From an uncultured Saprospiraceae bacterium (GTDB lineage: Bacteria > Bacteroidota > Bacteroidia > Chitinophagales > Saprospiraceae): 41,127 nucleotides of DNA. A program made the position numbers and the translations under genes. Positions 1 to 41,127 of this stretch are shown here, piece after piece. Each line of letters opens with the position of its first letter. Positions within the stretch are counted from its first letter, which is position 1. The DNA lies in assembly GCA_964445895.1 (NCBI GenBank), contig CAYUNA010000001.1, positions 1 through 41,127 of the forward strand, written 5' to 3'. A model generated the notes under the pieces. It was not told the origin of the DNA. It ran no database searches and was given only the letters and a program-made list of their open reading frames with translations.

Positions 1-61
1 TTTACTAAAAATCAGAGATGAGAATGGGATAATTGCCATTCACAAAGTATTGATTCTGTAA
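1..61 (+). CDS. 3' end of an upstream T9SS-sorted secreted protein (partial; paralog of the next gene)
   Basis: Frame 2 reads ...LLKIRDENGIIAIHKVLIL* and ends at TAA 59-61. The first ~35 nt are identical to 1796-1830, the C-terminal strand of the next gene. Confidence 0.5.
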   Translation, partial: LLKIRDENGIIAIHKVLIL

Positions 62-76
62 TTAAACAATAACATT

Positions 77-113
77 GAAAGCCGTTGTACTCTTATCAAG
101 TGCAACGGCTTTC
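77..113 (+). terminator. Intergenic hairpin after the upstream paralog
   Basis: Perfect 11-bp stem gaaagccgttg / caacggctttc with a 15-nt loop. The downstream T-run is weak (tttcgtcgtt). Confidence 0.45.
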
Positions 114-131
114 GTCGTTAAATCTAATACC

Positions 132-1853
132 ATGAACAAATATAGTATTATCTTATATCTCCTTTTGTTTTCAGTTTTCACCGCAACTGCTCAACCTAAT
201 TCCGACCAATTCAGAGATAATGTTTGGATTTTAGGATATGATTTTAATAGCAGTACACCAGAAATTCCAGGTGTTTTTCTTAACTTCGCTAATGATACAC
301 TTGAAATTATTGAAGTAGAAGATAAAGCAATAGAATTAGGTAAGACTAATACAAGTATTTGTGATGAAAATGGAAATTTGTTACTTTATTCTAATGGATG
401 TAGCATTGCTGATTTTAGTGAAAATATTATAGTAGGCGGAGAAATAATTAACAATGGTATTTATCACAATACCTACTGTGATGGACTTGGTTATTATTCG
501 GTAGCACAAGGAATAACCAACTTTTTTCAACCAGAATCAAATGATACGATTTTATTGGTTCATCAAAAAATAGATACTCATTCATTCGGCCCAGCAGTTA
601 GTGATATTTTATTATCAAAAGTAATAATAGATAGTGAACAAAACTTATCAACTATTTCTGCTGATGAAAAAATACTATCAGATACAATTTTAGCCAGTCA
701 TCTTTCAGTTTGCCGACATGGAAATGGAAAAGACTGGTGGTTATTTTGTTCTGAACTATTCTCTACTAATCAATATAGCCTATTATTCACATCTAATGGC
801 ATTGTAGGCCCATTCGAGCAAAGCATTGGAGATACTGCACAATTAGGAGGAAATGGTTCTGGTGGTAGTGTTTTTTCCCCAGACGGCACAAAATACGTTA
901 AATATGATATTAAATCAAATATTCAAATTTTTGACTTTGATAGATGTACAGGTATTTTGAGTAATTATATACAAATACCCATTCAAGATTTATCTGATAC
1001 TGTTTTTGCGGCAGGAATTGCTATCTCTCCTAATTCTCGTTTTTTATATGCGTCTTCTACGAATTTGATTTATCAATTTGATTTAGAAAGTTCTGATATT
1101 GAAGCATCCAAAATAATTGTAGCAGAATATGATGGTTTTATAGACTCTTTTGGACAAACTACCTATTTTTATATGGCAGAGTTAGCACCTAATGGTAAAA
1201 TTTATATTTCGAGTAATGGAGGAAAACAAATTTTACATATTATTCATAGTCCAAATGAGCAAGGAATGGCCTGTAATGTAGAGCAACATGGAATTATTTT
1301 TAATAATTATATGTCAGGAGGTCTTCCCCACTTTCCCAATTTCCGTCTCGGACCAATCGTAGAAATTCAACCCAACTTCAATACAATTATCAATAATGAC
1401 ACGGTGCAGTTTTTCAACAACACCATCGGCGGTACAGATTTTCATTGGGATTTTGGAGATAATGTAACAAGTGTTGCAGCTTCACCAGAGCATATTTATG
1501 AAGAGCCAGGGCAGTACATTGTCACTTTAACAGCTATGGAAAGTTGCGTAGAGGAAGTTTTTACCGATACCTTAAATGTTATTTTTACAGATGTAAATGA
1601 AACATTTTCAACTCAGCAAACAGCAGTTTATCCAAATCCAAATCATGGTACTTTTATCATTGATTTTTTAGATAGGTACTCAAAAAATAGTACTTGGAGT
1701 TTGACTGATACTTTCGGAAAAGTCCTCCAATCTGGACAATTTACCCAATCCAAAGAAGAAATCTCTACTAAAAATATATCTGCTGGTCTTTATTTACTAA
1801 AAATCAGAGATGAGAATGGGATAATTAGTATTCATAAAGTATTGATTTTATAA
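132..1853 (+). CDS. Secreted PKD-domain protein with T9SS C-terminal sorting domain
   Basis: The ORF track gives 75-1853. The ATG at 132 gives the signal peptide MNKYSIILYLLLFSVFTATAQ. PKD-like segment FHWDFGDN...GQYIVTLTA. C-terminus VYPNPNHGTFIIDF...GLYLLKIRDENGIISIHKVLIL is T9SS type-A-like. Confidence 0.85.
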   Translation: MNKYSIILYLLLFSVFTATAQPNSDQFRDNVWILGYDFNSSTPEIPGVFLNFANDTLEIIEVEDKAIELGKTNTSICDENGNLLLYSNGCSIADFSENIIVGGEIINNGIYHNTYCDGLGYYSVAQGITNFFQPESNDTILLVHQKIDTHSFGPAVSDILLSKVIIDSEQNLSTISADEKILSDTILASHLSVCRHGNGKDWWLFCSELFSTNQYSLLFTSNGIVGPFEQSIGDTAQLGGNGSGGSVFSPDGTKYVKYDIKSNIQIFDFDRCTGILSNYIQIPIQDLSDTVFAAGIAISPNSRFLYASSTNLIYQFDLESSDIEASKIIVAEYDGFIDSFGQTTYFYMAELAPNGKIYISSNGGKQILHIIHSPNEQGMACNVEQHGIIFNNYMSGGLPHFPNFRLGPIVEIQPNFNTIINNDTVQFFNNTIGGTDFHWDFGDNVTSVAASPEHIYEEPGQYIVTLTAMESCVEEVFTDTLNVIFTDVNETFSTQQTAVYPNPNHGTFIIDFLDRYSKNSTWSLTDTFGKVLQSGQFTQSKEEISTKNISAGLYLLKIRDENGIISIHKVLIL

Positions 1854-2122
1854 AAAATATTGTCTTTTAAATATCCAATTTCAAAGCTATCAAAAATCAC
1901 AAAACTGACTACCCATTACACCACTACCCAAGAGTCTAATAATCAGTTAAATATCTGATTTTTGCTCCTTTTATACACTTTTCAGTACCCACTCTTACTT
2001 ATAGTGGGTAGTCTTGAAATAGCATAAGTTTGAAAATTTTTCAGAAGATAAAGCGACCAATTGTACTATTCCATGATGCTTCCCCCTACCGATTGCTGAT
2101 ATTTTCGATGAGAGTCATAAAA

Positions 2123-2170
2123 AAGGGGCTTTTGGATAAAAGCAATTTTACACCTATCCAAAAACCCCTT
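2123..2170. terminator. Bidirectional hairpin between convergent genes
   Basis: 16-nt arms aaggggcttttggata / tatccaaaaacccctt with one mismatch and a 16-nt loop. It lies between the 3' ends of 132-1853(+) and 2189-3067(-). Confidence 0.55.
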
Positions 2171-2188
2171 ACATAATTTCTAAAACAA

Positions 2189-3067
2189 CTACCGTTTCAG
2201 AAATGCCGTAATCTCCATTGCCGCCGAAGCCACCGCCAATTTTCCATCAGATTTGTTAATAGCATCCAAAACCTTCGTAAAAATCAAATGCTTAGTACCA
2301 CGACGTTTCTTGAAGTCCACCACATAACGCAAGGTAAACGTTATCCAATTTTCATCAAAAGCCATCGTCACCATTGGAGCAACTTGGGCATTTTCCACCA
2401 TTAGCTTTTCGGTCATTTTTGCCCAATCTTGTTCGGCTGCTTTGGCAAAATCTCCATTCACTTCATTAAGTATTTCTGTGAATTTTTGTCGGGCATATTC
2501 GTAATCACCTTCCGTTTTGATGGGAATGGTCACTTCATCCCAGAGAAACGGAAAATCACCCGAATAGTTATAGACAGGCTCTTTGAAAATAAAACTGTTG
2601 GCGATACGCACAATTTTACCATTATAAAGGTCGCCATTGACCCAATCGCCAATCTGCATCATCGAAGTACGCAAAACGCCAATATCTACTACATCGCCCT
2701 TGATACCGCCGAGCATCACACGGTCGCCTACCTTGTAGAAGTTAGAAAAATTAATGGCAACGAATCCCGCGATACTGGCAATGACTTCCTGCAAGGCGAA
2801 GGCGATACCTGCACCCGCAACCCCTAAGAAAACGGTCAATCCTGATAACTGGCTACTGTAAATCACCATTATCATCAGCGCAATTAGAATGTAACCGATG
2901 TAGCCAACAAATTTCCTGATTTTGTAGCGGCTATTGGTTTCTTTGACGTAACGGGGAATAATATTTTTAACCAATCCCGTGATGGTAAAAATGATAAATG
3001 CGCCGATGATAACCGCCGCTAATTTTTGGAAAGTCGGGTCTTCAAAATATGCTGTAAATTCTTCCAT
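2189..3067 (-). CDS. Small MscS-family mechanosensitive channel
   Basis: 292 aa. N-terminal TM helices are followed by an MscS beta-domain-like VGDRVMLGGIKGDVVDIGVLRTSMMQIGD. Confidence 0.85.
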   Translation of the reverse strand: MEEFTAYFEDPTFQKLAAVIIGAFIIFTITGLVKNIIPRYVKETNSRYKIRKFVGYIGYILIALMIMVIYSSQLSGLTVFLGVAGAGIAFALQEVIASIAGFVAINFSNFYKVGDRVMLGGIKGDVVDIGVLRTSMMQIGDWVNGDLYNGKIVRIANSFIFKEPVYNYSGDFPFLWDEVTIPIKTEGDYEYARQKFTEILNEVNGDFAKAAEQDWAKMTEKLMVENAQVAPMVTMAFDENWITFTLRYVVDFKKRRGTKHLIFTKVLDAINKSDGKLAVASAAMEITAFLKR

Positions 3068-3092
3068 GATTAATCGTTTTTCGTTTTAAAAT

Positions 3093-4724
3093 CTATGCTT
3101 CGTTTGTAGGTTTATTAGTAGAATTATCCACCTTAAACGCAGGTGCTTTGTAATCTTTCTTCAAGTAATTTTGCGGCACTGCCATCTGATTACCATCCCG
3201 TACCGCCATATAATGCGACGACATAATCTCCAAGCCTGCTTCATTAAACACATCCTGAATATTGGCGTGAAGATTAGAATAAATTTTGGAAATTTTATGA
3301 CTATCTTTGGTATAAACGTTCAACTCATACGCCACATACCAATCATCAAGGCTTTTTTGTAGTACAAAGGGCTTGGGTTCTTTCTCTACTAAATCCGTTC
3401 TCAAAGCTGCATCTTCCAACAACTGATGAACTTGTGTCCAGGGGACATCGTAACCAATAGTGATAGTCGTTGGCAAAATTAAGCCTTGTTCCTCTGCCAA
3501 AGTAGAATAATTGACGACACCACCGCCTAATAGGATGGCGTTGGGAATAGTGGTTTCTTCATTCTTGGTTGTCTTTACCCTGGTGACTAATAAATTCCGA
3601 CTAATGACGCTACCCGAAATATTGTTGATTTTCACAAAATCACCGATTTTGAAGGGGCGCATATATGTTAAAATTACACCCGAAATCACATTGCTAATTA
3701 TCCCTGCTGACCCTAAAGAAAGGAGCAGACCAATAAAAACGGAAACTCCTTGAAACGCATCCGAACCAGAGCCGGGCAAATAAGGGAAGATGATAACTAA
3801 AGTGAAAATGATAATCAAGACCCGAAATAAATTGAAGGTCGGAAATGCCCAATCGGGGAAAAATCCATTGACTTTGATGCGCTCCGTTTTGATTTGAATG
3901 GCGAAGTAGCCCAAGCCTTTTATCAGGTATTTGACAGCAATAATAATGATAAAAATAAAGAGTAAATTAGGGAGAAAGCCAACAAAACTATCTGCCAAAA
4001 ACCGTAGCGGTCGCAAGACATATCCCATTAGCTTTTCGCCAAAACCTCTCGTGTAGGAAATTTGGCTAAACATGAAAGGCAGATAGAAATAAAGGAAAAC
4101 ACCAATTGCTGTAAAGCGGGTCATTCGCAGCAGAAAAAGTAAAATACCGCGCTCCGTTTCGGGTGTAATAAGTTCAAAGAACTTGACGAATCTGTTGTTT
4201 TGAAAAAAGACATTGTGGGATAAGGTTTTGAGGTTTCGACGGAAATAATCGAAAGTAGAATTGACTATCCATAAGACAATGAGAAAGCCAATCAGAGCTA
4301 AGAAAAAGAGTCCAATATCTTTCCCTAAATTCCCTATCGAAGTATCATTAAAATCATCAATCAGAGCTTTGCGAATGATTCTTTTTTTCGTTTCTGCGAG
4401 TTGTTCTAATGGTTCGTTTGCGGTGGTGGCATCCACTTGGGTAATGGTAGCAATTACCTTTCTGCGGTGCAAAATATCGGCATCTGCGCCCGAAGTGGTT
4501 ATCCTCAAGCTGTCAAATTCCGCAAGCGGTAATTTTGCCAATTGGCGAATATTGCGCTGAATCATTTCTGCCCGTTGCTGCGGCGAAAAGCCCCCGATTT
4601 TGTTTTCGATGATGAATAAAGTATCACCTTTAAACACCACAGGAGCAGGAACATTTTGAGCAGAACCAAGCGTAGCGCAAAGCGCAATCAGCAAAAAAGT
4701 AGATAAGTAAATATAGCGTTTCAT
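3093..4724 (-). CDS. Large MscS-family mechanosensitive channel with periplasmic N-domain
   Basis: 543 aa with a signal peptide and multiple TM helices. MscS-type beta domain FKIGDFVKINNISGSVISRNLLVTRVKTTKNEETTIPN. Confidence 0.85.
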   Translation of the reverse strand: MKRYIYLSTFLLIALCATLGSAQNVPAPVVFKGDTLFIIENKIGGFSPQQRAEMIQRNIRQLAKLPLAEFDSLRITTSGADADILHRRKVIATITQVDATTANEPLEQLAETKKRIIRKALIDDFNDTSIGNLGKDIGLFFLALIGFLIVLWIVNSTFDYFRRNLKTLSHNVFFQNNRFVKFFELITPETERGILLFLLRMTRFTAIGVFLYFYLPFMFSQISYTRGFGEKLMGYVLRPLRFLADSFVGFLPNLLFIFIIIIAVKYLIKGLGYFAIQIKTERIKVNGFFPDWAFPTFNLFRVLIIIFTLVIIFPYLPGSGSDAFQGVSVFIGLLLSLGSAGIISNVISGVILTYMRPFKIGDFVKINNISGSVISRNLLVTRVKTTKNEETTIPNAILLGGGVVNYSTLAEEQGLILPTTITIGYDVPWTQVHQLLEDAALRTDLVEKEPKPFVLQKSLDDWYVAYELNVYTKDSHKISKIYSNLHANIQDVFNEAGLEIMSSHYMAVRDGNQMAVPQNYLKKDYKAPAFKVDNSTNKPTNEA

Positions 4725-4728
4725 ATCT

Positions 4729-5520
4729 TTAGAAATTTACAGAGAAAGCAGAGGTGAAGCGGTGAAACCAATTGTTTATCGGCACAATTGGCGCAACATC
4801 GTAGATGTTTTGATACTGCGTACCCAATTGTAGATATTTGCTAATTTTCCAATTTAAGCCTGTACTACTTGCCAAGCGGGGCGATTGAAAAAATTGGTCA
4901 AAGCGCGGTTGATAGTAAAAACTGGCATCCAAAAAGAACTTTTCCGAGAACCATTTTTTATAGCTAAGGTAAAAGTTCATCCTTACTGTTTTTTGCGTGA
5001 TGGGTGAAGTATCTGGCGGTCGCAATTCATCTTTTACGCCGTTGTAATTCCATTTTTCATATTCATAGAATCCACCCAATCCAGCAAAAAGCCCCGCTTT
5101 GGCATTTCTCAAAAAGGCATATCGCAGATTCGCACCAACCGCATTTTTAAACTGTAAACCCCTTGCATCTGCCCATTGAATTTGCGCGAAGTATTCGGGG
5201 ATTAGTCGCCCATTTTTATTGCTTTTCCACTTGGCGAACACATAGCCACCACTTAACGCCGTTTGGTCGCCAATTGCGGTAAATTCCGTTTTTTGGGCAA
5301 GGGTCAGACTGTTGTTCTTCAGCCGAAAAACCAAATCCGTTACGCTACTGATTTCCACGAATAATTCTTTTTGTGTTTGTATTTTGACTTCAGGGGAAAA
5401 CGACCCCTTGAAATTCTTAGTAGAATCCAACAAGACCACAAAATTTTCGGGGAAAATGATTTGAGCATTTCCTTTCGGTAATAGAAAATAGCAGCAACAT
5501 AGAATTAGAAAATATTTCAC
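4729..5520 (-). CDS. Putative outer-membrane beta-barrel protein (DUF481-like guess)
   Basis: Signal peptide MKYFLILCCCYFLLPKGNAQ, amphipathic beta-strand pattern and aromatic C-terminus ...AFSVNF. Only a 4-nt gap separates it from the downstream MscS gene (3093-4724), so they are probably co-transcribed. Confidence 0.6.
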   Translation of the reverse strand: MKYFLILCCCYFLLPKGNAQIIFPENFVVLLDSTKNFKGSFSPEVKIQTQKELFVEISSVTDLVFRLKNNSLTLAQKTEFTAIGDQTALSGGYVFAKWKSNKNGRLIPEYFAQIQWADARGLQFKNAVGANLRYAFLRNAKAGLFAGLGGFYEYEKWNYNGVKDELRPPDTSPITQKTVRMNFYLSYKKWFSEKFFLDASFYYQPRFDQFFQSPRLASSTGLNWKISKYLQLGTQYQNIYDVAPIVPINNWFHRFTSAFSVNF

Positions 5521-5615
5521 TTAAAGTTCGTTAATTAACAAAAATCGCAATATAATTAAAGTATCAACGTATTTAGTAAAAACTGTTTTGAAACTCCATA
5601 TTGTATCAATTTATT

Positions 5616-6584
5616 TTATAGTTTTTCGCTGCAATTATGGCAATAAGTAGCATTCGTATGGTGTTCCTCCTGTCCGCAGTTGCTACATTCTTTAGAGATT
5701 ACTTCCTTCAAATTCATCACCCGACCGCTAATTTCAGCCGTCACGATGCCCGTAGGGACGGCAATAACGCCGTAGCCCATAATCATCACCGCCGTAGCCA
5801 AAAATTTTCCAAAAGGTGTGATTGGCGTAATATCGCCATACCCGACGGTAGTAAGAGTAACAATCGCCCAATAAATCCCCTTCGGGATGTTGTTTAGATT
5901 GGGATTGGTGTTGCCCTCCACAATGTAAAGCAAAGAGCCAATTATCATCGCCATCAGAATCACGAAGGTAATAAAAACCGAAATTTTGGTGCGGCTTGCC
6001 CGCAGCGCACTTAAAATTACATTGCCCTCTGATACAAAATGACCCATCTTGAAAATCCGAAAAACACGAAGCAAACGCAATGCCCTAACGATGATTAGGT
6101 TCTGCGCTCCAATAAAAAAGATGCCCAAGTAAGACGGGATAATTGCCAGTAAATCTACGATACCAAAAAAGGAAGTAGCGTAAGCCAACGGATTTTTGGA
6201 ACTATACAAGCGTAGCACATATTCGACCGTAAAAATAATGGTAAACAGCCATTCCAAGACAAAGAAAATCCACCAATGCGCCTTTTGAAACTCCGATACC
6301 GTTTCCAACATAACAATCAAAATGCTGATGGAAATTAGCCAAATTAACACCTTATCGAATCGGCGACCCGTTTGGGTATCGTTTTCAAAAATGACGTTGT
6401 GAAGGTAAGCTCTCTGCTTGCTGTTAATGCGCCTGTCCAACTGCTTTTTACCCCAAGCAGCAAAAGCAAAAACCCACGCTTTCAGCTTGTAAGGAGTGGC
6501 GATAATAATGCCTTTCAGGAAATGGTAAAATCGGACTATCTGCCGAATTATCCACCGTCCAAATTGTTGTAATTTATTTTTCAT
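5616..6584 (-). CDS. Voltage-gated-type K+ channel with C-terminal CxxC-x11-CxxC tail
   Basis: The ORF track (5616-6665) begins at TTG. The internal ATG at 6582-6584 (MKNKLQQF...) lies 22 nt below a promoter-like motif. S4-like RALRLLRVFRIFK and pore TTVGYGD. Confidence 0.85.
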   Translation of the reverse strand: MKNKLQQFGRWIIRQIVRFYHFLKGIIIATPYKLKAWVFAFAAWGKKQLDRRINSKQRAYLHNVIFENDTQTGRRFDKVLIWLISISILIVMLETVSEFQKAHWWIFFVLEWLFTIIFTVEYVLRLYSSKNPLAYATSFFGIVDLLAIIPSYLGIFFIGAQNLIIVRALRLLRVFRIFKMGHFVSEGNVILSALRASRTKISVFITFVILMAMIIGSLLYIVEGNTNPNLNNIPKGIYWAIVTLTTVGYGDITPITPFGKFLATAVMIMGYGVIAVPTGIVTAEISGRVMNLKEVISKECSNCGQEEHHTNATYCHNCSEKL

Positions 6585-6606
6585 TTGAGATTGTCTTTCG
6601 CTTTTA

Positions 6607-6636
6607 AGAAAGACTGGATTTTGAAGATTGGTCACG
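6607..6636 (-). promoter_or_regulatory. Bipartite motif copy G (CGTGACC-N15-GTCTTTCT), candidate ECF-type promoter of the K+ channel gene
   Basis: Read on the minus strand. Spacing is the same 15 nt as in the 6 other copies. It lies 22 nt upstream of ATG 6584. Both half-sites carry one mismatch. Confidence 0.4.
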
Positions 6637-6715
6637 GAAAAAATTATGATTATTCTATCGTTCAAATGGAATTATTTCTTATATTTAATAGTTGATGAGT
6701 AAAAACATATAATTT

Positions 6716-8569
6716 ATGAGGTTAGGAACGATTAGCAATCCCAATGAAGTTATCCATCGCAAAGTAAACCACTTTTACGATTACATCCATTATCTGCTTG
6801 ATAACAACAGAGATAGAGTAAAATATTCGGGAGAAAACCACTTAACACTATTAGAAAGAATAGCGAATAGAGTAGAAAATTGCTCTCTTAATCCTTCTAC
6901 CAGGAATCTGATAGAAACCTATCTAAATAATCCACTGTTTAACTGCAAAAGTGACCGATTAGCGCGAAAAGGAAAATTGAAAAAAGTGCTGTGTGAATTG
7001 AAAACTATTCATAAAAAATCTTCTTTTACTAATCCTGATTTTAAACAAAAATTGCATGAAACCATAGAAGTCCTAAACGGTTCAGATTTACTGAATGGCG
7101 AACTTTACTTTCAAAAAGTCTTAGAAAACTTAGTCAAAATGTTGCGGTGTGATTGTTCATTGGGAAAACACAAAGACGACATAGAATATTACGCAAAACT
7201 GCTGGTTTTTGAGTTTTTGAGAGTTGATTATGAGAAAAAGCATTTGGTTGGTCTTCGTGGTTTCTTTTATCGAATCTTATCAAAAGAAACAGATTTGACC
7301 GATAGAGAGAATGATAATATTTATTCAGAATTTCCCCTCCCTCCTGCTATCGAAGCCAATCGTAACCAACCCGGATTTAAAAAAGAAGTAGAGGAATATT
7401 TAAATAGCTTGGATTTCCAAAAGCAATTTGGAGGATTATCCACTTTATTCAAGAAAGAAAAAACGGGTAAAGTCATATATAAAGTCAAATACGTCAGCGA
7501 AGTACATGAGGACTTCGATGTAACGCATGAAGGTGTTAGATTTTTTCACCGAAGTCGTCTTTCCGTAAATTTAGACCATTGGAAAGACTATCAAATAGAA
7601 GATTTGAACGAGTTTATTGACGAAAAATTCACTTGCTTGGCAGAAGTAGAATTGAATTTTAAAATCGAATCTATTGGACGACAAAAAGCAATTGTCAAAA
7701 TCAAAGAAGCAATTGAATTTTTAAATTATGTTGGAAAAGACTATGATTCTTTTAAACACGGGGCAATTTTAGATATGTCCAAAAGTTACATTTTCTATGA
7801 TACTAATGGAAATTTCCAATGGGATGCCGAAAGCATTCAAGTATCTAACCAACTGGCAAATCGGCGTTTATCAGCTCTTTATCCCGATGAATTTTATGCT
7901 TTCCCCTTCGCTACTCAAAAGACAATCAAATGGGCAGATAAAAGCATTTTTAGGTCAAATTCAAGTGCTATTTTGGAAGATAAAATTGTTTATTTGTGGC
8001 GATTTTTAGAGTGTATTTTCGCCCATCTTCCGATGAATAAGGGAGATGACATAAAGAAAAAGGTTAGTTCTGCGCTACTCACAAAATACGCTGAAAAAAG
8101 GAAGCAGTATCTATCCCTTTTCATAGGAAATGCAGCACACAACTCTGACCACAAAACGCTTAATATATCTATTACTCCAAATGAATTAAGAAAGAGACTC
8201 CATAAGATTCACAAAGACGATGAAGATATTTTGACGCTAAGTGAATTTATTGATTACCCCTTTTTAAATGAAAAATTTGCAGACTACCAATATATGGAAA
8301 AGCCCATCGACTATCAAGATGCGCACGATTATTATAGTATGGTCATGAAAGAAGCCCACGAACAACGTAATTCGATTCTTCACCAAGGAGTTTCTTGCTA
8401 CTCGACCCTAAAAAAACTAAATTCTTGTTTGTTCAATCTCATCATTCGTTTTCGTCGTGCTATTATGGAGCAATTGATTGAGAATCCTACATTGAGCATT
8501 GAGGATGCTATTGAGCAATTACATACAGAAGGTATTAGCTATTTGCCAAAAAAAAGGTTAGAGCAATGA
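6716..8569 (+). CDS. 617-aa cytoplasmic protein with C-terminal HEPN-type Rx4H motif (putative RNase/Abi-like)
   Basis: Long ATG-initiated ORF with no TM or signal peptide. EAHEQ-RNSILH-QG at aa 551-556 (nt 8366-8383), an RN...H arrangement typical of HEPN active sites. The rest is unrecognised. Confidence 0.7.
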   Translation: MRLGTISNPNEVIHRKVNHFYDYIHYLLDNNRDRVKYSGENHLTLLERIANRVENCSLNPSTRNLIETYLNNPLFNCKSDRLARKGKLKKVLCELKTIHKKSSFTNPDFKQKLHETIEVLNGSDLLNGELYFQKVLENLVKMLRCDCSLGKHKDDIEYYAKLLVFEFLRVDYEKKHLVGLRGFFYRILSKETDLTDRENDNIYSEFPLPPAIEANRNQPGFKKEVEEYLNSLDFQKQFGGLSTLFKKEKTGKVIYKVKYVSEVHEDFDVTHEGVRFFHRSRLSVNLDHWKDYQIEDLNEFIDEKFTCLAEVELNFKIESIGRQKAIVKIKEAIEFLNYVGKDYDSFKHGAILDMSKSYIFYDTNGNFQWDAESIQVSNQLANRRLSALYPDEFYAFPFATQKTIKWADKSIFRSNSSAILEDKIVYLWRFLECIFAHLPMNKGDDIKKKVSSALLTKYAEKRKQYLSLFIGNAAHNSDHKTLNISITPNELRKRLHKIHKDDEDILTLSEFIDYPFLNEKFADYQYMEKPIDYQDAHDYYSMVMKEAHEQRNSILHQGVSCYSTLKKLNSCLFNLIIRFRRAIMEQLIENPTLSIEDAIEQLHTEGISYLPKKRLEQ

Positions 8570-8582
8570 CTTCGCTCTAACC
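8556..8582 (+). terminator. Hairpin overlapping the stop codon of 6716-8569
   Basis: 9-bp stem ggttagagc / gctctaacc with a 9-nt loop. No clear T-run. Confidence 0.35.
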
Positions 8583-8617
8583 TCCATGAAATTTAATAAA
8601 TCACCTATTATGTAAAC

Positions 8618-8776
8618 TTATTTCTTCTTCTTTGCCTGTGGCACTAAAGATTTTCCCTTGTGTGCTGGGTTTGCAGCACCAGGTTTAGCGTTTGCAGTTC
8701 GAGCAGCTTTGCGTTTTGCTTTTACTGCTTCTGCATTCTTTTTTGCTTCGGTTCTTTTTTGTACTTTCGTTTTCAT
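8618..8776 (-). CDS. Possible 52-aa highly basic small protein (not in ORF track)
   Basis: ATG 8774-8776 to TAA 8618-8620. Translation: MKTKVQKRTEAKKNAEAVKAKRKAARTANAKPGAANPAHKGKSLVPQAKKKK. Lys/Ala-rich. It could be spurious. Confidence 0.3.
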   Translation of the reverse strand: MKTKVQKRTEAKKNAEAVKAKRKAARTANAKPGAANPAHKGKSLVPQAKKKK

Positions 8777-8800
8777 AATTGTAATAAGTTTTTAAGTATC

Positions 8801-8834
8801 GGGGCAAATGCAGCCTGACTGATTCATTTGCCCC
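8801..8834 (-). terminator. Hairpin downstream of the 89-aa gene
   Basis: Perfect 10-bp stem ggggcaaatg / catttgcccc with a 14-nt loop. No T-run on either strand. Confidence 0.4.
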
Positions 8835-8853
8835 TCTACACTATGAAATTTGG

Positions 8854-9123
8854 TTAGGCTACGGCTGCTTTTGGCGCAGGCGCGTTATTTTTTTCGTTGT
8901 TGACCCGCATTTTGTAGTCTTCTAATACTTCCGACATAATGGCGTAATCTGCAGATGCTCGCGTTGCGAAATCTTCCATTGCTTTTTCTAATTCTTTGTC
9001 GGGAGCATTGAATAAATCTACTTGGACGTGTCCAATTTTTTCAGCCAAACTTTCTTGGCTATTTACGATATCTTCCAATTTTTGTTGGAAGTCTTCCATG
9101 ATTTCAATTTTAGATTTTTCCAT
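8854..9123 (-). CDS. 89-aa acidic helical hypothetical protein
   Basis: The ORF track gives 8854-9249, but its 5' part runs through a promoter-like motif. ATG 9121-9123 gives MEKSKIEIMEDFQQKLEDIV..., 46 nt below motif copy F. Confidence 0.6.
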   Translation of the reverse strand: MEKSKIEIMEDFQQKLEDIVNSQESLAEKIGHVQVDLFNAPDKELEKAMEDFATRASADYAIMSEVLEDYKMRVNNEKNNAPAPKAAVA

Positions 9124-9169
9124 GATGGCAATTTTTATTTTAGTTTTTAATGTTGTGCCTAAAAGCGAG

Positions 9170-9199
9170 ATAAAGACTGCTAATAAAAAATTGGTCACA
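9170..9199 (-). promoter_or_regulatory. Bipartite motif copy F (TGTGACC-N15-GTCTTTAT)
   Basis: Exact match to both half-sites on the minus strand. It points at ATG 9123. Confidence 0.5.
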
Positions 9200-9259
9200 C
9201 CTAATTCAGCATTTTTTTTTAATAATTTTTCTACGCAAAAAGGCTGCATACTAAGAACC

Positions 9260-9267
9260 TATCTTTG
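9260..9267 (+). promoter_or_regulatory. Possible Bacteroidota -7 box (TATCTTTG) for 9338-10117
   Basis: Matches TAnnTTTG, about 70 nt upstream of the ATG at 9338. Confidence 0.3.
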
Positions 9268-9337
9268 CATTATTAAAGAAACCTATTTTCTAAATAGAAA
9301 TATCCTTATTAGCAGGAATCAAAAAAACACTTGAAGC

Positions 9338-10117
9338 ATGCCACTACAAATTAACAAGAATGCCCTCAAACGCCCTTTGGAAAAAATGTTGACAGAATGT
9401 TCCAACGCCGTATTTATTGGATTGGCTGCAACTAAAGATTTAAAAGATTCTCCAGAGTTTTTGATGGGGCAAGACAATTTTCAGATGTACAGCCCATTTT
9501 TTCAGAAAATGCCATTAGATAAAAGCAAATTATATTTTCAAAACTGGGTTGTAAAAAAAGGAGTAGAAGATTTGATAAAAGGAGTGTTTTCGATGTTGAT
9601 TGAAGTTGTCAAAACCATTAAAAAGGTAGAAGCTATCAAAGAGATAAAGCCGACAAGTTTAGAAGAATTGGAAGGCATTCTGAACGACCCATTTAGTAGG
9701 GTGGACAAAAAATCATTTCCCAATTTAATTGACCTAATTAAACCGTATTTGAATGAAGAAATGACCTATTTAAATGAAATTAAATCTATTAATCGAATAA
9801 GACGATGCTTGGTTCATCGGGATGGGTTAGTTACATCAATTGACGTTCAAGAGGGAGAGGAAAATTTAGTCCTTTTATGGAGAAAACCAGAAGTGACTTA
9901 TGAAGCAAGTGGACAACAAAAACCTTTAGGCTTTGGAGCATTATTGACTGGTGATATGCCGCCTCTTAATCTTAGCTTTAATCAAAAAAGAAAAGAATTT
10001 AAACTCAATGAATCTATTGAAATTGATTACGAACTTTTTAATGAAATTATATGGACTTGTCAGTTGTTTGGGGATAATTTGATTGCTAATTTAGACTTTG
10101 GACAAGTAAAAAAGTAA
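9338..10117 (+). CDS. 259-aa hypothetical protein with Rx4H (HEPN-like) motif
   Basis: ATG-initiated ORF. INRIR-RCLVH-RDG at aa 155-160 (nt 9800-9817). Its stop codon is only 8 nt from the stop of the convergent 1411-aa gene. Confidence 0.65.
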   Translation: MPLQINKNALKRPLEKMLTECSNAVFIGLAATKDLKDSPEFLMGQDNFQMYSPFFQKMPLDKSKLYFQNWVVKKGVEDLIKGVFSMLIEVVKTIKKVEAIKEIKPTSLEELEGILNDPFSRVDKKSFPNLIDLIKPYLNEEMTYLNEIKSINRIRRCLVHRDGLVTSIDVQEGEENLVLLWRKPEVTYEASGQQKPLGFGALLTGDMPPLNLSFNQKRKEFKLNESIEIDYELFNEIIWTCQLFGDNLIANLDFGQVKK

Positions 10118-10125
10118 GATTTCTA

Positions 10126-13100
10126 CTACTTTACACAGAGTCCGTTTTCACTATGTTCTGAAGTCAAGAATGATACATCAGCGTATTCATTTTGCAATAC
10201 TAAAATATGGCATCTTCTTGTGGTATCATCACTATTTTGTGTTTTAAAATTGATTATTGCCTGTACGCTTTTACCAACCAAAGTTGTATTATCTATTTCA
10301 CTATCATCGGGCAATATTGATTTCAATTTATCAAAACCAAAATCTACCATAACTTCAATTAATCCAGCTTGATAAACAGGTTTAACAGATATAATAGTTC
10401 CCGTTCTGATGTCCAGTTTTGCGAAATCTTCTAATTGAATCTGTGGTTTGATAGTCGCCACGTTTGTTTTGTACCAGACTTCTAATATTTCAAAAAGAAT
10501 CTCGGTCTGAAAATGAGTCTGCTGGGAAAGATAACGAAAAGACCGGAAAATTAGATTTGGGAAAAAATTAGTAATTAAGACAGACATAATCTCATGGATG
10601 GCTTTAATTTTTTTATCTTCAGTTATAGACTTAGCCATAATGAGTCGATTCATAAAGTGAAATACTTTCAATAAACTATGCCCGTAGTTGTTTGTGTTGA
10701 GTTCAAAAAAATGATGACAAACCTTAAAATTATCTAATCGAATTGCTGCATACAAAACATCTTCTTTTACAGCAATATTCTTGTAATTTAGTTGTAATAA
10801 TTTGACCAATTTCTCGTTCAAAAAATCATGACTAATCATTTCATTATTTTGTTTTTGAAATTTTATTAAATCAACCGTTCCAAGTGCCTTTATTCCGAGG
10901 TCATTTTTTGTAACTTCTCTAAAAACATAATCATCAGATAACAAAACAAAATTGTTTTCCTGAGCGATAAGAACTGTATCATAGAAGCTGTTTTCATAAA
11001 TTTCTACCTTTCTTTGATGTTCTTCTATTCTGCCTTCTTTTCTAAGATTAACAGGCGACGGCGGGTGGCAATACTTTTCTACAAAAGAAAGTAAGTCTGT
11101 AAAATATTTGAGTGTCGCTTCTTTTTCTTTTCTTGTTTTTTCATATCTGAATTCCTGTCCATCTTTTTCAATAATCTGAAAAGAATTCTGCTTCAACTCC
11201 TCTTCTTTTTGGATAAGTAAGTTTTTTACAAGTTCCAAAGTAGAGTAAGAGATGTGTATTTTACCATAAAAAGTATTAATCCATTGCCCCAATTCTAAAT
11301 GATGAAGGGCTAAAATTGAAGTAACATCGCAGCAAAATTCCACGTTTGCATTTTTAAGATGCAAAAACACTTCTACGGTTTCCTCTTCAAATCCAGAAGA
11401 ACAGTTGATTCCAATTGATTCATCATTAATGAATTTGTGCCACAATAGAATTGGGTTGATATTTTCATAGAAAGCAACAAAGCCAAGAGGGACATTACTT
11501 TTTCGATAAAAACTATGTACTTGCTCAACAGCTTCCTGACGCTTTCTGTTTTGTTCTAAATTTTTATCCAAGAATGTTTTTATAGACTCCAAACCATTGC
11601 CTATCACTATTTTCAAATTTGGGTCATCACTAAATTTTCCACCTAACAATTCGATACTTTGCAGAAAAGCATAGTGGTCTTTGGTCAAAATCTTACTGAC
11701 TCTAACCGTTTGTTCTACATTTAAGAAATTATTCTCACCCCAAGGGATAATATCTCCGACTTTTTTTGCTTTTAACTTTTCAAATAAAGGGTCGCTGACG
11801 TTTATCTCATGCCTTGCTTTATTCGCATCAACTCTATTCTCAATTATGTAAGTGATTTGAAAAGCGTTCTCCTTTTCTAAAAACACTACAGTATCTAATC
11901 CAACTTCATTAACTCTTAACTCTTCCTTCGTCTGATTGATTTTTGTACTAATGAAAACATAAGCCTGATGCGCTTCTGCTGTGTCAAATAAGCGGCGCAT
12001 TTCATAGACAAGGTTTAATACTTCTGCCTTTTTGCCTACCTGAAGCAGCATCGAAGCAATTCTTTGCACTGAAAAAACAGAAAGTTGTGCAAGTGGTATT
12101 TTCTGAATTTTTGATAAAATATCCTTTGTTTCTTCCTCCAGATAAAAAGTCAACTCTCCAAGTCTTAGCAACATTTCCACATCCTCTTCATAAGTGCTGC
12201 AATACAATTTCATTAAATCGAATGCCGCTCGAAAATCTTTGATATAGACATACGTATTGATTAACTCTTTGGTCAAATAAGTTGTTATGCCTATAGCCTC
12301 ATAAGACTCTTTGCAATGCGCAATTACTTTATTAAAATTACCACTTTCTTTGTAGCAATGAATTAAGCATTCAGATAAATAACTTGGTTCTGCTGGCGAC
12401 AAGAATTTTTCAAAGATTACGACGGCTTCAGCAAATTTTTCAGATTCCATTAGTGATATGGCCAATTCACTTAATTCAGTATCTGTGGTGTTTTCGTCAA
12501 TTAGATTGAGTGCTTCCTCTGCATATTGATTGACCTTTTCAAATTCTTCTTTGGCAAAAGCCAATCTCCCTTTGAGAGCTAATACAGAAATACAAACAGG
12601 TGCTTTTTCTAACAGACTATTCATTTTTTCTAACCTATTACAAGATAAATAAAGGTTTGACAAGAAATGTATAGCTCTATCTATTAGAAGTGAATCGGGA
12701 TGATTTTTAATGAATTTTTCTAATCTTGAAATAGCTTCTTCTTGATTTTCAGGTTTATAAGTGTTAAAAAGAGACTCTGCAAAAATCATCAAGACATCGT
12801 GATAATCGGGATGCGTAAAATCATTTATTTCTCTGCACATTTGTATCAAATCATCCTGTTTTCCCCATTTTTTTAAGAAGTAAATTTTTTGACTATACAA
12901 TGAGGGGGTCTCTTCTACATTTAAGGCAACATCTATCCACTTAATAGCTTCCTCATAAAGTCCTAACGCTGAATATACCGTGCTAATATTGATAGGCATT
13001 CCTATAAATTCCTTGTTCAAATCCGTGTTTCCATGTACTTCCCATACTTCTTTATACAATTTAATGGCTAAGCGTAAATCGCTCTTTTTATATTCTGGGA

Positions 13101-14361
13101 TAAAAGTTTCCTTTACGGAGTGAAACCTAGAGGAATAAGTGTACGAAATGTTGTAAGCTAAAATTGGTTTGTATAATAAGCCATTGTCATCACGATTAGC
13201 AATGGCTTTCAACATATAAATTTTGTATTTCTCAATATTATCTTTCCTTAAATATGCTTTTGCAAGAGAATAATTCAACTCTGAATTGCTGATTAAATTA
13301 GTAGGCAGATTATCAATAACATCTTCGATATTACAATTTTCTTCATTTAATTGAATGACAAAATTTTGTAAGGTATTCGGATGATGAAGTTTTAATTCTT
13401 CACTCAATTCCTCCGCTTTTTCAGGTTGATTGAGCATTCTATATCCTACTAATGCTTGATAAATAGCGTTAGAAGAATTAGGGGCATAAACCAATGCCTC
13501 GATATAGTTTTGACCTGCTACCTGAAATTTCCCTAAGCGCTCCCTTGACTTGCCAAGATTCCCGATAGTCAAAAACATCAATTTATTATCATTAACCTGG
13601 TCACGTTCCAATTTTGATTTCAATTCTAAAAGAACCTGTTCTGCTTTGTAGTAATTTTGAATTTTTAGTAATTCCAGACCTTCATTTAGTCTATCTTTAT
13701 ATTCAGCAATTAAGCTATTTACAAAATCCTCTGTTTTCGACTTACTGATTGCTTCTAACAGTCTATTTTCCATCTGCACCAAGCCATTATTTACTCCACC
13801 TATTGCCTCTCTGGTAGCTTCAACACCGATAGAAATTTCATCCAATTTTCTCCTCTGTCCATCAATATTAGCCCGTATCTGTTCAATTACTTCATGTGAC
13901 TCAAAAACTTGATATAAAAGCACATAAATACCTTGCCTTTCAGATAATTGATTAAACAAAGTCTCTTGAAAACCTGATAAAGCGTTACGAATTAGTCTCT
14001 GCGCCAATTTGCTATCAATAGATTGACTGTGTTCTTCATCCAAAATTTTTAAAAAATTCTGAATCAGTAATTCGATAAAATCAGGCTTTGTCAGGGCTTC
14101 TCGAAAATTAGATACATTCTGAATATTTAAATTGAAGAGAGCTACTAACCTTTTTCGTTCTAACCGAACAAGCCATTCTAATTGTTGTAAAGTTGTTTTT
14201 TCACCTGCCTTTACTTTTGCCTTTTCGTCACTTAAACATTTTTGGAAAGAATTATAAAATACATTTTCTAACTGACTAACCGCTCCAAATGCTGTGAGTT
14301 TTTTAACCCAACTTGAAAAACCTGCAATGTTGCCAAATGTAAATTTGAATATCTCAAGCAT
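10126..14361 (-). CDS. 1411-aa multidomain protein: N-terminal coiled-coil, TPR-like array, GreA/B-C-like, PIN-like, C-terminal tRNA-binding (Trbp111/CsaA-type OB)-like
   Basis: Single uninterrupted ORF. aa ~815-895 TYIIENRVDANKARHEINVSDPLFEKLKAKKVGDII aligns by eye to the GreA C-domain ([31 protein letters not shown]). aa ~1005-1165 EFCCDVTSILAL...LLSDDYVF...GTVDLI shows PIN-like acidic residues. aa ~1305-1405 LEDFAKLDIRTGTIISVKP...VDFG...LVGKSVQAIINFK resembles the tRNA_bind OB. Confidence 0.9.
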   Translation of the reverse strand: MLEIFKFTFGNIAGFSSWVKKLTAFGAVSQLENVFYNSFQKCLSDEKAKVKAGEKTTLQQLEWLVRLERKRLVALFNLNIQNVSNFREALTKPDFIELLIQNFLKILDEEHSQSIDSKLAQRLIRNALSGFQETLFNQLSERQGIYVLLYQVFESHEVIEQIRANIDGQRRKLDEISIGVEATREAIGGVNNGLVQMENRLLEAISKSKTEDFVNSLIAEYKDRLNEGLELLKIQNYYKAEQVLLELKSKLERDQVNDNKLMFLTIGNLGKSRERLGKFQVAGQNYIEALVYAPNSSNAIYQALVGYRMLNQPEKAEELSEELKLHHPNTLQNFVIQLNEENCNIEDVIDNLPTNLISNSELNYSLAKAYLRKDNIEKYKIYMLKAIANRDDNGLLYKPILAYNISYTYSSRFHSVKETFIPEYKKSDLRLAIKLYKEVWEVHGNTDLNKEFIGMPINISTVYSALGLYEEAIKWIDVALNVEETPSLYSQKIYFLKKWGKQDDLIQMCREINDFTHPDYHDVLMIFAESLFNTYKPENQEEAISRLEKFIKNHPDSLLIDRAIHFLSNLYLSCNRLEKMNSLLEKAPVCISVLALKGRLAFAKEEFEKVNQYAEEALNLIDENTTDTELSELAISLMESEKFAEAVVIFEKFLSPAEPSYLSECLIHCYKESGNFNKVIAHCKESYEAIGITTYLTKELINTYVYIKDFRAAFDLMKLYCSTYEEDVEMLLRLGELTFYLEEETKDILSKIQKIPLAQLSVFSVQRIASMLLQVGKKAEVLNLVYEMRRLFDTAEAHQAYVFISTKINQTKEELRVNEVGLDTVVFLEKENAFQITYIIENRVDANKARHEINVSDPLFEKLKAKKVGDIIPWGENNFLNVEQTVRVSKILTKDHYAFLQSIELLGGKFSDDPNLKIVIGNGLESIKTFLDKNLEQNRKRQEAVEQVHSFYRKSNVPLGFVAFYENINPILLWHKFINDESIGINCSSGFEEETVEVFLHLKNANVEFCCDVTSILALHHLELGQWINTFYGKIHISYSTLELVKNLLIQKEEELKQNSFQIIEKDGQEFRYEKTRKEKEATLKYFTDLLSFVEKYCHPPSPVNLRKEGRIEEHQRKVEIYENSFYDTVLIAQENNFVLLSDDYVFREVTKNDLGIKALGTVDLIKFQKQNNEMISHDFLNEKLVKLLQLNYKNIAVKEDVLYAAIRLDNFKVCHHFFELNTNNYGHSLLKVFHFMNRLIMAKSITEDKKIKAIHEIMSVLITNFFPNLIFRSFRYLSQQTHFQTEILFEILEVWYKTNVATIKPQIQLEDFAKLDIRTGTIISVKPVYQAGLIEVMVDFGFDKLKSILPDDSEIDNTTLVGKSVQAIINFKTQNSDDTTRRCHILVLQNEYADVSFLTSEHSENGLCVK

Positions 14362-14521
14362 ATTTTTATCTATATTTTTTGTAAAAATATGTTTTTCAAT
14401 AGAAAATCGTCACTAATTAGCTTGATGAATCAAAAATTAATCTCGTTCATTTTTATTACGGATAGAAAATTGAGGTTCTTTATGGCTAAAAATTTCATAT
14501 TCTTTTGAGTAAAAAAGGGTT

Positions 14522-14734
14522 TAATTTTATCAGGAATATTTACGATTTAGACAAAGGTTTTCCAAAAGAAACCTCTGGCTCTTTCATTAGAATACTTTAT
14601 TTAGTTGCCAGTACCATCACTACTTTAGAATTGGGAGATATTTACCCAATTAGCGATTGGGCGCGTTTTGGGTAATTATTGAAAGTATTTTAGGCGTTGT
14701 TATAATAAGAATTGGCATCAGCCATTTTTTTTAA
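14522..14734 (+). pseudogene. Degraded K+-channel pore fragment
   Basis: One frame reads ...SFIRILYLVASTITTLELGDIYPISDWARFG*, a pore helix plus a degenerate TTxGxGD filter. After a frameshift it continues VIIESILGVVIIRIGISHFF (inner helix). There is no start and no TM1. Confidence 0.35.
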
Positions 14735-14803
14735 GGAGATAGATGGAAGAAGTATCGAGACAGACATATATTAAATAGTCTCAGTATTAACTACACAATA
14801 TTT

Positions 14804-15538
14804 TCACTCTTTAGGTTTAATTATCCTCCGTGTCCCAATCTTAATATTCACAAATTCCACCAACACCGCAAACGCCATAGAAAAATAAATATAGCCTTTG
14901 GGAATATGGAAATCTATGCCTTCTGCAATTAGAGCAGTCCCAATCATCAACAAAAAGGAAAGGGCTAAAACTTTCACAGCAGGATGTTTATTGACAAAAT
15001 TGCTCAAAGCAGTTGCCGCTAACATCATTATGCCTATTGCTACCACTACCGCAGCAATCATTATTTCCAAGTGCTTTGCCATACCGACAGCGGTAATCAC
15101 AGAATCGAAAGAAAAGACGATATCAATCAGGATAATTTGTAGGACGATATTTTGAAACGTGACTTTTTGGGCAGAAGAAATTATGGGAGATGCTTCATTT
15201 TCTGCGGCCTCCATCTTATCGTGTATTTCCATCACACTTTTATAAATCAAGAATAACCCACCTAAAATCAGGATAATATCACGCCCCGAAATCCCCATTT
15301 CTCCTACTTGGAAAAGGTCTCTGGTCAGTCCCATAATCCATGAAATCGAAAAAAGCAAACCTATCCTGGTCAGCAGAGCCAAACTCAATCCGACCTGTCG
15401 AGCCTTCGCCTGTTGTTGCTGGGGAAGTTTATTGGCCAGTATTGAAATAAAAATCAGGTTGTCTATGCCCAAAACGATTTCTAGAGCACAAAGCGTTAAA
15501 AATGAAGTCCAAATATCCGGGTTTGTTATCCACTCCAT
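14804..15538 (-). CDS. TerC-family integral membrane protein
   Basis: 244 aa and polytopic. LEIVLGIDNLIFISILANKLP and the second repeat DIVFSFDSVITAVGM are typical of TerC/YjbE. Confidence 0.9.
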   Translation of the reverse strand: MEWITNPDIWTSFLTLCALEIVLGIDNLIFISILANKLPQQQQAKARQVGLSLALLTRIGLLFSISWIMGLTRDLFQVGEMGISGRDIILILGGLFLIYKSVMEIHDKMEAAENEASPIISSAQKVTFQNIVLQIILIDIVFSFDSVITAVGMAKHLEIMIAAVVVAIGIMMLAATALSNFVNKHPAVKVLALSFLLMIGTALIAEGIDFHIPKGYIYFSMAFAVLVEFVNIKIGTRRIIKPKE

Positions 15539-15580
15539 GAAGTATTTATTTTATGGTGATTAAGCGTTCGTTTCTATATT

Positions 15581-16375
15581 TTACTCGTAGATACCATTAT
15601 TCAATTGCTCTAAAATCCCTTCCATCTGCCCAACCGTTTCCTGGTACCCCAGTTCATACAACGCATCCACGTTATCAAAGTTAAAAAGCCCGTATTGCAT
15701 TACTTCTTTGGGTTCAATAATTACATTGAATTTAGGAAAATTGAGTTGCGAGTTATGGGCGACCATCACATGAAAGACCCGCATTCCAATGGTAAACATA
15801 TCGTCCAGTTCATTCTTGGGAGTGGGGACGTTGGGTATCACATTGACCCCGATGCGGTAGGTGGAATCCGCCAAAAGTGGTTCTACGGGTAGGTTGTCAA
15901 ATAGCCCACCATCCACTAAGGTTGCGCCATTGATTTCGACGGGATTAAAGATTAATGGGATAGCACAGGATGCCATCACCGCCGAGTATAATTCTCCTTC
16001 GTCGAGTATCACTTTGTTGCCCGTTTCAAGATTGGTTGCCGTGACTGAAAGGGGAATTTTCAGACTTTCAAAACTGTTATCTTCGATGTACTCGCCTAAG
16101 AGTTCTCCTAAATAATCCAGTTTGGTCAAGCCTAAAATGGGCAATCCCCATTTATACAAACTCAACAGGTTTCCCCGTTTGGCAAATTCAAGCATCTTTT
16201 CTACGGAAAGCCCTGCGGCGTAGAGAGCTGCGATAATTGCTCCCCCACTCGTTCCAGTTACGCAGTCTGCTTTGATGCCCCGTTCGTTTAGGGCTTGAAT
16301 CACGCCGATATGGGCGGCGGCTCGTGCGCCACCGCCAGAGAAAGATAGTCCTATTTTGGGCTTTTCGTTTGCCAT
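15581..16375 (-). CDS. Patatin-like phospholipase
   Basis: GLSFSGGGARAAAHIGV (oxyanion GGGxR), GTSGGA (GxSxG) and the VDGGLFDN catalytic Asp motif. Confidence 0.9.
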   Translation of the reverse strand: MANEKPKIGLSFSGGGARAAAHIGVIQALNERGIKADCVTGTSGGAIIAALYAAGLSVEKMLEFAKRGNLLSLYKWGLPILGLTKLDYLGELLGEYIEDNSFESLKIPLSVTATNLETGNKVILDEGELYSAVMASCAIPLIFNPVEINGATLVDGGLFDNLPVEPLLADSTYRIGVNVIPNVPTPKNELDDMFTIGMRVFHVMVAHNSQLNFPKFNVIIEPKEVMQYGLFNFDNVDALYELGYQETVGQMEGILEQLNNGIYE

Positions 16376-16929
16376 TTCAATTGTTGAGTACGATACAAAA
16401 TTACCAAGACACCCAATTTATTCTCTTTGTTTAAGACGGGTGCTACGACCATCGGGGTCTTGGCATCATCTTCCAAAAAGGTGACTTGTTCAGTCTGCAA
16501 TATCGCATTCAAATTGGAAATTAGAAAAATATCTTCCTCTTTTTTCTTGTTGGTCGAAACCAAAACCCTACCATCTTCTTCTTCCAAATAAGAAATTTCC
16601 AAGATGTTTTCGGACTTCACCAACTGCTTAAAATAGCCATCAACATCATCGTAATCTTCAAAGATAACTCTGTTCCCTGTTGCCCACGCAAGGGCTTTCG
16701 CGGTGGTCGTTAAACCTTCTTTCTCTACGGCGGAAAGCGTGTTTTGCGCTTCGGTTTTCAAGACCTCTTTTTCGGATTCAAATACAGCTTGCTGCTGGGT
16801 CAATGCTTTGCTTTGGGTGATGTAAGAGAAGCCCGAAAATGCGGCTAAACCGACCAATAAGACGTAGAAAAACCAGTTTCTACGAAGGTGTCCTTTTTCG
16901 GTTGTGGTCGTTACTGTTGTTTCCGCCAT
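16351..16929 (-). CDS. Membrane-anchored hypothetical protein (PDC/Cache-like extracytoplasmic domain, guess)
   Basis: 192 aa with one N-terminal TM (WFFYVLLVGLAAFSGFSYI). Overlaps the patatin start by 25 nt. Confidence 0.65.
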   Translation of the reverse strand: MAETTVTTTTEKGHLRRNWFFYVLLVGLAAFSGFSYITQSKALTQQQAVFESEKEVLKTEAQNTLSAVEKEGLTTTAKALAWATGNRVIFEDYDDVDGYFKQLVKSENILEISYLEEEDGRVLVSTNKKKEEDIFLISNLNAILQTEQVTFLEDDAKTPMVVAPVLNKENKLGVLVILYRTQQLKWQTKSPK

Positions 16930-16956
16930 GACGATTTTTTGTTTTGATATTGTTGT

Positions 16957-16994
16957 AAAAAAAGTGCGATAGCAAAGTGACTTTCCTATCGCAC
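16957..16994 (-). terminator. Rho-independent terminator (minus strand)
   Basis: Stem gtgcgatag / ctatcgcac, followed on the minus strand by TTTTTTT (16957-16963). Confidence 0.55.
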
Positions 16995-17103
16995 GAAATT
17001 TCCCTAACTCTAAAAGACGTGAAGGTGTTAAACCAAATCTTTAACGTAATCTACTGTCCCTTCACTTATATTTGAGATTATAATTTGTCTATTTCTCGAA
17101 GCC

Positions 17104-17135
17104 AAAAAGGGCAGGGAAAATGGGGGATTCCCTGC
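17104..17135 (-). terminator. Rho-independent terminator of 17157-18098
   Basis: Stem gcagggaa / ttccctgc, followed on the minus strand by CCTTTTTGG. It sits 22 nt after the stop. Confidence 0.6.
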
Positions 17136-17156
17136 GCCTATTTAGCCCATATTACT

Positions 17157-18098
17157 TTATCTTAATTGAAATTGGGAAGAACCCAACAAGCCCCAATCTG
17201 CATAAACAGATACTCGATAAGCTCCACCCCGCAACTTTTCTTCCAATGCTTGAATAAACTGCAAGCGAATACCATTTTGCAAAGTCGCTCTGATGGTTTG
17301 CTGTGCGATAATTGGAAACGCATCACCGCCTGTGTTTGGGTTAATGGTTGTGCTGACAGGATTTTTCACCTTGATAGGTGTTCCTTTTGCATCTGTAATA
17401 ACCAGGTACAGGCGTTCTTCTTTCAACTTATCTTTAGGGATGCTTTTCAAGTCAAAACTCACGACAATTTCCCGCGCTCGGTTGTGGCTCGAAGTGATTT
17501 TGTCGTTGGCTTTTTTGACATCCACCCGCATATTGGTGACGCGAGAGTTCGCCGCAGCCAGTTTTTTCAACTCTTTTTCCATCCCAATATTCAACTGCTT
17601 CATCTGCGCAATTTCACCCTCCAGTACTTTGTTTCGTTCATTGGCGGCGGCTACGTCTCCGGTCAGTTGTGCATTAGCAGCAGTCAATCGGGCATTTTCT
17701 TTTTTCAATTGAGCAATCACCGCCGTCAAATCTTTTTTGATGGTGCGCAATTGGTCAATTTCTGTTTGCATCCCTTTGGCATCTTTCGCAAAATCACTTT
17801 TGATTCGCTTGATTTCAGCCCTTTTAGCTTCGACTTTATCGGAAGTTTCAGCAAACAAAATTTTCATGGAATCATTGACTGACATTAATTCATCGTAGTC
17901 AGAATGTAGGTCGTCAATTTCTTCCAAAAGGTCGTCCCGAAGTCCTGATAGTGTTTCGACTTCTGCATTCAATTCCTGATTTTCAGCCGTTAAATTGGTC
18001 GTTTGATTCCAAAAATAACCACCCACAAGGATTGCCAATAAAAGCAAAACGCCAAGAATAATAGTGGTTTTTTTTGAGCTTTGATTTGAATTTTCCAT
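17157..18098 (-). CDS. Membrane-anchored coiled-coil protein
   Basis: 313 aa. N-terminal TM TTIILGVLLLLAILVGGYFW, then a long heptad-rich region and a C-terminal beta-rich domain. Confidence 0.75.
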   Translation of the reverse strand: MENSNQSSKKTTIILGVLLLLAILVGGYFWNQTTNLTAENQELNAEVETLSGLRDDLLEEIDDLHSDYDELMSVNDSMKILFAETSDKVEAKRAEIKRIKSDFAKDAKGMQTEIDQLRTIKKDLTAVIAQLKKENARLTAANAQLTGDVAAANERNKVLEGEIAQMKQLNIGMEKELKKLAAANSRVTNMRVDVKKANDKITSSHNRAREIVVSFDLKSIPKDKLKEERLYLVITDAKGTPIKVKNPVSTTINPNTGGDAFPIIAQQTIRATLQNGIRLQFIQALEEKLRGGAYRVSVYADWGLLGSSQFQLR

Positions 18099-18161
18099 TG
18101 TTTTAAAATCGTTTGAAGTTGATTAATGTAGCAAAGCCAAGCCCGTTGTAAGACGGGCTTA

Positions 18162-18320
18162 GGGAGTTTGTAAAAAATAATCTACCCACCCTGGCTCGTA
18201 CTTTTTCCATTTAAGAAACTTAAAAAAGGCTCAAATAACCAGTTATACTCACATTTTTTAAGTTCCTTAAATGAAAAAATTACTTCGCCATAATGGGTAC
18301 CTTATTTATTACAAACTCCC
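18162..18320. mobile_element. 159-bp palindromic MITE-like element, copy 1
   Basis: 12-bp terminal inverted repeats gggagtttgtaa / ttacaaactccc. The whole element folds as a long imperfect hairpin. It is flanked by a direct TTA/TTA. About 93% identical to 31010-31168 by eye. Confidence 0.7.
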
Positions 18321-18360
18321 TTACTGATGCTAAATATTTTATTGAAAATTTACTTTCGTG

Positions 18361-18390
18361 ATAAAGACTGCAACCGCAAAATCGGTCACA
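18361..18390 (-). promoter_or_regulatory. Bipartite motif copy A (TGTGACC-N15-GTCTTTAT)
   Basis: Exact match on the minus strand. The MITE copy begins 40 nt downstream and the next start codon (18098) is 262 nt downstream. Confidence 0.4.
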
Positions 18391-18411
18391 CCTCAATTAG
18401 ATAATTATTTT

Positions 18412-18801
18412 TTAACTAATGATAATAGACTGAATTAGTCCATTTTTCAAAGCTATATTCACTTTAAAAACCCTTGATTCAGTCCTTAATGTACCTATCA
18501 GATATTGGGCTTTCGTTCCTTTAGATTGCCCTTCGTGCATAGATTCAAAGGAGACAGCCGGATAGCGTTTAAAGAAAGCCATCAACTGTTTTTTAGCAGC
18601 AGCTTTATCAAACACATCCTCGACCGCCAGTATAGTCAAATCTATTTCTTCGGTATCAAGATAGGTCGCAATTACTTCGACATTTCCTTTGGCAAATGCC
18701 GAAATCAAATTGTTATGTTGAACCCTTTTGCGCCAGACCAATGGTGTTGCGCCCAATGTCCAAACCATAACAACGGTCAAAAGAGAAGATGTAATTTTCA
18801 T
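18412..18801 (-). CDS. 129-aa secreted hypothetical protein
   Basis: The ORF track gives 18412-18834. ATG 18799-18801 gives MKITSSLLTVVMVWTLGA (signal-like). The upstream part of the ORF overlaps motif copy E. Confidence 0.65.
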   Translation of the reverse strand: MKITSSLLTVVMVWTLGATPLVWRKRVQHNNLISAFAKGNVEVIATYLDTEEIDLTILAVEDVFDKAAAKKQLMAFFKRYPAVSFESMHEGQSKGTKAQYLIGTLRTESRVFKVNIALKNGLIQSIIIS

Positions 18802-18805
18802 CGTT

Positions 18806-18835
18806 ATAAAGACTCTGGATGCAACTTTCGTCACC
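18806..18835 (-). promoter_or_regulatory. Bipartite motif copy E (GGTGACG-N15-GTCTTTAT), degenerate upstream half
   Basis: Same 15-nt spacing. It lies in the 42-nt gap between the Usp stop (18844) and ATG 18801. The downstream box ends only 4 nt from the ATG, so its function or the start call is uncertain. Confidence 0.3.
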
Positions 18836-18843
18836 TCAAAAAT

Positions 18844-19665
18844 CTATAAATCTTTTAGAATTAGCAAAGGTACTTTGATGTCTCTCGCGACGGATTTGGT
18901 GGTACTGCGTTCCAGTAGCCGACCGAAGAAGTTCCGTTGGTGAGAGTTCATCACCATCAAGTCAAATTCCTTGTCTTTGGCAAATGCTTCAATGGTGTCT
19001 TCCAGATTCCCTGATTGAATTTCAAAATTAACCTTCGTCCCCTTCCGACCATCAAAGACACTATATAATACCTCGATGTCTTTCTTTACTCGCGCTTCTG
19101 TTTCGTGGCTATCTTCAAATACGTGGAGGCAATGAATATTAGCGTCCTTATCGAGCTTCTTACCCATTTCACGCAACATATTAATCAAGGCAATGTCCCG
19201 AAATTCAAAATCGGTGGTACAGCCCAAATCATTAATGCGATTAGTGGTAAACCCTTCAGGAAAAGCCAAGACCGCACACCCTAATTTGGTCATAATATCG
19301 AAAGTGGTGCTACCCAAATATTCCCCAAGATAACGATGGGAGTCTTTCACTCCCAATACAACCACATCAATATTTTCATCTTCTGCCACTCTTGGAATCG
19401 CGTCAAACGCAAAATCCTTATCAACGATGTACTCTATTTTTACACCCTGATGAATGATTGGTTGATGCTCGTGGACGAAGTTTTTTAATTCTTCCATCAC
19501 CTCTGCTCCGCGCTTGGCAAACTCTTTTTCGGTGAACATTGCACCATTTCCAAAAGCGTGGAACATCTTGATTTTTGAACCAAAAGTATGCGCTAAAAGA
19601 CTCGTGTATTCAAACATCTTTGGCGCATCTTTGTCAAAGTCAGTTGCAAAAAGTAGATTGAACAT
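18844..19665 (-). CDS. Tandem-domain universal stress protein (UspA family)
   Basis: 273 aa with two Usp-like halves. The C-terminus ...STTKSVARDIKVPLLILK is typical. Confidence 0.8.
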   Translation of the reverse strand: MFNLLFATDFDKDAPKMFEYTSLLAHTFGSKIKMFHAFGNGAMFTEKEFAKRGAEVMEELKNFVHEHQPIIHQGVKIEYIVDKDFAFDAIPRVAEDENIDVVVLGVKDSHRYLGEYLGSTTFDIMTKLGCAVLAFPEGFTTNRINDLGCTTDFEFRDIALINMLREMGKKLDKDANIHCLHVFEDSHETEARVKKDIEVLYSVFDGRKGTKVNFEIQSGNLEDTIEAFAKDKEFDLMVMNSHQRNFFGRLLERSTTKSVARDIKVPLLILKDL

Positions 19666-19677
19666 ATTATTTAGATT

Positions 19678-20520
19678 TTATTTTTCTTTAAAAACCAGCA
19701 TCGGCACGGGCGTATCTTTGGCTATTTCGTCTGTGACATCGGTAGCAAAAACCGTTCGCCATAATCCGCGCTTGTGCGTAGTTGTGGCAATCAAATCCGC
19801 ATGGCTCAATCGCAAATATTCATCAATACTGCCTACGACATCCCCAACAAAAATGTGGGGTTCGATTTTAGGGAACAGCTTTTGAAGCGATTCCATTTTT
19901 TGCGTTGCGACAGGTTTATCAGTTTCCGTTTCGCAGACGTGGATACACAATACTTTTGCTTTGAACGTTGCCGCCCAAGTTTGTAAAAATAACAGCGCTT
20001 CCAAGTCATCAAAGTGAAAATCAGTTGCGTAAACCAAGCGATTTAACCCCTGATATTTGGCATAATTGGGAATCATTAATACTGGGCAAGGTGCGTTTTT
20101 TACAATATCCTTGCGCTCATTACTTACAAATCTGGTGATAAAGCTACTCTCATATTGAGACGCAATCATCATTAAATTCGTTGGCGTTTCGGTTGCTATA
20201 TCGCGTAAAGCAGTATCTGGCGTTCCAAATTCTACACGATAGTTAATTGAAAGCCCCTCAAACTGTTTGGCAGAAGTACGCATTGATAAATCCTTCAGTA
20301 GCTGTAATCGTTTGACCTTAATCTCTTCCTTTCTGCTTTCAATTTCTTCAATAGATAACTTTGCCTGCATCAAATCAGCATCAGAAATCTCATACGTTCC
20401 GGGCTGAATAATATGCGCAATGGTCAAAGTTGCATCGAAGAACAAAGCGATTTTTAGTGCATGGTGCAACAGGATGGAAGATTGGTCTAAGTGGTTGATG
20501 CCTACAAGGATATTTTTCAT
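19678..20520 (-). CDS. Tandem-domain universal stress protein (UspA family)
   Basis: 280 aa. MKNILVGINHLDQS...LTIAHII and the C-terminus ...TDEIAKDTPVPMLVFK. Confidence 0.85.
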   Translation of the reverse strand: MKNILVGINHLDQSSILLHHALKIALFFDATLTIAHIIQPGTYEISDADLMQAKLSIEEIESRKEEIKVKRLQLLKDLSMRTSAKQFEGLSINYRVEFGTPDTALRDIATETPTNLMMIASQYESSFITRFVSNERKDIVKNAPCPVLMIPNYAKYQGLNRLVYATDFHFDDLEALLFLQTWAATFKAKVLCIHVCETETDKPVATQKMESLQKLFPKIEPHIFVGDVVGSIDEYLRLSHADLIATTTHKRGLWRTVFATDVTDEIAKDTPVPMLVFKEK

Positions 20521-20557
20521 AACGTTACTTTTTGTGAAACAATTCGGAGAAATAAAT

Positions 20558-20588
20558 GGAATAGGAGTTTTTTTTATCCCCCTATTCC
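20558..20588 (-). terminator. Hairpin after 20609-21286
   Basis: 8-bp stem ggaatagg / cctattcc with a T/A-rich loop, followed on the minus strand by ATTTATTT. Confidence 0.4.
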
Positions 20589-20608
20589 GTTACTTGATAA
20601 GAACTAAG

Positions 20609-21286
20609 TTAGTTAAACTTTTTCACGTTCTCTTTCGCTCTCTTGATAATATCTTTCTGCAAATCCATTTCGACCACCAAGCTTTTCTGGTCTAAATTAT
20701 TGACTTCCACACCCTTCTCATTTTTAGAAAGGCTCTCTTTTGCCTTCTCAATTTCTTTCAACATATCCTTGTTCTGCTTTTTCAATTTTGACATTCGCTT
20801 CTCCAGGTCAGCCATTCGTTTTTCTTCTTTATCCAATACCGACTGTGCTTGGTGCTTGGAAGTCAACATTCCATATTCAGTCAAAATCTCTTTAGCGTAT
20901 TCGCCTTTTTGTTCATCCGATTCGCTGTTGACGTAGATGTCTGCCAACTCAAACCAAACGATAACAGAGGTGCGTTTATTTGGATTTTTATCCTCCAAAA
21001 TTCGCGCATATACATCTACTGTTCCGTCACTCAATCGCGGCATTTTCGCGTTTTCAGTAACGTACAATTTTGCCTTTCGGTTGTACTTCGTTTTGCCCTT
21101 AAAGTTGGACATAAACTTTTCCCAATCCTTTACTGCGCCATCTTTGCCAACGTCAGGCAATTCAAACAAGTAAGAATTGTAAGTGCCATTTTCTTTCGCT
21201 CGTGGAGCTTCGCTAATGTCCATCGTTTGTGCGAAAGTGAAAGAAGTAGTGAATACAAAAACTAATACTGCAATTAAATTTTTCAT
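20609..21286 (-). CDS. Secreted protein with C-terminal coiled-coil
   Basis: The ORF track gives 20609-21298. ATG 21284-21286 gives MKNLIAVLVFVFTTSFTFAQ (signal peptide). 21298 remains an alternative start. Confidence 0.75.
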   Translation of the reverse strand: MKNLIAVLVFVFTTSFTFAQTMDISEAPRAKENGTYNSYLFELPDVGKDGAVKDWEKFMSNFKGKTKYNRKAKLYVTENAKMPRLSDGTVDVYARILEDKNPNKRTSVIVWFELADIYVNSESDEQKGEYAKEILTEYGMLTSKHQAQSVLDKEEKRMADLEKRMSKLKKQNKDMLKEIEKAKESLSKNEKGVEVNNLDQKSLVVEMDLQKDIIKRAKENVKKFN

Positions 21287-21341
21287 TTTTAAAATCATTT
21301 ATAGGTTTATAAAAAAATAGATTCTTTAAGTTAAATTCATC

Positions 21342-21371
21342 ATAAAGACTGAATGATTTAAAATGGTCACA
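21342..21371 (-). promoter_or_regulatory. Bipartite motif copy B (TGTGACC-N15-GTCTTTAT)
   Basis: Exact match on the minus strand, 43-55 nt upstream of the start of 20609-21286/21298. Confidence 0.5.
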
Positions 21372-21513
21372 CTTTTTAAAAAAAATCTACCCAATAGATT
21401 GGTTATCAAAAACTTAAACCTACTTGTATTTACCTATAAAATGTCGCAAGACTAATAATCAATTCCAAAATCACCATTACGAATAGAATGAAAATCACAG
21501 GCGTTGTCTTTTC

Positions 21514-23070
21514 TTAAAAAGGATAAATAACGATATTTTCATTAAGCGTATCCACATTATTATTCTTTTGTTCTTTTTGGAATACAGGTATAGAAATGCT
21601 TAGTTTATAAACTAAAAAATGAATGCAGTAATCGTTATTTTCATGCAATGTGGGCAAAGAAATTTGAAAATCAATTGGATGTTCCTCTGCATGAGTATTA
21701 ATAGTGTCTGATTGAAGATGAAAGTTATTTACTATTTCTTTTCGATTGTCACCTTCAATACAGATTAATTTGAAATATTCATTAAAATTAGCTGGTGAGA
21801 TAAAAATTCTCTTGGTTGGATGTAAATTTTTGATTGTTCCCTTAATTTTCGTCTTATCTTCTGACAATTCAAAAGATAGCTCAATGCCCCGATTTACTTT
21901 ATTATTCCATTCGTCAATCGAATAAAACATTTTCCCAAGCATACTTCTAATTAATCGGTAGTTATCGGAAAACGGATTAACTTCAAAATAGTGTAGCCCA
22001 GTCTGGAGCATCTCTTTTTGCTTTAAAGACTCTAACCAAATGCTATTTTCCATAGCCGTTTCAATCCTTCTTACTGCTCGCCTATTTTCTTCCAGAGAAA
22101 CGGAAAAAGGCTTAGATTTTAAGCCCTCATAAGCACCAGTTACATTTCGTTGCTCACTTTCTTCCCCTTTCCTGTAAGCAGGTATATACTTTTTTATCCA
22201 TTTTAAATAATGTATTGAGTTAAACGAATTTGGGTTTAAAGGGTCGTCCTCCTCCAACTCTTTAGAGGTATGAAACGCACACAGGCATCTTTCAAAATGA
22301 AGAATTACCCAATTTTCAAAACTGCGGCAGGAATAAGCTACATTGATATAATCCTTCCACGTAGCATCAAGTTCTCCTTCTTCGCCGCCAGCGTAATCAA
22401 ATTGTTGATTATTATAAAAAAGTGCTGTGGGGTCTGCATTATTCAAATCTTCAAACTCTTGACGTTTATCTGTTAGTTGAATAACCATATTTTGCTCATC
22501 AGTAATATGACAGGTCGTTTCAAGAAAACGCTGATAGTCCAATTTGGACAGAAAGCAACAACCCCTATATGCTTTTATTTGATTGAATGTAGCAGCATCA
22601 AGCCTGTTCTGCATTCTATTTAAAGTGTTCTCTGTGATTTGATAACTGTTACAATCGTCGTTATCAATCACTATCCATATTTCGTCGTATGGATTCTGCT
22701 CTTCTTCATTTTTCTCATCCTCTTCTCTTTTTAGCTCCATCGCCTTCCAAATCATTCCTTTGAGGCTGTTATCTATCAACTCATTATTTTCTTTTTTGTG
22801 GGATTGGGTAATGACTTTTATTTCAACTGCTGACAGTTTTCTGCTTAGTACTAAATTTGATTTTAATCCTTCAAAATAGGATTTTTCTGTTGGTCCTTCA
22901 CAGATAATCAAAAAACGTTTTGCGGGTAGTTGTACTTTTTCTTCGTCGCGCAATTTGGCACCGTCAGGTATAACAAAAACTGGAACATCCTTTTTCTGTT
23001 TTTCTGCTTTCAACTCTCGCTTTTGGGTTTGCTTCAATTCTCGCCTTTGCTGCTTTTTTCTTTTACTCAT
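21514..23070 (-). CDS. RloB-like (Toprim-related) protein, AbiLii-like, extended (518 aa)
   Basis: RFLIICEGPTEKSYFEGLKS matches the RloB CEGxxTExxYF signature. IWIVIDNDD is a DxD-type acidic motif. It has a Lys/Arg-rich N-terminus and ~170 extra C-terminal aa. Overlaps the upstream ATPase gene by 8 nt. Confidence 0.85.
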   Translation of the reverse strand: MSKRKKQQRRELKQTQKRELKAEKQKKDVPVFVIPDGAKLRDEEKVQLPAKRFLIICEGPTEKSYFEGLKSNLVLSRKLSAVEIKVITQSHKKENNELIDNSLKGMIWKAMELKREEDEKNEEEQNPYDEIWIVIDNDDCNSYQITENTLNRMQNRLDAATFNQIKAYRGCCFLSKLDYQRFLETTCHITDEQNMVIQLTDKRQEFEDLNNADPTALFYNNQQFDYAGGEEGELDATWKDYINVAYSCRSFENWVILHFERCLCAFHTSKELEEDDPLNPNSFNSIHYLKWIKKYIPAYRKGEESEQRNVTGAYEGLKSKPFSVSLEENRRAVRRIETAMENSIWLESLKQKEMLQTGLHYFEVNPFSDNYRLIRSMLGKMFYSIDEWNNKVNRGIELSFELSEDKTKIKGTIKNLHPTKRIFISPANFNEYFKLICIEGDNRKEIVNNFHLQSDTINTHAEEHPIDFQISLPTLHENNDYCIHFLVYKLSISIPVFQKEQKNNNVDTLNENIVIYPF

Positions 23071-24415
23071 GATTTTGGAAAATTTCAGAGTTTTTCACAC
23101 GAGAAATGATTACATCATGCTGAATACTCGGAATCCCACCAAATCGGCCTGATAAATACCATTTTTGAAAAGGACTGTTGCTTCTGACTCCACTAAACTC
23201 GGAAATTGGATAGACTTCGGTTGCATTGTATTCATTCTTTTGAAAAAGAAAGATTTGGTCTCGGCTGAAAACGTCAGCACTAAGTAAAGAAGGGTCGTGG
23301 GTAACAAAGATTAATTGAGCATTGTTGGGATTTGAATCTTCATTATGAAAGAATCGAATTAAAGATTCAGTTATGCGAGGATGGAGGCTTTTATCCAATT
23401 CGTCAATTAATAGAACATCTCCTGATTGTAACGCAGATAAAATTGGAGGAAGCAAACTTAGAAACTTATTTGTTCCTGTGGATTGTTCGCTTAGTGGTAG
23501 GGTATCTGTTCCAATTTCATTTTCGCCATCAAACATTCGATGTTTTATTTTTATCCTGAATTTTAACCTATCCAAAAGGTCATTTTCTATTCTCCTTTTT
23601 TCTTCTTCTGGGAATCCATCTGGAAACTCAACGGTTGGTAAAGCCCCATCTTTTCCAACATCAATACCAACGATAGAACTGTCTAACTGCATTATTAGAT
23701 TTTCAATTAATCTACCAACAGGCGAATTGATATTTTCGGACAGAAATTTACCTAAAGTACTCATTTGAATCTCGTTATACCCCTCTCCTGAAAAACTAAA
23801 CCAATCTAAGTGCTTTGAAAAGAATAAATAAACAGGAATGAGTTGCTCGTGCGCTTGATTAACTGCTTCTGACAAGAACAGTTGATTAGGCAGTAATATT
23901 TCTTCTATTTGCTTTTTCTTTCCTCTGAAAGTTTCCCCGAACCTCATAGCAGTACCTTCTTCACGAGTATAGAGTTTCACCTGTGATACTCGCGTTTTTC
24001 CCTCAATCGGGTAATAACTCAATTCTTCCTCAATAATTTTTTCCCGATTAAATTTTACATAGTATTGATAACGTAAATCATTAGGAGCAATAAATTCAAT
24101 GTTAAATATTGTCGGGGATTTGCGGGTTTTAAGGTCGAAATGAAAAACTTCATTTGCTTCGAGCGAGTCTCCTGGTTGAAATCTATTTGATTTTTCAACT
24201 ATCCACTTAAATGCTTTAAATGCTCTGAGAAAGTTACTTTTTCCAGCATTATTCGCTCCATATATAACGGCTGAGTTGAGCGTATATAATTTATCGTATT
24301 TTTTGCTTCTGGAAGGCATGTTCGGTCGCTCTCGCACATTTTTAGAAGGAATTAGATTGAGTGTTTGAGTTTCTTTTATTGACCTAAAATTAGTAACAGA
24401 AAAAGATAGTAGCAT
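23063..24415 (-). CDS. ABC-type AAA ATPase (AAA_15/AAA_21-like), AbiLi-like
   Basis: MLLSFSVTNFRSIK..., Walker A GANNAGKSNF, signature-like SEQSTGTNKF, Walker B VLLIDELDKSLHP and H-loop region LIFVTHD. Confidence 0.9.
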   Translation of the reverse strand: MLLSFSVTNFRSIKETQTLNLIPSKNVRERPNMPSRSKKYDKLYTLNSAVIYGANNAGKSNFLRAFKAFKWIVEKSNRFQPGDSLEANEVFHFDLKTRKSPTIFNIEFIAPNDLRYQYYVKFNREKIIEEELSYYPIEGKTRVSQVKLYTREEGTAMRFGETFRGKKKQIEEILLPNQLFLSEAVNQAHEQLIPVYLFFSKHLDWFSFSGEGYNEIQMSTLGKFLSENINSPVGRLIENLIMQLDSSIVGIDVGKDGALPTVEFPDGFPEEEKRRIENDLLDRLKFRIKIKHRMFDGENEIGTDTLPLSEQSTGTNKFLSLLPPILSALQSGDVLLIDELDKSLHPRITESLIRFFHNEDSNPNNAQLIFVTHDPSLLSADVFSRDQIFLFQKNEYNATEVYPISEFSGVRSNSPFQKWYLSGRFGGIPSIQHDVIISRVKNSEIFQNHE

Positions 24416-24439
24416 AGCGAAAAATGTTTTATTTTATTG

Positions 24440-24447
24440 CAAATATA
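24440..24447 (-). promoter_or_regulatory. Bacteroidota -7 box (TATATTTG) for the ATPase-RloB operon
   Basis: Matches TAnnTTTG on the minus strand, 24 nt upstream of ATG 24415. Confidence 0.4.
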
Positions 24448-24534
24448 ACATTTAAAACCATTGAAAGATTAGTGTAAGCTTTTTTTTTGCATAAAATTCA
24501 CTTAAATTTGGTTTATACTTAATTTTTTTAAAAT

Positions 24535-24570
24535 AAAAAAAAACAGCCCTTCACCCTAAAGTGAAGGACT
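24535..24570 (-). terminator. Rho-independent terminator (minus strand)
   Basis: Stem agcccttcac / gtgaaggact with 1 mismatch, followed on the minus strand by a run of 9 T. About 145 nt after the stop of 24714-25871. Confidence 0.55.
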
Positions 24571-24713
24571 GCAAACCCCAAAAAACCAAATGAAAACAAT
24601 CTTTATAAAGAGGCTTTTGAAAAGGTGAGCTACCTAATAAATATTAGCTAACTCACCGAAAAACCTCAAATGATTTACGGACGAAAGTTTGCGCCTATTG
24701 GCACTTAATTGAA

Positions 24714-25871
24714 TTATTTACCCAATCCAACATTCAAGTTAAATCGCGCACTCAATCCCACAAACGGACGGACCATTGCTTTGGTGTCGCCCATCACGTC
24801 GGGATTAGAAGTGTCTATTCCTTCCATCAATACAGCTCCTGCGTTAATGTGAATAAACTTGAATAACTTGTGGTCTAAGCCCACATATACTGGTCGGCTG
24901 ACCAAGAAACCTGTGACTTCATTTCCTTTTTCATCTTCAAAGTTGTCCAGGAAGAAACCCAAAGTCACCGATGAATTACTCAAAAATTTAGAGCCTAAAA
25001 CGCTATTCCCCAAAGGAAAAGCCAATCCAACATAAGGAGATGAACCGTAGTTGGAATCTTCAATATCGCCAGACAAGTACACACCACCGTAACCAACATT
25101 GATGGCAAAGCCATTTTCTTTGCTTTCGGTTTCGTAGTTATCTACCGTTCGGCTATCAGATAAAACCAACATTTCGCGGTCAATCATCTGCGCTACTTCC
25201 ATTTTTACCTGTACTTTCAATCCATTGATTAATTGCGCACGGTTGTTTTGCCGTACTGCCTTCTTGTTGTTCATGCTGTCTTTTTTGACGTAACCCGTTT
25301 CCAAGTTTGCTTTTTCCAATTGCTCCAATTTCAAGCGGATGATTTCGGAAAATTCTGGTTTCCAGTTTGCCGTCTTGGTGCGATATGGCGCAAAAGCATT
25401 GCTCACAATCTCATTCATTTCTTTAACCGTGTGCTTGCTTTTTTTGAGCAATTTGATGGTCTTTTCTCCCGTCAAATTCACGTCCATAAAAGCGTCTAAA
25501 GTAGCCACCAATTGGTCATTCAATTTCTGACGGTCTTTGGCAGGTAGCGTACGGAAGAAATCCATACGGAAATCATACTTATCAGATGACCGTAATTTGA
25601 AATTAATCGGCATCGAAAATTCTTTGTTAGCTTGTGTTGTCGCAGTTGCTTGATAAAGGTGGTCGCTTCTTTTAGCAGACAAAATATTCAACTCCATCAT
25701 TTCGATTCCATCAGGTGCTAAACCTTTTAAAACCATTGATTTTTCAGCGGGTAATGGTTGCCCCTCATTGAACCAATTGCGCTCTGCGTCGTAAGTGACC
25801 GTAGTATATTGAGCAATGGTTGGGCATACAAAAGTTAGGATAGCAATAGCTACCAAGATTAAATTTTTCAT
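24714..25871 (-). CDS. Secreted/outer-membrane hypothetical protein
   Basis: 385 aa. Signal peptide MKNLILVAIAILTFVCPTIAQ and a beta-rich C-terminal third. Confidence 0.75.
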   Translation of the reverse strand: MKNLILVAIAILTFVCPTIAQYTTVTYDAERNWFNEGQPLPAEKSMVLKGLAPDGIEMMELNILSAKRSDHLYQATATTQANKEFSMPINFKLRSSDKYDFRMDFFRTLPAKDRQKLNDQLVATLDAFMDVNLTGEKTIKLLKKSKHTVKEMNEIVSNAFAPYRTKTANWKPEFSEIIRLKLEQLEKANLETGYVKKDSMNNKKAVRQNNRAQLINGLKVQVKMEVAQMIDREMLVLSDSRTVDNYETESKENGFAINVGYGGVYLSGDIEDSNYGSSPYVGLAFPLGNSVLGSKFLSNSSVTLGFFLDNFEDEKGNEVTGFLVSRPVYVGLDHKLFKFIHINAGAVLMEGIDTSNPDVMGDTKAMVRPFVGLSARFNLNVGLGK

Positions 25872-25926
25872 ATTGAGATTTAATTTAGTTGTTTAGATTT
25901 TGAATTAGTATTTCCAGTTTCAGCAC

Positions 25927-26142
25927 TTATTTCCTTTTGACCAACATCGAAAGGAAAACAATCAATGCGCTCAAAACAGCCGTACCTAAGAGTAGAAAAA
26001 TTAAGGGAACATGAACTTCCCAGAATAATAAATCTACATCAATTGATGTCAGGTTTTGCGCCAAAACGATTATCAAAACGGTAAGCAAGGTTAAGTTGAT
26101 ACCGATTTTTAAAGTTCTGAGTGTTGATTTAATTGTACCCAT
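25927..26142 (-). CDS. 71-aa two-TM membrane protein (LapA-domain-like)
   Basis: Two hydrophobic helices. DVDLLFWEVHVPLIFLLLGTAVLSALIVFL resembles the LapA/DUF1049 type. Confidence 0.65.
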   Translation of the reverse strand: MGTIKSTLRTLKIGINLTLLTVLIIVLAQNLTSIDVDLLFWEVHVPLIFLLLGTAVLSALIVFLSMLVKRK

Positions 26143-26170
26143 TTTGATTTAGTTATTGTTTAAAATCTAC

Positions 26171-26200
26171 ATAAAGACTGGAAAGAAAAAATCGGTCACA
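26171..26200 (-). promoter_or_regulatory. Bipartite motif copy C (TGTGACC-N15-GTCTTTAT)
   Basis: Exact match on the minus strand, 28 nt upstream of ATG 26142. Confidence 0.5.
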
Positions 26201-26243
26201 TCTTTTTTTGAAAAAATTTAATTTTCATGTTTTTTTATTTCCT

Positions 26244-26251
26244 TACTTTTG
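26244..26251 (+). promoter_or_regulatory. Bacteroidota -7 box (TACTTTTG) for the ParB-ATPase operon
   Basis: Matches TAnnTTTG, 22 nt upstream of ATG 26274. This supports 26274 over 26208 as the start. Confidence 0.4.
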
Positions 26252-26273
26252 CTTTTTTCATAAAAAAACTTTT

Positions 26274-28427
26274 ATGAACCATCAGACAAACAATATAGTA
26301 GATTTTCTACCAATAGAGAAAATTTTTCTTGACCCTAATAATTATCGCTTTATTGATAATAGAAGTTATCAGAAAGTAGATGATAGTGCTATTACAAATC
26401 AGCGTATTCAAGAAAGAACTTTTAATTTTATCGTTGGTAAAAATAACGAGGGGATTCGTGATTTGATTAAGAGTTTTAGAAATAATGGCTATCTAAACGG
26501 AGACCAAATACATGTCCAAAAGATTAGTGATGATGAGTACAAAGTAATTGAAGGGAATAGGAGAATTGCAACTTTAAAGTTTTTACAAAACCGATACGAA
26601 AAAGGCATTAGTATTGGGCAATTAGACCCTAGCATCTTTCAGAATATCCCTGTAATGCTTTATGATGATAAAGATTCACAGCATTATAGAGTTATCATGG
26701 GATTGCAGCATATCACTGGTAAAAAAAAGTGGTCTCCAGTTAATCAAGCTCAATTAATTAAAGATTTGATAGATGGAGGAATGTCAGAAGAAGCCGTAGT
26801 TGATGCCCTTGGTACAACTAAGCATTTTTTGCGGAGGACGCTTCGCGCTTTATCGCTTATCAATGCCTACAAAGATAGTGATTATGGCGACCAATTTACT
26901 GCTGAAATGTACAATATTTTCCATGACGCAGTTAATTCCCAGCCTATAAAAAGTTGGTTAGCTTGGGATGATTTTACAAAGAAACCTACAAATGCTGATA
27001 ACGCAGAACGTTTTTTCTCTTGGCTCTCAAAGCCTGAAATTATTGAAAATGACGGCGAAAGAAAGATTTTAGACCCCATTATTCAAAAAGGTAGTGATGT
27101 TAGAGATATAGCAAGGTTTATCCATGATGATAAAGCATTAGAATGGATGGAAGACACTCGACAAATTAGCGATGCTTATTTAAGTGGAGGGTCAATTGGC
27201 AAAGAAAAATTTAATAATACCTTATTTCAAATTGACAAATACTTTGATTCTGCTATTCCATTTGCGACTTACGCAGATGGTTCATCTAAAGAGAAATTAG
27301 AAGAAATCCAAAAGAAATTAAGAATGCTTTTAGCTTCTCAAAATATATCATCTTCCGAGGTGGTGGTAGGTCAAAATGGTCAAGCAGAAGTTTTATTAGA
27401 TTTAAAGAGTAGTAAACAATTTTCTGAAATATTAATAAAGAAGTATAAGCAGTTCAACCATCTGAAAATAGAAAGTCTTAATCGAGTCAATATTTTTGCG
27501 GGTATCAATAACATTGGCAAATCCTCTTTGTTAGAAGCTATTTTGTTACTTTCTCGGCAAAATGATATTAATGGTTTTTTAAATATTCAACGAAGAAGAG
27601 GGAAATTTCTCAATAATGCTATTCCATCTAACTGGTTAAACAAAATTTTTATTGAACCAATCGAAATTGAAGGCTACTTTTGGAATAGCCCTGTCTCTAT
27701 AAAAATCGAAAAACGAACAGAAGATGAAGAACACTTAGATAAAACTGCTTACTTAAATTCTGTATTTATCAAAGGTCAATTTGCTGATGACCATTTTGAA
27801 AGTTACATGCGGCTTTACGGAAATAAACCGAGTGAACTATTTTACAAAAATATTAAAATACTTTGTCCAAGTGTTTATTCTACACCTTTTGCCATGCAAT
27901 TGGGCAATGATTTATATGATGCTCATGAAGCAAGCATTACCTCAAAATCTTATGATAAAATTTTAGAATTTATTCAGAGTTCTATTGACGGAGGTATTTT
28001 GGATATAAATCTTGTCAATCCCGACGACCTTAGAAGATTCGAGGTTAATCACGATTATTTTGAGGAAACTATTGACCTTACGCAGTTTGGAGAAGGCTTA
28101 CAAAGGATATTTTACATTGCTCTACTGTTTGCAAAAGCCCGCAATGGCATCGTACTGATAGATGAAATTGAAACAGCTATTCATTATTCACTTTTAGTCC
28201 AATTTACTAAGTTTATTCAAAAATTAGCAGAAGATTACAACGTGCAGGTTTTTGTCTCGTCTCACAGTAAAGAGTGCATCAACGCATTCTTAGAGAACGG
28301 ATATGAGAACGAAACTATATCGGGGTATCATTTAGAGAAAAAGAATGGAGAGATTGTCTGTCAGCAAGTAACAGGAGAGCGTTTTTCTCGCTTGATTCAA
28401 AATTTCAATTACGATTTAAGAGGCTAA
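26274..28427 (+). CDS. Fusion protein: ParB/Srx-like N-domain + HTH + ABC-type AAA ATPase (AAA_21-like)
   Basis: The ORF track gives 26208-28427 and the likely start is MNHQTNN. LPIEKIFLDPNNYRF and VIEGNRRIATLKFL are ParB-box-like. C-terminal half: Walker A GINNIGKSSLLEA, signature-like QFGEGLQRIF, Walker B IVLIDEIETAIH, and VFVSSHSKE. Confidence 0.85.
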   Translation: MNHQTNNIVDFLPIEKIFLDPNNYRFIDNRSYQKVDDSAITNQRIQERTFNFIVGKNNEGIRDLIKSFRNNGYLNGDQIHVQKISDDEYKVIEGNRRIATLKFLQNRYEKGISIGQLDPSIFQNIPVMLYDDKDSQHYRVIMGLQHITGKKKWSPVNQAQLIKDLIDGGMSEEAVVDALGTTKHFLRRTLRALSLINAYKDSDYGDQFTAEMYNIFHDAVNSQPIKSWLAWDDFTKKPTNADNAERFFSWLSKPEIIENDGERKILDPIIQKGSDVRDIARFIHDDKALEWMEDTRQISDAYLSGGSIGKEKFNNTLFQIDKYFDSAIPFATYADGSSKEKLEEIQKKLRMLLASQNISSSEVVVGQNGQAEVLLDLKSSKQFSEILIKKYKQFNHLKIESLNRVNIFAGINNIGKSSLLEAILLLSRQNDINGFLNIQRRRGKFLNNAIPSNWLNKIFIEPIEIEGYFWNSPVSIKIEKRTEDEEHLDKTAYLNSVFIKGQFADDHFESYMRLYGNKPSELFYKNIKILCPSVYSTPFAMQLGNDLYDAHEASITSKSYDKILEFIQSSIDGGILDINLVNPDDLRRFEVNHDYFEETIDLTQFGEGLQRIFYIALLFAKARNGIVLIDEIETAIHYSLLVQFTKFIQKLAEDYNVQVFVSSHSKECINAFLENGYENETISGYHLEKKNGEIVCQQVTGERFSRLIQNFNYDLRG

Positions 28428-28438
28428 TCATCATTCCT

Positions 28439-29254
28439 ATGAAAATAATAATTACGCTTTGCGAAGGGCCGCACGATGTTGAATTTTTATATAAGATATT
28501 AAGGACAACAGGTTATCGAACTTACGGCAAAAAGGTGGAAGAACTCCCCGTTTTTTTGAAAGAGCATGTATTAAGTGCTTTTAGGAAATTTCCTTATGAG
28601 GAAAAGAATCTTTATGAAAGACCTGTTTTACCTACTTTGGGCTACCATGAAGCTAAAGATATTTTAATGATGTTTTATGCACTTGGGGGAGATGGAAAAA
28701 TTGATGAAGCTAATTTTGTTATTCGAGCATTCCAAGATTTGATTATTACTAAAATACATGGCCAAATTGACATGGGATTGGCTTTTATTTATGATGCTGA
28801 TGATGACGGTGTTGCTTCGCGAGTAAACAATATCAAAACGAATTTCAGAAGATTACTTCCCGAAATAGAAAACATTGACCACAACAAAGTAATTAGTGGA
28901 AACGAGTATCAGGCAATTGGTGCTTATATTTTTTCAAATGGAGATGGAATTGGAAAATTAGAAGATATCCTACTACCTCTAATGAAGGAAGATAATGAAC
29001 CCATATTTGATGATGCCCAAAAGTACTTGAATGACCATTTCGATGATACACGATTTAAAAATCCGCGAGATATGAGGAAGTATTATGACCATAAAAAGTC
29101 CCTTATAGGTATGGCAGGACAATTGCAGCGTTCAGGACGAAACAATACAATGATTATTAAAGATTCGGATTATATCACGACAGAAAAAATTGAGGGACAT
29201 GCTACTTGCATGGAAATTCTAGCCTTTTTTGATAATGTATATAACAATATCTAG
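28439..29254 (+). CDS. 271-aa Toprim-like partner protein (DUF4276/OLD-Toprim-like, guess)
   Basis: MKIIITLCEGPHDVEFLYKIL carries the conserved Glu in a strand-EG context. FIYDADDDG is a DxD-type motif at aa 119-123. It starts 11 nt after the ATPase stop. Confidence 0.8.
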   Translation: MKIIITLCEGPHDVEFLYKILRTTGYRTYGKKVEELPVFLKEHVLSAFRKFPYEEKNLYERPVLPTLGYHEAKDILMMFYALGGDGKIDEANFVIRAFQDLIITKIHGQIDMGLAFIYDADDDGVASRVNNIKTNFRRLLPEIENIDHNKVISGNEYQAIGAYIFSNGDGIGKLEDILLPLMKEDNEPIFDDAQKYLNDHFDDTRFKNPRDMRKYYDHKKSLIGMAGQLQRSGRNNTMIIKDSDYITTEKIEGHATCMEILAFFDNVYNNI

Positions 29255-29270
29255 AAACTTTCTATTTTCC

Positions 29271-30101
29271 TTACCCAATTATCTTAATCTGCTTTGTAAT
29301 CAACTGACTGGCAGGAATCACCAATCGTTCTTTTTCATTGATTTGAATGGTCACCGAAATATTGGTCATTTTTACAATTTTTCCTTGTTGCCCATCGATT
29401 TCTATGGTCTGCCCTATCGCAAAATTGCGGCGACTAAAAAAGCTACCCAAGATACTGGAAAGGACATCACGCGAGGCAAAGCCGTAAGAAATTGCTGCGG
29501 ATAACATAATAGAGCCGATAATCAATAATAGGTTAGAAGTAATGATGCTGGTGTCAATGCCTGCCTGACTTAATGCCGTCAATGTGACCATTGTAGCCAA
29601 AAGGTAAAATATAAAACTACTGATGACCCGACCAGCACTGATGCCCAAAGTCTGGGTTGCGCCACGAATGACATCGCGGATAAAGGAGGCAATGTAAATC
29701 CCGATAATGAAGAAAACGATGGCAGCTAATAATTGCGGCAAATACCCTAAAAGTTTGGAGATTTCATCTGATACGGCAGACCAGCCCAAAGCATCTGCTG
29801 CGGTAATAAAGACCAACAATAGCAAGAGCCAATAGATGAATTTGCCAATCAATACGCTGGGGGAAAGGGTTATATTGGCTTTGGTCAAGAAGTCTTTGAC
29901 ATTGACGTTTTCTGCGAGTTTGTTGAATTTGATGACTTTGAGAAGTCGCTCAATGCCTGTAGCAATAATTTTTGCGAATAACCATCCGAATAATAAGATG
30001 AATATTGCGCCGATAATGCCGGGGATAGCAGCCATTAATGTTTTTCCAAAGGTGGTTAAGGATTCAAAAAGTAATTCCGTCCACGTGGTTACTTCGTTCA
30101 T
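29271..30101 (-). CDS. MscS-related membrane protein with repeated TM-helix motif
   Basis: 276 aa and polytopic. C-terminal FAIGQTIEIDGQQGKIVKMTNISVTIQ is an MscS-type beta-domain start. It is the last gene of the sigma operon. Confidence 0.8.
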   Translation of the reverse strand: MNEVTTWTELLFESLTTFGKTLMAAIPGIIGAIFILLFGWLFAKIIATGIERLLKVIKFNKLAENVNVKDFLTKANITLSPSVLIGKFIYWLLLLLVFITAADALGWSAVSDEISKLLGYLPQLLAAIVFFIIGIYIASFIRDVIRGATQTLGISAGRVISSFIFYLLATMVTLTALSQAGIDTSIITSNLLLIIGSIMLSAAISYGFASRDVLSSILGSFFSRRNFAIGQTIEIDGQQGKIVKMTNISVTIQINEKERLVIPASQLITKQIKIIG

Positions 30102-30125
30102 TTAAAATGTTTTTTATTTGCCAGT

Positions 30126-30359
30126 TTAGAACTCATCTTCATCATCTTCTCCTTCGGCTAAATCAAAGAAAGCAGCTTCCGTTTTTGTAAATTTATCCGT
30201 AAATAAATCTGCTATATCCCCAATCAAATTGAGGGTGTCGAGGGTTTTAAACACCTCCTTTTTAAGTTCTTCGGGTGCATCTTCTTTCGGTATCAGTGCT
30301 TTGAATTTTTCTTCGAGATGCTTTTGGATGTCACTTTTTTCATTCTTCATCTTGTGCAT
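30126..30359 (-). CDS. 77-aa acidic soluble protein (position of an anti-sigma/regulatory partner)
   Basis: Overlaps the sigma gene by 20 nt. No TM. C-terminus DLAEGEDDEDEF. Confidence 0.6.
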   Translation of the reverse strand: MHKMKNEKSDIQKHLEEKFKALIPKEDAPEELKKEVFKTLDTLNLIGDIADLFTDKFTKTEAAFFDLAEGEDDEDEF

Positions 30360-30930
30360 TTTTTAAAAGTTCGGCCAATCGGTCACGACTACGTCTGAGC
30401 CGCATTTTGACGGCACTTTCACTAATTTTCAAAGTTTGTGCAATTTGCCTGACAGACATACTATCCTGGTAGCGCATCAACAGAATCATTTTGTCGTCTC
30501 CTTTCAGTTCTTTTAACAACAATTCTAACTGATTAAGTTGGATTTCTTTTAGGACTTTATTTTCCAGTTCAATTTCGTCGGCTGCCACTTGGTCATAATC
30601 ACTAGCATCTAACTGTCCAAATTTAAGCCTTTTTTTCTTTTTTAAATAATCCATGCAATAATTATAAGTAATGGATTTGACCCAAAAAGAAAAATCAGAA
30701 GTGCCTTTAAACTTGGCCAGATTCATGAAAATCTTGATGATAATATCGTGTGAGAGGTCTTTAGCCACGTCGCGGTCTTTGGTGATACTGAGACATTTAT
30801 AGAATACTTTATCGGCATATCGCTCATAAAGAATTTCGAGCAACTGCTTTTCACCTTGCAATACTTTTTGAATAATGTCCCAATCTGACCAATCCTTTGC
30901 GGTGGCTTTTTCTACTTTTTGTAAAATCAT
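30340..30930 (-). CDS. ECF-type RNA polymerase sigma-70 family factor
   Basis: 196 aa. Region 2-like DVAKDLSHDIIIKIF...FSFWVKSITYNYCMDYLKK and region 4 HTH MSVRQIAQTLKISESAVKMRLRRSRDRL. Confidence 0.9.
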   Translation of the reverse strand: MILQKVEKATAKDWSDWDIIQKVLQGEKQLLEILYERYADKVFYKCLSITKDRDVAKDLSHDIIIKIFMNLAKFKGTSDFSFWVKSITYNYCMDYLKKKKRLKFGQLDASDYDQVAADEIELENKVLKEIQLNQLELLLKELKGDDKMILLMRYQDSMSVRQIAQTLKISESAVKMRLRRSRDRLAELLKNAQDEE

Positions 30931-30947
30931 TTAAGTGAAATATGAAG

Positions 30948-30955
30948 CAAAGGTA
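30948..30955 (-). promoter_or_regulatory. Bacteroidota -7 box (TACCTTTG) for the sigma operon
   Basis: Matches TAnnTTTG on the minus strand, 17 nt upstream of ATG 30930. Confidence 0.4.
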
Positions 30956-30961
30956 AACAAA

Positions 30962-30991
30962 TGTGACCAAATATCTAATTGAGGTCTTTAT
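30962..30991 (+). promoter_or_regulatory. Bipartite motif copy D (TGTGACC-N15-GTCTTTAT), divergent from the sigma gene
   Basis: Exact match on the plus strand. MITE copy 2 starts 18 nt downstream. Confidence 0.4.
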
Positions 30992-31009
30992 AAAAAAAAT
31001 CAAGTATAA

Positions 31010-31168
31010 GGGAGTTTGTAAAAAATAATCTACCCACTCTGACTCGTCCTTTTTCCATTTAAGAAACTTAAAAAAGGCTCAAATAACCAGTTATGCTCGC
31101 ATTTTTTAAATTCCTTAAATGAAAAAATTACTTCGTCATAATGGGTACCTTATTTATTACAAACTCCC
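31010..31168. mobile_element. 159-bp palindromic MITE-like element, copy 2
   Basis: Same TIRs as copy 1. Flanked by a direct TAA/TAA. Confidence 0.7.
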
Positions 31169-31237
31169 TAAATACCCTTTGGAAATGGGTATCAAACCTC
31201 AAAACCTCAAAATAAAGAAGACCATGAAATTACCAAT

Positions 31238-32236
31238 TTGCCAACTCTCCAAAACAAGTATATAGAAAAATTCTATTCACTAAAAGATAATTTATCAGAG
31301 ACCCCTAATAAGTTTAGAAGGTTTGGAAATAAAAAAACTTATTATGCACCTCATGTTTTGCTAAAAAAAGGATTGAACAAGAATGAAATTTGTGCTTCAT
31401 TTGTTGATTTTGATTGTGCATTTAGAGACGGCTGCTATGGTATCCAGGCCCCTCTTAATGAAGTTGATAAGTTAAAATTTTTGACAGTCTATTTTAATTC
31501 TTCATTAGTTTCTTATTTTTTATTTTTAAGTATTTCATCTTTAGGTATTGAAAGAGAGCAGATAATGCTTGAAGAGTATCTACAACTTCCCAATATTTTT
31601 GAAAAGACTTCTATATCAAAAATGTCCCAAATCAATGATTTATTTGATTCAATAATCGAATTAAAAAAAGATTTAATACCTAATAAATCTTCTATATTCT
31701 ATGAGTTAAAGTCTAAATTAGACAGCTTAATTCTTGCCTCATTAAATCTTACAAAAATTGACGCTATCTTAATTGATTGCTTACTTAATAGTGAACTTAG
31801 CAGCTTTATTAACAAACAAAAATCTATCGCTTACCATCCTTGCCAACTTGACGATACAATAAAATACGCCAAATATCTCAATAAAACCATCAATGAGTTT
31901 TTGGATTATGACGATGAATTAGTTGCTTGGTCAACGGTGTTTGAATTGAGTCATCGGATTCCTTTAAATGTCACCGTTTTAAATTTGAACAATCAGAAAG
32001 CGGCAGATACTGTTGTCAATTTATCAGAGCAAGAAATCGGGCAAATTCTAAAAGCAATGGAGCGACACACCTACAAAAAATTTGCAGAAAGCATCTATTT
32101 TAGACGATTTTTCCGCTACTATGATGACGATAAAATCTATATCATCAAACCGAACGAAAAACGTTTTTGGTCTCGCTCAATAGCCATCAATGACGCAGAC
32201 GAACTCATTGTAGAAATGCTAAACCAAATGAAATGA
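31238..32236 (+). CDS. 332-aa ORF resembling the TaqI_C-like C-terminal module of type IIG/gamma N6-adenine methyltransferases; no catalytic domain, possibly a 5'-truncated remnant
   Basis: The frame opens at TTG with no in-frame ATG near the 5' end. PHVLLKKGLNKNEICASFVDFDCAFRDGCYGIQ and LTVYFNSSLVSYFLFL...LEEYLQLP fit the TaqI_C pattern by eye. No NPPY/DPPY or FxGxG motif is present. Confidence 0.5.
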   Translation: MPTLQNKYIEKFYSLKDNLSETPNKFRRFGNKKTYYAPHVLLKKGLNKNEICASFVDFDCAFRDGCYGIQAPLNEVDKLKFLTVYFNSSLVSYFLFLSISSLGIEREQIMLEEYLQLPNIFEKTSISKMSQINDLFDSIIELKKDLIPNKSSIFYELKSKLDSLILASLNLTKIDAILIDCLLNSELSSFINKQKSIAYHPCQLDDTIKYAKYLNKTINEFLDYDDELVAWSTVFELSHRIPLNVTVLNLNNQKAADTVVNLSEQEIGQILKAMERHTYKKFAESIYFRRFFRYYDDDKIYIIKPNEKRFWSRSIAINDADELIVEMLNQMK

Positions 32237-32904
32237 GTGGAAAAATTAACGCTAAAATCCTTCTAAAGTTTTATGAAAAAACAAGACACTGGTGTCATAA
32301 AGCAGTAGTTGAAGGTTACCAAAAATTACAGGTGAATGGTATTGATTATCGGGAATTTGAGGAAGAAGATATTAGTAAAGCATTGTATGAAGAAATGGTT
32401 GAGTTACCATTGGTAAAAGAAAAACAAATTACCATTGTTCCAGAATTTCGATTGTACGGCAAAAAATACTCTAATAAAGATGCTAATGCCAAACGGTCAG
32501 ATAGAATTGATTTTCGATTTTCGAAGTGGAAGCAACAAAAGCAATTAGAGTATTTTGGAGAAGCGAAAAACCTTTCCTTGAACAATTGGACTAAAAGCTC
32601 TAATTCGACCCCAGTAAACGCCAGTTATTATAGAGGTCGATACATTGATACGGGCATCAAACATCTACTTTCGGGTAGTTATTCTCTGTTGACAGGTTTT
32701 CTAATTGGTTATGTGGTTAATGGTTCAGCCAATAATAATCTTGAAGCACTTAATAGACTTATAACTAAACGGAAACTCCAACCTGCTATCGGAATGATTG
32801 AGCAACAAAAAACTATTGGTGGCCATTTCGATTGTTATTCTTCGGAAAATCAAATGGTAGGAAAATCGGTCGGTTTAGACCATATTTTTCTACCATTTGA
32901 TTGA
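32233..32904 (+). CDS. 223-aa protein with PD-(D/E)xK-like nuclease motif
   Basis: The ATGA overlap with the previous ORF suggests translational coupling. IVPEF ... SDRIDFRF ... FGEAKNL fits the E / D / ExK arrangement. Confidence 0.65.
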   Translation: MSGKINAKILLKFYEKTRHWCHKAVVEGYQKLQVNGIDYREFEEEDISKALYEEMVELPLVKEKQITIVPEFRLYGKKYSNKDANAKRSDRIDFRFSKWKQQKQLEYFGEAKNLSLNNWTKSSNSTPVNASYYRGRYIDTGIKHLLSGSYSLLTGFLIGYVVNGSANNNLEALNRLITKRKLQPAIGMIEQQKTIGGHFDCYSSENQMVGKSVGLDHIFLPFD

Positions 32905-32911
32905 ATCTATT

Positions 32912-33397
32912 TTACTCATCAACCACTTTCTTCACCACTAAAATTACCGTTCCCACCTTCCCAAAGGTATGATAAATCGGCATACTCGTCACCATTTCTG
33001 TTTCACTACTGCCCCACCCCATTGCTGGATTAGTGGCATCAAAATCTGGGAAAATTTGTTGGATGTTGCGAGCTTCAAATTTAGCATTGGTGGCGTATTT
33101 AATTGCTCCATTTTGGTCGCAAAGTAAGATGCCACTGACATTTTTTTCGCTAAGAATGCTTGCAAAAACGTCTTTTGCATCGGTCGAGATGCCATTGAGT
33201 AGTACGTCTTTTCCAGTGATGGCGAGTATTTTTAAGACCGTTTTGGAGCTTAACAATTCCTGATTGAAGAATTGCTGATAAGCTGCTGCTACCGTATCTG
33301 CTTGGTTATTTCCGAAGGAAAAACTATCGAAAAAACCTTGCTTGGGTGTAAGCTTTGGTTCATCGGTTTCCGCCAATTCAGCAACGGGATGGGTCAC
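32912..33397 (-). CDS. 161-aa hypothetical protein (PAS/Cache-like fold guess)
   Basis: ATG ORF with no signal peptide. GILLCDQNGAIKYATN ... IYHTFGKVGTVILVV resembles sensor-fold strands. Confidence 0.6.
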   Translation of the reverse strand: MTHPVAELAETDEPKLTPKQGFFDSFSFGNNQADTVAAAYQQFFNQELLSSKTVLKILAITGKDVLLNGISTDAKDVFASILSEKNVSGILLCDQNGAIKYATNAKFEARNIQQIFPDFDATNPAMGWGSSETEMVTSMPIYHTFGKVGTVILVVKKVVDE

Positions 33398-33528
33398 AAT
33401 TTTTTTTTGGGTGAGGGAATAATAATAGTGCTAAATGGATTAGCTAATTTGACAACTTATTATCAAAAATAAATTATATCTTGCGGCGGCGAAAAGATGA
33501 CTTTTAACCTTCATAATCTTAACCAAAA

Positions 33529-36500
33529 ATGCAATCAGGCTTCAAAAACAACCGAAATCAAGACGCTGCGGCTACTATTAGAGGATTTCTATATCAGGCG
33601 TATCAAACCATTGATTTGTGGCTTCAACTTAATGATGGGGAACAGTTAGAATTAGAAAAAGGGGAAGATGTTGATATTGTCAAAGAAAATGATGCTCGGG
33701 ATTTAATCCAAGTAAAAGACTTAATATCAAAGATTACGCTTCGCGATAAAAATGTAGGAGAGTGTTTATTTAATTGGTATCAACATCAAAAGACCAATCC
33801 GAATTTTACCCTTAAATTTTGTTTTTTGACAACTGCCACAACAACAAAAGAAAAAGGTAGCCAATTTCCTAATGGTAAATGTGGCATAGAAATATGGCAA
33901 GAAATACATACAGATAAATGTACCGACAAGGATTTAGCACTCAAAGAGATTAAGAAAATATTGCTTGAAGCAGCACAAACATTAAAAGGTAAGCAATCTA
34001 AAAAACAAAATGCGGCTTGGGATGATTGGGTTAATTATCTCAATAATGTTAAAGGAGCTGACTTAGAAATTTTTATCAAAGGATTTTATTTCTTACCCGC
34101 CCAACAAAAATTGGATGATTTAAGAAATGCTATTGGAATTGCGTTACTTCAAAAGAAAAAAGCAACAACCAAAAATCTTGAAAGTAGAATTCAAACGTTT
34201 TTGACCTATGTTTTTCACAAGCTTTCAGAACCAGGTAAGAAAATTCTGACCGTCGAGGAAATTACCACTTGCGTTGATTGTAATTCAACTAATGAATTGA
34301 AAGAGTTAAATAATAAGTTGAAAGATTTAGAAGATTTCTATTCTCCGACAAATTTTTTGCAGAGACAACAACTCCACGAATATCCTAATCAGGAGAGTGT
34401 AAATAATTACAAAAAATCAATTAGAAAAGCTTATAAAAATTGGAATGTACCGCAAGAAGTAATTGGCTGGGAAGAGATTTCTACGAAGCAATTTGACCCA
34501 AAAGAAATTCATAGGTTTAAGGAAAAAGCAACCCAAGAAGATAGATTATCAACTTTAAATGCACCACTATTAAAATATAGAGGTTTAGGACAAAGAACCA
34601 ATCAAAATATTTGGATATTTGAAGGAAATACTGGTTTGGGGAAAACAGTATTTCTGAAGTGTTTGAATTATGAATTTGCAAGCATAGACAATCCAAAAAT
34701 TCCTATTTATATTCCGTTGAGAAAAATCAGTTCTCAGAATACTCTCAAAAAGCTTATCCTAAATGAATTAAATCAAAATGACTATGAAATAAAGGAAGAA
34801 CAGCTTTTTAAATTACTAAAAAATCATCCTTTTACCCTATTGTTAGATGCCTATGACGAGGTTGACAAAACCTTTATTAGAACACTAAAAGAAGAAATCG
34901 GAGAGTTCGAAAGATTCTGTAAAATAATCATTACTACCAGACCAGTAGCCGTACTCAAGCTACCAAAATCGACGACCTTTGAACTTCAACCATTGGAGTA
35001 TGACAGAGTCAAATCAATTGTAATTGAATACATTGGAGAATCCTCTTACTATGATTTCATCAAAAAAATTGAACAACATGGCTTACTCTCAGAAACTAAG
35101 AATATACTGCTATTACTCTTATTTATTGGCGTTTATCGAAAACATGGACAAGTTCCAGCTTCTAACTCTGAACTGATTAAAACAATTGTAGACGATATTT
35201 TTACATGGGTTTCCTCTAAAAATACCGCTGAAAATAGTTGGTTTACAAAGAATGTTATCGAAGATATTTTAGAGCAAATTGCTTATATTATTTATTCCAA
35301 AAATAGCAAAACGCAATTATTGAGTGAAGAAATTGACAAATTTTTCTTTGAATATATCGAAGATAAAGCCAAATTAAGGCAGATTCCCCAAGAAGAGACC
35401 ATTGCGAAATTAAAGCATAGAATGGCACAAATTGGAATACTTATTTTTAATAAAAATGGAGAAATTTATTTTTGGCATCGACTATTTTTGAATCACTTTG
35501 CGACCATTTCTTTTGCAAAAAAAATCACCGCAGAAGAAATAGACTTAAAAAAAGTAATAGTAGAATATCACTGGATTATTCCGTTAATTAACTGTCCACC
35601 TTATCTTCCAGAAAAAAAGCAAATTGAATTTTTAGCACTCATAGAAGATAACCTTTGGCTAATAGCTGAAGCTTTAGCAAACGTATTAAACCCTTCGAAA
35701 GAATTATTACAAGAAACCATTCAACGACTAAAAGTCTGTTGTGTTTCGGGCATCTTTAAAATAAGGATGCATGGAATTCATTATCTTAAAATACTCAACC
35801 AAAAACATCGTCAATACACCAGTCCTGTTATCTGGGAATTATTTAATTCAACTTCATTGTGTGTTGAAGTGAGAAGGATAGCATTTTTGGAAATTGCCAG
35901 TGAAAAGTCAGAAGCCGCTCAAAAATTAGTTTTTGACCATTTAGATTGGGACGAGGGCAGTCAATTCAATGTCATTGGGACACAAGAAGAAGTAATAAAA
36001 GCATTGTCTTATTGCGGAGAAAAAGGGTATTGGCAAATGTTTGAATTACTAAAATTACGGTATTCGAGAATTTCTTTCTCTTTTGATAATGTTTTCTCAG
36101 AATTGATAACTTTCAACAAGTTACCCGAAGATTTGCTACAAGCAATATTTGACTGGTTTATTGAAGAATTTAATGATGATAATACTGAACGAATTCATTA
36201 TAAAATCCCTCTTTTACTTGGGAAGATACGAAAAGAAGGATGGATATCCACGCTAATTTTAACTCTAAAAAATGCTATTATCCAAAACGGAGGCAAACTC
36301 AGATTTTCAAATATTAACATCATCAGAATATTAGAAGAATACACTTCCAAAGAATGTATCAATTTACTTTGGCAAGAATATAATTCTCCTGAAACTGTAT
36401 TAGAATTAAAACGTGACATTGCAACAATTTTATCTAAATATCAGGGTGATGTTCCGCTTACATATTATCAAACATTGATTGAAGAAGAAGATATTAATTG

Positions 36501-37452
36501 TAAAAAATCAGGAATTAAAGGACTTGGACGATTTGAATACGGAGAAATACATTTACAGTTAAAGGATTTACTTCATCATGAAGAATGTGAAATCCACCGG
36601 TTGGCTTTTGAGGTATCTCTTGAAAATGGTTTTATCCTTGAACTGTTAAAAGAAGATTTTATTACAGAAGATTTTTTAGCCGATTGTCACTGGAAAACTG
36701 TATTTTTTTTAAAAGCTATCGCTAAATATGGATTAGAAAATCAAATTGATTTTATTAGAGATGTTATCAATAAAAATGGTGGAAGTTACTCTATTTTGGT
36801 TCACTATTTAAAAGCTTTAGCAGCTAATAATCTACAAGATAGATTGGTGGAAACCTTCAAAATGAATTATTTCAAAGATGAAAAATTAAAATTTCCAGAA
36901 GAAAATGATTGTGTTAGGCAACAAATCAATAAGTTTGAAATAATTGAACTTTTGCCTACAAAAACTGCAATAGAGATGCTAACTATTCTGTATGAACAAT
37001 CGATAAATGCTGAAGATTTAAGAAATTTTTCCTATTATTTCGATGATGCTTATAAAAATAATTTTTCTCCTGATTTCTCTCCATTTTTGAAAAAATTAGT
37101 GATTGATTCAATCGAATATAACAACGTCAAAAATAATAAGAAAATTTATTCCACTCACCGTTACCTGTTGGCTTTGTCAACTATGATTAAAGATGACGAT
37201 GAGTCATGGTTAATTGACTTATTCAAAAAATACCCACAAGCAGATGTTCAAGTAAGAATAAAAATAATATCGTTGTTAGGTAGAATTACAAAAACTAAAT
37301 CTGCCGTCGAATTAGCAAAAACTACTGCGAAAACGACAGCAAATGGCATTATACTAAACTCTTGCTACGAAATTCTTGTTACTTACAATCGAAGAAATGG
37401 AATTTTACGGCAAATAAAAGAGTCAGAACTTTTTGATTACAATACGATGTAG
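33529..37452 (+). CDS. STAND/NACHT NTPase with N-terminal DUF4297 (Cap4-like PD-(D/E)xK nuclease) domain and C-terminal helical-repeat region (Avs/bNACHT-like antiphage protein)
   Basis: N-terminus RGFLYQAYQTIDLWLQL...LEKGEDVDIV...LIQVKD. Walker A FEGNTGLGKTVFLK, Walker B FTLLLDAYDEVD and the NACHT-type IIITTRP. About 700 aa of HEAT/ARM-like helical repeats follow. Confidence 0.9.
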   Translation: MQSGFKNNRNQDAAATIRGFLYQAYQTIDLWLQLNDGEQLELEKGEDVDIVKENDARDLIQVKDLISKITLRDKNVGECLFNWYQHQKTNPNFTLKFCFLTTATTTKEKGSQFPNGKCGIEIWQEIHTDKCTDKDLALKEIKKILLEAAQTLKGKQSKKQNAAWDDWVNYLNNVKGADLEIFIKGFYFLPAQQKLDDLRNAIGIALLQKKKATTKNLESRIQTFLTYVFHKLSEPGKKILTVEEITTCVDCNSTNELKELNNKLKDLEDFYSPTNFLQRQQLHEYPNQESVNNYKKSIRKAYKNWNVPQEVIGWEEISTKQFDPKEIHRFKEKATQEDRLSTLNAPLLKYRGLGQRTNQNIWIFEGNTGLGKTVFLKCLNYEFASIDNPKIPIYIPLRKISSQNTLKKLILNELNQNDYEIKEEQLFKLLKNHPFTLLLDAYDEVDKTFIRTLKEEIGEFERFCKIIITTRPVAVLKLPKSTTFELQPLEYDRVKSIVIEYIGESSYYDFIKKIEQHGLLSETKNILLLLLFIGVYRKHGQVPASNSELIKTIVDDIFTWVSSKNTAENSWFTKNVIEDILEQIAYIIYSKNSKTQLLSEEIDKFFFEYIEDKAKLRQIPQEETIAKLKHRMAQIGILIFNKNGEIYFWHRLFLNHFATISFAKKITAEEIDLKKVIVEYHWIIPLINCPPYLPEKKQIEFLALIEDNLWLIAEALANVLNPSKELLQETIQRLKVCCVSGIFKIRMHGIHYLKILNQKHRQYTSPVIWELFNSTSLCVEVRRIAFLEIASEKSEAAQKLVFDHLDWDEGSQFNVIGTQEEVIKALSYCGEKGYWQMFELLKLRYSRISFSFDNVFSELITFNKLPEDLLQAIFDWFIEEFNDDNTERIHYKIPLLLGKIRKEGWISTLILTLKNAIIQNGGKLRFSNINIIRILEEYTSKECINLLWQEYNSPETVLELKRDIATILSKYQGDVPLTYYQTLIEEEDINCKKSGIKGLGRFEYGEIHLQLKDLLHHEECEIHRLAFEVSLENGFILELLKEDFITEDFLADCHWKTVFFLKAIAKYGLENQIDFIRDVINKNGGSYSILVHYLKALAANNLQDRLVETFKMNYFKDEKLKFPEENDCVRQQINKFEIIELLPTKTAIEMLTILYEQSINAEDLRNFSYYFDDAYKNNFSPDFSPFLKKLVIDSIEYNNVKNNKKIYSTHRYLLALSTMIKDDDESWLIDLFKKYPQADVQVRIKIISLLGRITKTKSAVELAKTTAKTTANGIILNSCYEILVTYNRRNGILRQIKESELFDYNTM

Positions 37453-37461
37453 AACTAATTC

Positions 37462-37911
37462 TCAATCAATCAAAACCAACTCTTTCAAAATCACCTCCGT
37501 CTCCTCCATCATCCAAACCAACTGCCAGCTATACGCATCAACATCACCAATACAATCCAAAAAATCCTGTGGCAATGGTACTTCATGCCGCGAATCTGGA
37601 TGCCAGGGAACGATAAATTCCGTCTTACAAATCAACGTATCGACAATATGATTAGTCGAATCCCCTACCCTGTTTTTGTAAATGCTCAAACTTTTGATAC
37701 CTTGAAAATCAGGCGACAAAGGAATCACTATCATGGCTTGGGTGGCAAGGTCAATAGACAAGTGAAACGCTCCTCGTCTCTCAGCTTTCCATTCGTAGGA
37801 AACCCGTCCTTCGGAAAAGGTTTGCGTCGTGATGGTTTGAGCAAAGGAAGTCGTAAAATATATATTGGATAACAGAAGGAAAGTAACGAATTTTAGGTAA
37901 TCGTTTTTCAT
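37462..37911 (-). CDS. 149-aa secreted hypothetical protein
   Basis: Signal peptide MKNDYLKFVTFLLLSNIYFTTSFAQ. Confidence 0.7.
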   Translation of the reverse strand: MKNDYLKFVTFLLLSNIYFTTSFAQTITTQTFSEGRVSYEWKAERRGAFHLSIDLATQAMIVIPLSPDFQGIKSLSIYKNRVGDSTNHIVDTLICKTEFIVPWHPDSRHEVPLPQDFLDCIGDVDAYSWQLVWMMEETEVILKELVLID

Positions 37912-38055
37912 CGGATGATTTTTGTGGGTCAGGAATCAGGTTCAACAATAATGAATGAGAAATTATGAATGATGAATGTGACACTCATCAATATTTCACT
38001 GATTCCTGATTCCCATGTTAAACTAAAAAATTAAAGATTTCTTGCCGCACACTTT

Positions 38056-38691
38056 CTAACTAACCCAAATCGGTAACTCCATTCGTGCGGTAATTCGGAA
38101 GTTGAATATTTGTGGTTCGTAGCAATCCCAATATTCCTCGGACATCCAGAGATTGAGAATCGCCATATTGCCGTTTTGGTCACCCTCTCCTGTTTGTTCA
38201 AATTCCATGTATTCGAGACAGGCAATATCAGCTTCGAGGTCGGCCGGTTCAAAAATCAGGTCACGGGAACACAGACCTGCGCCGTTTGGCAAATCTGCAT
38301 AAATCACGGGGTCGTGATAGACGCGAAATTGAAAATAGCTTTGCTCGCCAGATTGCTGAATGCTTAGACTCCAATTGCTTGGATTGTAGATACAGTTGAC
38401 GAAAACTACATCGGATTCGGTGGAGGCCCAACCTTCGTATACGTATTGGCAATGATTGAGGCAGCCATTGGCGAGCGTCGGTTCTGGGCGAAAGTCTGGT
38501 GTACAGGGCTCGTTGGAAGAAGTACCAGACCAGCCTTTTCTTTCACTTAATGATTCCGTAGTTGGAGGACTTTCTCCTGTGGATTGGACGACGGATTGTA
38601 GGGAATCCATCTCTTGTTGTGCGGTGTTTTCACAACTAAAAGTGGCACACAGCAGCAAAAGGGCTACTGTGGCAGTAACAAATTTTTTCAT
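38056..38691 (-). CDS. 211-aa lipoprotein, Cys-rich, hypothetical
   Basis: MKKFVTATVALLLLCATFSC lipobox-like. Visibly more GC-rich than the neighbouring genes. Confidence 0.75.
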   Translation of the reverse strand: MKKFVTATVALLLLCATFSCENTAQQEMDSLQSVVQSTGESPPTTESLSERKGWSGTSSNEPCTPDFRPEPTLANGCLNHCQYVYEGWASTESDVVFVNCIYNPSNWSLSIQQSGEQSYFQFRVYHDPVIYADLPNGAGLCSRDLIFEPADLEADIACLEYMEFEQTGEGDQNGNMAILNLWMSEEYWDCYEPQIFNFRITARMELPIWVS

Positions 38692-38942
38692 AACACAAAT
38701 TTTAGAAGGTTGACGGCAGACGGCCCACGGGGGACGGTTTGGCGCAACCTGAAAATGACTGCCGTTTTTTTAAATTTGGACAGCATTTTCAATTAAATAA
38801 TTGTGCAAGGTAAGTAGCAACTTCTACTTAACATAATATTTGTGAATATTTTGTTATTAATGAATTGAATCATTACAGATTTCAGATTTACTTTTTCTTC
38901 ATAGCTGTTTTTGTGATTCGGAGGCTTGGCGTTGGCTTTTCA

Positions 38943-39017
38943 ATCAGCTGCCACAAGGGAGTTCCCTTCACTTCGGTCGGGATGACAAATAGCGGGAACT
39001 CCCTTGTAGCTGCTGAT
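38943..39017 (+). repeat. REP-like repeat copy R1 embedded in a long hairpin
   Basis: Perfect 12-bp arms aagggagttccc / gggaactccctt enclose the core cttcggtcgggatgacaa. Outer arms atcagc / gctgat. Confidence 0.6.
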
Positions 39018-39088
39018 GCGGGGGTGGCAGTCGCGGCGCGTATGATGTGGGGATTTTGGGAGGCGCGGCGGCTGACACCTGGCGATTT

Positions 39089-39451
39089 TTATCTCGTTTC
39101 CCATCGTTTGACCACTACCCTACTTTCCCACGTTTCCGTTACTAAATCCATTGCACCATCAATTTGAAAATACAGGCAGTAATTTCCGTGTTTCCAATTT
39201 GTTGCCGGTTCGCTGTAAAAGTTACCTTCTGGAATTTTCAAAATATGGAAAGCTTCGGCACATAATTCTATATTTTCAAAACAGATTTCTAACAAACCGA
39301 TTTCGTCGTAAAAATCTACTTCCAAATTGGGATAGTTCAACGGAAATTCGTCTTTGATAAGGATTTTTCGAGGTTGCGCAATTTTGATTTGCTGCGTTTT
39401 GCAAGTGTTGAAAATATAGGTGATTGTTAACAGGTAGAGTAGATTTTTCAT
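39089..39451 (-). CDS. 120-aa secreted hypothetical protein
   Basis: N-terminus MKNLLYLLTITYIFNTCKTQQ is signal/lipobox-like. Confidence 0.6.
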   Translation of the reverse strand: MKNLLYLLTITYIFNTCKTQQIKIAQPRKILIKDEFPLNYPNLEVDFYDEIGLLEICFENIELCAEAFHILKIPEGNFYSEPATNWKHGNYCLYFQIDGAMDLVTETWESRVVVKRWETR

Positions 39452-39464
39452 AGATTTTTAGTTT

Positions 39465-39488
39465 CCTTCGTTTCAGTCGGAATGACAA
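39465..39488 (+). repeat. REP-like repeat copy R2
   Basis: ccttcgtttcagtcggaatgacaa, just upstream of the start of 39089-39451. Confidence 0.5.
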
Positions 39489-39589
39489 AATTGGTACTCG
39501 GTTTTAGGTGCTGAGGGCAGCACAGTTCAACTTTTTCCGGTTAATAATTTTATTTTGTGATGGTTAAATCCTTTTCAGGTGAAAGGAAT

Positions 39590-39916
39590 TTAAAATAGGG
39601 TCAATTGATTTTGTTGCTGTACCCTTTTAAGGTGCGCTTTCCATTTTTTACTTTGCTCTGCTTCTGCTAACCAAGATTTTACAAACTCAATAGGAGCATC
39701 AAAATCCTCTATTGATTGAGCCGCTGTAAAGTGAGAACGGTAGCCTGTTTCGGTCATTGGCAGCGGAACTCTATCTTTAGATAATACTTCCAAATGGGCT
39801 AAACGATACCCTTTAACTCTTTTAGTGGCTTCGGAATAATCGGGATTGTAAAGGATTTCAATTTCTATTGCATTCCACAGCAATGAAAAGCGTTGATAGG
39901 CAGCTTTATTGACCAT
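39590..39916 (-). CDS. 108-aa hypothetical protein downstream of the ArdC-like gene
   Basis: ATG ORF that overlaps the ArdC-like stop by 11 nt. Confidence 0.65.
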   Translation of the reverse strand: MVNKAAYQRFSLLWNAIEIEILYNPDYSEATKRVKGYRLAHLEVLSKDRVPLPMTETGYRSHFTAAQSIEDFDAPIEFVKSWLAEAEQSKKWKAHLKRVQQQNQLTLF

Positions 39917-40847
39917 TGCAAATAAATTTAGCTGCCTTTTCCGCCTGCGCTGCTGCGGTTACGACCATTTTGACATCTGCTTTCAAAACATTCAACCAAC
40001 CCCGCAAATAAGCCGCTTGGTTTTGCACCAATTTTGGTAGGTCAATTTGACAATCAAAACATAAAAATGCGCTCGTCATTTCGGCAATTAATTCTTCTCT
40101 ACTGTATTCGGCAGAACCAAAAGCAGCAGGTCGCGCACCTGTTTTAAATCGGTCTAATCGGCTGTGGTGTCCCGTCCAATGTCCCAACTCATGGAAAAGG
40201 GTGCTGTAATATTCTTCGCTATTATCAAATTGTTTGATTCTCGGCATATTCACAATGTCCAGGGATGGAGAATAATAGGCTTTTGCTTTGTTCATAAATT
40301 CCAATGTCAAATTTTTGCAACCCTTGACAATTTCTTCGCAGCGGTCAATTTTTTCGTTGACTTTCAGTTCCCTCCACTCTGGTCGGGATGACAAAGAGTC
40401 AAACTCAATTCCTTCGATTTGGGTCGCATTAAACACCTTATAAAACCGTAAAAAGGGAATTGATTTATCCGCTTCTTCCCTCGTTTTTACTTTTTGACCA
40501 TTTGCATCCAAGTGCATCCAATTCCAGTAAAAAACGGGCGTGGATTTCTCTCCTTTAATCACTTTTCCACCCATCTCGCTCACTTGCTTGAAAGTCAAAA
40601 AATAGGGGTTGTCAAATTCGCAAAGCAGTAAAAAGAAATTGATGCCAGAATATGGACGTTTGGTTTTGTAATTCATTGGACGGACGCCGTTAGTCCCGTG
40701 AATGCTTTTCCAAGGTTTGCGCCATGCGGCTGTACCTGATTCTAATAAATCGGTAATTTTATCGGTGACGATTTGATAAACGGTTCCTCCACTTCGGTCG
40801 GAATGACAAGTTTTTTGTCGGTCGGAATGACAAGTTTTCTTTTTCAT
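39906..40847 (-). CDS. ardC: ArdC-like antirestriction protein (N-terminal ssDNA-binding DUF1738-type + zincin HExxH domain)
   Basis: The ORF track gives 39906-40928 and the likely start is M28 (MKKKTCHSDR...). ITDLLESGTAAWRKPW...RPYSGINFFLL is an ArdC-N pattern. The metallopeptidase motif is LFHELGHWTGH. Confidence 0.8.
   Translation of the reverse strand: MKKKTCHSDRQKTCHSDRSGGTVYQIVTDKITDLLESGTAAWRKPWKSIHGTNGVRPMNYKTKRPYSGINFFLLLCEFDNPYFLTFKQVSEMGGKVIKGEKSTPVFYWNWMHLDANGQKVKTREEADKSIPFLRFYKVFNATQIEGIEFDSLSSRPEWRELKVNEKIDRCEEIVKGCKNLTLEFMNKAKAYYSPSLDIVNMPRIKQFDNSEEYYSTLFHELGHWTGHHSRLDRFKTGARPAAFGSAEYSREELIAEMTSAFLCFDCQIDLPKLVQNQAAYLRGWLNVLKADVKMVVTAAAQAEKAAKFICNGQ
40368..40394 (+). repeat. 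REP-like repeat copy R3 (inside the ArdC-like coding region)
   Basis: ttccctccactctggtcgggatgacaa, translated on the minus strand as ...LSSRPEWRE... between the two ArdC domains. Confidence 0.5.
40784..40834 (+). repeat. REP-like repeat copies R4+R5 in tandem (inside the ArdC-like 5' end)
   Basis: ttcctccacttcggtcggaatgacaag followed by tcggtcggaatgacaag, translated as TCHSDR-QK-TCHSDR. Confidence 0.55.
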
Positions 40848-40951
40848 CTGTTCAATTTTTCGATTTTGAGAAAAGGAATCCAGCCCCAACAATGTGGAAC
40901 TGTTGGGTACTGAATTCAAAAAATACATCGGCTAAAGTTTTAGCGACTTAA

Positions 40952-41127
40952 TTACGCGGCTTTCGCGGTTGCTTTTTTAGTCGTCATTTTCTTAGCTGCT
41001 ACGGGCTTACCTTCGACGTGGGCAATTAGTTCTTCCTCTCGCTTCTCTTCGGCTTTCAATTCCTTGATCGTCGCAATTTTGCCATCGCTCCAGTTTTTGG
41101 TAAATAAGGTTTCATAGTTGCGGGTAT
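40952..41127 (-). CDS. 3' part of a hypothetical protein (partial, runs off the window)
   Basis: The minus-strand frame reads ...TRNYETLFTKNWSDGKIATIKELKAEEKREEELIAHVEGKPVAAKKMTTKKATAKAA*, with the stop at 40952-40954. Confidence 0.5.
   Translation of the reverse strand, partial: TRNYETLFTKNWSDGKIATIKELKAEEKREEELIAHVEGKPVAAKKMTTKKATAKAA

Follow-up and report, generated by a model that had tools for sequence, protein, structure and literature searches.

Seven copies of a rigidly spaced bipartite motif, TGTGACC-N15-GTCTTTAT, lie in the window (the whole 41,127-nucleotide stretch of uncultured Bacteroidota DNA analyzed here). They probably serve as promoters for the ECF sigma factor whose gene lies at 30340-30930. 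This prediction comes from sequence comparison. It draws on the statistics and geometry of the sites, on copies of the motif upstream of homologues of the sigma gene, and on orthologues of the genes behind two of the sites (B and C). The sequence-only reading of this DNA had proposed an ECF regulon of this kind, and the same evidence supports that proposal.

A rigid bipartite motif facing adjacent genes

The seven sites are listed below with their scores against a weight matrix (PWM) derived from 22 sites.

6607..6636 (-): site G, CGTGACC-N15-GTCTTTCT, predicted ECF promoter; PWM 34.1 bits
9170..9199 (-): site F, exact copy; PWM 34.6 bits
18361..18390 (-): site A, exact copy; PWM 35.2 bits
18806..18835 (-): site E, GGTGACG-N15-GTCTTTAT; PWM 25.3 bits
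21342..21371 (-): site B, exact copy; PWM 33.3 bits
26171..26200 (-): site C, exact copy; PWM 35.8 bits
30962..30991 (+): site D, exact copy; PWM 31.7 bits

All five exact and both near copies sit where they were first described, with the sequences first given. Exact matches had been expected far less than once by chance in this DNA. Five were found, and none appeared in any of 100 dinucleotide-preserving shuffles (mean, 0.00). The two near copies, G and E, differ from TGTGACC-N15-GTCTTTAT at two positions each; the mismatches of site G fall at positions 1 and 29, both weakly conserved. When up to three mismatches were allowed, nine matches were recovered (1.15 expected). The remaining three-mismatch matches, at 3814(-) and 13026(+), are both within long open reading frames (ORFs) and are probably chance occurrences. 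The relaxed core GTGAC-N16-GTC matches the window at exactly the seven reported sites (0.32 expected; shuffle maximum, 2). PWM scores are bimodal, with the seven sites at 25 to 36 bits and the rest of the window below 8 bits.

The spacer is fixed, as had been claimed: the core occurs seven times at N16, and each of the ten alternative spacings (N11-N15 and N17-N21) occurs only zero or one time. Its ends are also conserved in the way the first description had it, with (A/G)(A/T)TTTT at motif positions 8-13 and CA at 21-22. All 22 sites have T at position 28, a base that played no part in their selection.

Every one of the seven window sites, together with all 15 sites from close relatives, is intergenic and faces the next gene. 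Note that a crude ORF caller labeled site F as coding; this is a mislabel, and F is counted here as intergenic. Direct reading of the sequence confirmed the orientation toward adjacent start codons and the distances originally reported: 4, 22, 28, 43-55, 46, 262, and 246 nt. The two longest span a MITE, and all others are between 4 and 55 nt. The shortest gap between motif and start codon among window and close-relative sites is 4 nt.

Classical ECF promoters are of the GGAACTT-N16-TCAAA type for Escherichia coli sigma-E, TGTAAC-N17-CGAC for Bacillus subtilis sigma-X, and TGAAAC-N16-CGTA for sigma-W. The window motif shares with them a bipartite layout, a rigid spacer, a −35 box ending in AC(C/T), and a −10 box with (C)GTC or GTC. 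It differs in that a GTGAC core replaces the usual AAC-containing −35 box, and in that a conserved T-rich tail, TTTAT, lengthens the −10 box. The primary sigma-A of Bacteroidota has a TAnnTTTG −7 box and a TTG near −33 (PMC9723704). The seven sites do not match this TTG/TAnnTTTG pattern; their conserved boxes are GTGAC and GTCTTTAT, in agreement with the original remark that they resemble ECF-type rather than sigma-A-type promoters.

Could the motif instead be the operator of a conventional repressor or activator, with two unlike half-sites? Conserved upstream motifs can in principle be operators, and TGTGA is a half-site of CRP/FNR-type regulators, but we regard this reading as very improbable. 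The copies are oriented strictly toward the gene, the 4-nt minimum gap to an ATG suits a promoter, and the spacing tolerance is a single base. The boxes resemble ECF −35 (xGxAAC-like GTGAC) and −10 (GTC) elements, and what the motif accompanies is a family of ECF sigma genes rather than a transcription-factor gene. The CRP/FNR-type operator TGTGA-N6-TCACA was considered and rejected, as none of the seven sites had TCACA or a near-match at six bases from TGTGA. Comparison of the seven window sites also found no palindrome or direct repeat in the two boxes.

Genes downstream of the sites

The ATG of a K+ channel gene lies 22 nt downstream of site G. This gene opens a run that is probably a single operon driven by G, as predicted from co-orientation and short gaps. 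Its genes were assigned by Pfam matches:

2189..6584 (-): probable operon under site G
5616-6584 (-): K+ channel, Ion_trans
4729-5520 (-): DUF481 protein
3093-4724 (-): MscS, 543 amino acids (aa)
2189-3067 (-): MscS, 292 aa

The start codon 46 nt beyond site F belongs to an acidic, soluble protein of 89 aa (8854-9123). Behind site A come a MITE and then a TM-anchored coiled-coil protein (17157-18098), followed by 16351-16929, a patatin (15581-16375), and TerC (14804-15538). Only 4 nt separate site E from the start codon of 18412-18801, which encodes a DUF4783 protein carrying a signal peptide; because this gap is so short relative to usual ECF −10-to-start distances, it implies a predicted mRNA that is leaderless or nearly so. 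A secreted 229-aa protein (20609-21298) starts 43-55 nt downstream of site B, and behind its gene are two tandem-Usp proteins (19678-20520 and 18844-19665). Downstream of site C, a 71-aa LapA-domain membrane protein (25927-26142) begins after 28 nt and is followed by a secreted 385-aa protein (24714-25871). Site D is followed by a MITE and then by 31238-32236 and 32233-32904, which have no Pfam match.

The downstream genes had been described as a K+ channel and small secreted or membrane proteins, set apart from defense genes. That description fits six of the sites. It fails for D, whose genes (31238-32904) look cytoplasmic, adjoin mobile and defense DNA, and fall outside the envelope and ion theme. 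Collectively, the targets (the K+ channel/MscS operon, Usp, TerC, LapA-like, and secreted proteins) suggest an ionic or envelope stress regulon.

The element that intervenes at A and D is a genuine MITE of 161 nt, with its own 35-nt terminal inverted repeats (TIRs) and 3-bp target-site duplications (TSDs), as had been supposed:

18161..18321 (.): MITE copy 1, 161 nt, 35-nt TIRs GGGAGTTTGTAA..., TSD TTA; inserted 39 nt past site A, within the leader
31009..31169 (.): MITE copy 2, TSD TAA, 96% identity with copy 1; 17 nt downstream of site D, within the intergenic region upstream of the sigma gene

It would be extremely surprising if the motif copies were themselves remnants of a short dispersed repeat (REP- or MITE-like) with no regulatory role. 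Although A and D adjoin a true MITE and a repeat search places copies in families D2 and D4, the copies resemble one another only in the boxes and at a few points of the spacer, with a differing central spacer and flanks. Terminal repeats and target duplications, which the MITE has, are absent from the motif. The MITE forms a separate unit, 17 and 39 nt away and oriented opposite to the motif. Furthermore, the motif is kept at orthologous positions despite protein identities of only 42 to 72%.

The sigma gene and its neighbors

The ECF sigma belongs to a family found in Bacteroidota, and its gene begins a conserved module in the order sigma, small soluble ORF, and CmpX-like channel:

30340..30930 (-): ECF sigma factor, 196 aa (Pfam Sigma70_r2 and r4_2)
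30126..30359 (-): small ORF, acidic and soluble, 77 aa (JGI call, 74 aa); overlaps the stop codon of the sigma gene
29271..30101 (-): CmpX-like truncated MscS-family channel, 276 aa (PF05552 and PF00924)

The product of 30340-30930 is a bona fide ECF sigma factor, as first proposed, scoring 90 bits against TIGR02937 (cutoff, 42.9) and having SigW as its best match in the PDB. The 77-aa ORF had no match in Pfam or NCBIfam; it is a candidate anti-sigma or partner protein, comparable to CfrX in position and size. The 276-aa channel aligns only with TM3 and the beta domain of MscS structures. Among 85 homologous loci, most have a CmpX-like channel 200 to 330 nt after the sigma gene, and the small ORF is kept beside the sigma gene in close and mid-clade loci.

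Site D is divergent from the sigma gene, as originally noted, at 32 nt from its ATG. No co-oriented motif was found before the window's own sigma gene; the region holds only the divergent D and the MITE. The sigma gene is therefore not autoregulated in the window, and it is the homologues that link motif and sigma factor.

The motif accompanies homologous sigma genes

Among 74 unique regions upstream of homologous sigma genes, 31 to 34 carry a co-oriented motif just before the sigma gene. Sorted by core spacing (d), these number 12 at d = 16, 19 at d = 17, and 3 at d = 18, with at most one at any other spacing. On the opposite strand the same regions give 3 + 4 motifs, the divergent copies that recur in 7 of the 74 loci. 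The presence of the motif upstream of sigma homologues, in the same orientation, is an autoregulatory signature. ECF sigmas require near-consensus bipartite promoters, and about half of them autoregulate (PMC7776599). Approximately half of the sigma homologues had no clear upstream motif, and several close ones had only degenerate −10 boxes.

Spacer preference follows sigma clade: the close clade favors N15 and the distant clade N16. Spacing scans gave 15 motifs at d = 16 in close loci (two or fewer elsewhere) and 29 at d = 17 in distant loci (three or fewer elsewhere). In locus L123, whose sigma factor is 72% identical, one motif lies 30 nt before the sigma ATG and a second before the cmpX-like gene. 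L124 (63%) has a motif before the sigma gene and a back-to-back divergent copy, and L128 (63%) has TGTGACC-N16-GTCTATAT 27 nt before an operon of cmpX-like gene, TerC, K+ channel, sigma, and small ORF. Genes following the motif copies of relatives are of a similar kind to the window's targets and encode Na+/H+ exchangers, the cmpX-like MscS channel, and a cation-chloride transporter.

Two targets in the window have counterparts under the motif elsewhere. The site B target has an orthologue in L123 (42% identity) with a motif 35 nt upstream, and the layout of site C is repeated in L128 as a motif, a small TM ORF, and an orthologue of the 385-aa protein. No motif was found upstream of K+ channel orthologues (65 to 72% identity) in four other contigs (L208-L211); regulon membership is therefore not stable.

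These loci also bear on whether the sites, while ECF-type promoters, are read by another ECF sigma from a different part of the genome. In that case the neighboring sigma would have no connection with the sites or only a partly shared regulon. The window's sigma gene has no co-oriented copy of its own, Bacteroidota have ~22 ECF sigmas per genome (PMC7826278), overlapping ECF specificities are known, and the genome beyond the window could encode a sigma of the same specificity. We nevertheless consider this unlikely. The motif precedes sigma homologues or their operon in 31 to 34 of 74 loci, and its spacing co-varies with the clade of the sigma. Sites are also dense beside sigma homologues (15 in 73 kb among relatives and 7 in 41 kb in the window), whereas four unlinked Saprospiraceae-like loci have 0 to 1 in 82 kb.

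Relationship to SigX systems

SigX of Pseudomonas aeruginosa (ECF102), the nearest known counterpart, also lies beside a domainless protein of ~80 aa (CfrX, 84 aa; 77 aa here) and a short MscS-family channel, CmpX, which itself presumably has the truncated TM3 plus beta-domain MscS architecture. A CorA homologue, cmaX, adjoins in Pseudomonas, and L124 has CorA, TerC, and MscS genes near its sigma gene. The cfrX-cmpX genes are SigX targets (PMC7641640), and SigX, studied under low osmolarity, responds to membrane alterations (PMC4362757, PMC7641640).

The two systems differ in gene order (sigma-small-channel here, cfrX-cmpX-sigX-oprF in Pseudomonas). A family search found no OmpA/OprF-type gene among the 35 main window ORFs, and by inspection the far-clade genes after the second motif are not OmpA-like. 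No fatty-acid genes are visible in the window's regulon, another difference from Pseudomonas SigX. The promoter consensus here is crisp, whereas that of SigX is reported as not precisely defined (PMC7641640). Mid- and far-clade members have the NCBIfam SigX model NF007222 as their best specific match, at 90 to 101 bits, below its cutoff of 194. The window sigma was considered as a SigX equivalog and rejected, at 76 bits against that cutoff and with other models scoring slightly higher.

Within Bacteroidota, Todor et al. (2020, PNAS, PMC7776599) predicted that cmpX is regulated by a neighboring SigX homologue in Flavobacteria. The prediction is computational and combines autoregulatory motifs with phylogenetic footprinting. 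Both systems pair a Bacteroidota ECF sigma with a nearby cmpX homologue. Our distant clade, with TGTGACY-N16-GTCTTAA upstream of sigma and a cmpX-like gene downstream, is probably the same group. Compared with it, the window has a Saprospiraceae-like lineage (from homologue names), a spacer one base shorter, a GTCTTTAT −10 box, no autoregulatory copy, and a larger local regulon with ion channels and Usp genes.

Proposed mechanism and implications

We propose that RNA polymerase carrying the 30340-30930 sigma would recognize all seven sites. TGTGACC (core GTGAC) would be the −35 element contacted by sigma region 4, and GTCTTTAT (core GTC plus the invariant T five bases later) the −10 element contacted by region 2. 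The 16 bp separating the cores would provide the rigid spacer that ECF sigmas require, and initiation would follow within a few bases of the motif's end. That this sigma in particular is the one involved is likewise a prediction. The small soluble protein and CmpX-like channel may control sigma activity, as proposed for SigX-CfrX-CmpX of Pseudomonas, and the signal may be membrane tension or an ionic or osmotic change. Once active, the sigma would induce a regulon clustered in this region, comprising the K+ channel/DUF481/MscS operon, tandem-Usp, TerC, patatin, the LapA-like membrane protein, and several secreted or membrane-anchored proteins.

A broader and more doubtful possibility is that the trio of sigma, small protein, and truncated MscS channel is a Bacteroidota-wide device gated by a mechanosensitive channel. 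The CmpX-like channel would sense tension or ionic shock, leading to release of the sigma from the small acidic protein, and the freed sigma would activate physically clustered K+, MscS, Na+/H+, TerC, and Usp genes.

The regulon is of a solid but ordinary bacterial type and reveals no new kind of regulation. Its predicted genes are clustered around the sigma gene and were later split by defense islands and MITEs, a small, clear example of mobile DNA remodeling a regulon. If confirmed, the motif would give a precise, easily searchable promoter consensus for the SigX-like ECF family in Bacteroidota. This would allow regulon prediction for ion-channel and osmotic stress responses in uncultured Saprospiraceae-like and Flavobacteria-like bacteria, and would offer orthogonal sigma/promoter pairs for synthetic biology. 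Should the channel-gated possibility prove true, the crisp promoter and the spacer co-evolving with the sigma clade would provide a first clean handle on SigX-type control and recognition. Such a finding would also have a bearing on whether Pseudomonas received SigX from Flavobacteria-like donors, as has been proposed.

A rigid bipartite motif with seven sites

The sequence-only reading proposed that TGTGACC-N15-GTCTTTAT is the promoter motif of an ECF sigma regulon, and as far as sequence analysis reaches, we find this reading supported. All five exact copies are present where they had been placed, with none expected by chance, as are two near copies with two mismatches each. The distances from motif to start codon had likewise been given correctly. 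Homologues named as Saprospiraceae and Lewinellaceae, together with a T9SS sorting domain, assign the contig, which derives from a JGI metagenome, to Bacteroidota.

Sites of the motif in the window and the genes downstream
G, 6607-6636 (-), near copy: K+ channel, DUF481, two MscS channels
F, 9170-9199 (-), exact: acidic protein of 89 aa
A, 18361-18390 (-), exact: membrane-anchored coiled-coil protein, second anchored protein, patatin, TerC
E, 18806-18835 (-), near copy: DUF4783 protein with signal peptide
B, 21342-21371 (-), exact: secreted protein of 229 aa, then two tandem-Usp proteins
C, 26171-26200 (-), exact: LapA-domain membrane protein, then secreted protein of 385 aa
D, 30962-30991 (+), exact: two uncharacterised, apparently cytoplasmic proteins, adjoining a NACHT/ArdC mobile region

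Searching the window for the relaxed core GTGAC-N16-GTC returned exactly these seven sites (0.32 expected), and altering the spacing by as little as one base gave 0 to 1 matches. Against a weight matrix derived from 22 sites (window and close relatives), the seven scored 25 to 36 bits, and nothing in the rest of the 41 kb exceeded 8 bits. The matrix bore out the spacer features that had been described, (A/G)(A/T)TTTT past the first box and CA ahead of the second; T at position 28 was invariant, although it was no part of site selection. Two extra matches, each with three mismatches, fall within long ORFs and are probably due to chance.

The motif is asymmetric, bipartite, and rigid, is always intergenic and gene-facing, and is tied to one ECF sigma family. 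As identities for it, the Bacteroidota sigma-A consensus, a CRP-type palindrome, and a dispersed repeat were each rejected on failure of their defining features. Promoter (sigma-70 consensus) and terminator scans of the window stayed at background level, as expected in Bacteroidota. The ECF motif in a TSS paper on F. psychrophilum differs from ours and has a CGT box, and a literature search on the motif string returned nothing relevant.

Scanning genome contigs for the exact motif gave at least 120 loci; the matches listed are mostly chance, in coding DNA of unrelated phyla. Among them, likely real intergenic sites occur in Saprospiraceae (loci L022, L025, and L075), Flavobacterium (L052), and Bacteroidaceae (L079/L081), with uninformative ORFs downstream. 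In two relatives (L133, 5508-5540; L148, 10568-10600), the motif overlaps itself perfectly on both strands, reading GTGAC-N17-GTCAC either way; these palindromic versions could be bidirectional promoters or something else. The 13-mer ATCTAATTGAGGT occurs both directly upstream of site A (18390-18402) and within the spacer of site D (30973-30985), and site F has a similar AATTAGG ahead of its putative -35 box. We judged the sharing between A and D not significant and probably due to chance, because the window holds 173 such 13-mer pairs.

The sigma factor family and its upstream regions

The proposed cognate gene (30340-30930, - strand) encodes a standard ECF sigma. It is followed by an overlapping ORF for an acidic soluble protein of 77 aa and then by a gene for a 276-aa MscS-family protein, which consists of just the pore helix, the beta domain, and PF05552 helices. 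Protein searches with contig look-ups, together with one metagenome scan using the family alignment, yielded homologues at 85 loci (sigma identity 32 to 81%). Since the channel gene starts 200 to 330 nt past the sigma gene in most of these, leaving room for a small ORF, the three-gene module is the family's hallmark.

At two of the loci, L126/L127, sigma identity is 78 to 81% (tblastn and BLASTP, respectively). Both are MAG contigs (GCA_047610105.1 and GCA_047629355.1) filed under Paraglaciecola sp., which is a gammaproteobacterium. Among named sigma homologues, theirs is the closest (~80% identity), and they also carry a K+ channel homologue (80%). In gene content and motif, they match the Bacteroidota loci. 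The label could reflect mis-binning, and the two loci could be relevant to the reported Paraglaciecola SigX.

The motif recurs ahead of sigma homologues. At L123 (72% identity), one copy stands 30 nt ahead of the sigma start and a second copy precedes the channel gene; at L124 (63%), on the 3.75-Mb contig JAWKLJ010000002.1 of GCA_041392805.1, a copy ahead of the sigma gene is paired back-to-back with a divergent one; and at L128 (63%), a compact operon of channel, TerC, K+ channel, sigma, and small ORF has TGTGACC-N16-GTCTATAT 27 nt upstream. We surveyed 74 non-redundant upstream regions of sigma homologues, each 300 nt long, for GTGAC-Nd-GTC. Co-oriented motifs were found at d = 16 in 12 loci, at d = 17 in 19, and at d = 18 in 3, with at most one locus at each other tested spacing. 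On the opposite strand, seven loci have predicted divergent promoters resembling site D. The spacing used is d = 16 in close relatives (15 sites versus at most 2 at other spacings) and d = 17 in distant ones (29 versus at most 3), the latter with GTCTTAA as the -10 box; promoter geometry thus co-varies with sigma clade. Ahead of the sigma gene in several closer homologues, TGTGACC is retained but the -10 box is weakened.

A motif in this position is the classical autoregulatory signature, which has already served to discover ECF promoters (Todor et al. 2020, PMC7776599). Upstream of the window sigma gene, we found no co-oriented motif by regex, by weight matrix, or with the intervening MITE removed in thought. 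Besides the MITE, that region (30931-31237) contains only site D, which is divergent and stands 32 nt away from the ATG of the sigma gene; a co-oriented copy is present for the homologues at L123, L124, and L128. Less probably, an unseen paralogous sigma reads the sites. For the sigma at 30340-30930 as their reader, we note that sites concentrate around the sigma gene, with 7 in 41 kb of the window and 15 in 73 kb of close relatives.

Conservation of the putative regulon and its proposed interruption by mobile DNA

Two targets keep the motif in relatives. In L123, it lies 35 nt ahead of the target B orthologue, the L128 orthologue of the 385-aa protein shares the layout of site C (motif, small TM ORF, gene), and the L123 orthologue of that protein follows the motif-bearing channel gene. 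Relatives also have the motif upstream of Na+/H+ exchangers, a cmpX-like MscS channel, and a cation-chloride transporter. For site G, no motif was found upstream of any of four K+ channel orthologues (65 to 72% identity), so regulon membership is plastic; 82 kb of these orthologue loci hold at most one site. The genes downstream of D fall outside the ion and envelope stress theme. Site E ends 4 nt from the DUF4783 ATG (18801), so that a promoter at this site would yield a leaderless or nearly leaderless mRNA.

Mobile and defence DNA among the predicted regulon units
18161-18321: MITE copy between site A and its genes
31009-31169: MITE copy between site D and its genes
10126-14361, 21514-24415, 26208-29254, 33529-37452, and 39906-40928: defence and mobile genes (TPR-PIN-GreABC-type; RloB + AAA_21; AAA_21 + DUF3226; NACHT NTPase; ArdC-N/MPTase-PolyVal)

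The MITE reported beside A and D is real, with two 161-nt copies that are 96% identical and have 35-nt TIRs (GGGAGTTTGTAAAAAATAATCTACCC...) and an internal palindrome. Both lie in the leader directly downstream of the motif, and transcripts from A and D would carry a long hairpin. We ruled out that these motif copies are part of the element: it has its own 3-bp TSDs (TTA and TAA), lies 39 nt (A) and 17 nt (D) away, and stands in opposite relative orientation, which marks it as a later insertion. Apart from the source contigs, none of the 200+ loci compared has a further copy.

Defence gene pairs (RloB/AAA_21, AAA_21/DUF3226, and TPR-PIN) stand between regulon units. Because the corresponding stress genes are contiguous in L128, the arrangement suggests that defence islands inserted into an ancestral cluster, now split by them and by MITEs. 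The window also has four direct copies of a 33-nt GC-rich repeat, AGTTCCCTTCACTTCGGTCGGGATGACAAA (38960-38992, 39460-39492, 40366-40398, and 40781-40813; 76 to 88% identity), two of them inside an ArdC-like ORF on the opposite strand. A 61-nt direct repeat (1-61 and 1793-1853, 90% identity) marks the 3' ends of two adjacent genes; these are probably tandem paralogues, because the second of them encodes a T9SS C-terminal sorting domain.

Relation to SigX/CmpX and proposed mechanism

Among known systems, the nearest is that of Pseudomonas, where SigX is accompanied by CfrX (84 aa) and the MscS-like CmpX. SigX targets cfrX-cmpX in that system, and its promoter consensus is described as "not precisely defined" (PMC7641640; PMC7826278). 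Todor et al. 2020 (PMC7776599) predict that a Flavobacteria SigX homologue regulates a nearby cmpX homologue and propose that SigX passed from Flavobacteria to Pseudomonas. Of the specific NCBIfam models, that for SigX matches sigmas of the mid and far clades best, with every score below cutoff; for the window sigma, the score is 76 and the cutoff 194. No OprF-type gene is present in the window, and none was found among genes after the second motif in far-clade loci. By analogy, the window system would work like SigX/CmpX, but on these scores and the missing OprF-type gene, membership is not established.

Comparative sequence evidence supports the seven sites as probable promoters of an ECF sigma regulon of the SigX/CmpX type. 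GTGAC would serve as the -35 box and GTC(TTTAT) as the -10 box, with transcription starting a few bases past the motif. We consider modestly interesting the very crisp consensus, the clade-specific spacer length, and a regulon that is locally clustered and disrupted by mobile DNA. The 77-aa protein and the channel may control sigma activity under membrane or ionic stress, and the output would be an ion-homeostasis and envelope stress regulon.

Follow-up and report, generated by a model that had tools for sequence, protein, structure and literature searches.

A block of probable low-GC single-gene immune modules between a K+ channel gene and a TerC gene in an uncultured Saprospiraceae bacterium, including a TGP-family protein with a tRNA-binding domain

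The DNA that separates a K+ channel gene from a TerC gene in an uncultured Saprospiraceae bacterium (contig CAYUNA010000001.1, positions 1 to 41,127, the whole stretch analyzed and named here "the window") raises the question whether its three larger genes form one RNA-targeting system or were acquired as separate immune modules. The three open reading frames are located where a reading made from the sequence alone had placed them (A, 6716-8569, + strand; B, 9338-10117, + strand; C, 10126-14361, - strand), and the flanking genes it named are correct, the block being bounded by an Ion_trans K+ channel gene (5616-6665, - strand) and a TerC gene (14804-15538, - strand). Also present are two small minus-strand genes: a 52-aa Lys/Ala-rich ORF (8618-8776), for which a family search returned no match, and an 89-aa acidic helical ORF (8854-9123; 131 aa when started at an upstream ATG), which separates A from B and C and whose family matches are all sub-threshold. 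This small pair had been credited with a core-regulon promoter motif; TAnnTTTG shows no enrichment across the window and does not occur upstream of either gene. The reading favored in the current work, which we regard as moderately probable, is that the block represents two low-GC insertions, one consisting of A and the other of B and C, placed around a core-like small-gene pair and carrying three independent single-gene immune modules.

Gene A specifies a protein of 617 aa for which a HEPN motif had been proposed. Considering that five Rx4-6H matches are present in A and approximately 3.3 are expected by chance, such a motif on its own is no proof of a HEPN domain. The assignment is confirmed by the invariance of R551-N552-x3-H556 together with the profile alignment of the family to an ApeA HEPN protein of solved structure. 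The A family comprises 249 representative clusters out of 1.84 billion, mostly full length (~580-620 aa), and R551, N552 and H556 (within the codons for R551-N552-S-I-L-H556, 8366-8383, + strand) are its sole invariant columns, being retained in 81 of 81 sequences. The profile derived from these 81 sequences matches Ec4ApeA (PDB 9hxm, solved structures being available for Ec1-Ec4ApeA and Thr1ApeA) with E=1.4e-7, in an alignment that covers the Mid and HEPN parts, pairs both YWxxLE and RNxIxH and places R551-H556 of A opposite LRNTIVH; the match to Ec4ApeA is the only significant one, the value obtained with Thr1ApeA being E=1.6. A resembles Ec4ApeA (619 aa) in length and in its C-terminal HEPN domain with an invariant RNxxxH, and homologues of A are lone genes in mobile or defence settings. 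It differs from ApeA in being too remote for recognition by single-sequence, Pfam or PADLOC searches: A has no match in Pfam, PADLOC, NCBIfam or PHROG, none of the 81 members is matched by Pfam or PADLOC models, and the A sequence on its own matched no PDB chain. The structure model of A is poor (pLDDT 61). Judged by these alignments, A would be a distant ApeA-type protein with R551, N552 and H556 as its presumed catalytic residues. ApeA is a single-protein system which cuts tRNA anticodon loops (bioRxiv 10.64898/2026.01.26.701840) or RNA-phage genomes (bioRxiv 10.64898/2026.03.20.713152).

[quoted passage not shown] The protein belongs to the TGP family (TPR, GreA/B-C, PIN) and consists, from its N-terminus and on the - strand throughout, of a helical module (residues 1-250, 13612-14361), a TPR array (residues ~255-780, 12022-13599; several TPR Pfam models within residues 265-740), a divergent GreA/B C-terminal-like domain (residues ~817-893, 11683-11913), a TGP-type PIN nuclease domain (residues 1011-1152, 10906-11331) and an OB domain of the CsaA/Trbp111/YgjH tRNA-binding type (residues 1307-1403, 10153-10443). 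The PIN domain is matched by PF20698 with E=8.2e-18 (65.4 bits; cut-off, 27.8 bits), and among four aligned homologues D1012 and E1135 are invariant while D1145/D1146 are kept as D or E. For the GreA/B-C region, the five best PDB matches of a profile made from four homologues are without exception C-terminal domains of Gfh1 or GreA (E=0.05-0.08), and PF01272 is matched by two of the four homologues (best E=4e-7) and not by C itself; the domain is thus a divergent one, putatively assigned to C through alignment to its matching homologues, C alone being below significance. The OB domain is recognized by an NCBIfam tRNA-binding protein model (E=2.4e-7) and by a PDB profile of CsaA (E=8e-5, with DFAKLDIRTGTII opposite DFEKLDIRTGTIV), all 16 of its 16 PDB matches being CsaA, YgjH, Trbp111 or MetRS C-terminal domains, and it scores below the curated whole-family cut-offs. 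The N-terminal module is common to one homologue only (P0001, blastp E=1e-30), has no Pfam match, corresponds by Pfam to no listed TGP effector or EAD, and displays only a weak similarity to RicA/YmcA (E=0.02).

TGP proteins have been described as mostly standalone, with variable N-terminal effectors (Kaur et al. 2021, PMC8195603). In C the parts of the constant core follow one another as in the family (TPRs, the GreA/B-C-like domain, then the PF20698 PIN), and most of its homologues likewise stand alone in mobile or defence settings, whereas the variable N-terminal position of C is occupied by another module and its C-terminus bears the tRNA-binding OB domain, which is absent from all five homologues examined: P0001-P0003 end ahead of it, and the tblastn match of a Nostoc plasmid homologue stops at query residue 1214. 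The main text of the family-defining paper (PMC8195603) does not contain the word "tRNA". Agp, also a TGP protein, acts jointly with Bab in defence against phage T5 (bioRxiv 10.1101/2024.11.07.622273); for C, by contrast, neither a Bab-like partner nor a shared amyloid-like motif was found. The OB domain of C aligns over most of the CsaA/Trbp111/YgjH/MetRS domain, the DF-KLDIRTGTI signature included, yet in C it ends a defence protein that bears a nuclease, whereas elsewhere it stands alone as a chaperone or tRNA-binding protein or belongs to a synthetase. VapC PIN toxins target tRNA, as do the defence nucleases PrrC and RloC, and C is similar to them in pairing a PIN RNase with tRNA recognition; it differs from VapC in being approximately ten times larger, with TPR and GreA/B-C parts, in having no antitoxin gene and in binding tRNA through a separate, fused OB domain. 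The combination of a PIN domain and a tRNA-recognition domain suggests translation shut-off by tRNA cleavage.

Gene B specifies an orphan protein of 259 aa, modeled as a helical bundle with a small beta-sheet, in which a HEPN motif had also been claimed. The motif itself is real: NRxRRCLVHR is unchanged in all 10 sequences compared (B and nine homologues of 31-51% identity), corresponds in B to N152-R-I-R-R-C-L-V-H160-R161 (codons 9791-9820, + strand), and includes the only His of the protein, H160, with ~0.09 motif matches expected by chance. The HEPN fold that this motif was taken to indicate found no fold or profile support. The model of B is confident (pLDDT 83, pTM 0.80; motif at the C-terminal end of a predicted helix, residues 145-160) and was matched by Foldseek to no HEPN or other structure of PDB or BFVD, for which reason the HEPN status of B is unproven; Pfam and PDB profile searches with the 10 family members returned no match, and hhalign of B against the A/ApeA-like profile gave a probability of 0.45%. 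These results favor the alternative that B is not a nuclease and instead serves as a nucleic-acid-binding, regulatory or immunity protein, its conserved basic Arg/His helix serving some other purpose and its likeness to HEPN being superficial, as does the residue following the Arg, which in B is a second Arg and in typical HEPN motifs is a polar Asn, Asp or His. Against this alternative, the sole His falls in the invariant Rx4H spacing, the order of helices fits the HEPN topology described for ApeA (motif on the third long helix, an insertion, then a final helix), and one homologue lies within a defence island. A non-nuclease role is, on this balance, a serious contender that we still consider the less probable one, and the invariant Arg...His motif suggests that B may be a HEPN-like, metal-independent RNase. 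Minimal HEPN RNases such as HepT and Abi-type proteins would be its nearest parallels, since B shares with them an invariant Rx4H on a long helix, a mostly helical composition and a size of ~260 aa, and one of its homologues adjoins an Abi_2 gene; B departs from them in matching no HEPN by profile or fold and in the beta-sheet that is inserted after the motif helix and before the final one.

The proposal that the block was built by two separate insertions, which had been put forward as a fallback, finds its support in GC composition only. The GC content of A (0.343), B (0.331) and C (0.327) is 7-10 points below that of the adjacent core genes, core-like neighbours being at 0.40-0.46, and the two small genes between A and B are core-like at 0.409 (8618-8776, left out of the defence modules) and 0.389 (8854-9123), so that A on one side and B with C on the other appear as two insertions. 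No empty insertion site was found among the nearest relatives retrieved (TerC identity 76-78% or channel identity 69%), which share no synteny with the window. The contig carries other defence genes, namely those for AbiL (AbiLi/AbiLii), PDC-M38 (PDC-M38A/B) and a NACHT protein, which are likewise low in GC (0.31-0.35). The AT-rich spacer from C to TerC contains a probable remnant of a small ion-channel gene (14505-14734, + strand), comprising a 56-aa ORF with a weak precomputed Ion_trans_2 match, a degenerate filter (TTLELGD) and a hydrophobic helix that runs on in another frame; BLAST detected no likeness between it and the intact channel gene (5616-6665).

The claim that A, B and C constitute a single multi-gene system is not supported by their orientation or by the distribution of their homologues. 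The + strand carries A and B, the - strand C and the small genes between A and B; differing orientations preclude a single operon and at least three transcription units are present. A search of 5.8 billion clusters recovered 3 to 10 matches per gene at 20-51% identity, and homologues of each gene mostly occur apart from the others: those of A within an integrase/HTH_17 element and next to an HTH-NTase gene, where neither TGP genes nor B homologues are present; those of B in four unrelated contexts free of A and TGP genes, one of which, a defence island, holds Abi_2, EAD1, Endonuclease_NS and PycTM; and those of C following a CBASS-like operon, adjacent to cobalamin genes and, on a Nostoc plasmid, next to Tn3. 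The broader view of the block as a conflict locus with RNA-directed effectors is upheld, A and C falling in families with experimental support from other members (ApeA-like and TGP), homologues being found in integrase elements, near a CBASS-like operon and Tn3 and in other defence islands, and AbiL, PDC-M38 and NACHT genes sharing the contig. The analysis shows which domains A and C contain, that the motifs are conserved, that homologues occur separately, that composition varies as a mosaic along the block and that the context is rich in defence genes.

It may be asked whether A and C, possibly with B, still work as one multi-component system, for instance with the TGP protein as a sensor of RNA polymerase or tRNA and the HEPN protein as a second layer of RNase, in parallel with the activation of Bab by its partner Agp. 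One homologous locus (L009), retrieved via C alone, carries an A-family gene (562 aa, EAYEQRNxIxH motif kept, blastp E=5e-13) ~850 bp upstream of the TGP homologue P0002, and this proximity argues against a full independence of A and C; approximately 2 Mb of unrelated loci contained no A-like or TGP-like ORF and, given the rarity of the A family, a second chance co-occurrence looks unlikely under a naive model, as an informal estimate. ApeA moreover targets tRNA and C has a tRNA-binding domain, and the Bab/Agp pair provides a precedent for a TGP protein working with a neighbouring gene. However, A and C point toward each other in the window, where three genes separate them, and away from each other in L009, the available flanks of the nearest A homologues (P0005, P0006) and C homologues (P0001, Nostoc) do not contain the partner, B homologues were never beside an A or TGP family member in the contexts examined, and no adaptor motif is shared by the N-terminus of C with A, B or the small ORFs. 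Both families have been reported as stand-alone, and proximity is weak evidence because defence genes cluster anyway. Joint action is judged unlikely. Far less credible still is the notion that the three genes belong to the ordinary core of the lineage, with a part in RNA metabolism or housekeeping: in its favor, every contig identical to the window (100%, from other assemblies, each overlapping the block in part) shows the same arrangement where covered, and no empty site was found, but the very sparse and patchy families, the settings of their homologues, the GC deficit and the absence of all three genes from the nearest genomes that have TerC or the channel argue against it.

The activities, RNA targets, triggers and defence phenotype that we infer for A, B and C as three independent modules are as follows. 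By analogy with ApeA, A would probably dimerize or oligomerize through its C-terminal HEPN domain and stay inactive until an infection-derived ligand fills a pocket away from the active site, after which it would cut RNA, in ApeA host tRNA anticodon loops or phage RNA. B may act as a free-standing metal-independent RNase of the HEPN type, as its Arg...His motif suggests. In C, following the published TGP model, the GreA/B-C-like domain would dock on RNA polymerase, the TPRs would sense or scaffold and the PIN domain would be the RNase, while the N-terminal module would take the variable effector/adaptor position; on the simplest reading the OB domain would bring tRNA to the PIN domain, comparable to the VapC toxins which cut tRNA. 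On this reading the block is a patch of probable anti-phage immunity genes and not one machine; C is an unusual member of the TGP defence family in having an added tRNA-binding domain.

Between a gene for an Ion_trans K+ channel (5616-6665, minus strand; Pfam) and a TerC gene (14804-15538, minus strand; Pfam), three sizeable ORFs are present exactly where the sequence-only reading had placed them: gene A (6716-8569, plus strand, 617 aa), gene B (9338-10117, plus strand, 259 aa) and gene C (10126-14361, minus strand, 1411 aa). Genes A and B are separated by two small minus-strand ORFs, the first encoding a Lys/Ala-rich product of 52 aa (8618-8776, GC 0.409) and the second a product of 89 aa (8854-9123, GC 0.389). 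GC content per gene is bimodal along the contig: the core-like genes (channel, MscS, TerC, patatin, Usp and others) have values of 0.40-0.46, while A, B and C have values of 0.343, 0.331 and 0.327, respectively, a low GC which is also found in other defence genes of the contig. T9SS 'Por_Secre_tail' proteins are encoded near the block, and the best matches of TerC were retrieved from MAGs labelled Saprospiraceae or Flavobacteriaceae (76-78% identity), which identifies the source as a member of the Bacteroidota. The Bacteroidota-type promoter motif TAnnTTTG occurs in the window without enrichment (27 and 29 matches versus approximately 25 expected), its only upstream occurrence being at B, 78 nt upstream.

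Two further features of the contig may be mentioned here. A short plus-strand ORF (14505-14734) in the AT-rich spacer (GC 0.28) between C and TerC has a weak Ion_trans_2 match and a degenerate selectivity-filter-like sequence (TTLELGD), with the hydrophobic helix continuing in another frame, and probably represents the decayed gene of a small channel; its interpretation as a partial duplicate of the intact K+ channel gene (5616-6665), which would represent an insertion scar, was rejected considering that the two share zero similarity. The window itself begins inside a run (1-1853) of paralogous PKD/Por_Secre_tail genes (T9SS cargo), such as are also present at 5856-12093 of the retrieved locus L097, with approximately 87% mutual identity, and the contig probably ends at this position because of that run.

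The sequence-only reading had offered, as a fallback, two separate insertions. This fallback is supported on compositional grounds only, A as well as B and C being of low GC and the small genes between them core-like, so that A and B+C would have been acquired separately on either side of resident small genes. Synteny and a possible empty site were approached by anchoring searches on TerC (185,579 species genomes) and on the K+ channel (JGI metagenomes). The best relatives reached 78% identity for TerC and 69% for the channel, and tblastn of 20 window proteins against these relatives recovered no conserved neighbours; the collections searched contained no close sequenced relative of the window organism. 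Exact-protein look-ups of TerC and of the channel returned three contigs of other assemblies and nothing else; all three are 100% identical to the window, overlap the block partially and agree with its gene arrangement as far as they extend. The channel protein read from its shorter ATG start had no exact match. In three other assemblies from this organism the contigs break inside A, within the segment 7654-7708, two of them ending exactly at 7654 and one at 7708, with a 55-bp overlap and all being 100% identical to the window. There is no second copy of this segment in the window, and the breakpoint looks like an assembly-graph branch caused by, for example, strain variation or a shared k-mer.

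Gene C encodes a protein of the TPR-GreA/B-C-PIN (TGP) family. Its residues 1011-1152 match PF20698 ('PIN domain associated with the TPR-GreAB-C-PIN system') at E=8.2e-18 (65.4 bits; cut-off 27.8), and multiple Pfam TPR models match residues 265-740, N-terminal to the PIN domain. Among four aligned homologues the acidic PIN residues D1012 and E1135 do not vary, and the D1145/D1146 pair is retained as D or E; given this conservation of acidic residues, the nuclease is probably active. The segment between the TPR array and the PIN domain is matched by PF01272 (GreA/GreB C-terminal domain) in two of four homologues (best E=4e-7), with C itself unmatched, and a profile of this segment returned Gfh1 or GreA C-terminal domains as its top five PDB matches, at weak E-values of 0.05-0.08. 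The presence of a GreA/B-C domain in C is therefore a weak and transitive assignment. The sequence-only reading had recognised the TPR, PIN and tRNA-binding parts of C, which are borne out, and had overlooked this putative fourth one.

Both ends of C depart from the architecture described for TGP proteins (Kaur et al. 2021, PMC8195603), in which a constant core of TPR, GreA/B-C and PIN is preceded by an N-terminal effector or adaptor of variable type. The N-terminal residues 1-250 form a helical module which has no Pfam match and is common only to the closest homologue, P0001 (E=1e-30), whereas a second homologue, P0002, carries an HNH-like N-terminus in its place. Within this module (13582-14361), residues 100-197 display a weak, non-significant similarity to RicA/YmcA (E=0.02), which in Bacillus is part of a complex assisting RNase Y. 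The last approximately 110 residues of C correspond to an OB domain of the CsaA/Trbp111/YgjH type, and are thus a predicted tRNA-binding domain: an NCBIfam tRNA-binding protein model is matched at E=2.4e-7 (model positions 4-103 of 113), and all 16 PDB matches of the isolated segment belong to the CsaA/Trbp111/YgjH superfamily (best E=8.4e-5), DFAKLDIRTGTII of C pairing with DFEKLDIRTGTIV of CsaA. The curated whole-protein cut-offs were not reached (31 versus 117 bits for NCBIfam, 15 versus 27 bits for Pfam PF01588). Three aligned C homologues all end before the OB domain, the match to a homologue on a Nostoc plasmid stops at residue 1214, and the word 'tRNA' is absent from the main text of the paper defining the TGP family (PMC8195603).

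Gene A had no match in Pfam, PADLOC, NCBIfam or PHROGs. While a word-indexed search retrieved two homologues (38-40% identity), an exhaustive profile search at E<=1e-3 recovered a family of 249 representative clusters, whose representatives are nearly all 560-620 aa in length and align from end to end. In an 81-sequence alignment of this family the sole invariant columns are R551, N552 and H556, contained in the motif EQRNxxxHxG. Considering that the Rx4-6H pattern occurs five times in A, where approximately 3.3 matches are expected by chance, it is this conservation, rather than the motif alone, which constitutes evidence. Among solved structures the 81-sequence profile has a single significant match, Ec4ApeA (9hxm; E=1.4e-7). 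The alignment extends over chain residues 259-518, accompanied by a weaker stretch at the N-terminus; YWxxLE is aligned with YWSALE and YEQRNfiiH with YLLRNTIVH, so that R551-N552-x3-H556 pairs with the RNTIVH of Ec4ApeA. ApeA is a single-protein HEPN anti-phage system which cleaves tRNA anticodon loops, and which assembles into doughnut-shaped oligomers switched on by ligands that bind to a pocket remote from the active site (bioRxiv 10.64898/2026.01.26.701840); in another study ApeA was found to cut the genomes of RNA phages, and to do so without cell killing (bioRxiv 10.64898/2026.03.20.713152).

The A family resembles ApeA in being a single polypeptide (approximately 550-620 aa) composed of an N-terminal, a Mid and a C-terminal HEPN region, and in its conserved HEPN catalytic motif R-N-x3-H, but differs in that the curated ApeA/HEPN_Apea models, in the Pfam and PADLOC copies used, miss it. 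The relationship suggested by these sequence comparisons is remote, and A is designated a distant ApeA-like family rather than ApeA itself, because as a single sequence it matched no PDB chain, because, beyond Ec4ApeA, its family profile matched Thr1ApeA only at E=1.6 and no other ApeA chain at E<=10, because the 81 family members gave zero relevant Pfam or PADLOC matches at E<=0.01 (in library copies not control-checked for an ApeA model), and because the structure model obtained from three sequences is poor (pLDDT 60.8, pTM 0.39) and returned no meaningful Foldseek match.

Gene B has nine homologues (31-51% identity) with which it shares the invariant motif NRxRRCLVHR as well as two residues of the first helix, E20 and N23. 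R155-x4-H160 (also readable as R153-x6-H160) is invariant in 10 of 10 family sequences, H160 being the sole histidine of B and Rx4H being expected approximately 0.09 times by chance. In a confident AlphaFold model (pLDDT 83, pTM 0.80) long helices, the motif being situated at the end of helix 145-160, are followed by a three-stranded sheet and a final helix, and the helix order in this predicted model is compatible with a HEPN topology. Foldseek searches of PDB and BFVD with the model gave no match at E<0.1, profile searches of PDB and Pfam with the B family were empty, and hhalign of B against the A family gave a probability of 0.45%. The description of B as a HEPN-motif gene thus holds for its invariant motif and is unproven for its fold, a HEPN identity being a hypothesis; judged by the model, B is an orphan Arg/His-motif protein without a known fold, newly noted in the current work.

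The low-GC genes of the contig include several with recognisable defence assignments. An AbiLii/RloB and AbiLi pair (21514-24415, minus strand, GC 0.34-0.35) consists of a 518-aa AbiLii/RloB protein (PADLOC 3e-16, Pfam RloB 7e-23) and a 450-aa AAA_21/AAA_15 ATPase (AbiLi, PADLOC 6e-88). A low-GC islet (26208-29254, plus strand) contains the candidate defence system PDC-M38A and PDC-M38B, being a 739-aa ATPase (PADLOC 1.9e-269) and a 271-aa DUF3226 protein (3.9e-79). A NACHT/NB-ARC gene (33529-37452, plus strand, 1307 aa, GC 0.31), whose product matches PADLOC LmuA with its N-terminal 337 residues (8e-21), resembles the gene of a STAND-type immune protein equipped with a nuclease-like effector; two ORFs of low GC immediately upstream of it (31238-32904) received no family assignment. 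The neighbourhood is thus defence-rich, and the sequence-only interpretation of the A-to-C block as a conflict locus is supported.

Homologues of the three genes were found in diverse contexts. Those of A reside inside an integrase/HTH_17 element (L002-L004) or next to an HTH-NTase gene (L011). Homologues of B are flanked by YceI and a GIY-YIG gene (L005-L008), are part of a defence island with Abi_2, EAD1, Trypsin_2, Endonuclease_NS and HD-PycTM (L012-L014), or are located on two short contigs, and homologues of C lie beside cobalamin genes (L010) or beside Tn3 on the Nostoc plasmid (L143). P0001 (29% identity to C; L001, 1097-9922) begins 24 bp after a CBASS-like set on the same strand, comprising SMODS, Cap2/ThiF, JAB, an EAD11 protein and an NTP_transf_2 protein, an arrangement suggesting a connection of some TGP proteins with CBASS-type signalling. 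Five TGP loci had five different neighbourhoods, the sole repeated element being an A-like gene (in two of five), and C and its homologues thereby resemble TGP genes in general, which are mostly standalone (PMC8195603), in having few conserved neighbours. No relatives of A, B or C were found in viral contigs or in PHROGs, and a plasmid search for all three returned only the one Nostoc TGP gene.

The claim that A, B and C constitute one multi-gene system is not supported by these contexts. HMM scans for A-like, B-like and TGP-like ORFs in 144 loci (2.05 Mb) detected them only at the sites that had been targeted, with the exception of L009, and B homologues never occurred together with A or TGP across the loci scanned. 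In the window the three genes require at least three transcription units, and A and TGP genes are together in the window and in L009 only, in differing orientations. In the latter locus a divergent 562-aa A-family gene (blastp E=5e-13 against A, with the same EAYEQRNxIxH motif) is positioned approximately 850 bp upstream of the TGP homologue. The surrounding region (L009, 2412-13810), in which this TGP homologue with its HNH-like N-terminus adjoins the A-family gene, and in which large uncharacterised genes of 1353 aa and 229 aa follow downstream of dnaE, may be another defence islet.

A narrower association, in which A and C are functionally linked, draws on the fact that L009 was retrieved via C alone and on the rarity of the A family, which under a naive model makes a second co-occurrence by chance look improbable; yet the orientation of the pair is not conserved, the nearest homologues of A and of C have no partner gene in the flanks available, and clustering is in any case a habit of defence genes. 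Agp, a TGP member, protects E. coli from T5 by activating its neighbour Bab via a shared amyloid motif (bioRxiv 10.1101/2024.11.07.622273), but the N-terminus of C was found to share no adaptor or amyloid-like motif with A, with B, with the small ORFs or with the EAD11 protein next to P0001, and a functional link is considered unlikely. The mechanism proposed for TGP proteins is docking to RNA polymerase combined with transcript cutting (PMC8195603). A bolder scheme, which is put forward as a long shot, would make the TGP PIN domain a tRNA nuclease, or one gated by tRNA or tRNA fragments, the A-TGP adjacency a two-layer tRNA-centred defence, and B a third, structurally new class of Arg/His RNase. 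If true, the OB tail of C would imply tRNA or tRNA fragments as target or gate of the PIN domain, and in the A-TGP pair one protein would read the tRNA cleavage products of the other, or phage tRNAs. All mechanisms considered here are derived from domain content and from published related proteins.

Separate low-GC acquisitions, rather than one system, remain the preferred reading, and the observation made from the sequence largely stands, save for the overlooked putative GreA/B-C domain and the unproven HEPN status of B. The new elements are modest but concrete, namely a TGP protein fused to a predicted tRNA-binding domain, an ApeA-like family that escapes the Pfam and PADLOC models used, and an orphan Arg/His-motif protein without a known fold. 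The three genes add variants and testable leads, and do not overturn current ideas. The approximately 249 A-family clusters would carry ApeA-like immunity into Bacteroidota in a form to which the Pfam and PADLOC copies used are blind, so that defence annotation based on such models would overlook it. The B family offers a clear candidate for the active site and lacks structural relatives, and so represents an inexpensive target for a new effector fold. For the TGP family, of which one protein, Agp, is already experimentally supported in phage defence (bioRxiv 10.1101/2024.11.07.622273), the natural fusion to a predicted tRNA-binding domain provides a concrete hypothesis, namely that tRNA may be the substrate or the signal of its PIN domain.

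Follow-up and report, generated by a model that had tools for sequence, protein, structure and literature searches.

We analyzed a window of 41,127 nucleotides from an uncultured Saprospiraceae bacterium (contig CAYUNA010000001.1, positions 1 to 41,127). A gene within this window encodes a protein of 1411 amino acids (Table 1). The open reading frame that had been proposed from the sequence is genuine: it has an ATG start, and the homologs share the same start methionine. The gene is monocistronic. TerC lies 442 bp upstream, and downstream is a convergent gene for a 259-amino-acid protein, whose stop codon is 8 bp from that of the 1411-amino-acid protein.

The gene sits in a defense island of what is probably a Bacteroidota mobile element. 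Specifically, the window contains a NACHT protein and ArdC, along with AbiL and PDC-M38, which PADLOC identified with E values as low as 2e-269. Relatives of the gene adjoin CBASS (locus L004), an integrase (L005), or methylase-like and DUF262-like genes (L007; by eye, R-M/DUF262). Both the window and the relatives' loci thus show the association with defense islands that the preliminary description had suggested checking. No model in PADLOC 2.0 recognized the 1411-amino-acid protein.

Table 1. Features of the 1411-amino-acid protein and its gene.
Feature	Residues	Positions in window	Strand	Evidence
Whole gene: TPR-GreA/B-C-PIN (TGP/Agp-like) protein with C-terminal tRNA_bind OB		10126..14361	(-)	
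Conserved all-alpha N-terminal domain	1-175	13837..14361	(-)	Common to nine family representatives
Helical linker, possibly coiled-coil, joining the N-terminal domain to the TPR array	176-230	13672..13836	(-)	Reading of the translation
TPR-like helical repeat array	231-790	11992..13671	(-)	Weak Pfam TPR matches, TPR-annotated homologs
GreA/GreB C-terminal-like (FKBP-like) domain	815-895	11677..11919	(-)	Family profile, PF01272 in orthologs, Foldseek
Conserved helical connector, GreA/B-C to PIN	896-1004	11350..11676	(-)	
PIN nuclease domain, TGP-specific type	1005-1165	10867..11349	(-)	PF20698, conservation, Foldseek
C-terminal helical region	1166-1300	10462..10866	(-)	First part family-conserved
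tRNA_bind OB, Trbp111/CsaA/MetRS-C type	1305-1411	10129..10449	(-)	NCBIfam, PDB sequences, Foldseek, BLASTP

The PIN domain matches PF20698, which is described as the "PIN domain associated with the TPR-GreAB-C-PIN system" (residues 1011-1152; E=8e-18). The match scores 65.4 bits, where the cut-off is 27.8, and spans 136 of the model's 138 positions. Using Foldseek, the same region matches the PIN protein PAE2754 (E=0.027). The active site is intact: its five acidic residues (D1012, E1043, D1128, D1143, and D1144) are present in the window protein and are conserved in 150 family representatives. The preliminary description had recognized the domain and had picked out D1012, D1143, and D1144, which are indeed conserved, but it missed D1128, and its motif TVDLI is not conserved. 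Going by the literature on the family, the domain is predicted to be an RNase. Most family members end where they align to about residue 1300, with a median tail of 12 amino acids.

The GreA/B-C domain had been proposed from an alignment by eye. When we searched with the window protein's own segment (residues ~815-895), we found no match to PF01272. However, 30 of 35 orthologous segments match PF01272 individually, and a profile of these 35 segments matches E. coli GreA (1grj, E=4e-6). The AlphaFold2 (AF2) model of this region, with pLDDT mostly between 77 and 95, is similar to GreA, Gfh1, and Rnk (Foldseek, 7e-4 to 2e-2), and it superimposes on 1grj with an rmsd of 3.1 over 79 columns. The family profile and the predicted fold both support the proposal. 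From work on related proteins, this domain is predicted to be a docking module for RNA polymerase (RNAP). The connector that follows it has conserved residues Y952, G960, W974, G984, G990, and E994.

The transcript-cleavage factors GreA and GreB also have an N-terminal coiled-coil finger, whose acidic tip enters the secondary channel of RNAP. The corresponding Pfam (GreA_GreB_N) does not match anywhere in the 1411-amino-acid protein. Because the protein has only the C-terminal domain of these factors, we rejected its identification as a Gre factor.

About ten TPR-type Pfam models match residues 265-740, and these matches are weak, with only TPR_14 above its own cut-off (23.5 bits). Across 92% of its length, the protein is 29% identical to P0001, a TPR-annotated homolog, and its TPR region aligns to homologs that carry Pfam's TPR annotations. 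The many independent matches and the alignment to P0001 agree with the earlier claim of TPR-like repeats. Searches with HMMER identified 775 relatives with the same layout from GreA/B-C to PIN. Given the support for the PIN and GreA/B-C domains and this common layout, the 1411-amino-acid protein is a member of the TPR-GreA/B-C-PIN ("TGP") family. This family was described by Kaur, Iyer, Burroughs & Aravind (eLife 2021, PMC8195603), who predicted a mechanism directed at RNAP. Their account and PF20698 confirm the association of these modules in conflict systems that the preliminary description had mentioned. The architecture with the OB tail is a new version of this already known system, and two features are new here: the C-terminal OB tail and an unannotated N-terminal helical domain of ~175 amino acids.

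The first 230 residues had been described as coiled-coil, which is imprecise: residues 176-230 may be coiled-coil, but residues 1-~175 make up a conserved domain that consists of helices only. This domain is common to 9 of the 150 family representatives (P0001, P0004, P0005, P0009, P0010, P0024, P0038, P0102, and P0151), and in phmmer matches the conservation stops at about residue 180. Its invariant residues are F9-G10-N11, F131, S140, and Q143, with the last two lying within an LSEKQG motif. The AF2 model of the domain is entirely helical (mean pLDDT of 68). Residues 1-175 have no match in Pfam, PDB sequences, or Foldseek, and they contain no transmembrane segment. The domain occupies the position where other TGP members have effector or adaptor domains.

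The OB tail is a genuine tRNA_bind domain in a rare fusion. Eight NCBIfam models (for tRNA-binding protein, the CsaA chaperone, and MetRS) match it, of which the best is NF007495 (E=2.4e-7, profile positions 4-103 of 113). Among PDB sequences it matches CsaA and YgjH (8e-5 to 1.6e-4, with CsaA at 8e-5), and Foldseek finds Trbp111, CsaA, and MetRS-C (E of 2e-4 to 2e-2, TM(target) of 0.5-0.6). BLASTP against a MetRS C-terminus gives 9e-16, and identities to MetRS C-termini are 32-33%. A profile of the OB retrieves 13 MetRS C-termini (E from 1e-18 to 2e-6). On its own, Pfam's PF01588 gives E=0.027, which is under the gathering score, and the OB scores under the curated cut-offs of the families. 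Together, these comparisons uphold the earlier assignment of residues ~1305-1405 to this type of domain.

We found the OB tail in three sequences (the window protein, P0153, and P0005, the last of which has a precomputed match to PF01588); it is absent from 149 other family representatives. Searching about 1000 published architectures by term (the supplementary table of PMC8195603) also yielded no OB tail, and predicted "TM" segments are the sole additions after PIN that are listed there. Three diverged sequences have retained the fusion, which we count in favor of the best explanation. A rare tRNA-binding module hints at what the TGP family cuts or senses.

We think it likely that the gene encodes a single-gene, TGP/Agp-like anti-invader protein that docks on RNAP, has a PIN RNase, and uses its OB to bring or report tRNA, with the two neighboring genes not part of the system. 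As suggested by the family literature, the GreA/B-C domain would dock on RNAP, and the protein would therefore monitor or attack a polymerase that phage have subverted. The N-terminal helical module would be the variable output or adaptor end. The fusion itself suggests that the OB, which would come from a MetRS C-terminal-type tRNA-binding domain, supplies the PIN domain next to it with tRNA or some other structured RNA; alternatively, it might report the status of tRNA to PIN. Activation would then halt translation in the infected cell. Judging from the fusion, it is reasonable to propose that tRNA is targeted.

The OB could instead have a role that does not involve tRNA. Domains of the tRNA_bind type also mediate dimerization (in MetRS-C and Trbp111), and CsaA is a chaperone that binds peptides. 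In a TGP defense protein, the OB might be a module for dimerization or oligomerization, a peptide binder like CsaA, or a captured domain that is slowly decaying and does little. The chaperone CsaA is among the best matches in PDB sequences. Also, the conserved loop motif GxESxGM is absent from the window's OB, which has DTTRRCH instead, and it is lost from P0153 as well (DVVGECR), while P0005 keeps GVSSHGI. (MetRS-C sequences mostly have G[IV]ES[QNE]GM, and two have GL/LVSxGM.) The AF2 model of the OB region has a pLDDT of about 45-80, with values under 50 over the final ~40 residues. Because of the lost motif and the low pLDDT at the C-terminus, binding of tRNA by this OB may be altered or lost. 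Between the window protein and P0153, the OB is less conserved (44-46% identity) than the preceding helices (62%). The fusion is very rare, so the OB is not needed for the function of the TGP family, and Agp, a TGP protein discussed below, is thought to act via oligomerization (bioRxiv 10.1101/2024.11.07.622273). On the other hand, the reading frame is intact in all three sequences even though they diverge to 22% identity within the OB; the OB and MetRS are nearly identical over the N-terminal half of the domain (KPQIQxEDFAKLDIRTGTII); and the replaced loop has gained basic residues (RRCH or ECR), which is compatible with binding nucleic acids. Overall, we consider a role apart from tRNA to be rather unlikely, but it deserves to be weighed.

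A bolder proposal is that the OB is a functional tRNA module derived from MetRS-C and reveals the natural RNA partner of the PIN domains of TGP proteins. After docking by its GreA/B-C domain on RNAP that phage have subverted, the protein would cleave or sense tRNA (from the host or encoded by the phage), rather than back-tracked transcripts; or the OB would be an integrated decoy, or a sensor, that responds to phage factors manipulating tRNA or MetRS. We view this as doubtful. If it is true, either version would revise the mechanism proposed for a family of bacterial immune proteins whose members number in the hundreds to thousands.

The preliminary description had also linked the protein to two neighbors with HEPN motifs, and the three genes might form a multi-gene system with PIN and HEPN RNases. 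The neighbors (6716-8569 and 9338-10117) encode proteins of 617 and 259 amino acids, and they share one low-GC block with the 1411-amino-acid protein's gene (GC of 0.30-0.38, versus about 0.40-0.43 in the flanks). The Rx4-6H pattern is present in both. In the 259-amino-acid protein, there is one site (RxxxxH, RRCLVH) in two registers, where about 0.09 would be expected by chance. The 617-amino-acid protein has RNSILH in its C-terminal part, but its 5 matches are near the chance expectation of about 3.2. These motifs are matches to a regular expression only: neither protein has a HEPN or other profile match in Pfam, NCBIfam, PADLOC, PHROGs, or PDB, and the two neighbors are not conserved. Furthermore, both are encoded on the other strand and run toward the 1411-amino-acid protein's gene, neither has homologs in the relatives' loci (L003-L006), in plasmids, or in viral contigs, and TGP genes are mostly standalone (PMC8195603). 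The proposed functional link is therefore unsupported, and a joint system is very improbable.

Finally, although GreA/B-C, PIN, and tRNA_bind domains are all known from housekeeping proteins as well, we dismiss a housekeeping role in transcription or RNA processing (as a Gre-like factor, or as a PIN nuclease that takes part in tRNA maturation), as the preliminary description did, because the protein belongs to a conflict or defense family (PF20698), the Gre finger is absent, the gene and its relatives lie in defense islands and mobile elements, the distribution is sporadic (pattern scans of 185,579 species-representative genomes found no relative), the nearest homolog is just 29% identical (aside from one fragment at 55%), and the data show neither conserved synteny nor essentiality in a lineage.

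How does this protein compare to known systems? Proteins of the SAMD9/SAMD9L type and bacterial Avs9 (PMC12680541) are antiviral proteins of similar design, with a nuclease, then TPRs, and an OB fold at the C-terminus, but this is an analogy only: they are based on STAND NTPases and have an AlbA_2 nuclease, and no homology is implied. VapC-type PIN toxins, which cleave tRNA or rRNA, share the PIN RNase fold and acidic active site, and their cleavage of tRNAs (PMC13092281) makes a link to tRNA plausible. In contrast to VapC, the PIN domain considered here belongs to a distinct subfamily (PF20698), is inside a 1411-amino-acid multidomain protein, and lacks an antitoxin partner: no small co-oriented gene, as in VapBC, abuts either end of the gene. 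Within the tRNA_bind family (PF01588: Trbp111/YgjH, CsaA, the MetRS C-terminal domain, and EMAP-II), the window's OB shares the MetRS-like stretch and, by Foldseek, the OB fold. It differs in being fused to a defense nuclease, instead of being standalone or part of a synthetase, and in having lost GxESxGM.

Like the published TGP proteins (PMC8195603), the window protein has a TPR array, GreA/B-C, a helical connector, PIN with conserved acids, and C-terminal helices, in that order, and its gene is standalone. At the N-terminal position, which varies within the family, it has a distinct, conserved domain. Unlike the published proteins, it adds a tRNA_bind OB of ~110 amino acids after the constant region, and its N-terminus is an unannotated helical domain, while the effectors that have been listed are REase, HNH, TIR, SIR2, PNPase, peptidases, EAD10, and HetE-N1.

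The closest experimental parallel is Agp/Bab from E. coli ECOR25, which was shown to be an antiphage abortive-infection (Abi) system (Ibarlosa et al., bioRxiv 10.1101/2024.11.07.622273). Agp has 1094 amino acids, and its N-terminal BASS11 amyloid motif signals to the adjacent pore-forming Bab. The window protein instead has the ~175-amino-acid helical module and the OB tail, and no neighboring gene shares its N-terminal domain or motif. Like the window protein, Agp is a TGP protein in a defense island, and its antiphage activity requires GreA/B-C and probably PIN. Defense is lost in a PIN mutant (D762N), which is unstable, and no activity was found that depends on PIN and not on Bab. The preliminary description had suggested the TPRs as the sensor. 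In Agp, however, defense is also lost in mutants of GreA/B-C, which mimic mutations in GreA that alter its interaction with RNAP, and this points to RNAP as the target that is monitored.

The giant, the 1411-aa protein of the window, is a member of the TPR-GreA/B-C-PIN (TGP) family of defence proteins. Its gene is an unbroken 1411-codon frame that begins with ATG, the equivalent methionine is the start in homologues, and the protein is also present on three metagenomic contigs (JGI and Logan samples). The sole strong match in Pfam was to PF20698 (aa 1011-1152, 65 bits, E=8e-18), which Pfam titles "PIN domain associated with the TPR-GreAB-C-PIN system". When aligned with 149 family representatives, the giant keeps the acidic residues of the PIN site: D1012 (98% conserved), E1043 (a position with Asp in 76%), D1128, D1143, and D1144. 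A PIN domain had been proposed by eye from the spacing of acidic residues, and this was correct, except that the aspartate of the "TVDLI" motif lies at a non-conserved position.

The other modules are also supported by profiles or by fold. About ten TPR models matched at aa 265-740, at scores below Pfam's threshold. On its own, the GreA/B-C segment of the giant (aa 815-895) does not reach the threshold for PF01272. It aligns well to its counterparts in family members; of 35 such counterparts, 30 match PF01272 individually (best E=5.7e-11). A profile of these 35 segments identified E. coli GreA (1grj, E=4e-6), followed by GreB and Gfh1. We also compared an AlphaFold2 model of aa 790-1411 (41 aligned sequences, mean pLDDT 81) to the PDB with Foldseek. 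There were exactly three classes of matches: tRNA_bind OB domains (Trbp111, CsaA, and MetRS-C, at E=2e-4 and weaker); Gre-type factors (GreA/GreB of Nitrosomonas, Gfh1, Rnk, and 1grj, at 7e-4 to 2e-2); and the PIN protein PAE2754 (0.027). On this evidence, all four of the domains that the preliminary description had called by eye (TPR, GreA/B-C, PIN, and tRNA_bind OB) stand.

The TGP family is widespread, as HMMER with aa 790-1411 as the query found 775 cluster representatives (at 50% identity) with E<=1e-3, and a survey in 2021 reported ~1000 proteins (Kaur, Iyer, Burroughs, Aravind, eLife 2021, PMC8195603). At E<=1e-10, there were 383 representatives. Nearly all of the relatives from HMMER are 1200-1450 aa long and match in the same C-terminal position. 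Other searches yielded little. A word-indexed homologue search found two matches for the full protein, one fragment with a profile of the N-terminal domain, and, with a profile running from the PIN to the OB, mainly MetRS proteins and a single fragment that was informative (P0153). Patterns for the N-terminal domain or for the helices before the OB found no relatives in 185,579 species-representative genomes, and pattern scans of viral contigs found none either; this absence is weak evidence because the scans required exact peptide patterns. The giant also escapes recognition by PADLOC 2.0; this reflects a gap in the database and is not evidence against a role in defence.

The C-terminal module (aa ~1305-1405) is homologous to tRNA_bind OB domains. 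It matched eight models in NCBIfam, for tRNA-binding proteins, the CsaA chaperone, and MetRS (best E=2.4e-7, across nearly the full profile). It also had sequence matches in the PDB to CsaA and YgjH, and it is 32% identical to a MetRS C terminus (E=9e-16). A profile from the C termini of the giant and of P0005 (a relative of 1435 aa that is 24-29% identical to the giant and has a precomputed PF01588 match) retrieved 13 MetRS proteins, with E from 1e-18 to 2e-6. Across 153 proteins, the median tail after the constant C-terminal helical region is 12 residues, and just three sequences continue for over 100: the giant, P0005, and P0153, a 277-aa fragment that is ~55% identical to the giant. Where their N-terminal region is known, these three are all in the sub-group with the N-terminal helical domain (described below). 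The closest full-length relative, P0001, lacks the OB and terminates exactly where it would start. In a term search of the architecture table in the supplement of the 2021 survey (~1000 TGP proteins; PMC8195603), nothing past the PIN was labelled EMAP or tRNA-binding; the only labels in that position were predicted TM segments. A post-PIN tRNA-binding domain is likewise absent from the main texts of that survey and of the study of the E. coli ECOR25 system (bioRxiv 10.1101/2024.11.07.622273).

The giant's OB is 33% identical to MetRS-C versus 22% to the OB of P0005 (aa 1319-1435), which is itself 40% identical to MetRS-C. This raises the question of whether there was one capture with accelerated divergence or two independent captures. 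Because the OB bearers share the junction W..TNV..IK..IQ, their sequences favour a single capture, probably followed by fast divergence, over independent captures. In the OBs of the giant and P0153, the conserved GxESxGM loop is swapped for a loop that contains Cys and Arg/His. AlphaFold2 is unsure of the final 40 residues of the giant.

At the other end of the giant, residues 1-~175 are not the generic coiled-coil that had been noted from the sequence but a conserved helical domain in which F9-G10-N11, F131, S140, and Q143 are invariant. This domain is shared by 9 of the 150 best family representatives (~6%). Across 10 members it has no match in Pfam, a profile search of the PDB found nothing, and Foldseek gave no significant match (best E=0.29 in the PDB and 0.076 in BFVD). 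By analogy with the Agp/Bab pair of ECOR25, we considered a Bell/HeLo-like membrane-targeting helix, which we dropped because the domain lacks TM-grade hydrophobicity. We also dropped a BASS-like amyloid motif with a partner protein: neither the window nor the loci of four relatives encode a second copy of the domain or of its IFKxxFGN motif. The N-terminal helical domain is a candidate for a further effector or adaptor module of the TGP family.

The giant's gene is monocistronic and sits in a low-GC block, with TerC on one side and a convergent ORF on the other. Taken together, the genes of the window make up a defence island, and the locus is otherwise ordinary, if rich.

Features of the window that bear on the giant and its defence island
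Feature	Coordinates	Strand	Evidence or remarks
T9SS sorting-domain protein	75-1853		
Intact K+-channel gene	5616-6665		
617-aa ORF	6716-8569	+	
259-aa ORF	9338-10117	+	
Giant (TGP protein)	10126-14361	-	1411 aa
Decayed K+-channel fragment	~14505-14720	+	between giant and TerC
Patatin-like phospholipase	15581-16375	-	PADLOC "Effector" phospholipase models, E=3e-15
AbiL-type two-gene system	21514-24415	-	AbiLi and AbiLii/RloB genes overlap
AbiLii/RloB protein	21514-23070	-	E=3e-16
AbiLi-like AAA_15/AAA_21 ATPase	23063-24415	-	PADLOC E=6e-88
PDC-M38, complete candidate defence system	26208-29254	+	739-aa ATPase matches PDC-M38A, E=2e-269
271-aa DUF3226 protein matching PDC-M38B	within 26208-29254	+	E=4e-79
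NACHT/NB-ARC STAND protein, 1307 aa	33529-37452	+	N-terminal ~340 aa match LmuA, E=8e-21
ArdC-N + zincin metallopeptidase, anti-restriction protein of conjugative elements	39906-40928	-	

The 1307-aa NACHT protein, whose N terminus resembles LmuA (a Lamassu effector), is probably an Avs/bNACHT-like antiviral NLR. The patatin gene is two genes upstream of the giant and is possibly an orphan defence effector. The ArdC-type protein suggests that the island is on or beside an integrative conjugative element. The T9SS sorting-domain protein is a pointer to Bacteroidota. A search for boundaries of the island around 5500-15600 gave only short direct or inverted repeats, at chance level, and no tRNA gene. 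The K+-channel remnant still encodes a pore helix and filter (STITTLELGD) and then runs into a stop codon, and its inner helix is in a different frame; we detected no similarity between this remnant and the intact channel gene.

The relatives of the giant have similar contexts. P0001 is directly downstream of a CBASS operon (SMODS, Cap2/ThiF, and JAB; 1097-5933 of its locus, L004). The genes that come after the CBASS operon there encode an EAD11-domain protein and an NTP_transf_2 protein. On a Bacteroidota contig, a relative (P0004) comes directly after a tyrosine integrase. The relative at locus L007 is preceded by a Dam-like methylase, a DUF262 protein, another, unassigned ORF, and a second methylase (from motifs seen by eye, not profiles). 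By the refuting condition of the preliminary description (orthologs always in conserved housekeeping neighbourhoods), these relatives come down on the side of defence.

The two neighbouring ORFs are another matter. They had been linked to the giant and described as carrying HEPN motifs. Both are on the strand opposite to the giant, with small called ORFs (131 aa and 52 aa) between them. Searches of Pfam, NCBIfam, PADLOC, PHROGs, the PDB, plasmids, and viral contigs gave no match to either ORF, and the loci of the giant's relatives lack both. Nothing connects them to the giant, and the proposed link is wrong or unsupported. The 617-aa protein has 5 matches to Rx4-6H versus 3.2 expected, which is near chance. 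The 259-aa protein has one site (RRCLVH, matching in two registers) versus 0.09 expected. This site is unlikely to occur by chance, and the 259-aa protein is at most a weak HEPN candidate.

We consider it very likely that the giant both belongs to the TGP family and acts in defence, which is the kind of system first proposed. Going by the literature on the family, the GreA/B-C domain would dock on RNA polymerase, the PIN would be an RNase, and the N-terminal module would be the output or an adaptor. From the fusion, the OB might supply the PIN with tRNA or structured RNA, or it might report on the state of tRNA. The tRNA target that had been proposed comes from this same fusion, and a tRNA-directed step is a tentative, rather doubtful reading. 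The leading alternative is that the OB serves just for dimerisation or for CsaA-like peptide binding, or that it is a decaying domain. Still, an OB placed right after the PIN region is a clue of the Rosetta-stone type, and it offers a concrete and testable substrate hypothesis for the TGP nuclease.

TGP proteins have a constant TPR + GreA/B-C + novel-PIN core with a variable effector or adaptor domain in front, and most are standalone genes; their predicted target is virus-hijacked RNA polymerase, with the PIN predicted to cleave the extruded transcript (PMC8195603). One member, Agp, has been validated as an abortive-infection sensor. Together with Bab, a small pore-former, Agp from ECOR25 defends by abortive infection against phages that are T5-like or belong to the Drexlerviridae (bioRxiv 10.1101/2024.11.07.622273). 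Two mutations in Agp's GreA/B-C domain, which mimic GreA mutations that alter the interaction with RNA polymerase, abolish defence. In an alignment by eye, L863 and D857 of the giant tentatively correspond to L634 and S628 of Agp. A mutation in the PIN site also abolishes defence, although this mutant protein was unstable. According to the authors, it is yet to be established that Agp has a first-line role of its own, and they explicitly leave open the PIN's substrate and whether it cuts anything (bioRxiv 10.1101/2024.11.07.622273). The giant shares the TGP architecture of Kaur et al. (PMC8195603). What is new is the addition of a C-terminal tRNA_bind OB and an unannotated N-terminal domain to a defence family that is already known, has a Pfam entry, and includes an experimentally studied member.

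Follow-up and report, generated by a model that had tools for sequence, protein, structure and literature searches.

A ParB-headed ABC ATPase and a DUF3226 protein in an uncultured Saprospiraceae bacterium: the ParB-fused subtype of the candidate defence system PDC-M38

The window, a stretch of 41,127 nt from an uncultured Saprospiraceae bacterium (GCA_964445895.1 CAYUNA010000001.1:1-41127), carries two adjacent genes that raise the question of whether a ParB-like head fused to an ABC ATPase, and followed by a small Toprim-like protein, belongs to a named family, and what such a pair might do. The two ORFs, the junction between them and every motif quoted in an earlier note on this DNA are located exactly as described there (Table 1). 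The pair is a genuine two-gene cassette, a fusion of ParB-like head and ABC ATPase and then a small Toprim-like putative nuclease. At the level of sequence, the family matches in these long ORFs are strong and far above chance. Gene 1 starts with ATG; an in-frame TTG 5' of it, at position 26208, is unlikely to be the true start because homologues start at the ATG position. The Walker A lysine is K416 counted from the ATG and K438 in the TTG numbering. Genes 1 and 2 are probably in a single operon, and the gap between the A and B genes in 76 related loci is -47 to +11 nt, with one locus at +128 nt. A sigma-70 consensus scan upstream of gene 1 gives nothing useful. The -7 promoter consensus of Bacteroidota is TAnnTTTG, and a candidate box of this type is present upstream of gene 1 (Table 1). 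The neighbours of the pair are membrane, channel and sigma-factor genes, and the pair is not embedded in a restriction-modification (R-M) locus here. Defence context within the window comes instead from a pair resembling AbiL, a NACHT protein whose N-terminus is LmuA-like, and a TPR-PIN protein. A conjugative element is hinted at by an ArdC-like gene at the end of the window.

Table 1. Features of the two-gene locus, with positions counted from the first letter of the window
Feature	Position	Strand	Basis
Candidate Bacteroidota-type -7 promoter box TACTTTTG	26244..26251	+	sequence reading; 22 nt 5' of gene 1 ATG
Gene 1, PDC-M38A, ParB-HTH-helical head + ABC ATPase	26274..28427	+	ORF, 717 aa
ParB/Srx-like N-domain, aa 10-130	26301..26663	+	profile matches, motif conservation
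Box I-like LDPNNYRF, aa 19-26	26328-26351	+	motif located
Box II-like EGNRR, aa 93-97	26550-26564	+	motif located
HTH-like segment, aa 132-200	26667..26873	+	AF2 helices, weak ParB alignment
Invariant H146-x2-G149-x3-W153 motif in HTH segment	26709-26732	+	alignment
Helical middle region, aa 201-357, part of portable head	26874..27344	+	AF2; conserved W228, R277
Flexible head-ATPase linker, aa 358-380	27345..27413	+	pLDDT <50 for aa 358-369; alignment variable, gapped
ABC ATPase, OLD/AAA_15-AAA_21 type, aa 381-717	27414..28424	+	Pfam, PADLOC, Foldseek
Walker A GINNIGKSS, aa 410-418	27501-27527	+	motif located
Signature GEGLQR, aa 606-611	28089-28106	+	motif located
Walker B/D-loop LIDEIETAIH, aa 628-637	28155-28184	+	motif located
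H-loop SSHS, aa 662-665	28257-28268	+	motif located
Intergenic spacer TCATCATTCCT, 11 nt	28428..28438	+	read from sequence
Gene 2, PDC-M38B, DUF3226 Toprim-like putative metal-dependent nuclease	28439..29254	+	ORF, 271 aa
LCEGPHD, aa 7-13 (CEGxxD, E9)	28457-28477	+	motif located
DxD in DADDDG, aa 119-124 (D119, D121)	28793-28801	+	motif located
GKLED (E175, D176)	28952-28966	+	motif, conserved residues

The question of a named family is answered by PADLOC, where both proteins match PDC-M38. Gene 1 matches the PDC-M38A model PDLC04607 with an E value of 1.7e-269, aa 3-717 aligning to positions 3-715 of 715, and gene 2 matches the PDC-M38B model PDLC04615 at 3.9e-79. The A and B matches are adjacent, on the same strand and separated by 11 nt, which is the arrangement of a PDC-M38 pair, and there is no family-level difference from the pair in the window. 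PDC-M38 also includes A variants of approximately 362-383 aa that consist of the ATPase without a ParB head (PDLC04608-04611); the ParB-fused form has its own dedicated 715-position model. The system is one of 145 'guilt-by-embedding' phage defence candidates (PDCs), which were defined by their repeated occurrence inside BREX, DISARM or type I R-M loci (Payne et al.). The main texts in the literature searched make no mention of PDC-M38 or DUF3226. Homologues of gene 1 form at least 391 clusters; among the matches listed they are mostly about 700-745 aa, and identity to gene 1 is 40-49% for most and 77-79% for two short metagenome contigs. The pair is the ParB-fused subtype of this catalogued candidate, probably defensive, and not a new kind of system.

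The architecture that the earlier note proposed (ParB-like head, HTH, ABC ATPase and small Toprim-like partner) is supported by profiles, AF2 models and Foldseek. The ATPase of gene 1 has Pfam matches to AAA_15 (1.4e-16) and AAA_21 (1.7e-16), and the ATPase-only PDC-M38A model PDLC04608 matches gene 1 at 3.4e-46. The AF2 model of gene 1, with a mean pLDDT of 84.9, finds PtuA, Rad50, AriA and GajA in Foldseek, with E values down to 2.7e-12 (PtuA), and displays no coiled-coil insert in the ATPase. All motifs of an OLD / AAA_15-AAA_21 ABC ATPase are present together with the ABC fold, and the Walker A, Walker B, signature, D-loop and H-loop residues are invariant across homologues. By these motifs the ABC ATPase is intact.

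The head of gene 1 has box I-like and GxxR box II-like motifs within a ParB/Srx N-domain. The PF02195 match to gene 1 has 16.3 bits, below the Pfam cut-off of 26.3; of the families suggested by the earlier note for hmmscan, AAA_15/AAA_21 match gene 1, DUF3226 is above cut-off in gene 2, and DUF4435 has no match in gene 2. TIGR00180 matches the head at 1.7e-6, ParB_N (PF02195) matches 17 of 32 homologues at E<=0.01 (best 5.8e-5), and the N-terminal models of PD-Lambda-5_A match aa 10-170 at 1.3e-10. In a profile search of the PDB, the GNRR box falls on the GERR box of Noc and ParB (E 0.011-0.018). LDPNNYRF and EGNRR are invariant among the fused proteins; in standalone and phage homologues, D20, N23, R25 and EGNRR are invariant and P21 is present in 95%. 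Canonical ParB CTPases use the box II Glu for hydrolysis. The box in gene 1 is GNRR, with N95 at the position of the Glu in GERR, and because this Glu is replaced, nucleotide binding or turnover by the head may differ from that of ParB. In the HTH segment, AF2 places helices at aa 132-146, 155-167, 172-179 and 183-200. The alignment to the HTH of Caulobacter ParB is weak, and single homologues match HTH_ParB (0.0035) and HTH_7 (0.00092).

Gene 2 has one Pfam match, to DUF3226 (PF11536; 8.7e-11, above the cut-off), and no other family is found. Its AF2 model has a pLDDT of 93.1; E9 follows the strand at aa 2-8 and D119xD121 ends the strand at aa 111-119, giving the Toprim arrangement of a Glu after strand 1 and a DxD after strand 3. 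Among homologues D119 is invariant, and E9 and D121 are kept in at least 90%. Short DUF3226 variants (183-188 aa) retain exactly the E, DxD and E motifs. An hhalign alignment of a short variant with RloB spans 107 columns at an E value of 5.7e-5 and lines up both motifs, and RloB (0.0019, 0.0068), Toprim (0.045) and OLD-like_TOPRIM (0.1), all below threshold, are among the next-best Pfam matches of the short variants. Published HHpred tables list an AriB-DUF3226 match with 96.8% probability, and AriB is known from its structure to be a Toprim nuclease. The long DUF3226 alignment gives no significant hhalign match to RloB (probability 2.3%), Foldseek of the gene 2 model against PDB and BFVD finds nothing significant (best E 0.013-0.024, TM <= 0.33), and a profile search of PDB sequences with gene 2 finds nothing. 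With nothing significant from the automated fold searches, the Toprim-like label depends on remote evidence. The earlier note's claim for gene 2 holds as far as motif order and remote homology go, but no automated fold match confirms it; gene 2 is putatively Toprim-like, from the order of E9, D119xD121 and E175, the remote RloB homology and the published AriB-DUF3226 links.

Several named systems resemble the pair. PARIS also combines an AAA_15/21 ABC ATPase with a small separate Toprim-type protein; gene 1 matches AriA models at 1.5e-20, AriA structures are matched in Foldseek, and P4-satellite hotspots are common to both. Gene 2 is a DUF3226 protein, whereas PARIS AriB is DUF4435; AriA lacks a ParB-HTH head, and it is proteins that PARIS senses. 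Identity with PARIS was rejected: gene 2 matches neither DUF4435 nor AriB at E<=1, and the pair is therefore outside the published PARIS detection rule. The ATPase part of gene 1 matches AbiLi at 5.3e-36, and the short DUF3226 variants are weakly linked to RloB and AbiLii. AbiLi, however, has no ParB head, and gene 2 itself matches neither AbiLii nor RloB, which argues against AbiL identity. The true AbiL-like pair of the window is approximately 2 kb upstream of the cassette.

Menshen likewise links an ABC ATPase and a nuclease to a ParB-superfamily component, and gene 1 matches NsnB at 2.6e-19. Some of its NsnC effectors are of Toprim type (DUF4276, RloB) (PMC12065111). Menshen has three genes (NsnA ParB-DUF262, NsnB ABC ATPase, NsnC inPIN + nuclease) compared with two here, and it was rejected as an identity on the basis of EGNRR versus DGxQR and the lack of a DUF262 match in 32 homologues. 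No DUF3696 tail or inPIN domain is detected in the pair. OLD and GajA couple Toprim chemistry to an ABC ATPase from the family seen here, and gene 1 matches GajA models at about 1e-11 as well as in Foldseek; there, a single polypeptide without a ParB head contains both ATPase and Toprim, whereas here they are in separate genes, and a helicase neighbour (GajB) is absent, so the OLD/Gabija class was also rejected. A ParB-like head is shared with PD-lambda-5, a validated E. coli system, and with the P2-like hotspot cassette 'DNA_methylase + hypothetical + ParBc' of the published P2 hotspot tables, but neither has the ABC ATPase or DUF3226; in them the head is accompanied by a methyltransferase-type region or by unknown proteins.

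The reading we prefer, at somewhat better than an even chance, is that the pair is a two-gene cassette against phages or mobile elements, with a sensor, a transducer and an effector in the manner of PARIS, AbiL and Menshen. By analogy with PARIS (AriA/AriB), Septu, AbiL and Menshen we infer the A-B interaction, oligomeric state, trigger, nuclease activity and substrate. The ATPase would oligomerise and keep the gene 2 nuclease inactive. The ParB-HTH head would bind foreign DNA in a nucleotide-dependent manner, perhaps DNA that is modified or in some other way aberrant. Combined with the binding or hydrolysis of ATP in the ABC domain, this signal would release or activate the nuclease, which would cut nucleic acid (tRNA or DNA) and stop phage replication, probably at the expense of the infected cell.

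The distribution of the pair bears on this reading. A DUF3226 gene is directly downstream of the A gene in 76 of 80 loci by HMM, and a short DUF3226 variant is found there in three more; in the one remaining locus the contig ends at the gene. The survey of the fusion that the earlier note recommended thus finds A and B together in 79 of 79 assessable loci, from many phyla. A scan of 185,579 species genomes gives at least 378 confirmed stretches with a patchy, cross-phylum distribution; the matches listed include Bacteroidota, Firmicutes, Campylobacterota, Gamma- and Betaproteobacteria, and further Cyanobacteria, Planctomycetota, Spirochaetota and Acidobacteriota. A copy 96-97% identical in nucleotide sequence to the Enterobacter version is present in 35 of 5426 complete E. 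coli genomes (~0.6%). In E. coli STEC276 it is directly after sid/psu/delta of a P4-like satellite, with no hsd genes; this site is the psu-int hotspot of PMC9122126. The order hsdM-hsdS-[A-B]-hsdR on one strand is found at 14 of the 80 loci, with the Hsd proteins of locus L008 verified by Pfam, so that the recurrent embedding in defence loci on which PDC status is based was recovered independently. The defence-type pairing of ATPase and nuclease that the earlier note suggested is supported by the PDC-M38 match and by the R-M operon and P4-satellite contexts.

These data also concern a non-immune role, either in a partition- or condensation-like system of ParB/SMC type or as an addiction module stabilising a mobile element. 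Domains of ParB-like and ABC (SMC/Rad50-like) type do recall chromosome organisation proteins, and the hint of a conjugative element from the ArdC-like gene also counts towards such a role. However, no conserved third gene, ParA included, is present in the 80 loci, no ParA-type gene is found among the scanned ORFs of the window, and there are no full-length matches to the pair among 72,556 plasmids; a ParABS locus was rejected on these grounds, and the partition-linked housekeeping alternative named in the earlier note is not the case. The scarcity of the pair in E. coli and across species genomes, the ATPase without a coiled-coil insert and the R-M and satellite hotspot contexts all weigh against a non-immune role, which is very improbable.

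The position between hsdS and hsdR is the classical one of PrrC and Rlo, and it suggests that the pair could guard R-M. The ATPase would then sense anti-restriction proteins or type I inactivation and not DNA, as in PrrC or PARIS, the head would merely tether the complex to DNA or Hsd, and gene 2 would be released as an abortive-infection nuclease. PARIS, the best-understood pair of AAA_15/21 ATPase and Toprim, senses proteins such as Ocr and not nucleic acid, and anti-defence proteins are listed as triggers of several ABC ATPase systems (Payne et al.). Yet 66 of the 80 loci and the window have no adjacent type I system, and the E. coli copies in the P4 hotspot are without hsd genes. The nucleotide-binding-like motifs of the head are highly conserved and the head travels with other nucleases, which speaks for the head being an active sensor in itself. 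A guard of R-M is accordingly unlikely, and the DNA-triggered cassette remains the preferred reading.

The head is found outside the pair. As a module of approximately 360 aa it stands alone beside Mrr_cat nucleases in four of five contexts examined, a two-gene form for which no dedicated PADLOC v2 model was returned. In standalone proteins of 355-382 aa the helical region is kept with the ParB-HTH part. In the P2-like phage hotspot, Wphi gp98 and an HQ103 protein match the module across about 300-340 aa, and its first ~160 aa are common to PD-Lambda-5_A, which belongs to a validated defence system. The idea of a DNA-sensing head, raised in the earlier note, gains support from the pairing with Mrr-type nucleases.

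As Mrr_cat is the catalytic family of type IV enzymes, this pairing also favours a direct, non-abortive restriction of type IV kind, in which the head would recognise modified DNA, the ATPase would clamp or dimerise and gene 2 would cut the invader. ParB-family domains sense modified DNA in GmrSD and SspE (PMC12065111), and GmrSD-like proteins are embedded in defence loci too (Payne et al.). Against this, the head is not DUF262, as it has EGNRR in place of DGxQR and no DUF262 match in gene 1 or the 32 homologues, and the nearest relatives of the effector, AriB and RloB/AbiLii, belong to abortive-type systems. We regard direct restriction as improbable. It is also conceivable that the ParB/Srx head is itself the effector, a nucleotide-depleting NTPase or DNA nickase, with the DUF3226 protein as regulator or antitoxin. 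The invariance of the head motifs would agree with this, and members of the ParB/Srx superfamily can possess nuclease and NTPase activities and have been proposed as effectors (PMC10853773, PMC12839542). But the head is elsewhere coupled to bona fide nucleases or a methyltransferase-type protein, and DUF3226 has, even in its 183-aa minimal form, an invariant acidic constellation of the type seen in metal-dependent enzymes. An effector role for the head is thus highly unlikely.

The same coupling fits a sensor role, as in the preferred sensor-transducer-effector cassette. The head is defined by the motifs DPxNxR, EGNRR and HxxGxxxW together with the HTH and the helical region, and its effector contexts are the ABC ATPase with DUF3226, Mrr_cat nucleases, PD-lambda-5 A and a gp96-type partner in P2-like hotspots. 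We propose, tentatively and with more doubt than confidence, that this ~360-aa head is a distinct portable, nucleotide-gated sensor of foreign DNA, analogous to but separate from ParB-DUF262 and used in at least four effector contexts, and that the fused form senses DNA and not proteins. If this is true, the fused head would let an AAA_15/21 ATPase-nuclease system sense DNA, unlike the protein-sensing PARIS.

Genes 1 and 2 represent an instance of PDC-M38 in a loose defence island, a kind of locus that is already catalogued and is unvalidated. Gene 1 (A) matches the PADLOC model PDLC04607 (PDC-M38) with an E value of 1.7e-269 and is colinear with it across all 715 model positions. Gene 2 (B) matches PDLC04615 (PDC-M38) with an E value of 3.9e-79. 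The fused ParB-ATPase form already has its own PADLOC model. The other PDC-M38A models are ATPase-only, 362–383 positions in length, and cover only aa ~382–716 of gene 1. Their existence shows that one branch of the family gained the ParB head, the N-terminal ~360 aa. The PDCs are 145 "phage defence candidates" drawn from genes recurrently embedded in BREX, DISARM and type I R-M loci. They are described as untested by their source, and subsequent tests concerned other PDCs. The literature search found no mention of PDC-M38 or DUF3226 in a main text.

The two ORFs lie where the earlier note had placed them, 11 nt apart, and each of the peptide motifs quoted there is present in the translated genes. 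A longer gene 1 starting from a TTG at position 26208 was set aside because homologues begin at the ATG position. A candidate promoter box, TACTTTTG, is located between this TTG and the ATG. A sigma-70 promoter scan gave fewer sites than shuffled controls and none upstream of gene 1.

The C-terminal half of gene 1 (aa ~381–717) forms an OLD/AAA_15-AAA_21-type ABC ATPase (Pfam AAA_15 1.4e-16, AAA_21 1.7e-16). Across 32 homologues there is no variation in Walker A (G410..K416), the GEGLQR signature, Walker B (D630, E631), H637 or H664 of the H-loop. The AF2 model of gene 1 (pLDDT 84.9) matches retron/Septu PtuA, Rad50, AriA and GajA in Foldseek, with E values from 1e-12 to 1e-9. In this model the head displays a mixed alpha/beta part (aa 10–130), HTH-like helices (132–200) and more helices to ~357, followed by a disordered linker before the ATPase.

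Gene 1 alone scores 16.3 bits against Pfam ParB, below the cut-off of 26.3. The ParB assignment of the head holds at the family level. ParB_N is matched by 17 of 32 homologues, and TIGR00180 matches gene 1 at 1.7e-6. In the head profile an invariant EGNRR aligns with the GERR box in structures of Noc and ParB, and the helices that follow align with the ParB HTH. The first 100–170 residues of gene 1 are also matched by 17 models of PD-Lambda-5_A. In canonical ParB CTPases the box II Glu serves hydrolysis. Box II of the head has Asn in place of this Glu, so that the head may bind nucleotide without fast turnover.

Gene 2 encodes a DUF3226 protein (Pfam PF11536, 8.7e-11). Its AF2 model has a pLDDT of 93.1 and a pTM of 0.90. 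An acidic constellation of three motifs consists of residues that are invariant or at least 90% conserved in 31 homologues, and the order of the motifs is that expected of Toprim. Foldseek matches of the model in PDB and BFVD are limited to generic Rossmann-like or GTPase structures, the best being small GTPases, with E values of 0.013 or higher, a result that neither confirms nor excludes a Toprim fold. DUF3226 alignment profiles gave no relevant match to PDB sequences. When the long DUF3226 alignment was compared with an RloB alignment by hhalign, only the CEG motif was aligned, with a probability of 2.3%.

A minimal DUF3226 partner of 183–188 aa is present in three related loci and retains only the CEGxxDxxF, DxD and GxLE motifs. 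These short partners are assigned to DUF3226 by Pfam (5e-11 to 5e-6) and, in the two scanned, to PDC-M38B by PADLOC. Their next-best Pfam matches include RloB, Toprim and OLD-like_TOPRIM, besides unrelated sub-threshold ones. By hhalign the short variant aligns with RloB across 107 columns (E value 5.7e-5), and the E and DxD motifs fall in register. In profile comparisons the short variants thus link DUF3226 to RloB and Toprim; the long alignment does not form this bridge to RloB. In the HHpred tables of Rousset et al. 2022, DUF3226 is the second-best match of PARIS AriB (probability 96.8%), above DUF4276 and RloB. AriB is a structurally characterised Toprim nuclease, and its Toprim was initially detected only at an HHpred E value of 0.02. 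The conserved motif order, the link of the short variants to RloB and the match between AriB and DUF3226 make it likely, but do not prove, that gene 2 is Toprim-like.

Relatives of gene 1 form at least 391 clusters at 90% identity and, among the matches listed, are mostly 700–745 aa long. At least 378 matching stretches were confirmed in a scan that took one genome from each species. The best 80 loci are from Bacteroidota, Firmicutes, Campylobacterota, Gamma- and Betaproteobacteria, Desulfobacterota, Cyanobacteria, Planctomycetota, Spirochaetota, Acidobacteriota and others. A DUF3226 gene directly follows A in 76 of them, at a distance of -47 to +11 nt (+128 nt in one); three of the other four have the short DUF3226 variant and in one the contig ends at A. 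The A-B pairing is obligate. There is no third conserved gene among the 80 loci.

In 14 of the best 80 loci the order is hsdM-hsdS-[A-B]-hsdR on a single strand, and the Hsd identities were confirmed in one related locus, L008. The place between hsdS and hsdR is the PrrC/Rlo position. This embedding among hsd genes makes it a serious variant reading that the pair may act as a guard of restriction. The window copy is outside any R-M locus.

A 96–97% identical copy of the Enterobacter version is found in 35 of 5426 complete E. coli genomes and is chromosomal every time. In strain STEC276 the pair directly follows the sid, psu and ogr/delta genes of a P4-like satellite, and this site is the psu-int defence hotspot (PMC9122126). 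The two STEC276 proteins are WP_044189384 and WP_049091835; existing annotation of the E. coli pair reads only "AAA family ATPase" and "hypothetical protein". Among 72,556 plasmids there is no full-length match, only two short matches to ATPase fragments, and gene 2 has no match in phage genomes. The earlier note had raised the possibility of a partition-linked housekeeping locus. When conservation and context were examined this did not hold: such a locus is excluded by pairing with no conserved third gene, by the lack of a full-length plasmid match and by the R-M and P4 settings. The contexts fit a horizontally mobile defence cassette.

The head is also found outside the fusion. With a profile of aa 1–372, 2810 representative proteins match at a threshold of E ≤ 1e-3; tightening it to E ≤ 1e-30 leaves 299. 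The matched proteins fall into two size classes, fusions of ~700–745 aa and standalone proteins of ~355–382 aa that span the entire head. PADLOC matches of the standalone heads are restricted to the N-half of the PDC-M38A model. In four of five examples a Mrr_cat nuclease gene directly follows the standalone head; the contig of the fifth is truncated. A PADLOC v2 search shows no dedicated model for this two-gene form, and the partners match no corresponding system. In P2-like phages a head homologue adjoins an uncharacterised second gene in the variable right end beside gene A. The second proteins of phages Wphi and HQ103 have no significant Pfam match and no PADLOC match. A cytosine methylase is adjacent to the Wphi pair, and published P2-hotspot tables list the cassette as "DNA_methylase + hypothetical + ParBc".

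Residues D20, P21, N23, R25, E93-G-N-R-R97, H146, G149, W153, W228 and R277 are 95–100% conserved in the fused, standalone and phage forms. Since motifs resembling a nucleotide pocket are retained and the pairing is with differing nucleases, the most fitting reading of the head is as a sensor or regulator, not as the effector. Another serious variant is that the head senses modified DNA, as suggested by the standalone head paired with Mrr_cat and by the role of ParB-DUF262 in GmrSD and SspE (PMC12065111).

Features of the window, of gene 2 and of the compared loci (L numbers designate loci)
Feature	Location	Position	Strand	Size	Remark
Gene 1	window	26274 (ATG)–28427	+	717 aa	
Gene 2	window	28439–29254	+	271 aa	
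Candidate promoter box TACTTTTG	window	26244–26251	+		agrees with the Bacteroidota -7 consensus
First acidic motif	gene 2	C8-E9-G10-x-H12-D13			right behind strand 1
Second acidic motif	gene 2	D119-A-D121			closes strand 111–119
Third conserved motif	gene 2	G172-x-L-E175-D176			
Short DUF3226 partners	L042; L068; L077	10088–10639; 3724–4275; 4941–5507			Campylobacterota and Mariprofundaceae
E. coli STEC276 pair	L090, chromosome	9001–12085		745 aa + 280 aa	
Standalone head + Mrr_cat (PF04471)	L083; L084; L085; L089	5001–6867; 365–2367; 4001–5916; 228–2268		362–380 aa + 247–300 aa	heads match PDC-M38A model positions ~11–363
Phage Wphi gp98 + gp96	L081	96–2331		401 aa + 369 aa	head homologue + second protein
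Yersinia phage HQ103 pair	L082	227–2327		373 aa + 329 aa	head homologue + second protein
TPR-repeat protein	window	10126–14361	-	1411 aa	
Ordinary-looking genes	window	14804–20520	-		
AbiL-like pair	window	21514–24415	-	450 aa + 518 aa	~2 kb upstream of gene 1
Overlapping ORF pair	window	31238–32904	+	332 aa + 223 aa	
NACHT/NB-ARC protein	window	33529–37452	+	1307 aa	
ArdC-like protein	window	39906–40928	-		

Several other genes in the window have defence-related matches. The AbiL-like pair consists of an AAA_21 ATPase (PADLOC AbiLi 6.1e-88) and a partner with an RloB domain (Pfam RloB 6.7e-23, AbiLii 3.1e-16), and the two genes overlap by 8 nt. This RloB partner is of unusual length, and a database of 5.8 billion proteins contains just seven clusters of its homologues. 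The NACHT/NB-ARC protein has an NTPase at aa ~357–503 and its N-terminus matches PADLOC LmuA (8.3e-21, aa 9–337); it resembles a defence protein of the STAND/bNACHT type that carries an effector head of the Lamassu type. The TPR-repeat protein has the PIN domain of the TPR-GreAB-C-PIN system (PF20698, 8.2e-18) and no PADLOC match. The overlapping ORF pair belongs to no family; its first ORF weakly matches type IIG restriction-methyltransferase models in their C-terminal part (4.9e-5), and the pair may be a remnant or an unfamiliar defence gene pair. Genes for TerC, a patatin-like phospholipase, a coiled-coil protein, DUF4783 and two universal stress proteins lie between the defence genes, so the island is interrupted and not compact. 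The ArdC-like anti-restriction protein (ArdcN 5.2e-31, zincin MPTase-PolyVal 4.3e-37) suggests that the right end of the window is in a conjugative or integrative element. The window has no tRNA genes, and therefore no integration site can be inferred.

By analogy, the pair would function like PARIS, AbiL and Menshen, yet it does not have the features that define these systems. It lacks the DUF4435 or AriB-type partner of PARIS; gene 2 has no match to RloB or AbiLii, the partner type of AbiL; and there is neither the DUF262 nor the three-gene layout of Menshen. Unlike OLD/Gabija, the ATPase and the Toprim-like protein are separate polypeptides. Assignments to PARIS, AbiL, Menshen, OLD/Gabija and ParABS were rejected, the defining partner or architecture being missing.

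The analysis shows which domains make up the pair, that its catalytic motifs are intact and its pairing obligate, and that it occurs in defence contexts. In PARIS, three AriB are held by six AriA, and ATP-dependent detection of the trigger frees AriB, which cleaves tRNA-Lys. In Menshen the sensor is a ParB protein, the transducer an ABC protein and the effector a nuclease (PMC12065111). We infer a mechanism modelled on these two and on Septu and retron PtuAB. An ATPase oligomer would silence the putative DUF3226 nuclease, and the ParB-HTH head would detect foreign DNA in a nucleotide-dependent manner. An ATP-driven rearrangement would then free or activate the nuclease. The outcome could be abortive, by RNA or indiscriminate DNA cleavage, or a direct restriction of the invader.

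As an annotation the locus is ordinary. The published AAA15/21 defence tree contains PARIS, OLD, Gabija, AbiL and MADS3-4, and DUF3226 is not in the Pfam set used for its domain annotation. Should the pair be validated, the family of OLD-like ABC ATPase and Toprim defence systems would gain a DUF3226-type effector. The greater interest is on the input side, where the ATPase carries a ParB-like head in cis; this fusion and the occurrence of the head with other nucleases make the head a good candidate for studying how infection is recognised. A near-identical architecture in the P4-satellite hotspot of the 35 E. coli genomes means that the hypothesis can be put to a direct test in a standard host. 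With its portable ParB head of the EGNRR type and an E. coli P4-satellite copy at hand, the locus is a reasonable experimental target.

Follow-up and report, generated by a model that had tools for sequence, protein, structure and literature searches.

A predicted NACHT-HEAT antiviral STAND protein carrying a Cap4/LmuA-type nuclease head in an uncultured Saprospiraceae bacterium

STAND NTPases operate in antiviral defence, and non-immune regulators are found among them as well. HEAT is among the sensor types of the bacterial NACHT (bNACHT) proteins, for which NACHT plus HEAT_2 architectures are on record, and mutation of the WHD histidine in the REase-headed bNACHT25 rendered the protein toxic (10.1101/2022.07.19.500537). 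The Cap4 heads of SeAvs3 and SeAvs7 were found to tetramerise on target binding and to cleave DNA (10.64898/2026.01.04.697583). The protein described here, P0001, is encoded in the window, the whole stretch of 41,127 nucleotides that was analysed, by the following gene.

33529..37452, plus strand: whole gene, 1307 aa (P0001), ORF call with no internal stop

The start codon of P0001 is backed by an alignment with P0002, which is co-linear from residue 1. The flanking ORFs at 32912-33397 and 37462-37911 both lie on the minus strand, and the gene is therefore taken as monocistronic; promoter and terminator scans returned chance-level hits only. All motifs quoted by the sequence-only reading were located in the protein, namely RGFLYQAYQ (18-26), EKGEDVDIV (43-51), IQVKD (60-64), GNTGLGKT (366-373), LLLDAYDEVD (437-446) and IIITTRP (466-472). 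Its proposed layout of a nuclease head, a NACHT centre and a HEAT-type tail also held, each of the three modules being verified independently. Searched as a whole against PDB sequences by phmmer, P0001 gave Hsp104 matches only, at chance level. Judged by its domains, P0001 is a bacterial NLR-like protein with a rare combination of modules.

33559..34221, plus strand: LmuA/Cap4-type PD-(D/E)xK nuclease domain, predicted effector, residues 11-231 (PADLOC LmuA, hhalign)
residues 19-23: G-[FY]-x-Y-Q motif, upstream of the active-site stretch
33655..33717, plus strand: predicted active-site stretch E43...D47(/D49)...Q61-x-K63 (column conservation)

The head had been read as a DUF4297/Cap4-type nuclease, and this was borne out by the PADLOC LmuA profile (E=8.3e-21; 5e-23 in a second run), while the Pfam Cap4_nuclease profile itself stayed below its cut-off (16.1-19.1 vs 26.2 bits, E=0.0016-0.013). 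Canonical LmuA relatives were gathered by a PADLOC profile search of genomes, and hhalign of the head against a self-free profile of 18 of them gave a probability of 97.8% and E=8e-13, with query residues 11-231 aligned to LmuA 11-212. The nearest Atlas feature cluster, which serves as a lead only, carries Cap4_nuclease on 46% of its members (score 0.89). Single-sequence AF2 of residues 1-345 reached a pLDDT of 40, so that the assignment of the head is sequence-based. The columns of E43, D47, Q61 and K63 are conserved in the 18 LmuA proteins and kept in five other STAND-fused heads (P0002, P0004, P0005, P0154 and P0155), and the loss of catalytic E/D/K residues across homologs, once considered, was thus not seen. 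The closest relatives of the head (33-42% identity) belong to other STAND proteins, which match nSTAND3 or, weakly, TPR. When only the head served as query, a word-seeded search against proteins of 189-604 aa gave no matches. By sequence, the head of P0001 is a Cap4/LmuA-type nuclease with its predicted catalytic residues conserved.

34564..35838, plus strand: NACHT module NBD-HD1-WHD-HD2, residues ~346-770 (Pfam, fold match)
34624-34647, plus strand: Walker A, G366-T373
34837-34866, plus strand: Walker B/acidic residues D440-D443-E444
34924-34944, plus strand: sensor-1 R471
residue P543: conserved residue of the NACHT module
35470-35499, plus strand: WHD motif F648-W-H650-R

The Pfam NACHT profile (PF05729) matches residues 363-503 of P0001 above its gathering score (44.5 vs 26.7 bits) and also matches 27/27 family members; NB-ARC scored 32 bits on P0001. 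Across the 27 members K372, D440, D443, E444, R471, P543 and F648 are invariant, and H650 is kept in 26. The AF2 model of the NACHT and solenoid regions (pLDDT 88.8, pTM 0.83) was aligned by VIA-align to NLRC4 (4kxf), NLRP3 and NOD2 with Z of 19-21 over 345-398 residues, within model residues 1 to ~430, and the Apaf-1, MalT and ORC rows were far lower (Z~12-13). The profile match, the NLR-like fold of the model and the invariant motifs together uphold the proposed NACHT centre and identify it, as predicted, as a true NACHT-clade STAND NTPase. The protein is thus of the NACHT clade (bNACHT-like) and probably not a member of Avs1-5. Among PADLOC models for Avs/AVAST or bNACHT, in a library whose coverage of these groups is uncertain, none matched P0001 at E<=1 or the 27 members at E<=1e-3. 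Membership of EruA (Erebus/Avs10) was considered and rejected, the NCBIfam NTPase match being weak (15.5 bits vs a cut-off of 1000).

35896..37428, plus strand: alpha-solenoid of ~26 helices, HEAT-type, predicted sensor, residues ~790-1300 (AF2 model, fold and homologue matches)

In P0001 itself no HEAT family profile of Pfam was matched at E<=1. HEAT_2 was matched by 21/27 family members (best E=8.5e-25), the HEAT, HEAT_PBS, HEAT_EZ and Arm profiles were also matched in some of the 27, and the HEAT_2 matches of the homologues project to P0001 residues 768-805, 897-968, 977-1032 and 1245-1265. Foldseek and VIA-align returned HEAT/ARM structures, including Integrator, Kap121, Kap95, condensin Ycg1, SF3B1 and CAND1, at Z of 12-13.7, which is near the background of helical repeats; Avs3 and Avs4 were among the Foldseek matches. 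Based on homologue profiles and model-derived fold matches, the tail is assigned as a HEAT-type solenoid. A TPR sensor was rejected in favour of these HEAT profiles and HEAT/ARM folds; TPR matches were confined to other Cap4-headed STAND proteins, whose bodies are unrelated. The HEAT, not TPR, character proposed for the C-terminus thus stands, but its extent was reduced from ~700 aa to ~510 aa; the NACHT module with HD1-WHD-HD2 extends to about residue 770.

34222..34563, plus strand: helical linker and pre-NACHT region, residues 232-345 (tblastn, alignment)

The sole full-length relative of P0001 is P0002 (49% identity), and the gene was absent from 60/60 related genomes searched, a patchy distribution. 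The NACHT-HEAT body places P0001 in a family of ~1190-aa proteins, mainly from Bacteroidota, with a different nuclease head (HSDR_N); examples are WP_416867741.1 from Imperialibacter and proteins of Pedobacter and Sphingobacterium. The sensor had seemed lineage-specific but is not confined to P0001; it is common to at least 29 clusters (50% identity clustering) of HSDR_N-NACHT-HEAT proteins at 20-28% identity. By tblastn, homology to the HSDR_N-headed relatives starts at query residues 287-294, which places the putative swap junction at about residues 250-290. The Cap4-type and HSDR_N heads cross-match solely via the linker, and within the family the LmuA/Cap4-type head was found only on P0001 and P0002. 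In a tree built by a quick method, in which the P0001+P0002 pair has a long branch (1.26) and the composition of many rows is odd, the pair is nested among proteins with HSDR_N heads. The set concerned is starred and comprises 15 rows (SH-aLRT 99), and it lies in turn inside larger sets dominated by HSDR_N heads. An effector swap is indicated by this nesting, and the sequence comparisons point to P0001 as a chimera, in which the HSDR_N head was replaced by a Cap4-type head on a NACHT-HEAT body.

P0001 lies in a defence island: the window contains PDC-M38A/B at 26208-29254 (E=1.9e-269 and 3.9e-79) as well as ArdC at 39906-40928, and no tRNA genes were found in it. Homologue loci have a similar setting: one has PifA-like, PDC-M62A/B and REase genes on its flanks (L003), one adjoins PD-Lambda-4 (L006), and two adjoin an nSTAND5 protein (L004 and L007). 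Five ORFs near the P0001 gene were looked for in seven homologue loci, and none was present there. The ORFs adjacent to the gene gave no PADLOC match, and hence none to LmuB or LmuC. A multi-gene system was accordingly rejected, since the neighbours are encoded on the other strand and are missing from the homologue loci. Family members thus reside in defence islands without a conserved partner gene.

Its sequence, its setting and the analogy with known systems suggest that P0001 is probably an antiviral STAND protein that acts as a single gene and is of the bacterial NACHT (bNACHT/Avs-like) kind. A mechanism is proposed by analogy with SeAvs3, SeAvs7 and bNACHT25, in which resting P0001 would be monomeric and closed. 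Opening of the NACHT module would be triggered by a phage-derived cue, for which a phage protein that binds to the HEAT solenoid is the likeliest candidate. Binding of ATP would then drive oligomerisation and so join the nuclease heads in an active assembly, which would cut dsDNA without sequence preference and halt the phage, probably along with the host cell (abortive infection). More tentatively, and with rather less than even confidence, the HSDR_N/Cap4-NACHT-HEAT proteins may form an uncharacterised, mainly Bacteroidota bNACHT lineage, whose HEAT solenoid recognises a phage component or infection cue outside the Avs/bNACHT families with known triggers, and P0001 and P0002 may be the trace of a recent exchange in which the killing module passed between STAND lineages inside and outside the NACHT clade.

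Sensing might instead be indirect, with the HEAT solenoid guarding a host protein or complex perturbed by the phage or requiring a host cofactor. Such guarding is reported for bNACHT25 and DnaJ, the SeAvs7-EF-Tu complex offers a precedent for a cofactor, and the fold matches portray HEAT solenoids as general scaffolds for protein-protein interaction. Direct binding of phage proteins is nevertheless the mode of most characterised Avs families, and no feature of the P0001 sequence discriminates the two modes; indirect sensing is considered unlikely. Less probable again is a target other than phage, whereby P0001 would act on plasmids or mobile elements or serve the element that carries it through addiction or exclusion. 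The ArdC gene suggests a conjugative-element setting, and STAND clades move between defence and other functions, but homologues at several independent loci have phage-defence genes around them, and the nuclease-NTPase-repeat layout is the same as that of tested antiviral STAND proteins.

In a third alternative, killing would not be the task of the nuclease head. The sub-threshold Pfam Cap4 score and the Q in place of the classical E of the (D/E)xK triad would agree with a degenerate PD-(D/E)xK fold that serves only DNA binding or oligomerisation. Against this, the four active-site residues are retained across LmuA and six STAND-fused heads, and Q-x-K is the commoner form among the aligned LmuA proteins. 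Dependence on a neighbour gene, the other way in which the head might not be the killing enzyme, is countered by adjacent ORFs of opposite strand and by neighbours that do not recur, and both versions together are considered very improbable. P0001 would offer a clean natural case in which the effector is swapped while the NACHT-HEAT sensor body stays fixed, and it flags a family of HEAT-sensor bacterial NLR-like proteins of at least 29 clusters, mostly from Bacteroidota. It leaves the accepted view of antiviral STAND proteins as it was; its value is that of a candidate for trigger screens beyond Enterobacteriaceae.

Compared with the known systems, P0001 resembles the bNACHT proteins in having NACHT between an effector of restriction-endonuclease fold at the N-terminus and an "antigen-receptor type" repeat sensor at the C-terminus (10.1101/2022.07.19.500537), in being encoded by a single gene, and in the conserved WHD histidine (H650 in P0001). 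The REase-headed bNACHT25/32 differ, carrying short NCH1 C-termini in place of a HEAT solenoid. A string search of the available portion of bNACHT Table S1 (10.1101/2022.07.19.500537) returned no REase+NACHT+HEAT entry and no Cap4/DUF4297 head, and in the published supplements, as far as these were available, accessions or organisms of P0001 family members were not found. With SeAvs3 and SeAvs7 (PDB 8dgc; 10.64898/2026.01.04.697583), P0001 shares a layout in which a Cap4-type head and a STAND NTPase are combined with a large sensor of helical repeats, and their sequence of target binding, ATP-dependent oligomerisation and nuclease-head assembly would be expected of P0001 likewise. The SeAvs7 sensor, however, is TPR whereas that of P0001 is HEAT-type, and among the structures aligned, those that fit the P0001 NTPase best are animal NLR NACHT modules. 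The nuclease domain and the following helical region of Lamassu LmuA (PDB 9hqu, 9hqx, 9nxx) are homologous to P0001 and hold the same conserved residues, but the alignment extends no further than LmuA position 212, P0001 has the domain joined to NACHT, and CTD7, present in 15/18 canonical LmuA, has no match in P0001 residues 1-345. Kinship with CBASS Cap4 (PF14130 + SAVED) is at the superfamily level only, P0001 having no SAVED match and a sub-threshold Cap4_nuclease. The HSDR_N-NACHT-HEAT family is homologous to P0001 in the pre-NACHT linker, in the NACHT module and across the entire HEAT sensor (20-28% identity, E down to 3e-72) but bears an HSDR_N/HSDR_N_2-type head of ~190 aa. In conclusion, P0001 is a novel combination inside the known bNACHT/Avs kind, for which we infer both function and trigger.

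The P0001 gene is one long ORF, and since both of its neighbours lie on the minus strand, it stands alone:

33529-37452, plus strand: P0001 gene, 1307 aa, no internal stop
32912-33397, minus strand: flanking ORF
37462-37911, minus strand: flanking ORF

Its product has a three-part anatomy of nuclease head, NACHT centre and HEAT-type solenoid with intact motifs, in a defence-island setting; all the motifs quoted in the sequence-only reading were found, each at its expected position. The start codon is supported by a co-linear alignment from residue 1 with P0002, the only full-length relative (1331 aa, 49% identity). An exhaustive search with residues 340-1307 at E<=1e-30 found 29 representatives, most of them about 1190 aa long and matching from near their residue 255. 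The heads in this family are HSDR_N/HSDR_N_2-type PD-(D/E)xK domains in 21 of 27 members. Named members belong to Imperialibacter, Pedobacter, Sphingobacterium and a Bacteroidetes MAG, and farther out come proteins with Chlamydiia and Cyanobacteriota labels. Homology to P0001 starts at about residue 287, in a common pre-NACHT linker.

The NACHT centre proposed from the sequence was borne out by Pfam at residues 363-503 (44.5 bits, cut-off 26.7), with an NB-ARC match of 32 bits. Across 27 aligned family members, no variation was seen at K372 of Walker A, at D440 of Walker B and its acidic pair D443-E444, at R471 of sensor-1, or at P543 and F648; the winged-helix histidine H650 is kept in 26. 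The body of the protein was modelled confidently by AlphaFold2 from a 46-sequence alignment (mean pLDDT 88.8, pTM 0.83):

34546-37449: AlphaFold2 model mc4db9a353fd2, P0001 residues 340-1307

Model residues 1 to about 430 (about 340-770 of the protein) matched the NACHT modules of NLRC4 (4kxf), NLRP3 and NOD2 at Z 19-21 over 345-398 residues, followed by Apaf-1, MalT and ORC/Cdc6 at Z about 12-13. The best matches are closed forms, ADP-bound or inhibitor-bound: closed, autoinhibited 4kxf scored Z 21.2 with an rmsd of 6.0, whereas active NLRC4 and NLRP3 assemblies scored Z 12-15 with an rmsd near 10 Å (3jbl, 6b5b and 8ej4 at Z 12-14). Because closed NLR forms outscore active assemblies, the predicted state is the resting one, a property of the prediction rather than a measurement.

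From about residue 790 the model continues as an unbroken alpha-solenoid of about 26 helices. A Pfam search found no HEAT profile match in P0001 itself; HEAT_2 was matched by 21 of the 27 family members (best E=8.5e-25), and HEAT, HEAT_PBS, HEAT_EZ or Arm by some of the 27, the homologues' HEAT matches projecting to P0001 residues 768-805, 897-968, 977-1032 and 1245-1265. Fold matches to Integrator, Kap121, Kap95, condensin Ycg1, SF3B1, CAND1 and importin-alpha lie at Z 12-13.7, near the helical-repeat background, so the HEAT call is based mainly on profile matches. Of the HEAT-like C-terminal sensor of ~700 aa suggested earlier, the HEAT type stands, and the repeat region shortens to about 510 aa.

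On the head, Pfam Cap4_nuclease stayed below threshold (16.1-19.1 against 26.2 bits), and the PADLOC LmuA profile matched residues 9-337 at E=8.3e-21 (E=5e-23 in a genome-wide scan). A head profile of P0001 and P0002, compared with a profile of 18 canonical LmuA proteins containing neither, aligned query 11-231 to LmuA 11-212 (probability 97.8%, E=8e-13); the LmuA profile retrieves the solved LmuA structures 9hqu, 9hqx and 9nxx (E down to 6e-51), and Cap4 (7yib) weakly. P0001 and P0002 share the conserved columns G-[FY]-x-Y-Q (19-23), E43, D47 and Q61-x-K63 with four more STAND-fused heads (P0004, P0005, P0154, P0155) and with the LmuA proteins. The Cap4-type nuclease assignment, open to challenge had homologues lost the E/D/K residues, is upheld by the retention of E43, D47 and K63. 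A CTD7 domain is present in 15 of the 18 LmuA proteins but absent from the P0001 head, and P0001 lacks the SAVED domain of CBASS Cap4. P0001 belongs to neither Lamassu nor CBASS.

A maximum-likelihood tree built from linker, NACHT and sensor pairs P0001 with P0002 at 100% support and nests them among 13 HSDR_N-headed proteins (SH-aLRT 99), a set itself nested in larger HSDR_N-dominated ones. The tree comes from a quick search, the pair's branch is long (1.26), composition is heterogeneous, and the outgroup is non-monophyletic. This nesting fits a Cap4-type head having displaced an ancestral HSDR_N one in the P0001/P0002 line. Proteins of 1354-1425 aa with nSTAND3 or weak TPR matches bear the heads closest to that of P0001, at 33-42% identity across residues 5-150. 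The exact architecture is rare: among 5.8 billion clusters P0001 shares it with P0002 only, and a scan of 60 related genomes did not find it.

The same phylum has further fusions of Cap4-type heads to STAND bodies, and a family of 1413-1425-aa proteins that includes P0155 (1425 aa; 18 members on 32 contigs for P0155 itself) bears a Cap4-type head as in P0001 at 33-37% identity:

L031:1943-4837, plus strand: Cap4+NB-ARC+TPR, 964 aa
L029:2377-6255, plus strand: LmuA-profile head plus nSTAND5, 1292 aa
L030:2299-6555, minus strand: protein of the P0155 family

The P0155 family has no Pfam NTPase match, with only a weak TPR match in P0154, and may be a divergent STAND.

The surroundings of the P0001 gene include the following:

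26208-29254, plus strand: PDC-M38A/B pair, upstream (PADLOC E=1.9e-269 and 3.9e-79)
39906-40928, minus strand: ArdC-like anti-restriction protein, downstream (ArdcN and MPTase-PolyVal, E=5e-31 and 4e-37)
10126-14361, minus strand: 1411-aa ORF, same island, no PADLOC match at E<=1e-3

Of the two genes in the PDC-M38A/B candidate defence cassette, one encodes an ATPase of 739 aa (AAA_15/AAA_21) and the other a DUF3226 protein of 271 aa. A TaqI_C-like ORF that weakly matches type IIG also lies upstream. The ArdC-like gene suggests that the island is on or beside a conjugative element. Another conserved gene of the window matches Cytophagales, Lewinellaceae and Hymenobacter best, which makes a Bacteroidota genome probable. 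Homologue loci are defence islands too: at L003 the homologue has PifA-like, PDC-M62A/B and REase genes on its flanks, at L005 it lies near a DrmD-like helicase, and three more loci have these neighbours:

L006:2283-6086, minus strand: full-length PD-Lambda-4 (Avs8) homologue (E=7.8e-48)
L004:11212-15276, minus strand: nSTAND_NTPase5 protein, 1354/1355 aa
L007:11201-15268, minus strand: nSTAND_NTPase5 protein, 1354/1355 aa

The first is upstream of the Pedobacter duraquae homologue, about 1.3 kb away across a single 351-aa ORF; the other two lie directly downstream of theirs. These two, one from a Bacteroidetes MAG and one from Sphingobacterium puteale, are 96% identical, which suggests a common two-STAND island that moves between genomes. 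None of five window neighbours of the P0001 gene recurs in the homologue loci; P0001 is a one-gene system.

Beyond anatomy and island setting, we infer the mechanism from precedent. A phage cue would bind the HEAT solenoid, the closed NACHT would open and bind ATP, P0001 would oligomerise, the assembled Cap4-type heads would form an active DNase, and DNA would be cut so that infection aborts. In SeAvs3 and SeAvs7, Cap4 heads tetramerise upon target binding (10.64898/2026.01.04.697583), and REase-headed bNACHT25 is a further precedent (10.1101/2022.07.19.500537). Conserved phage proteins were found to be what most Avs families sense; sensing by P0001 could also be indirect, through a host protein, as is reported for bNACHT25 and DnaJ.

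REase-fold effectors on bacterial NACHT proteins, and HEAT sensors of the 'antigen-receptor-type' on such proteins, were already described (10.1101/2022.07.19.500537), and Cap4-headed Avs proteins already structurally characterised (10.64898/2026.01.04.697583). PADLOC gave no Avs or bNACHT model for P0001 at E<=1 or for the 27 family members at E<=1e-3, and a search through part of bNACHT Table S1 did not turn up the P0001 architecture (10.1101/2022.07.19.500537). In conclusion, novelty is limited to three points: the joining of a Cap4/LmuA-type head to a true NACHT and a HEAT sensor, the evidence for an origin of P0001 by head replacement, and the HSDR_N-NACHT-HEAT family behind it.
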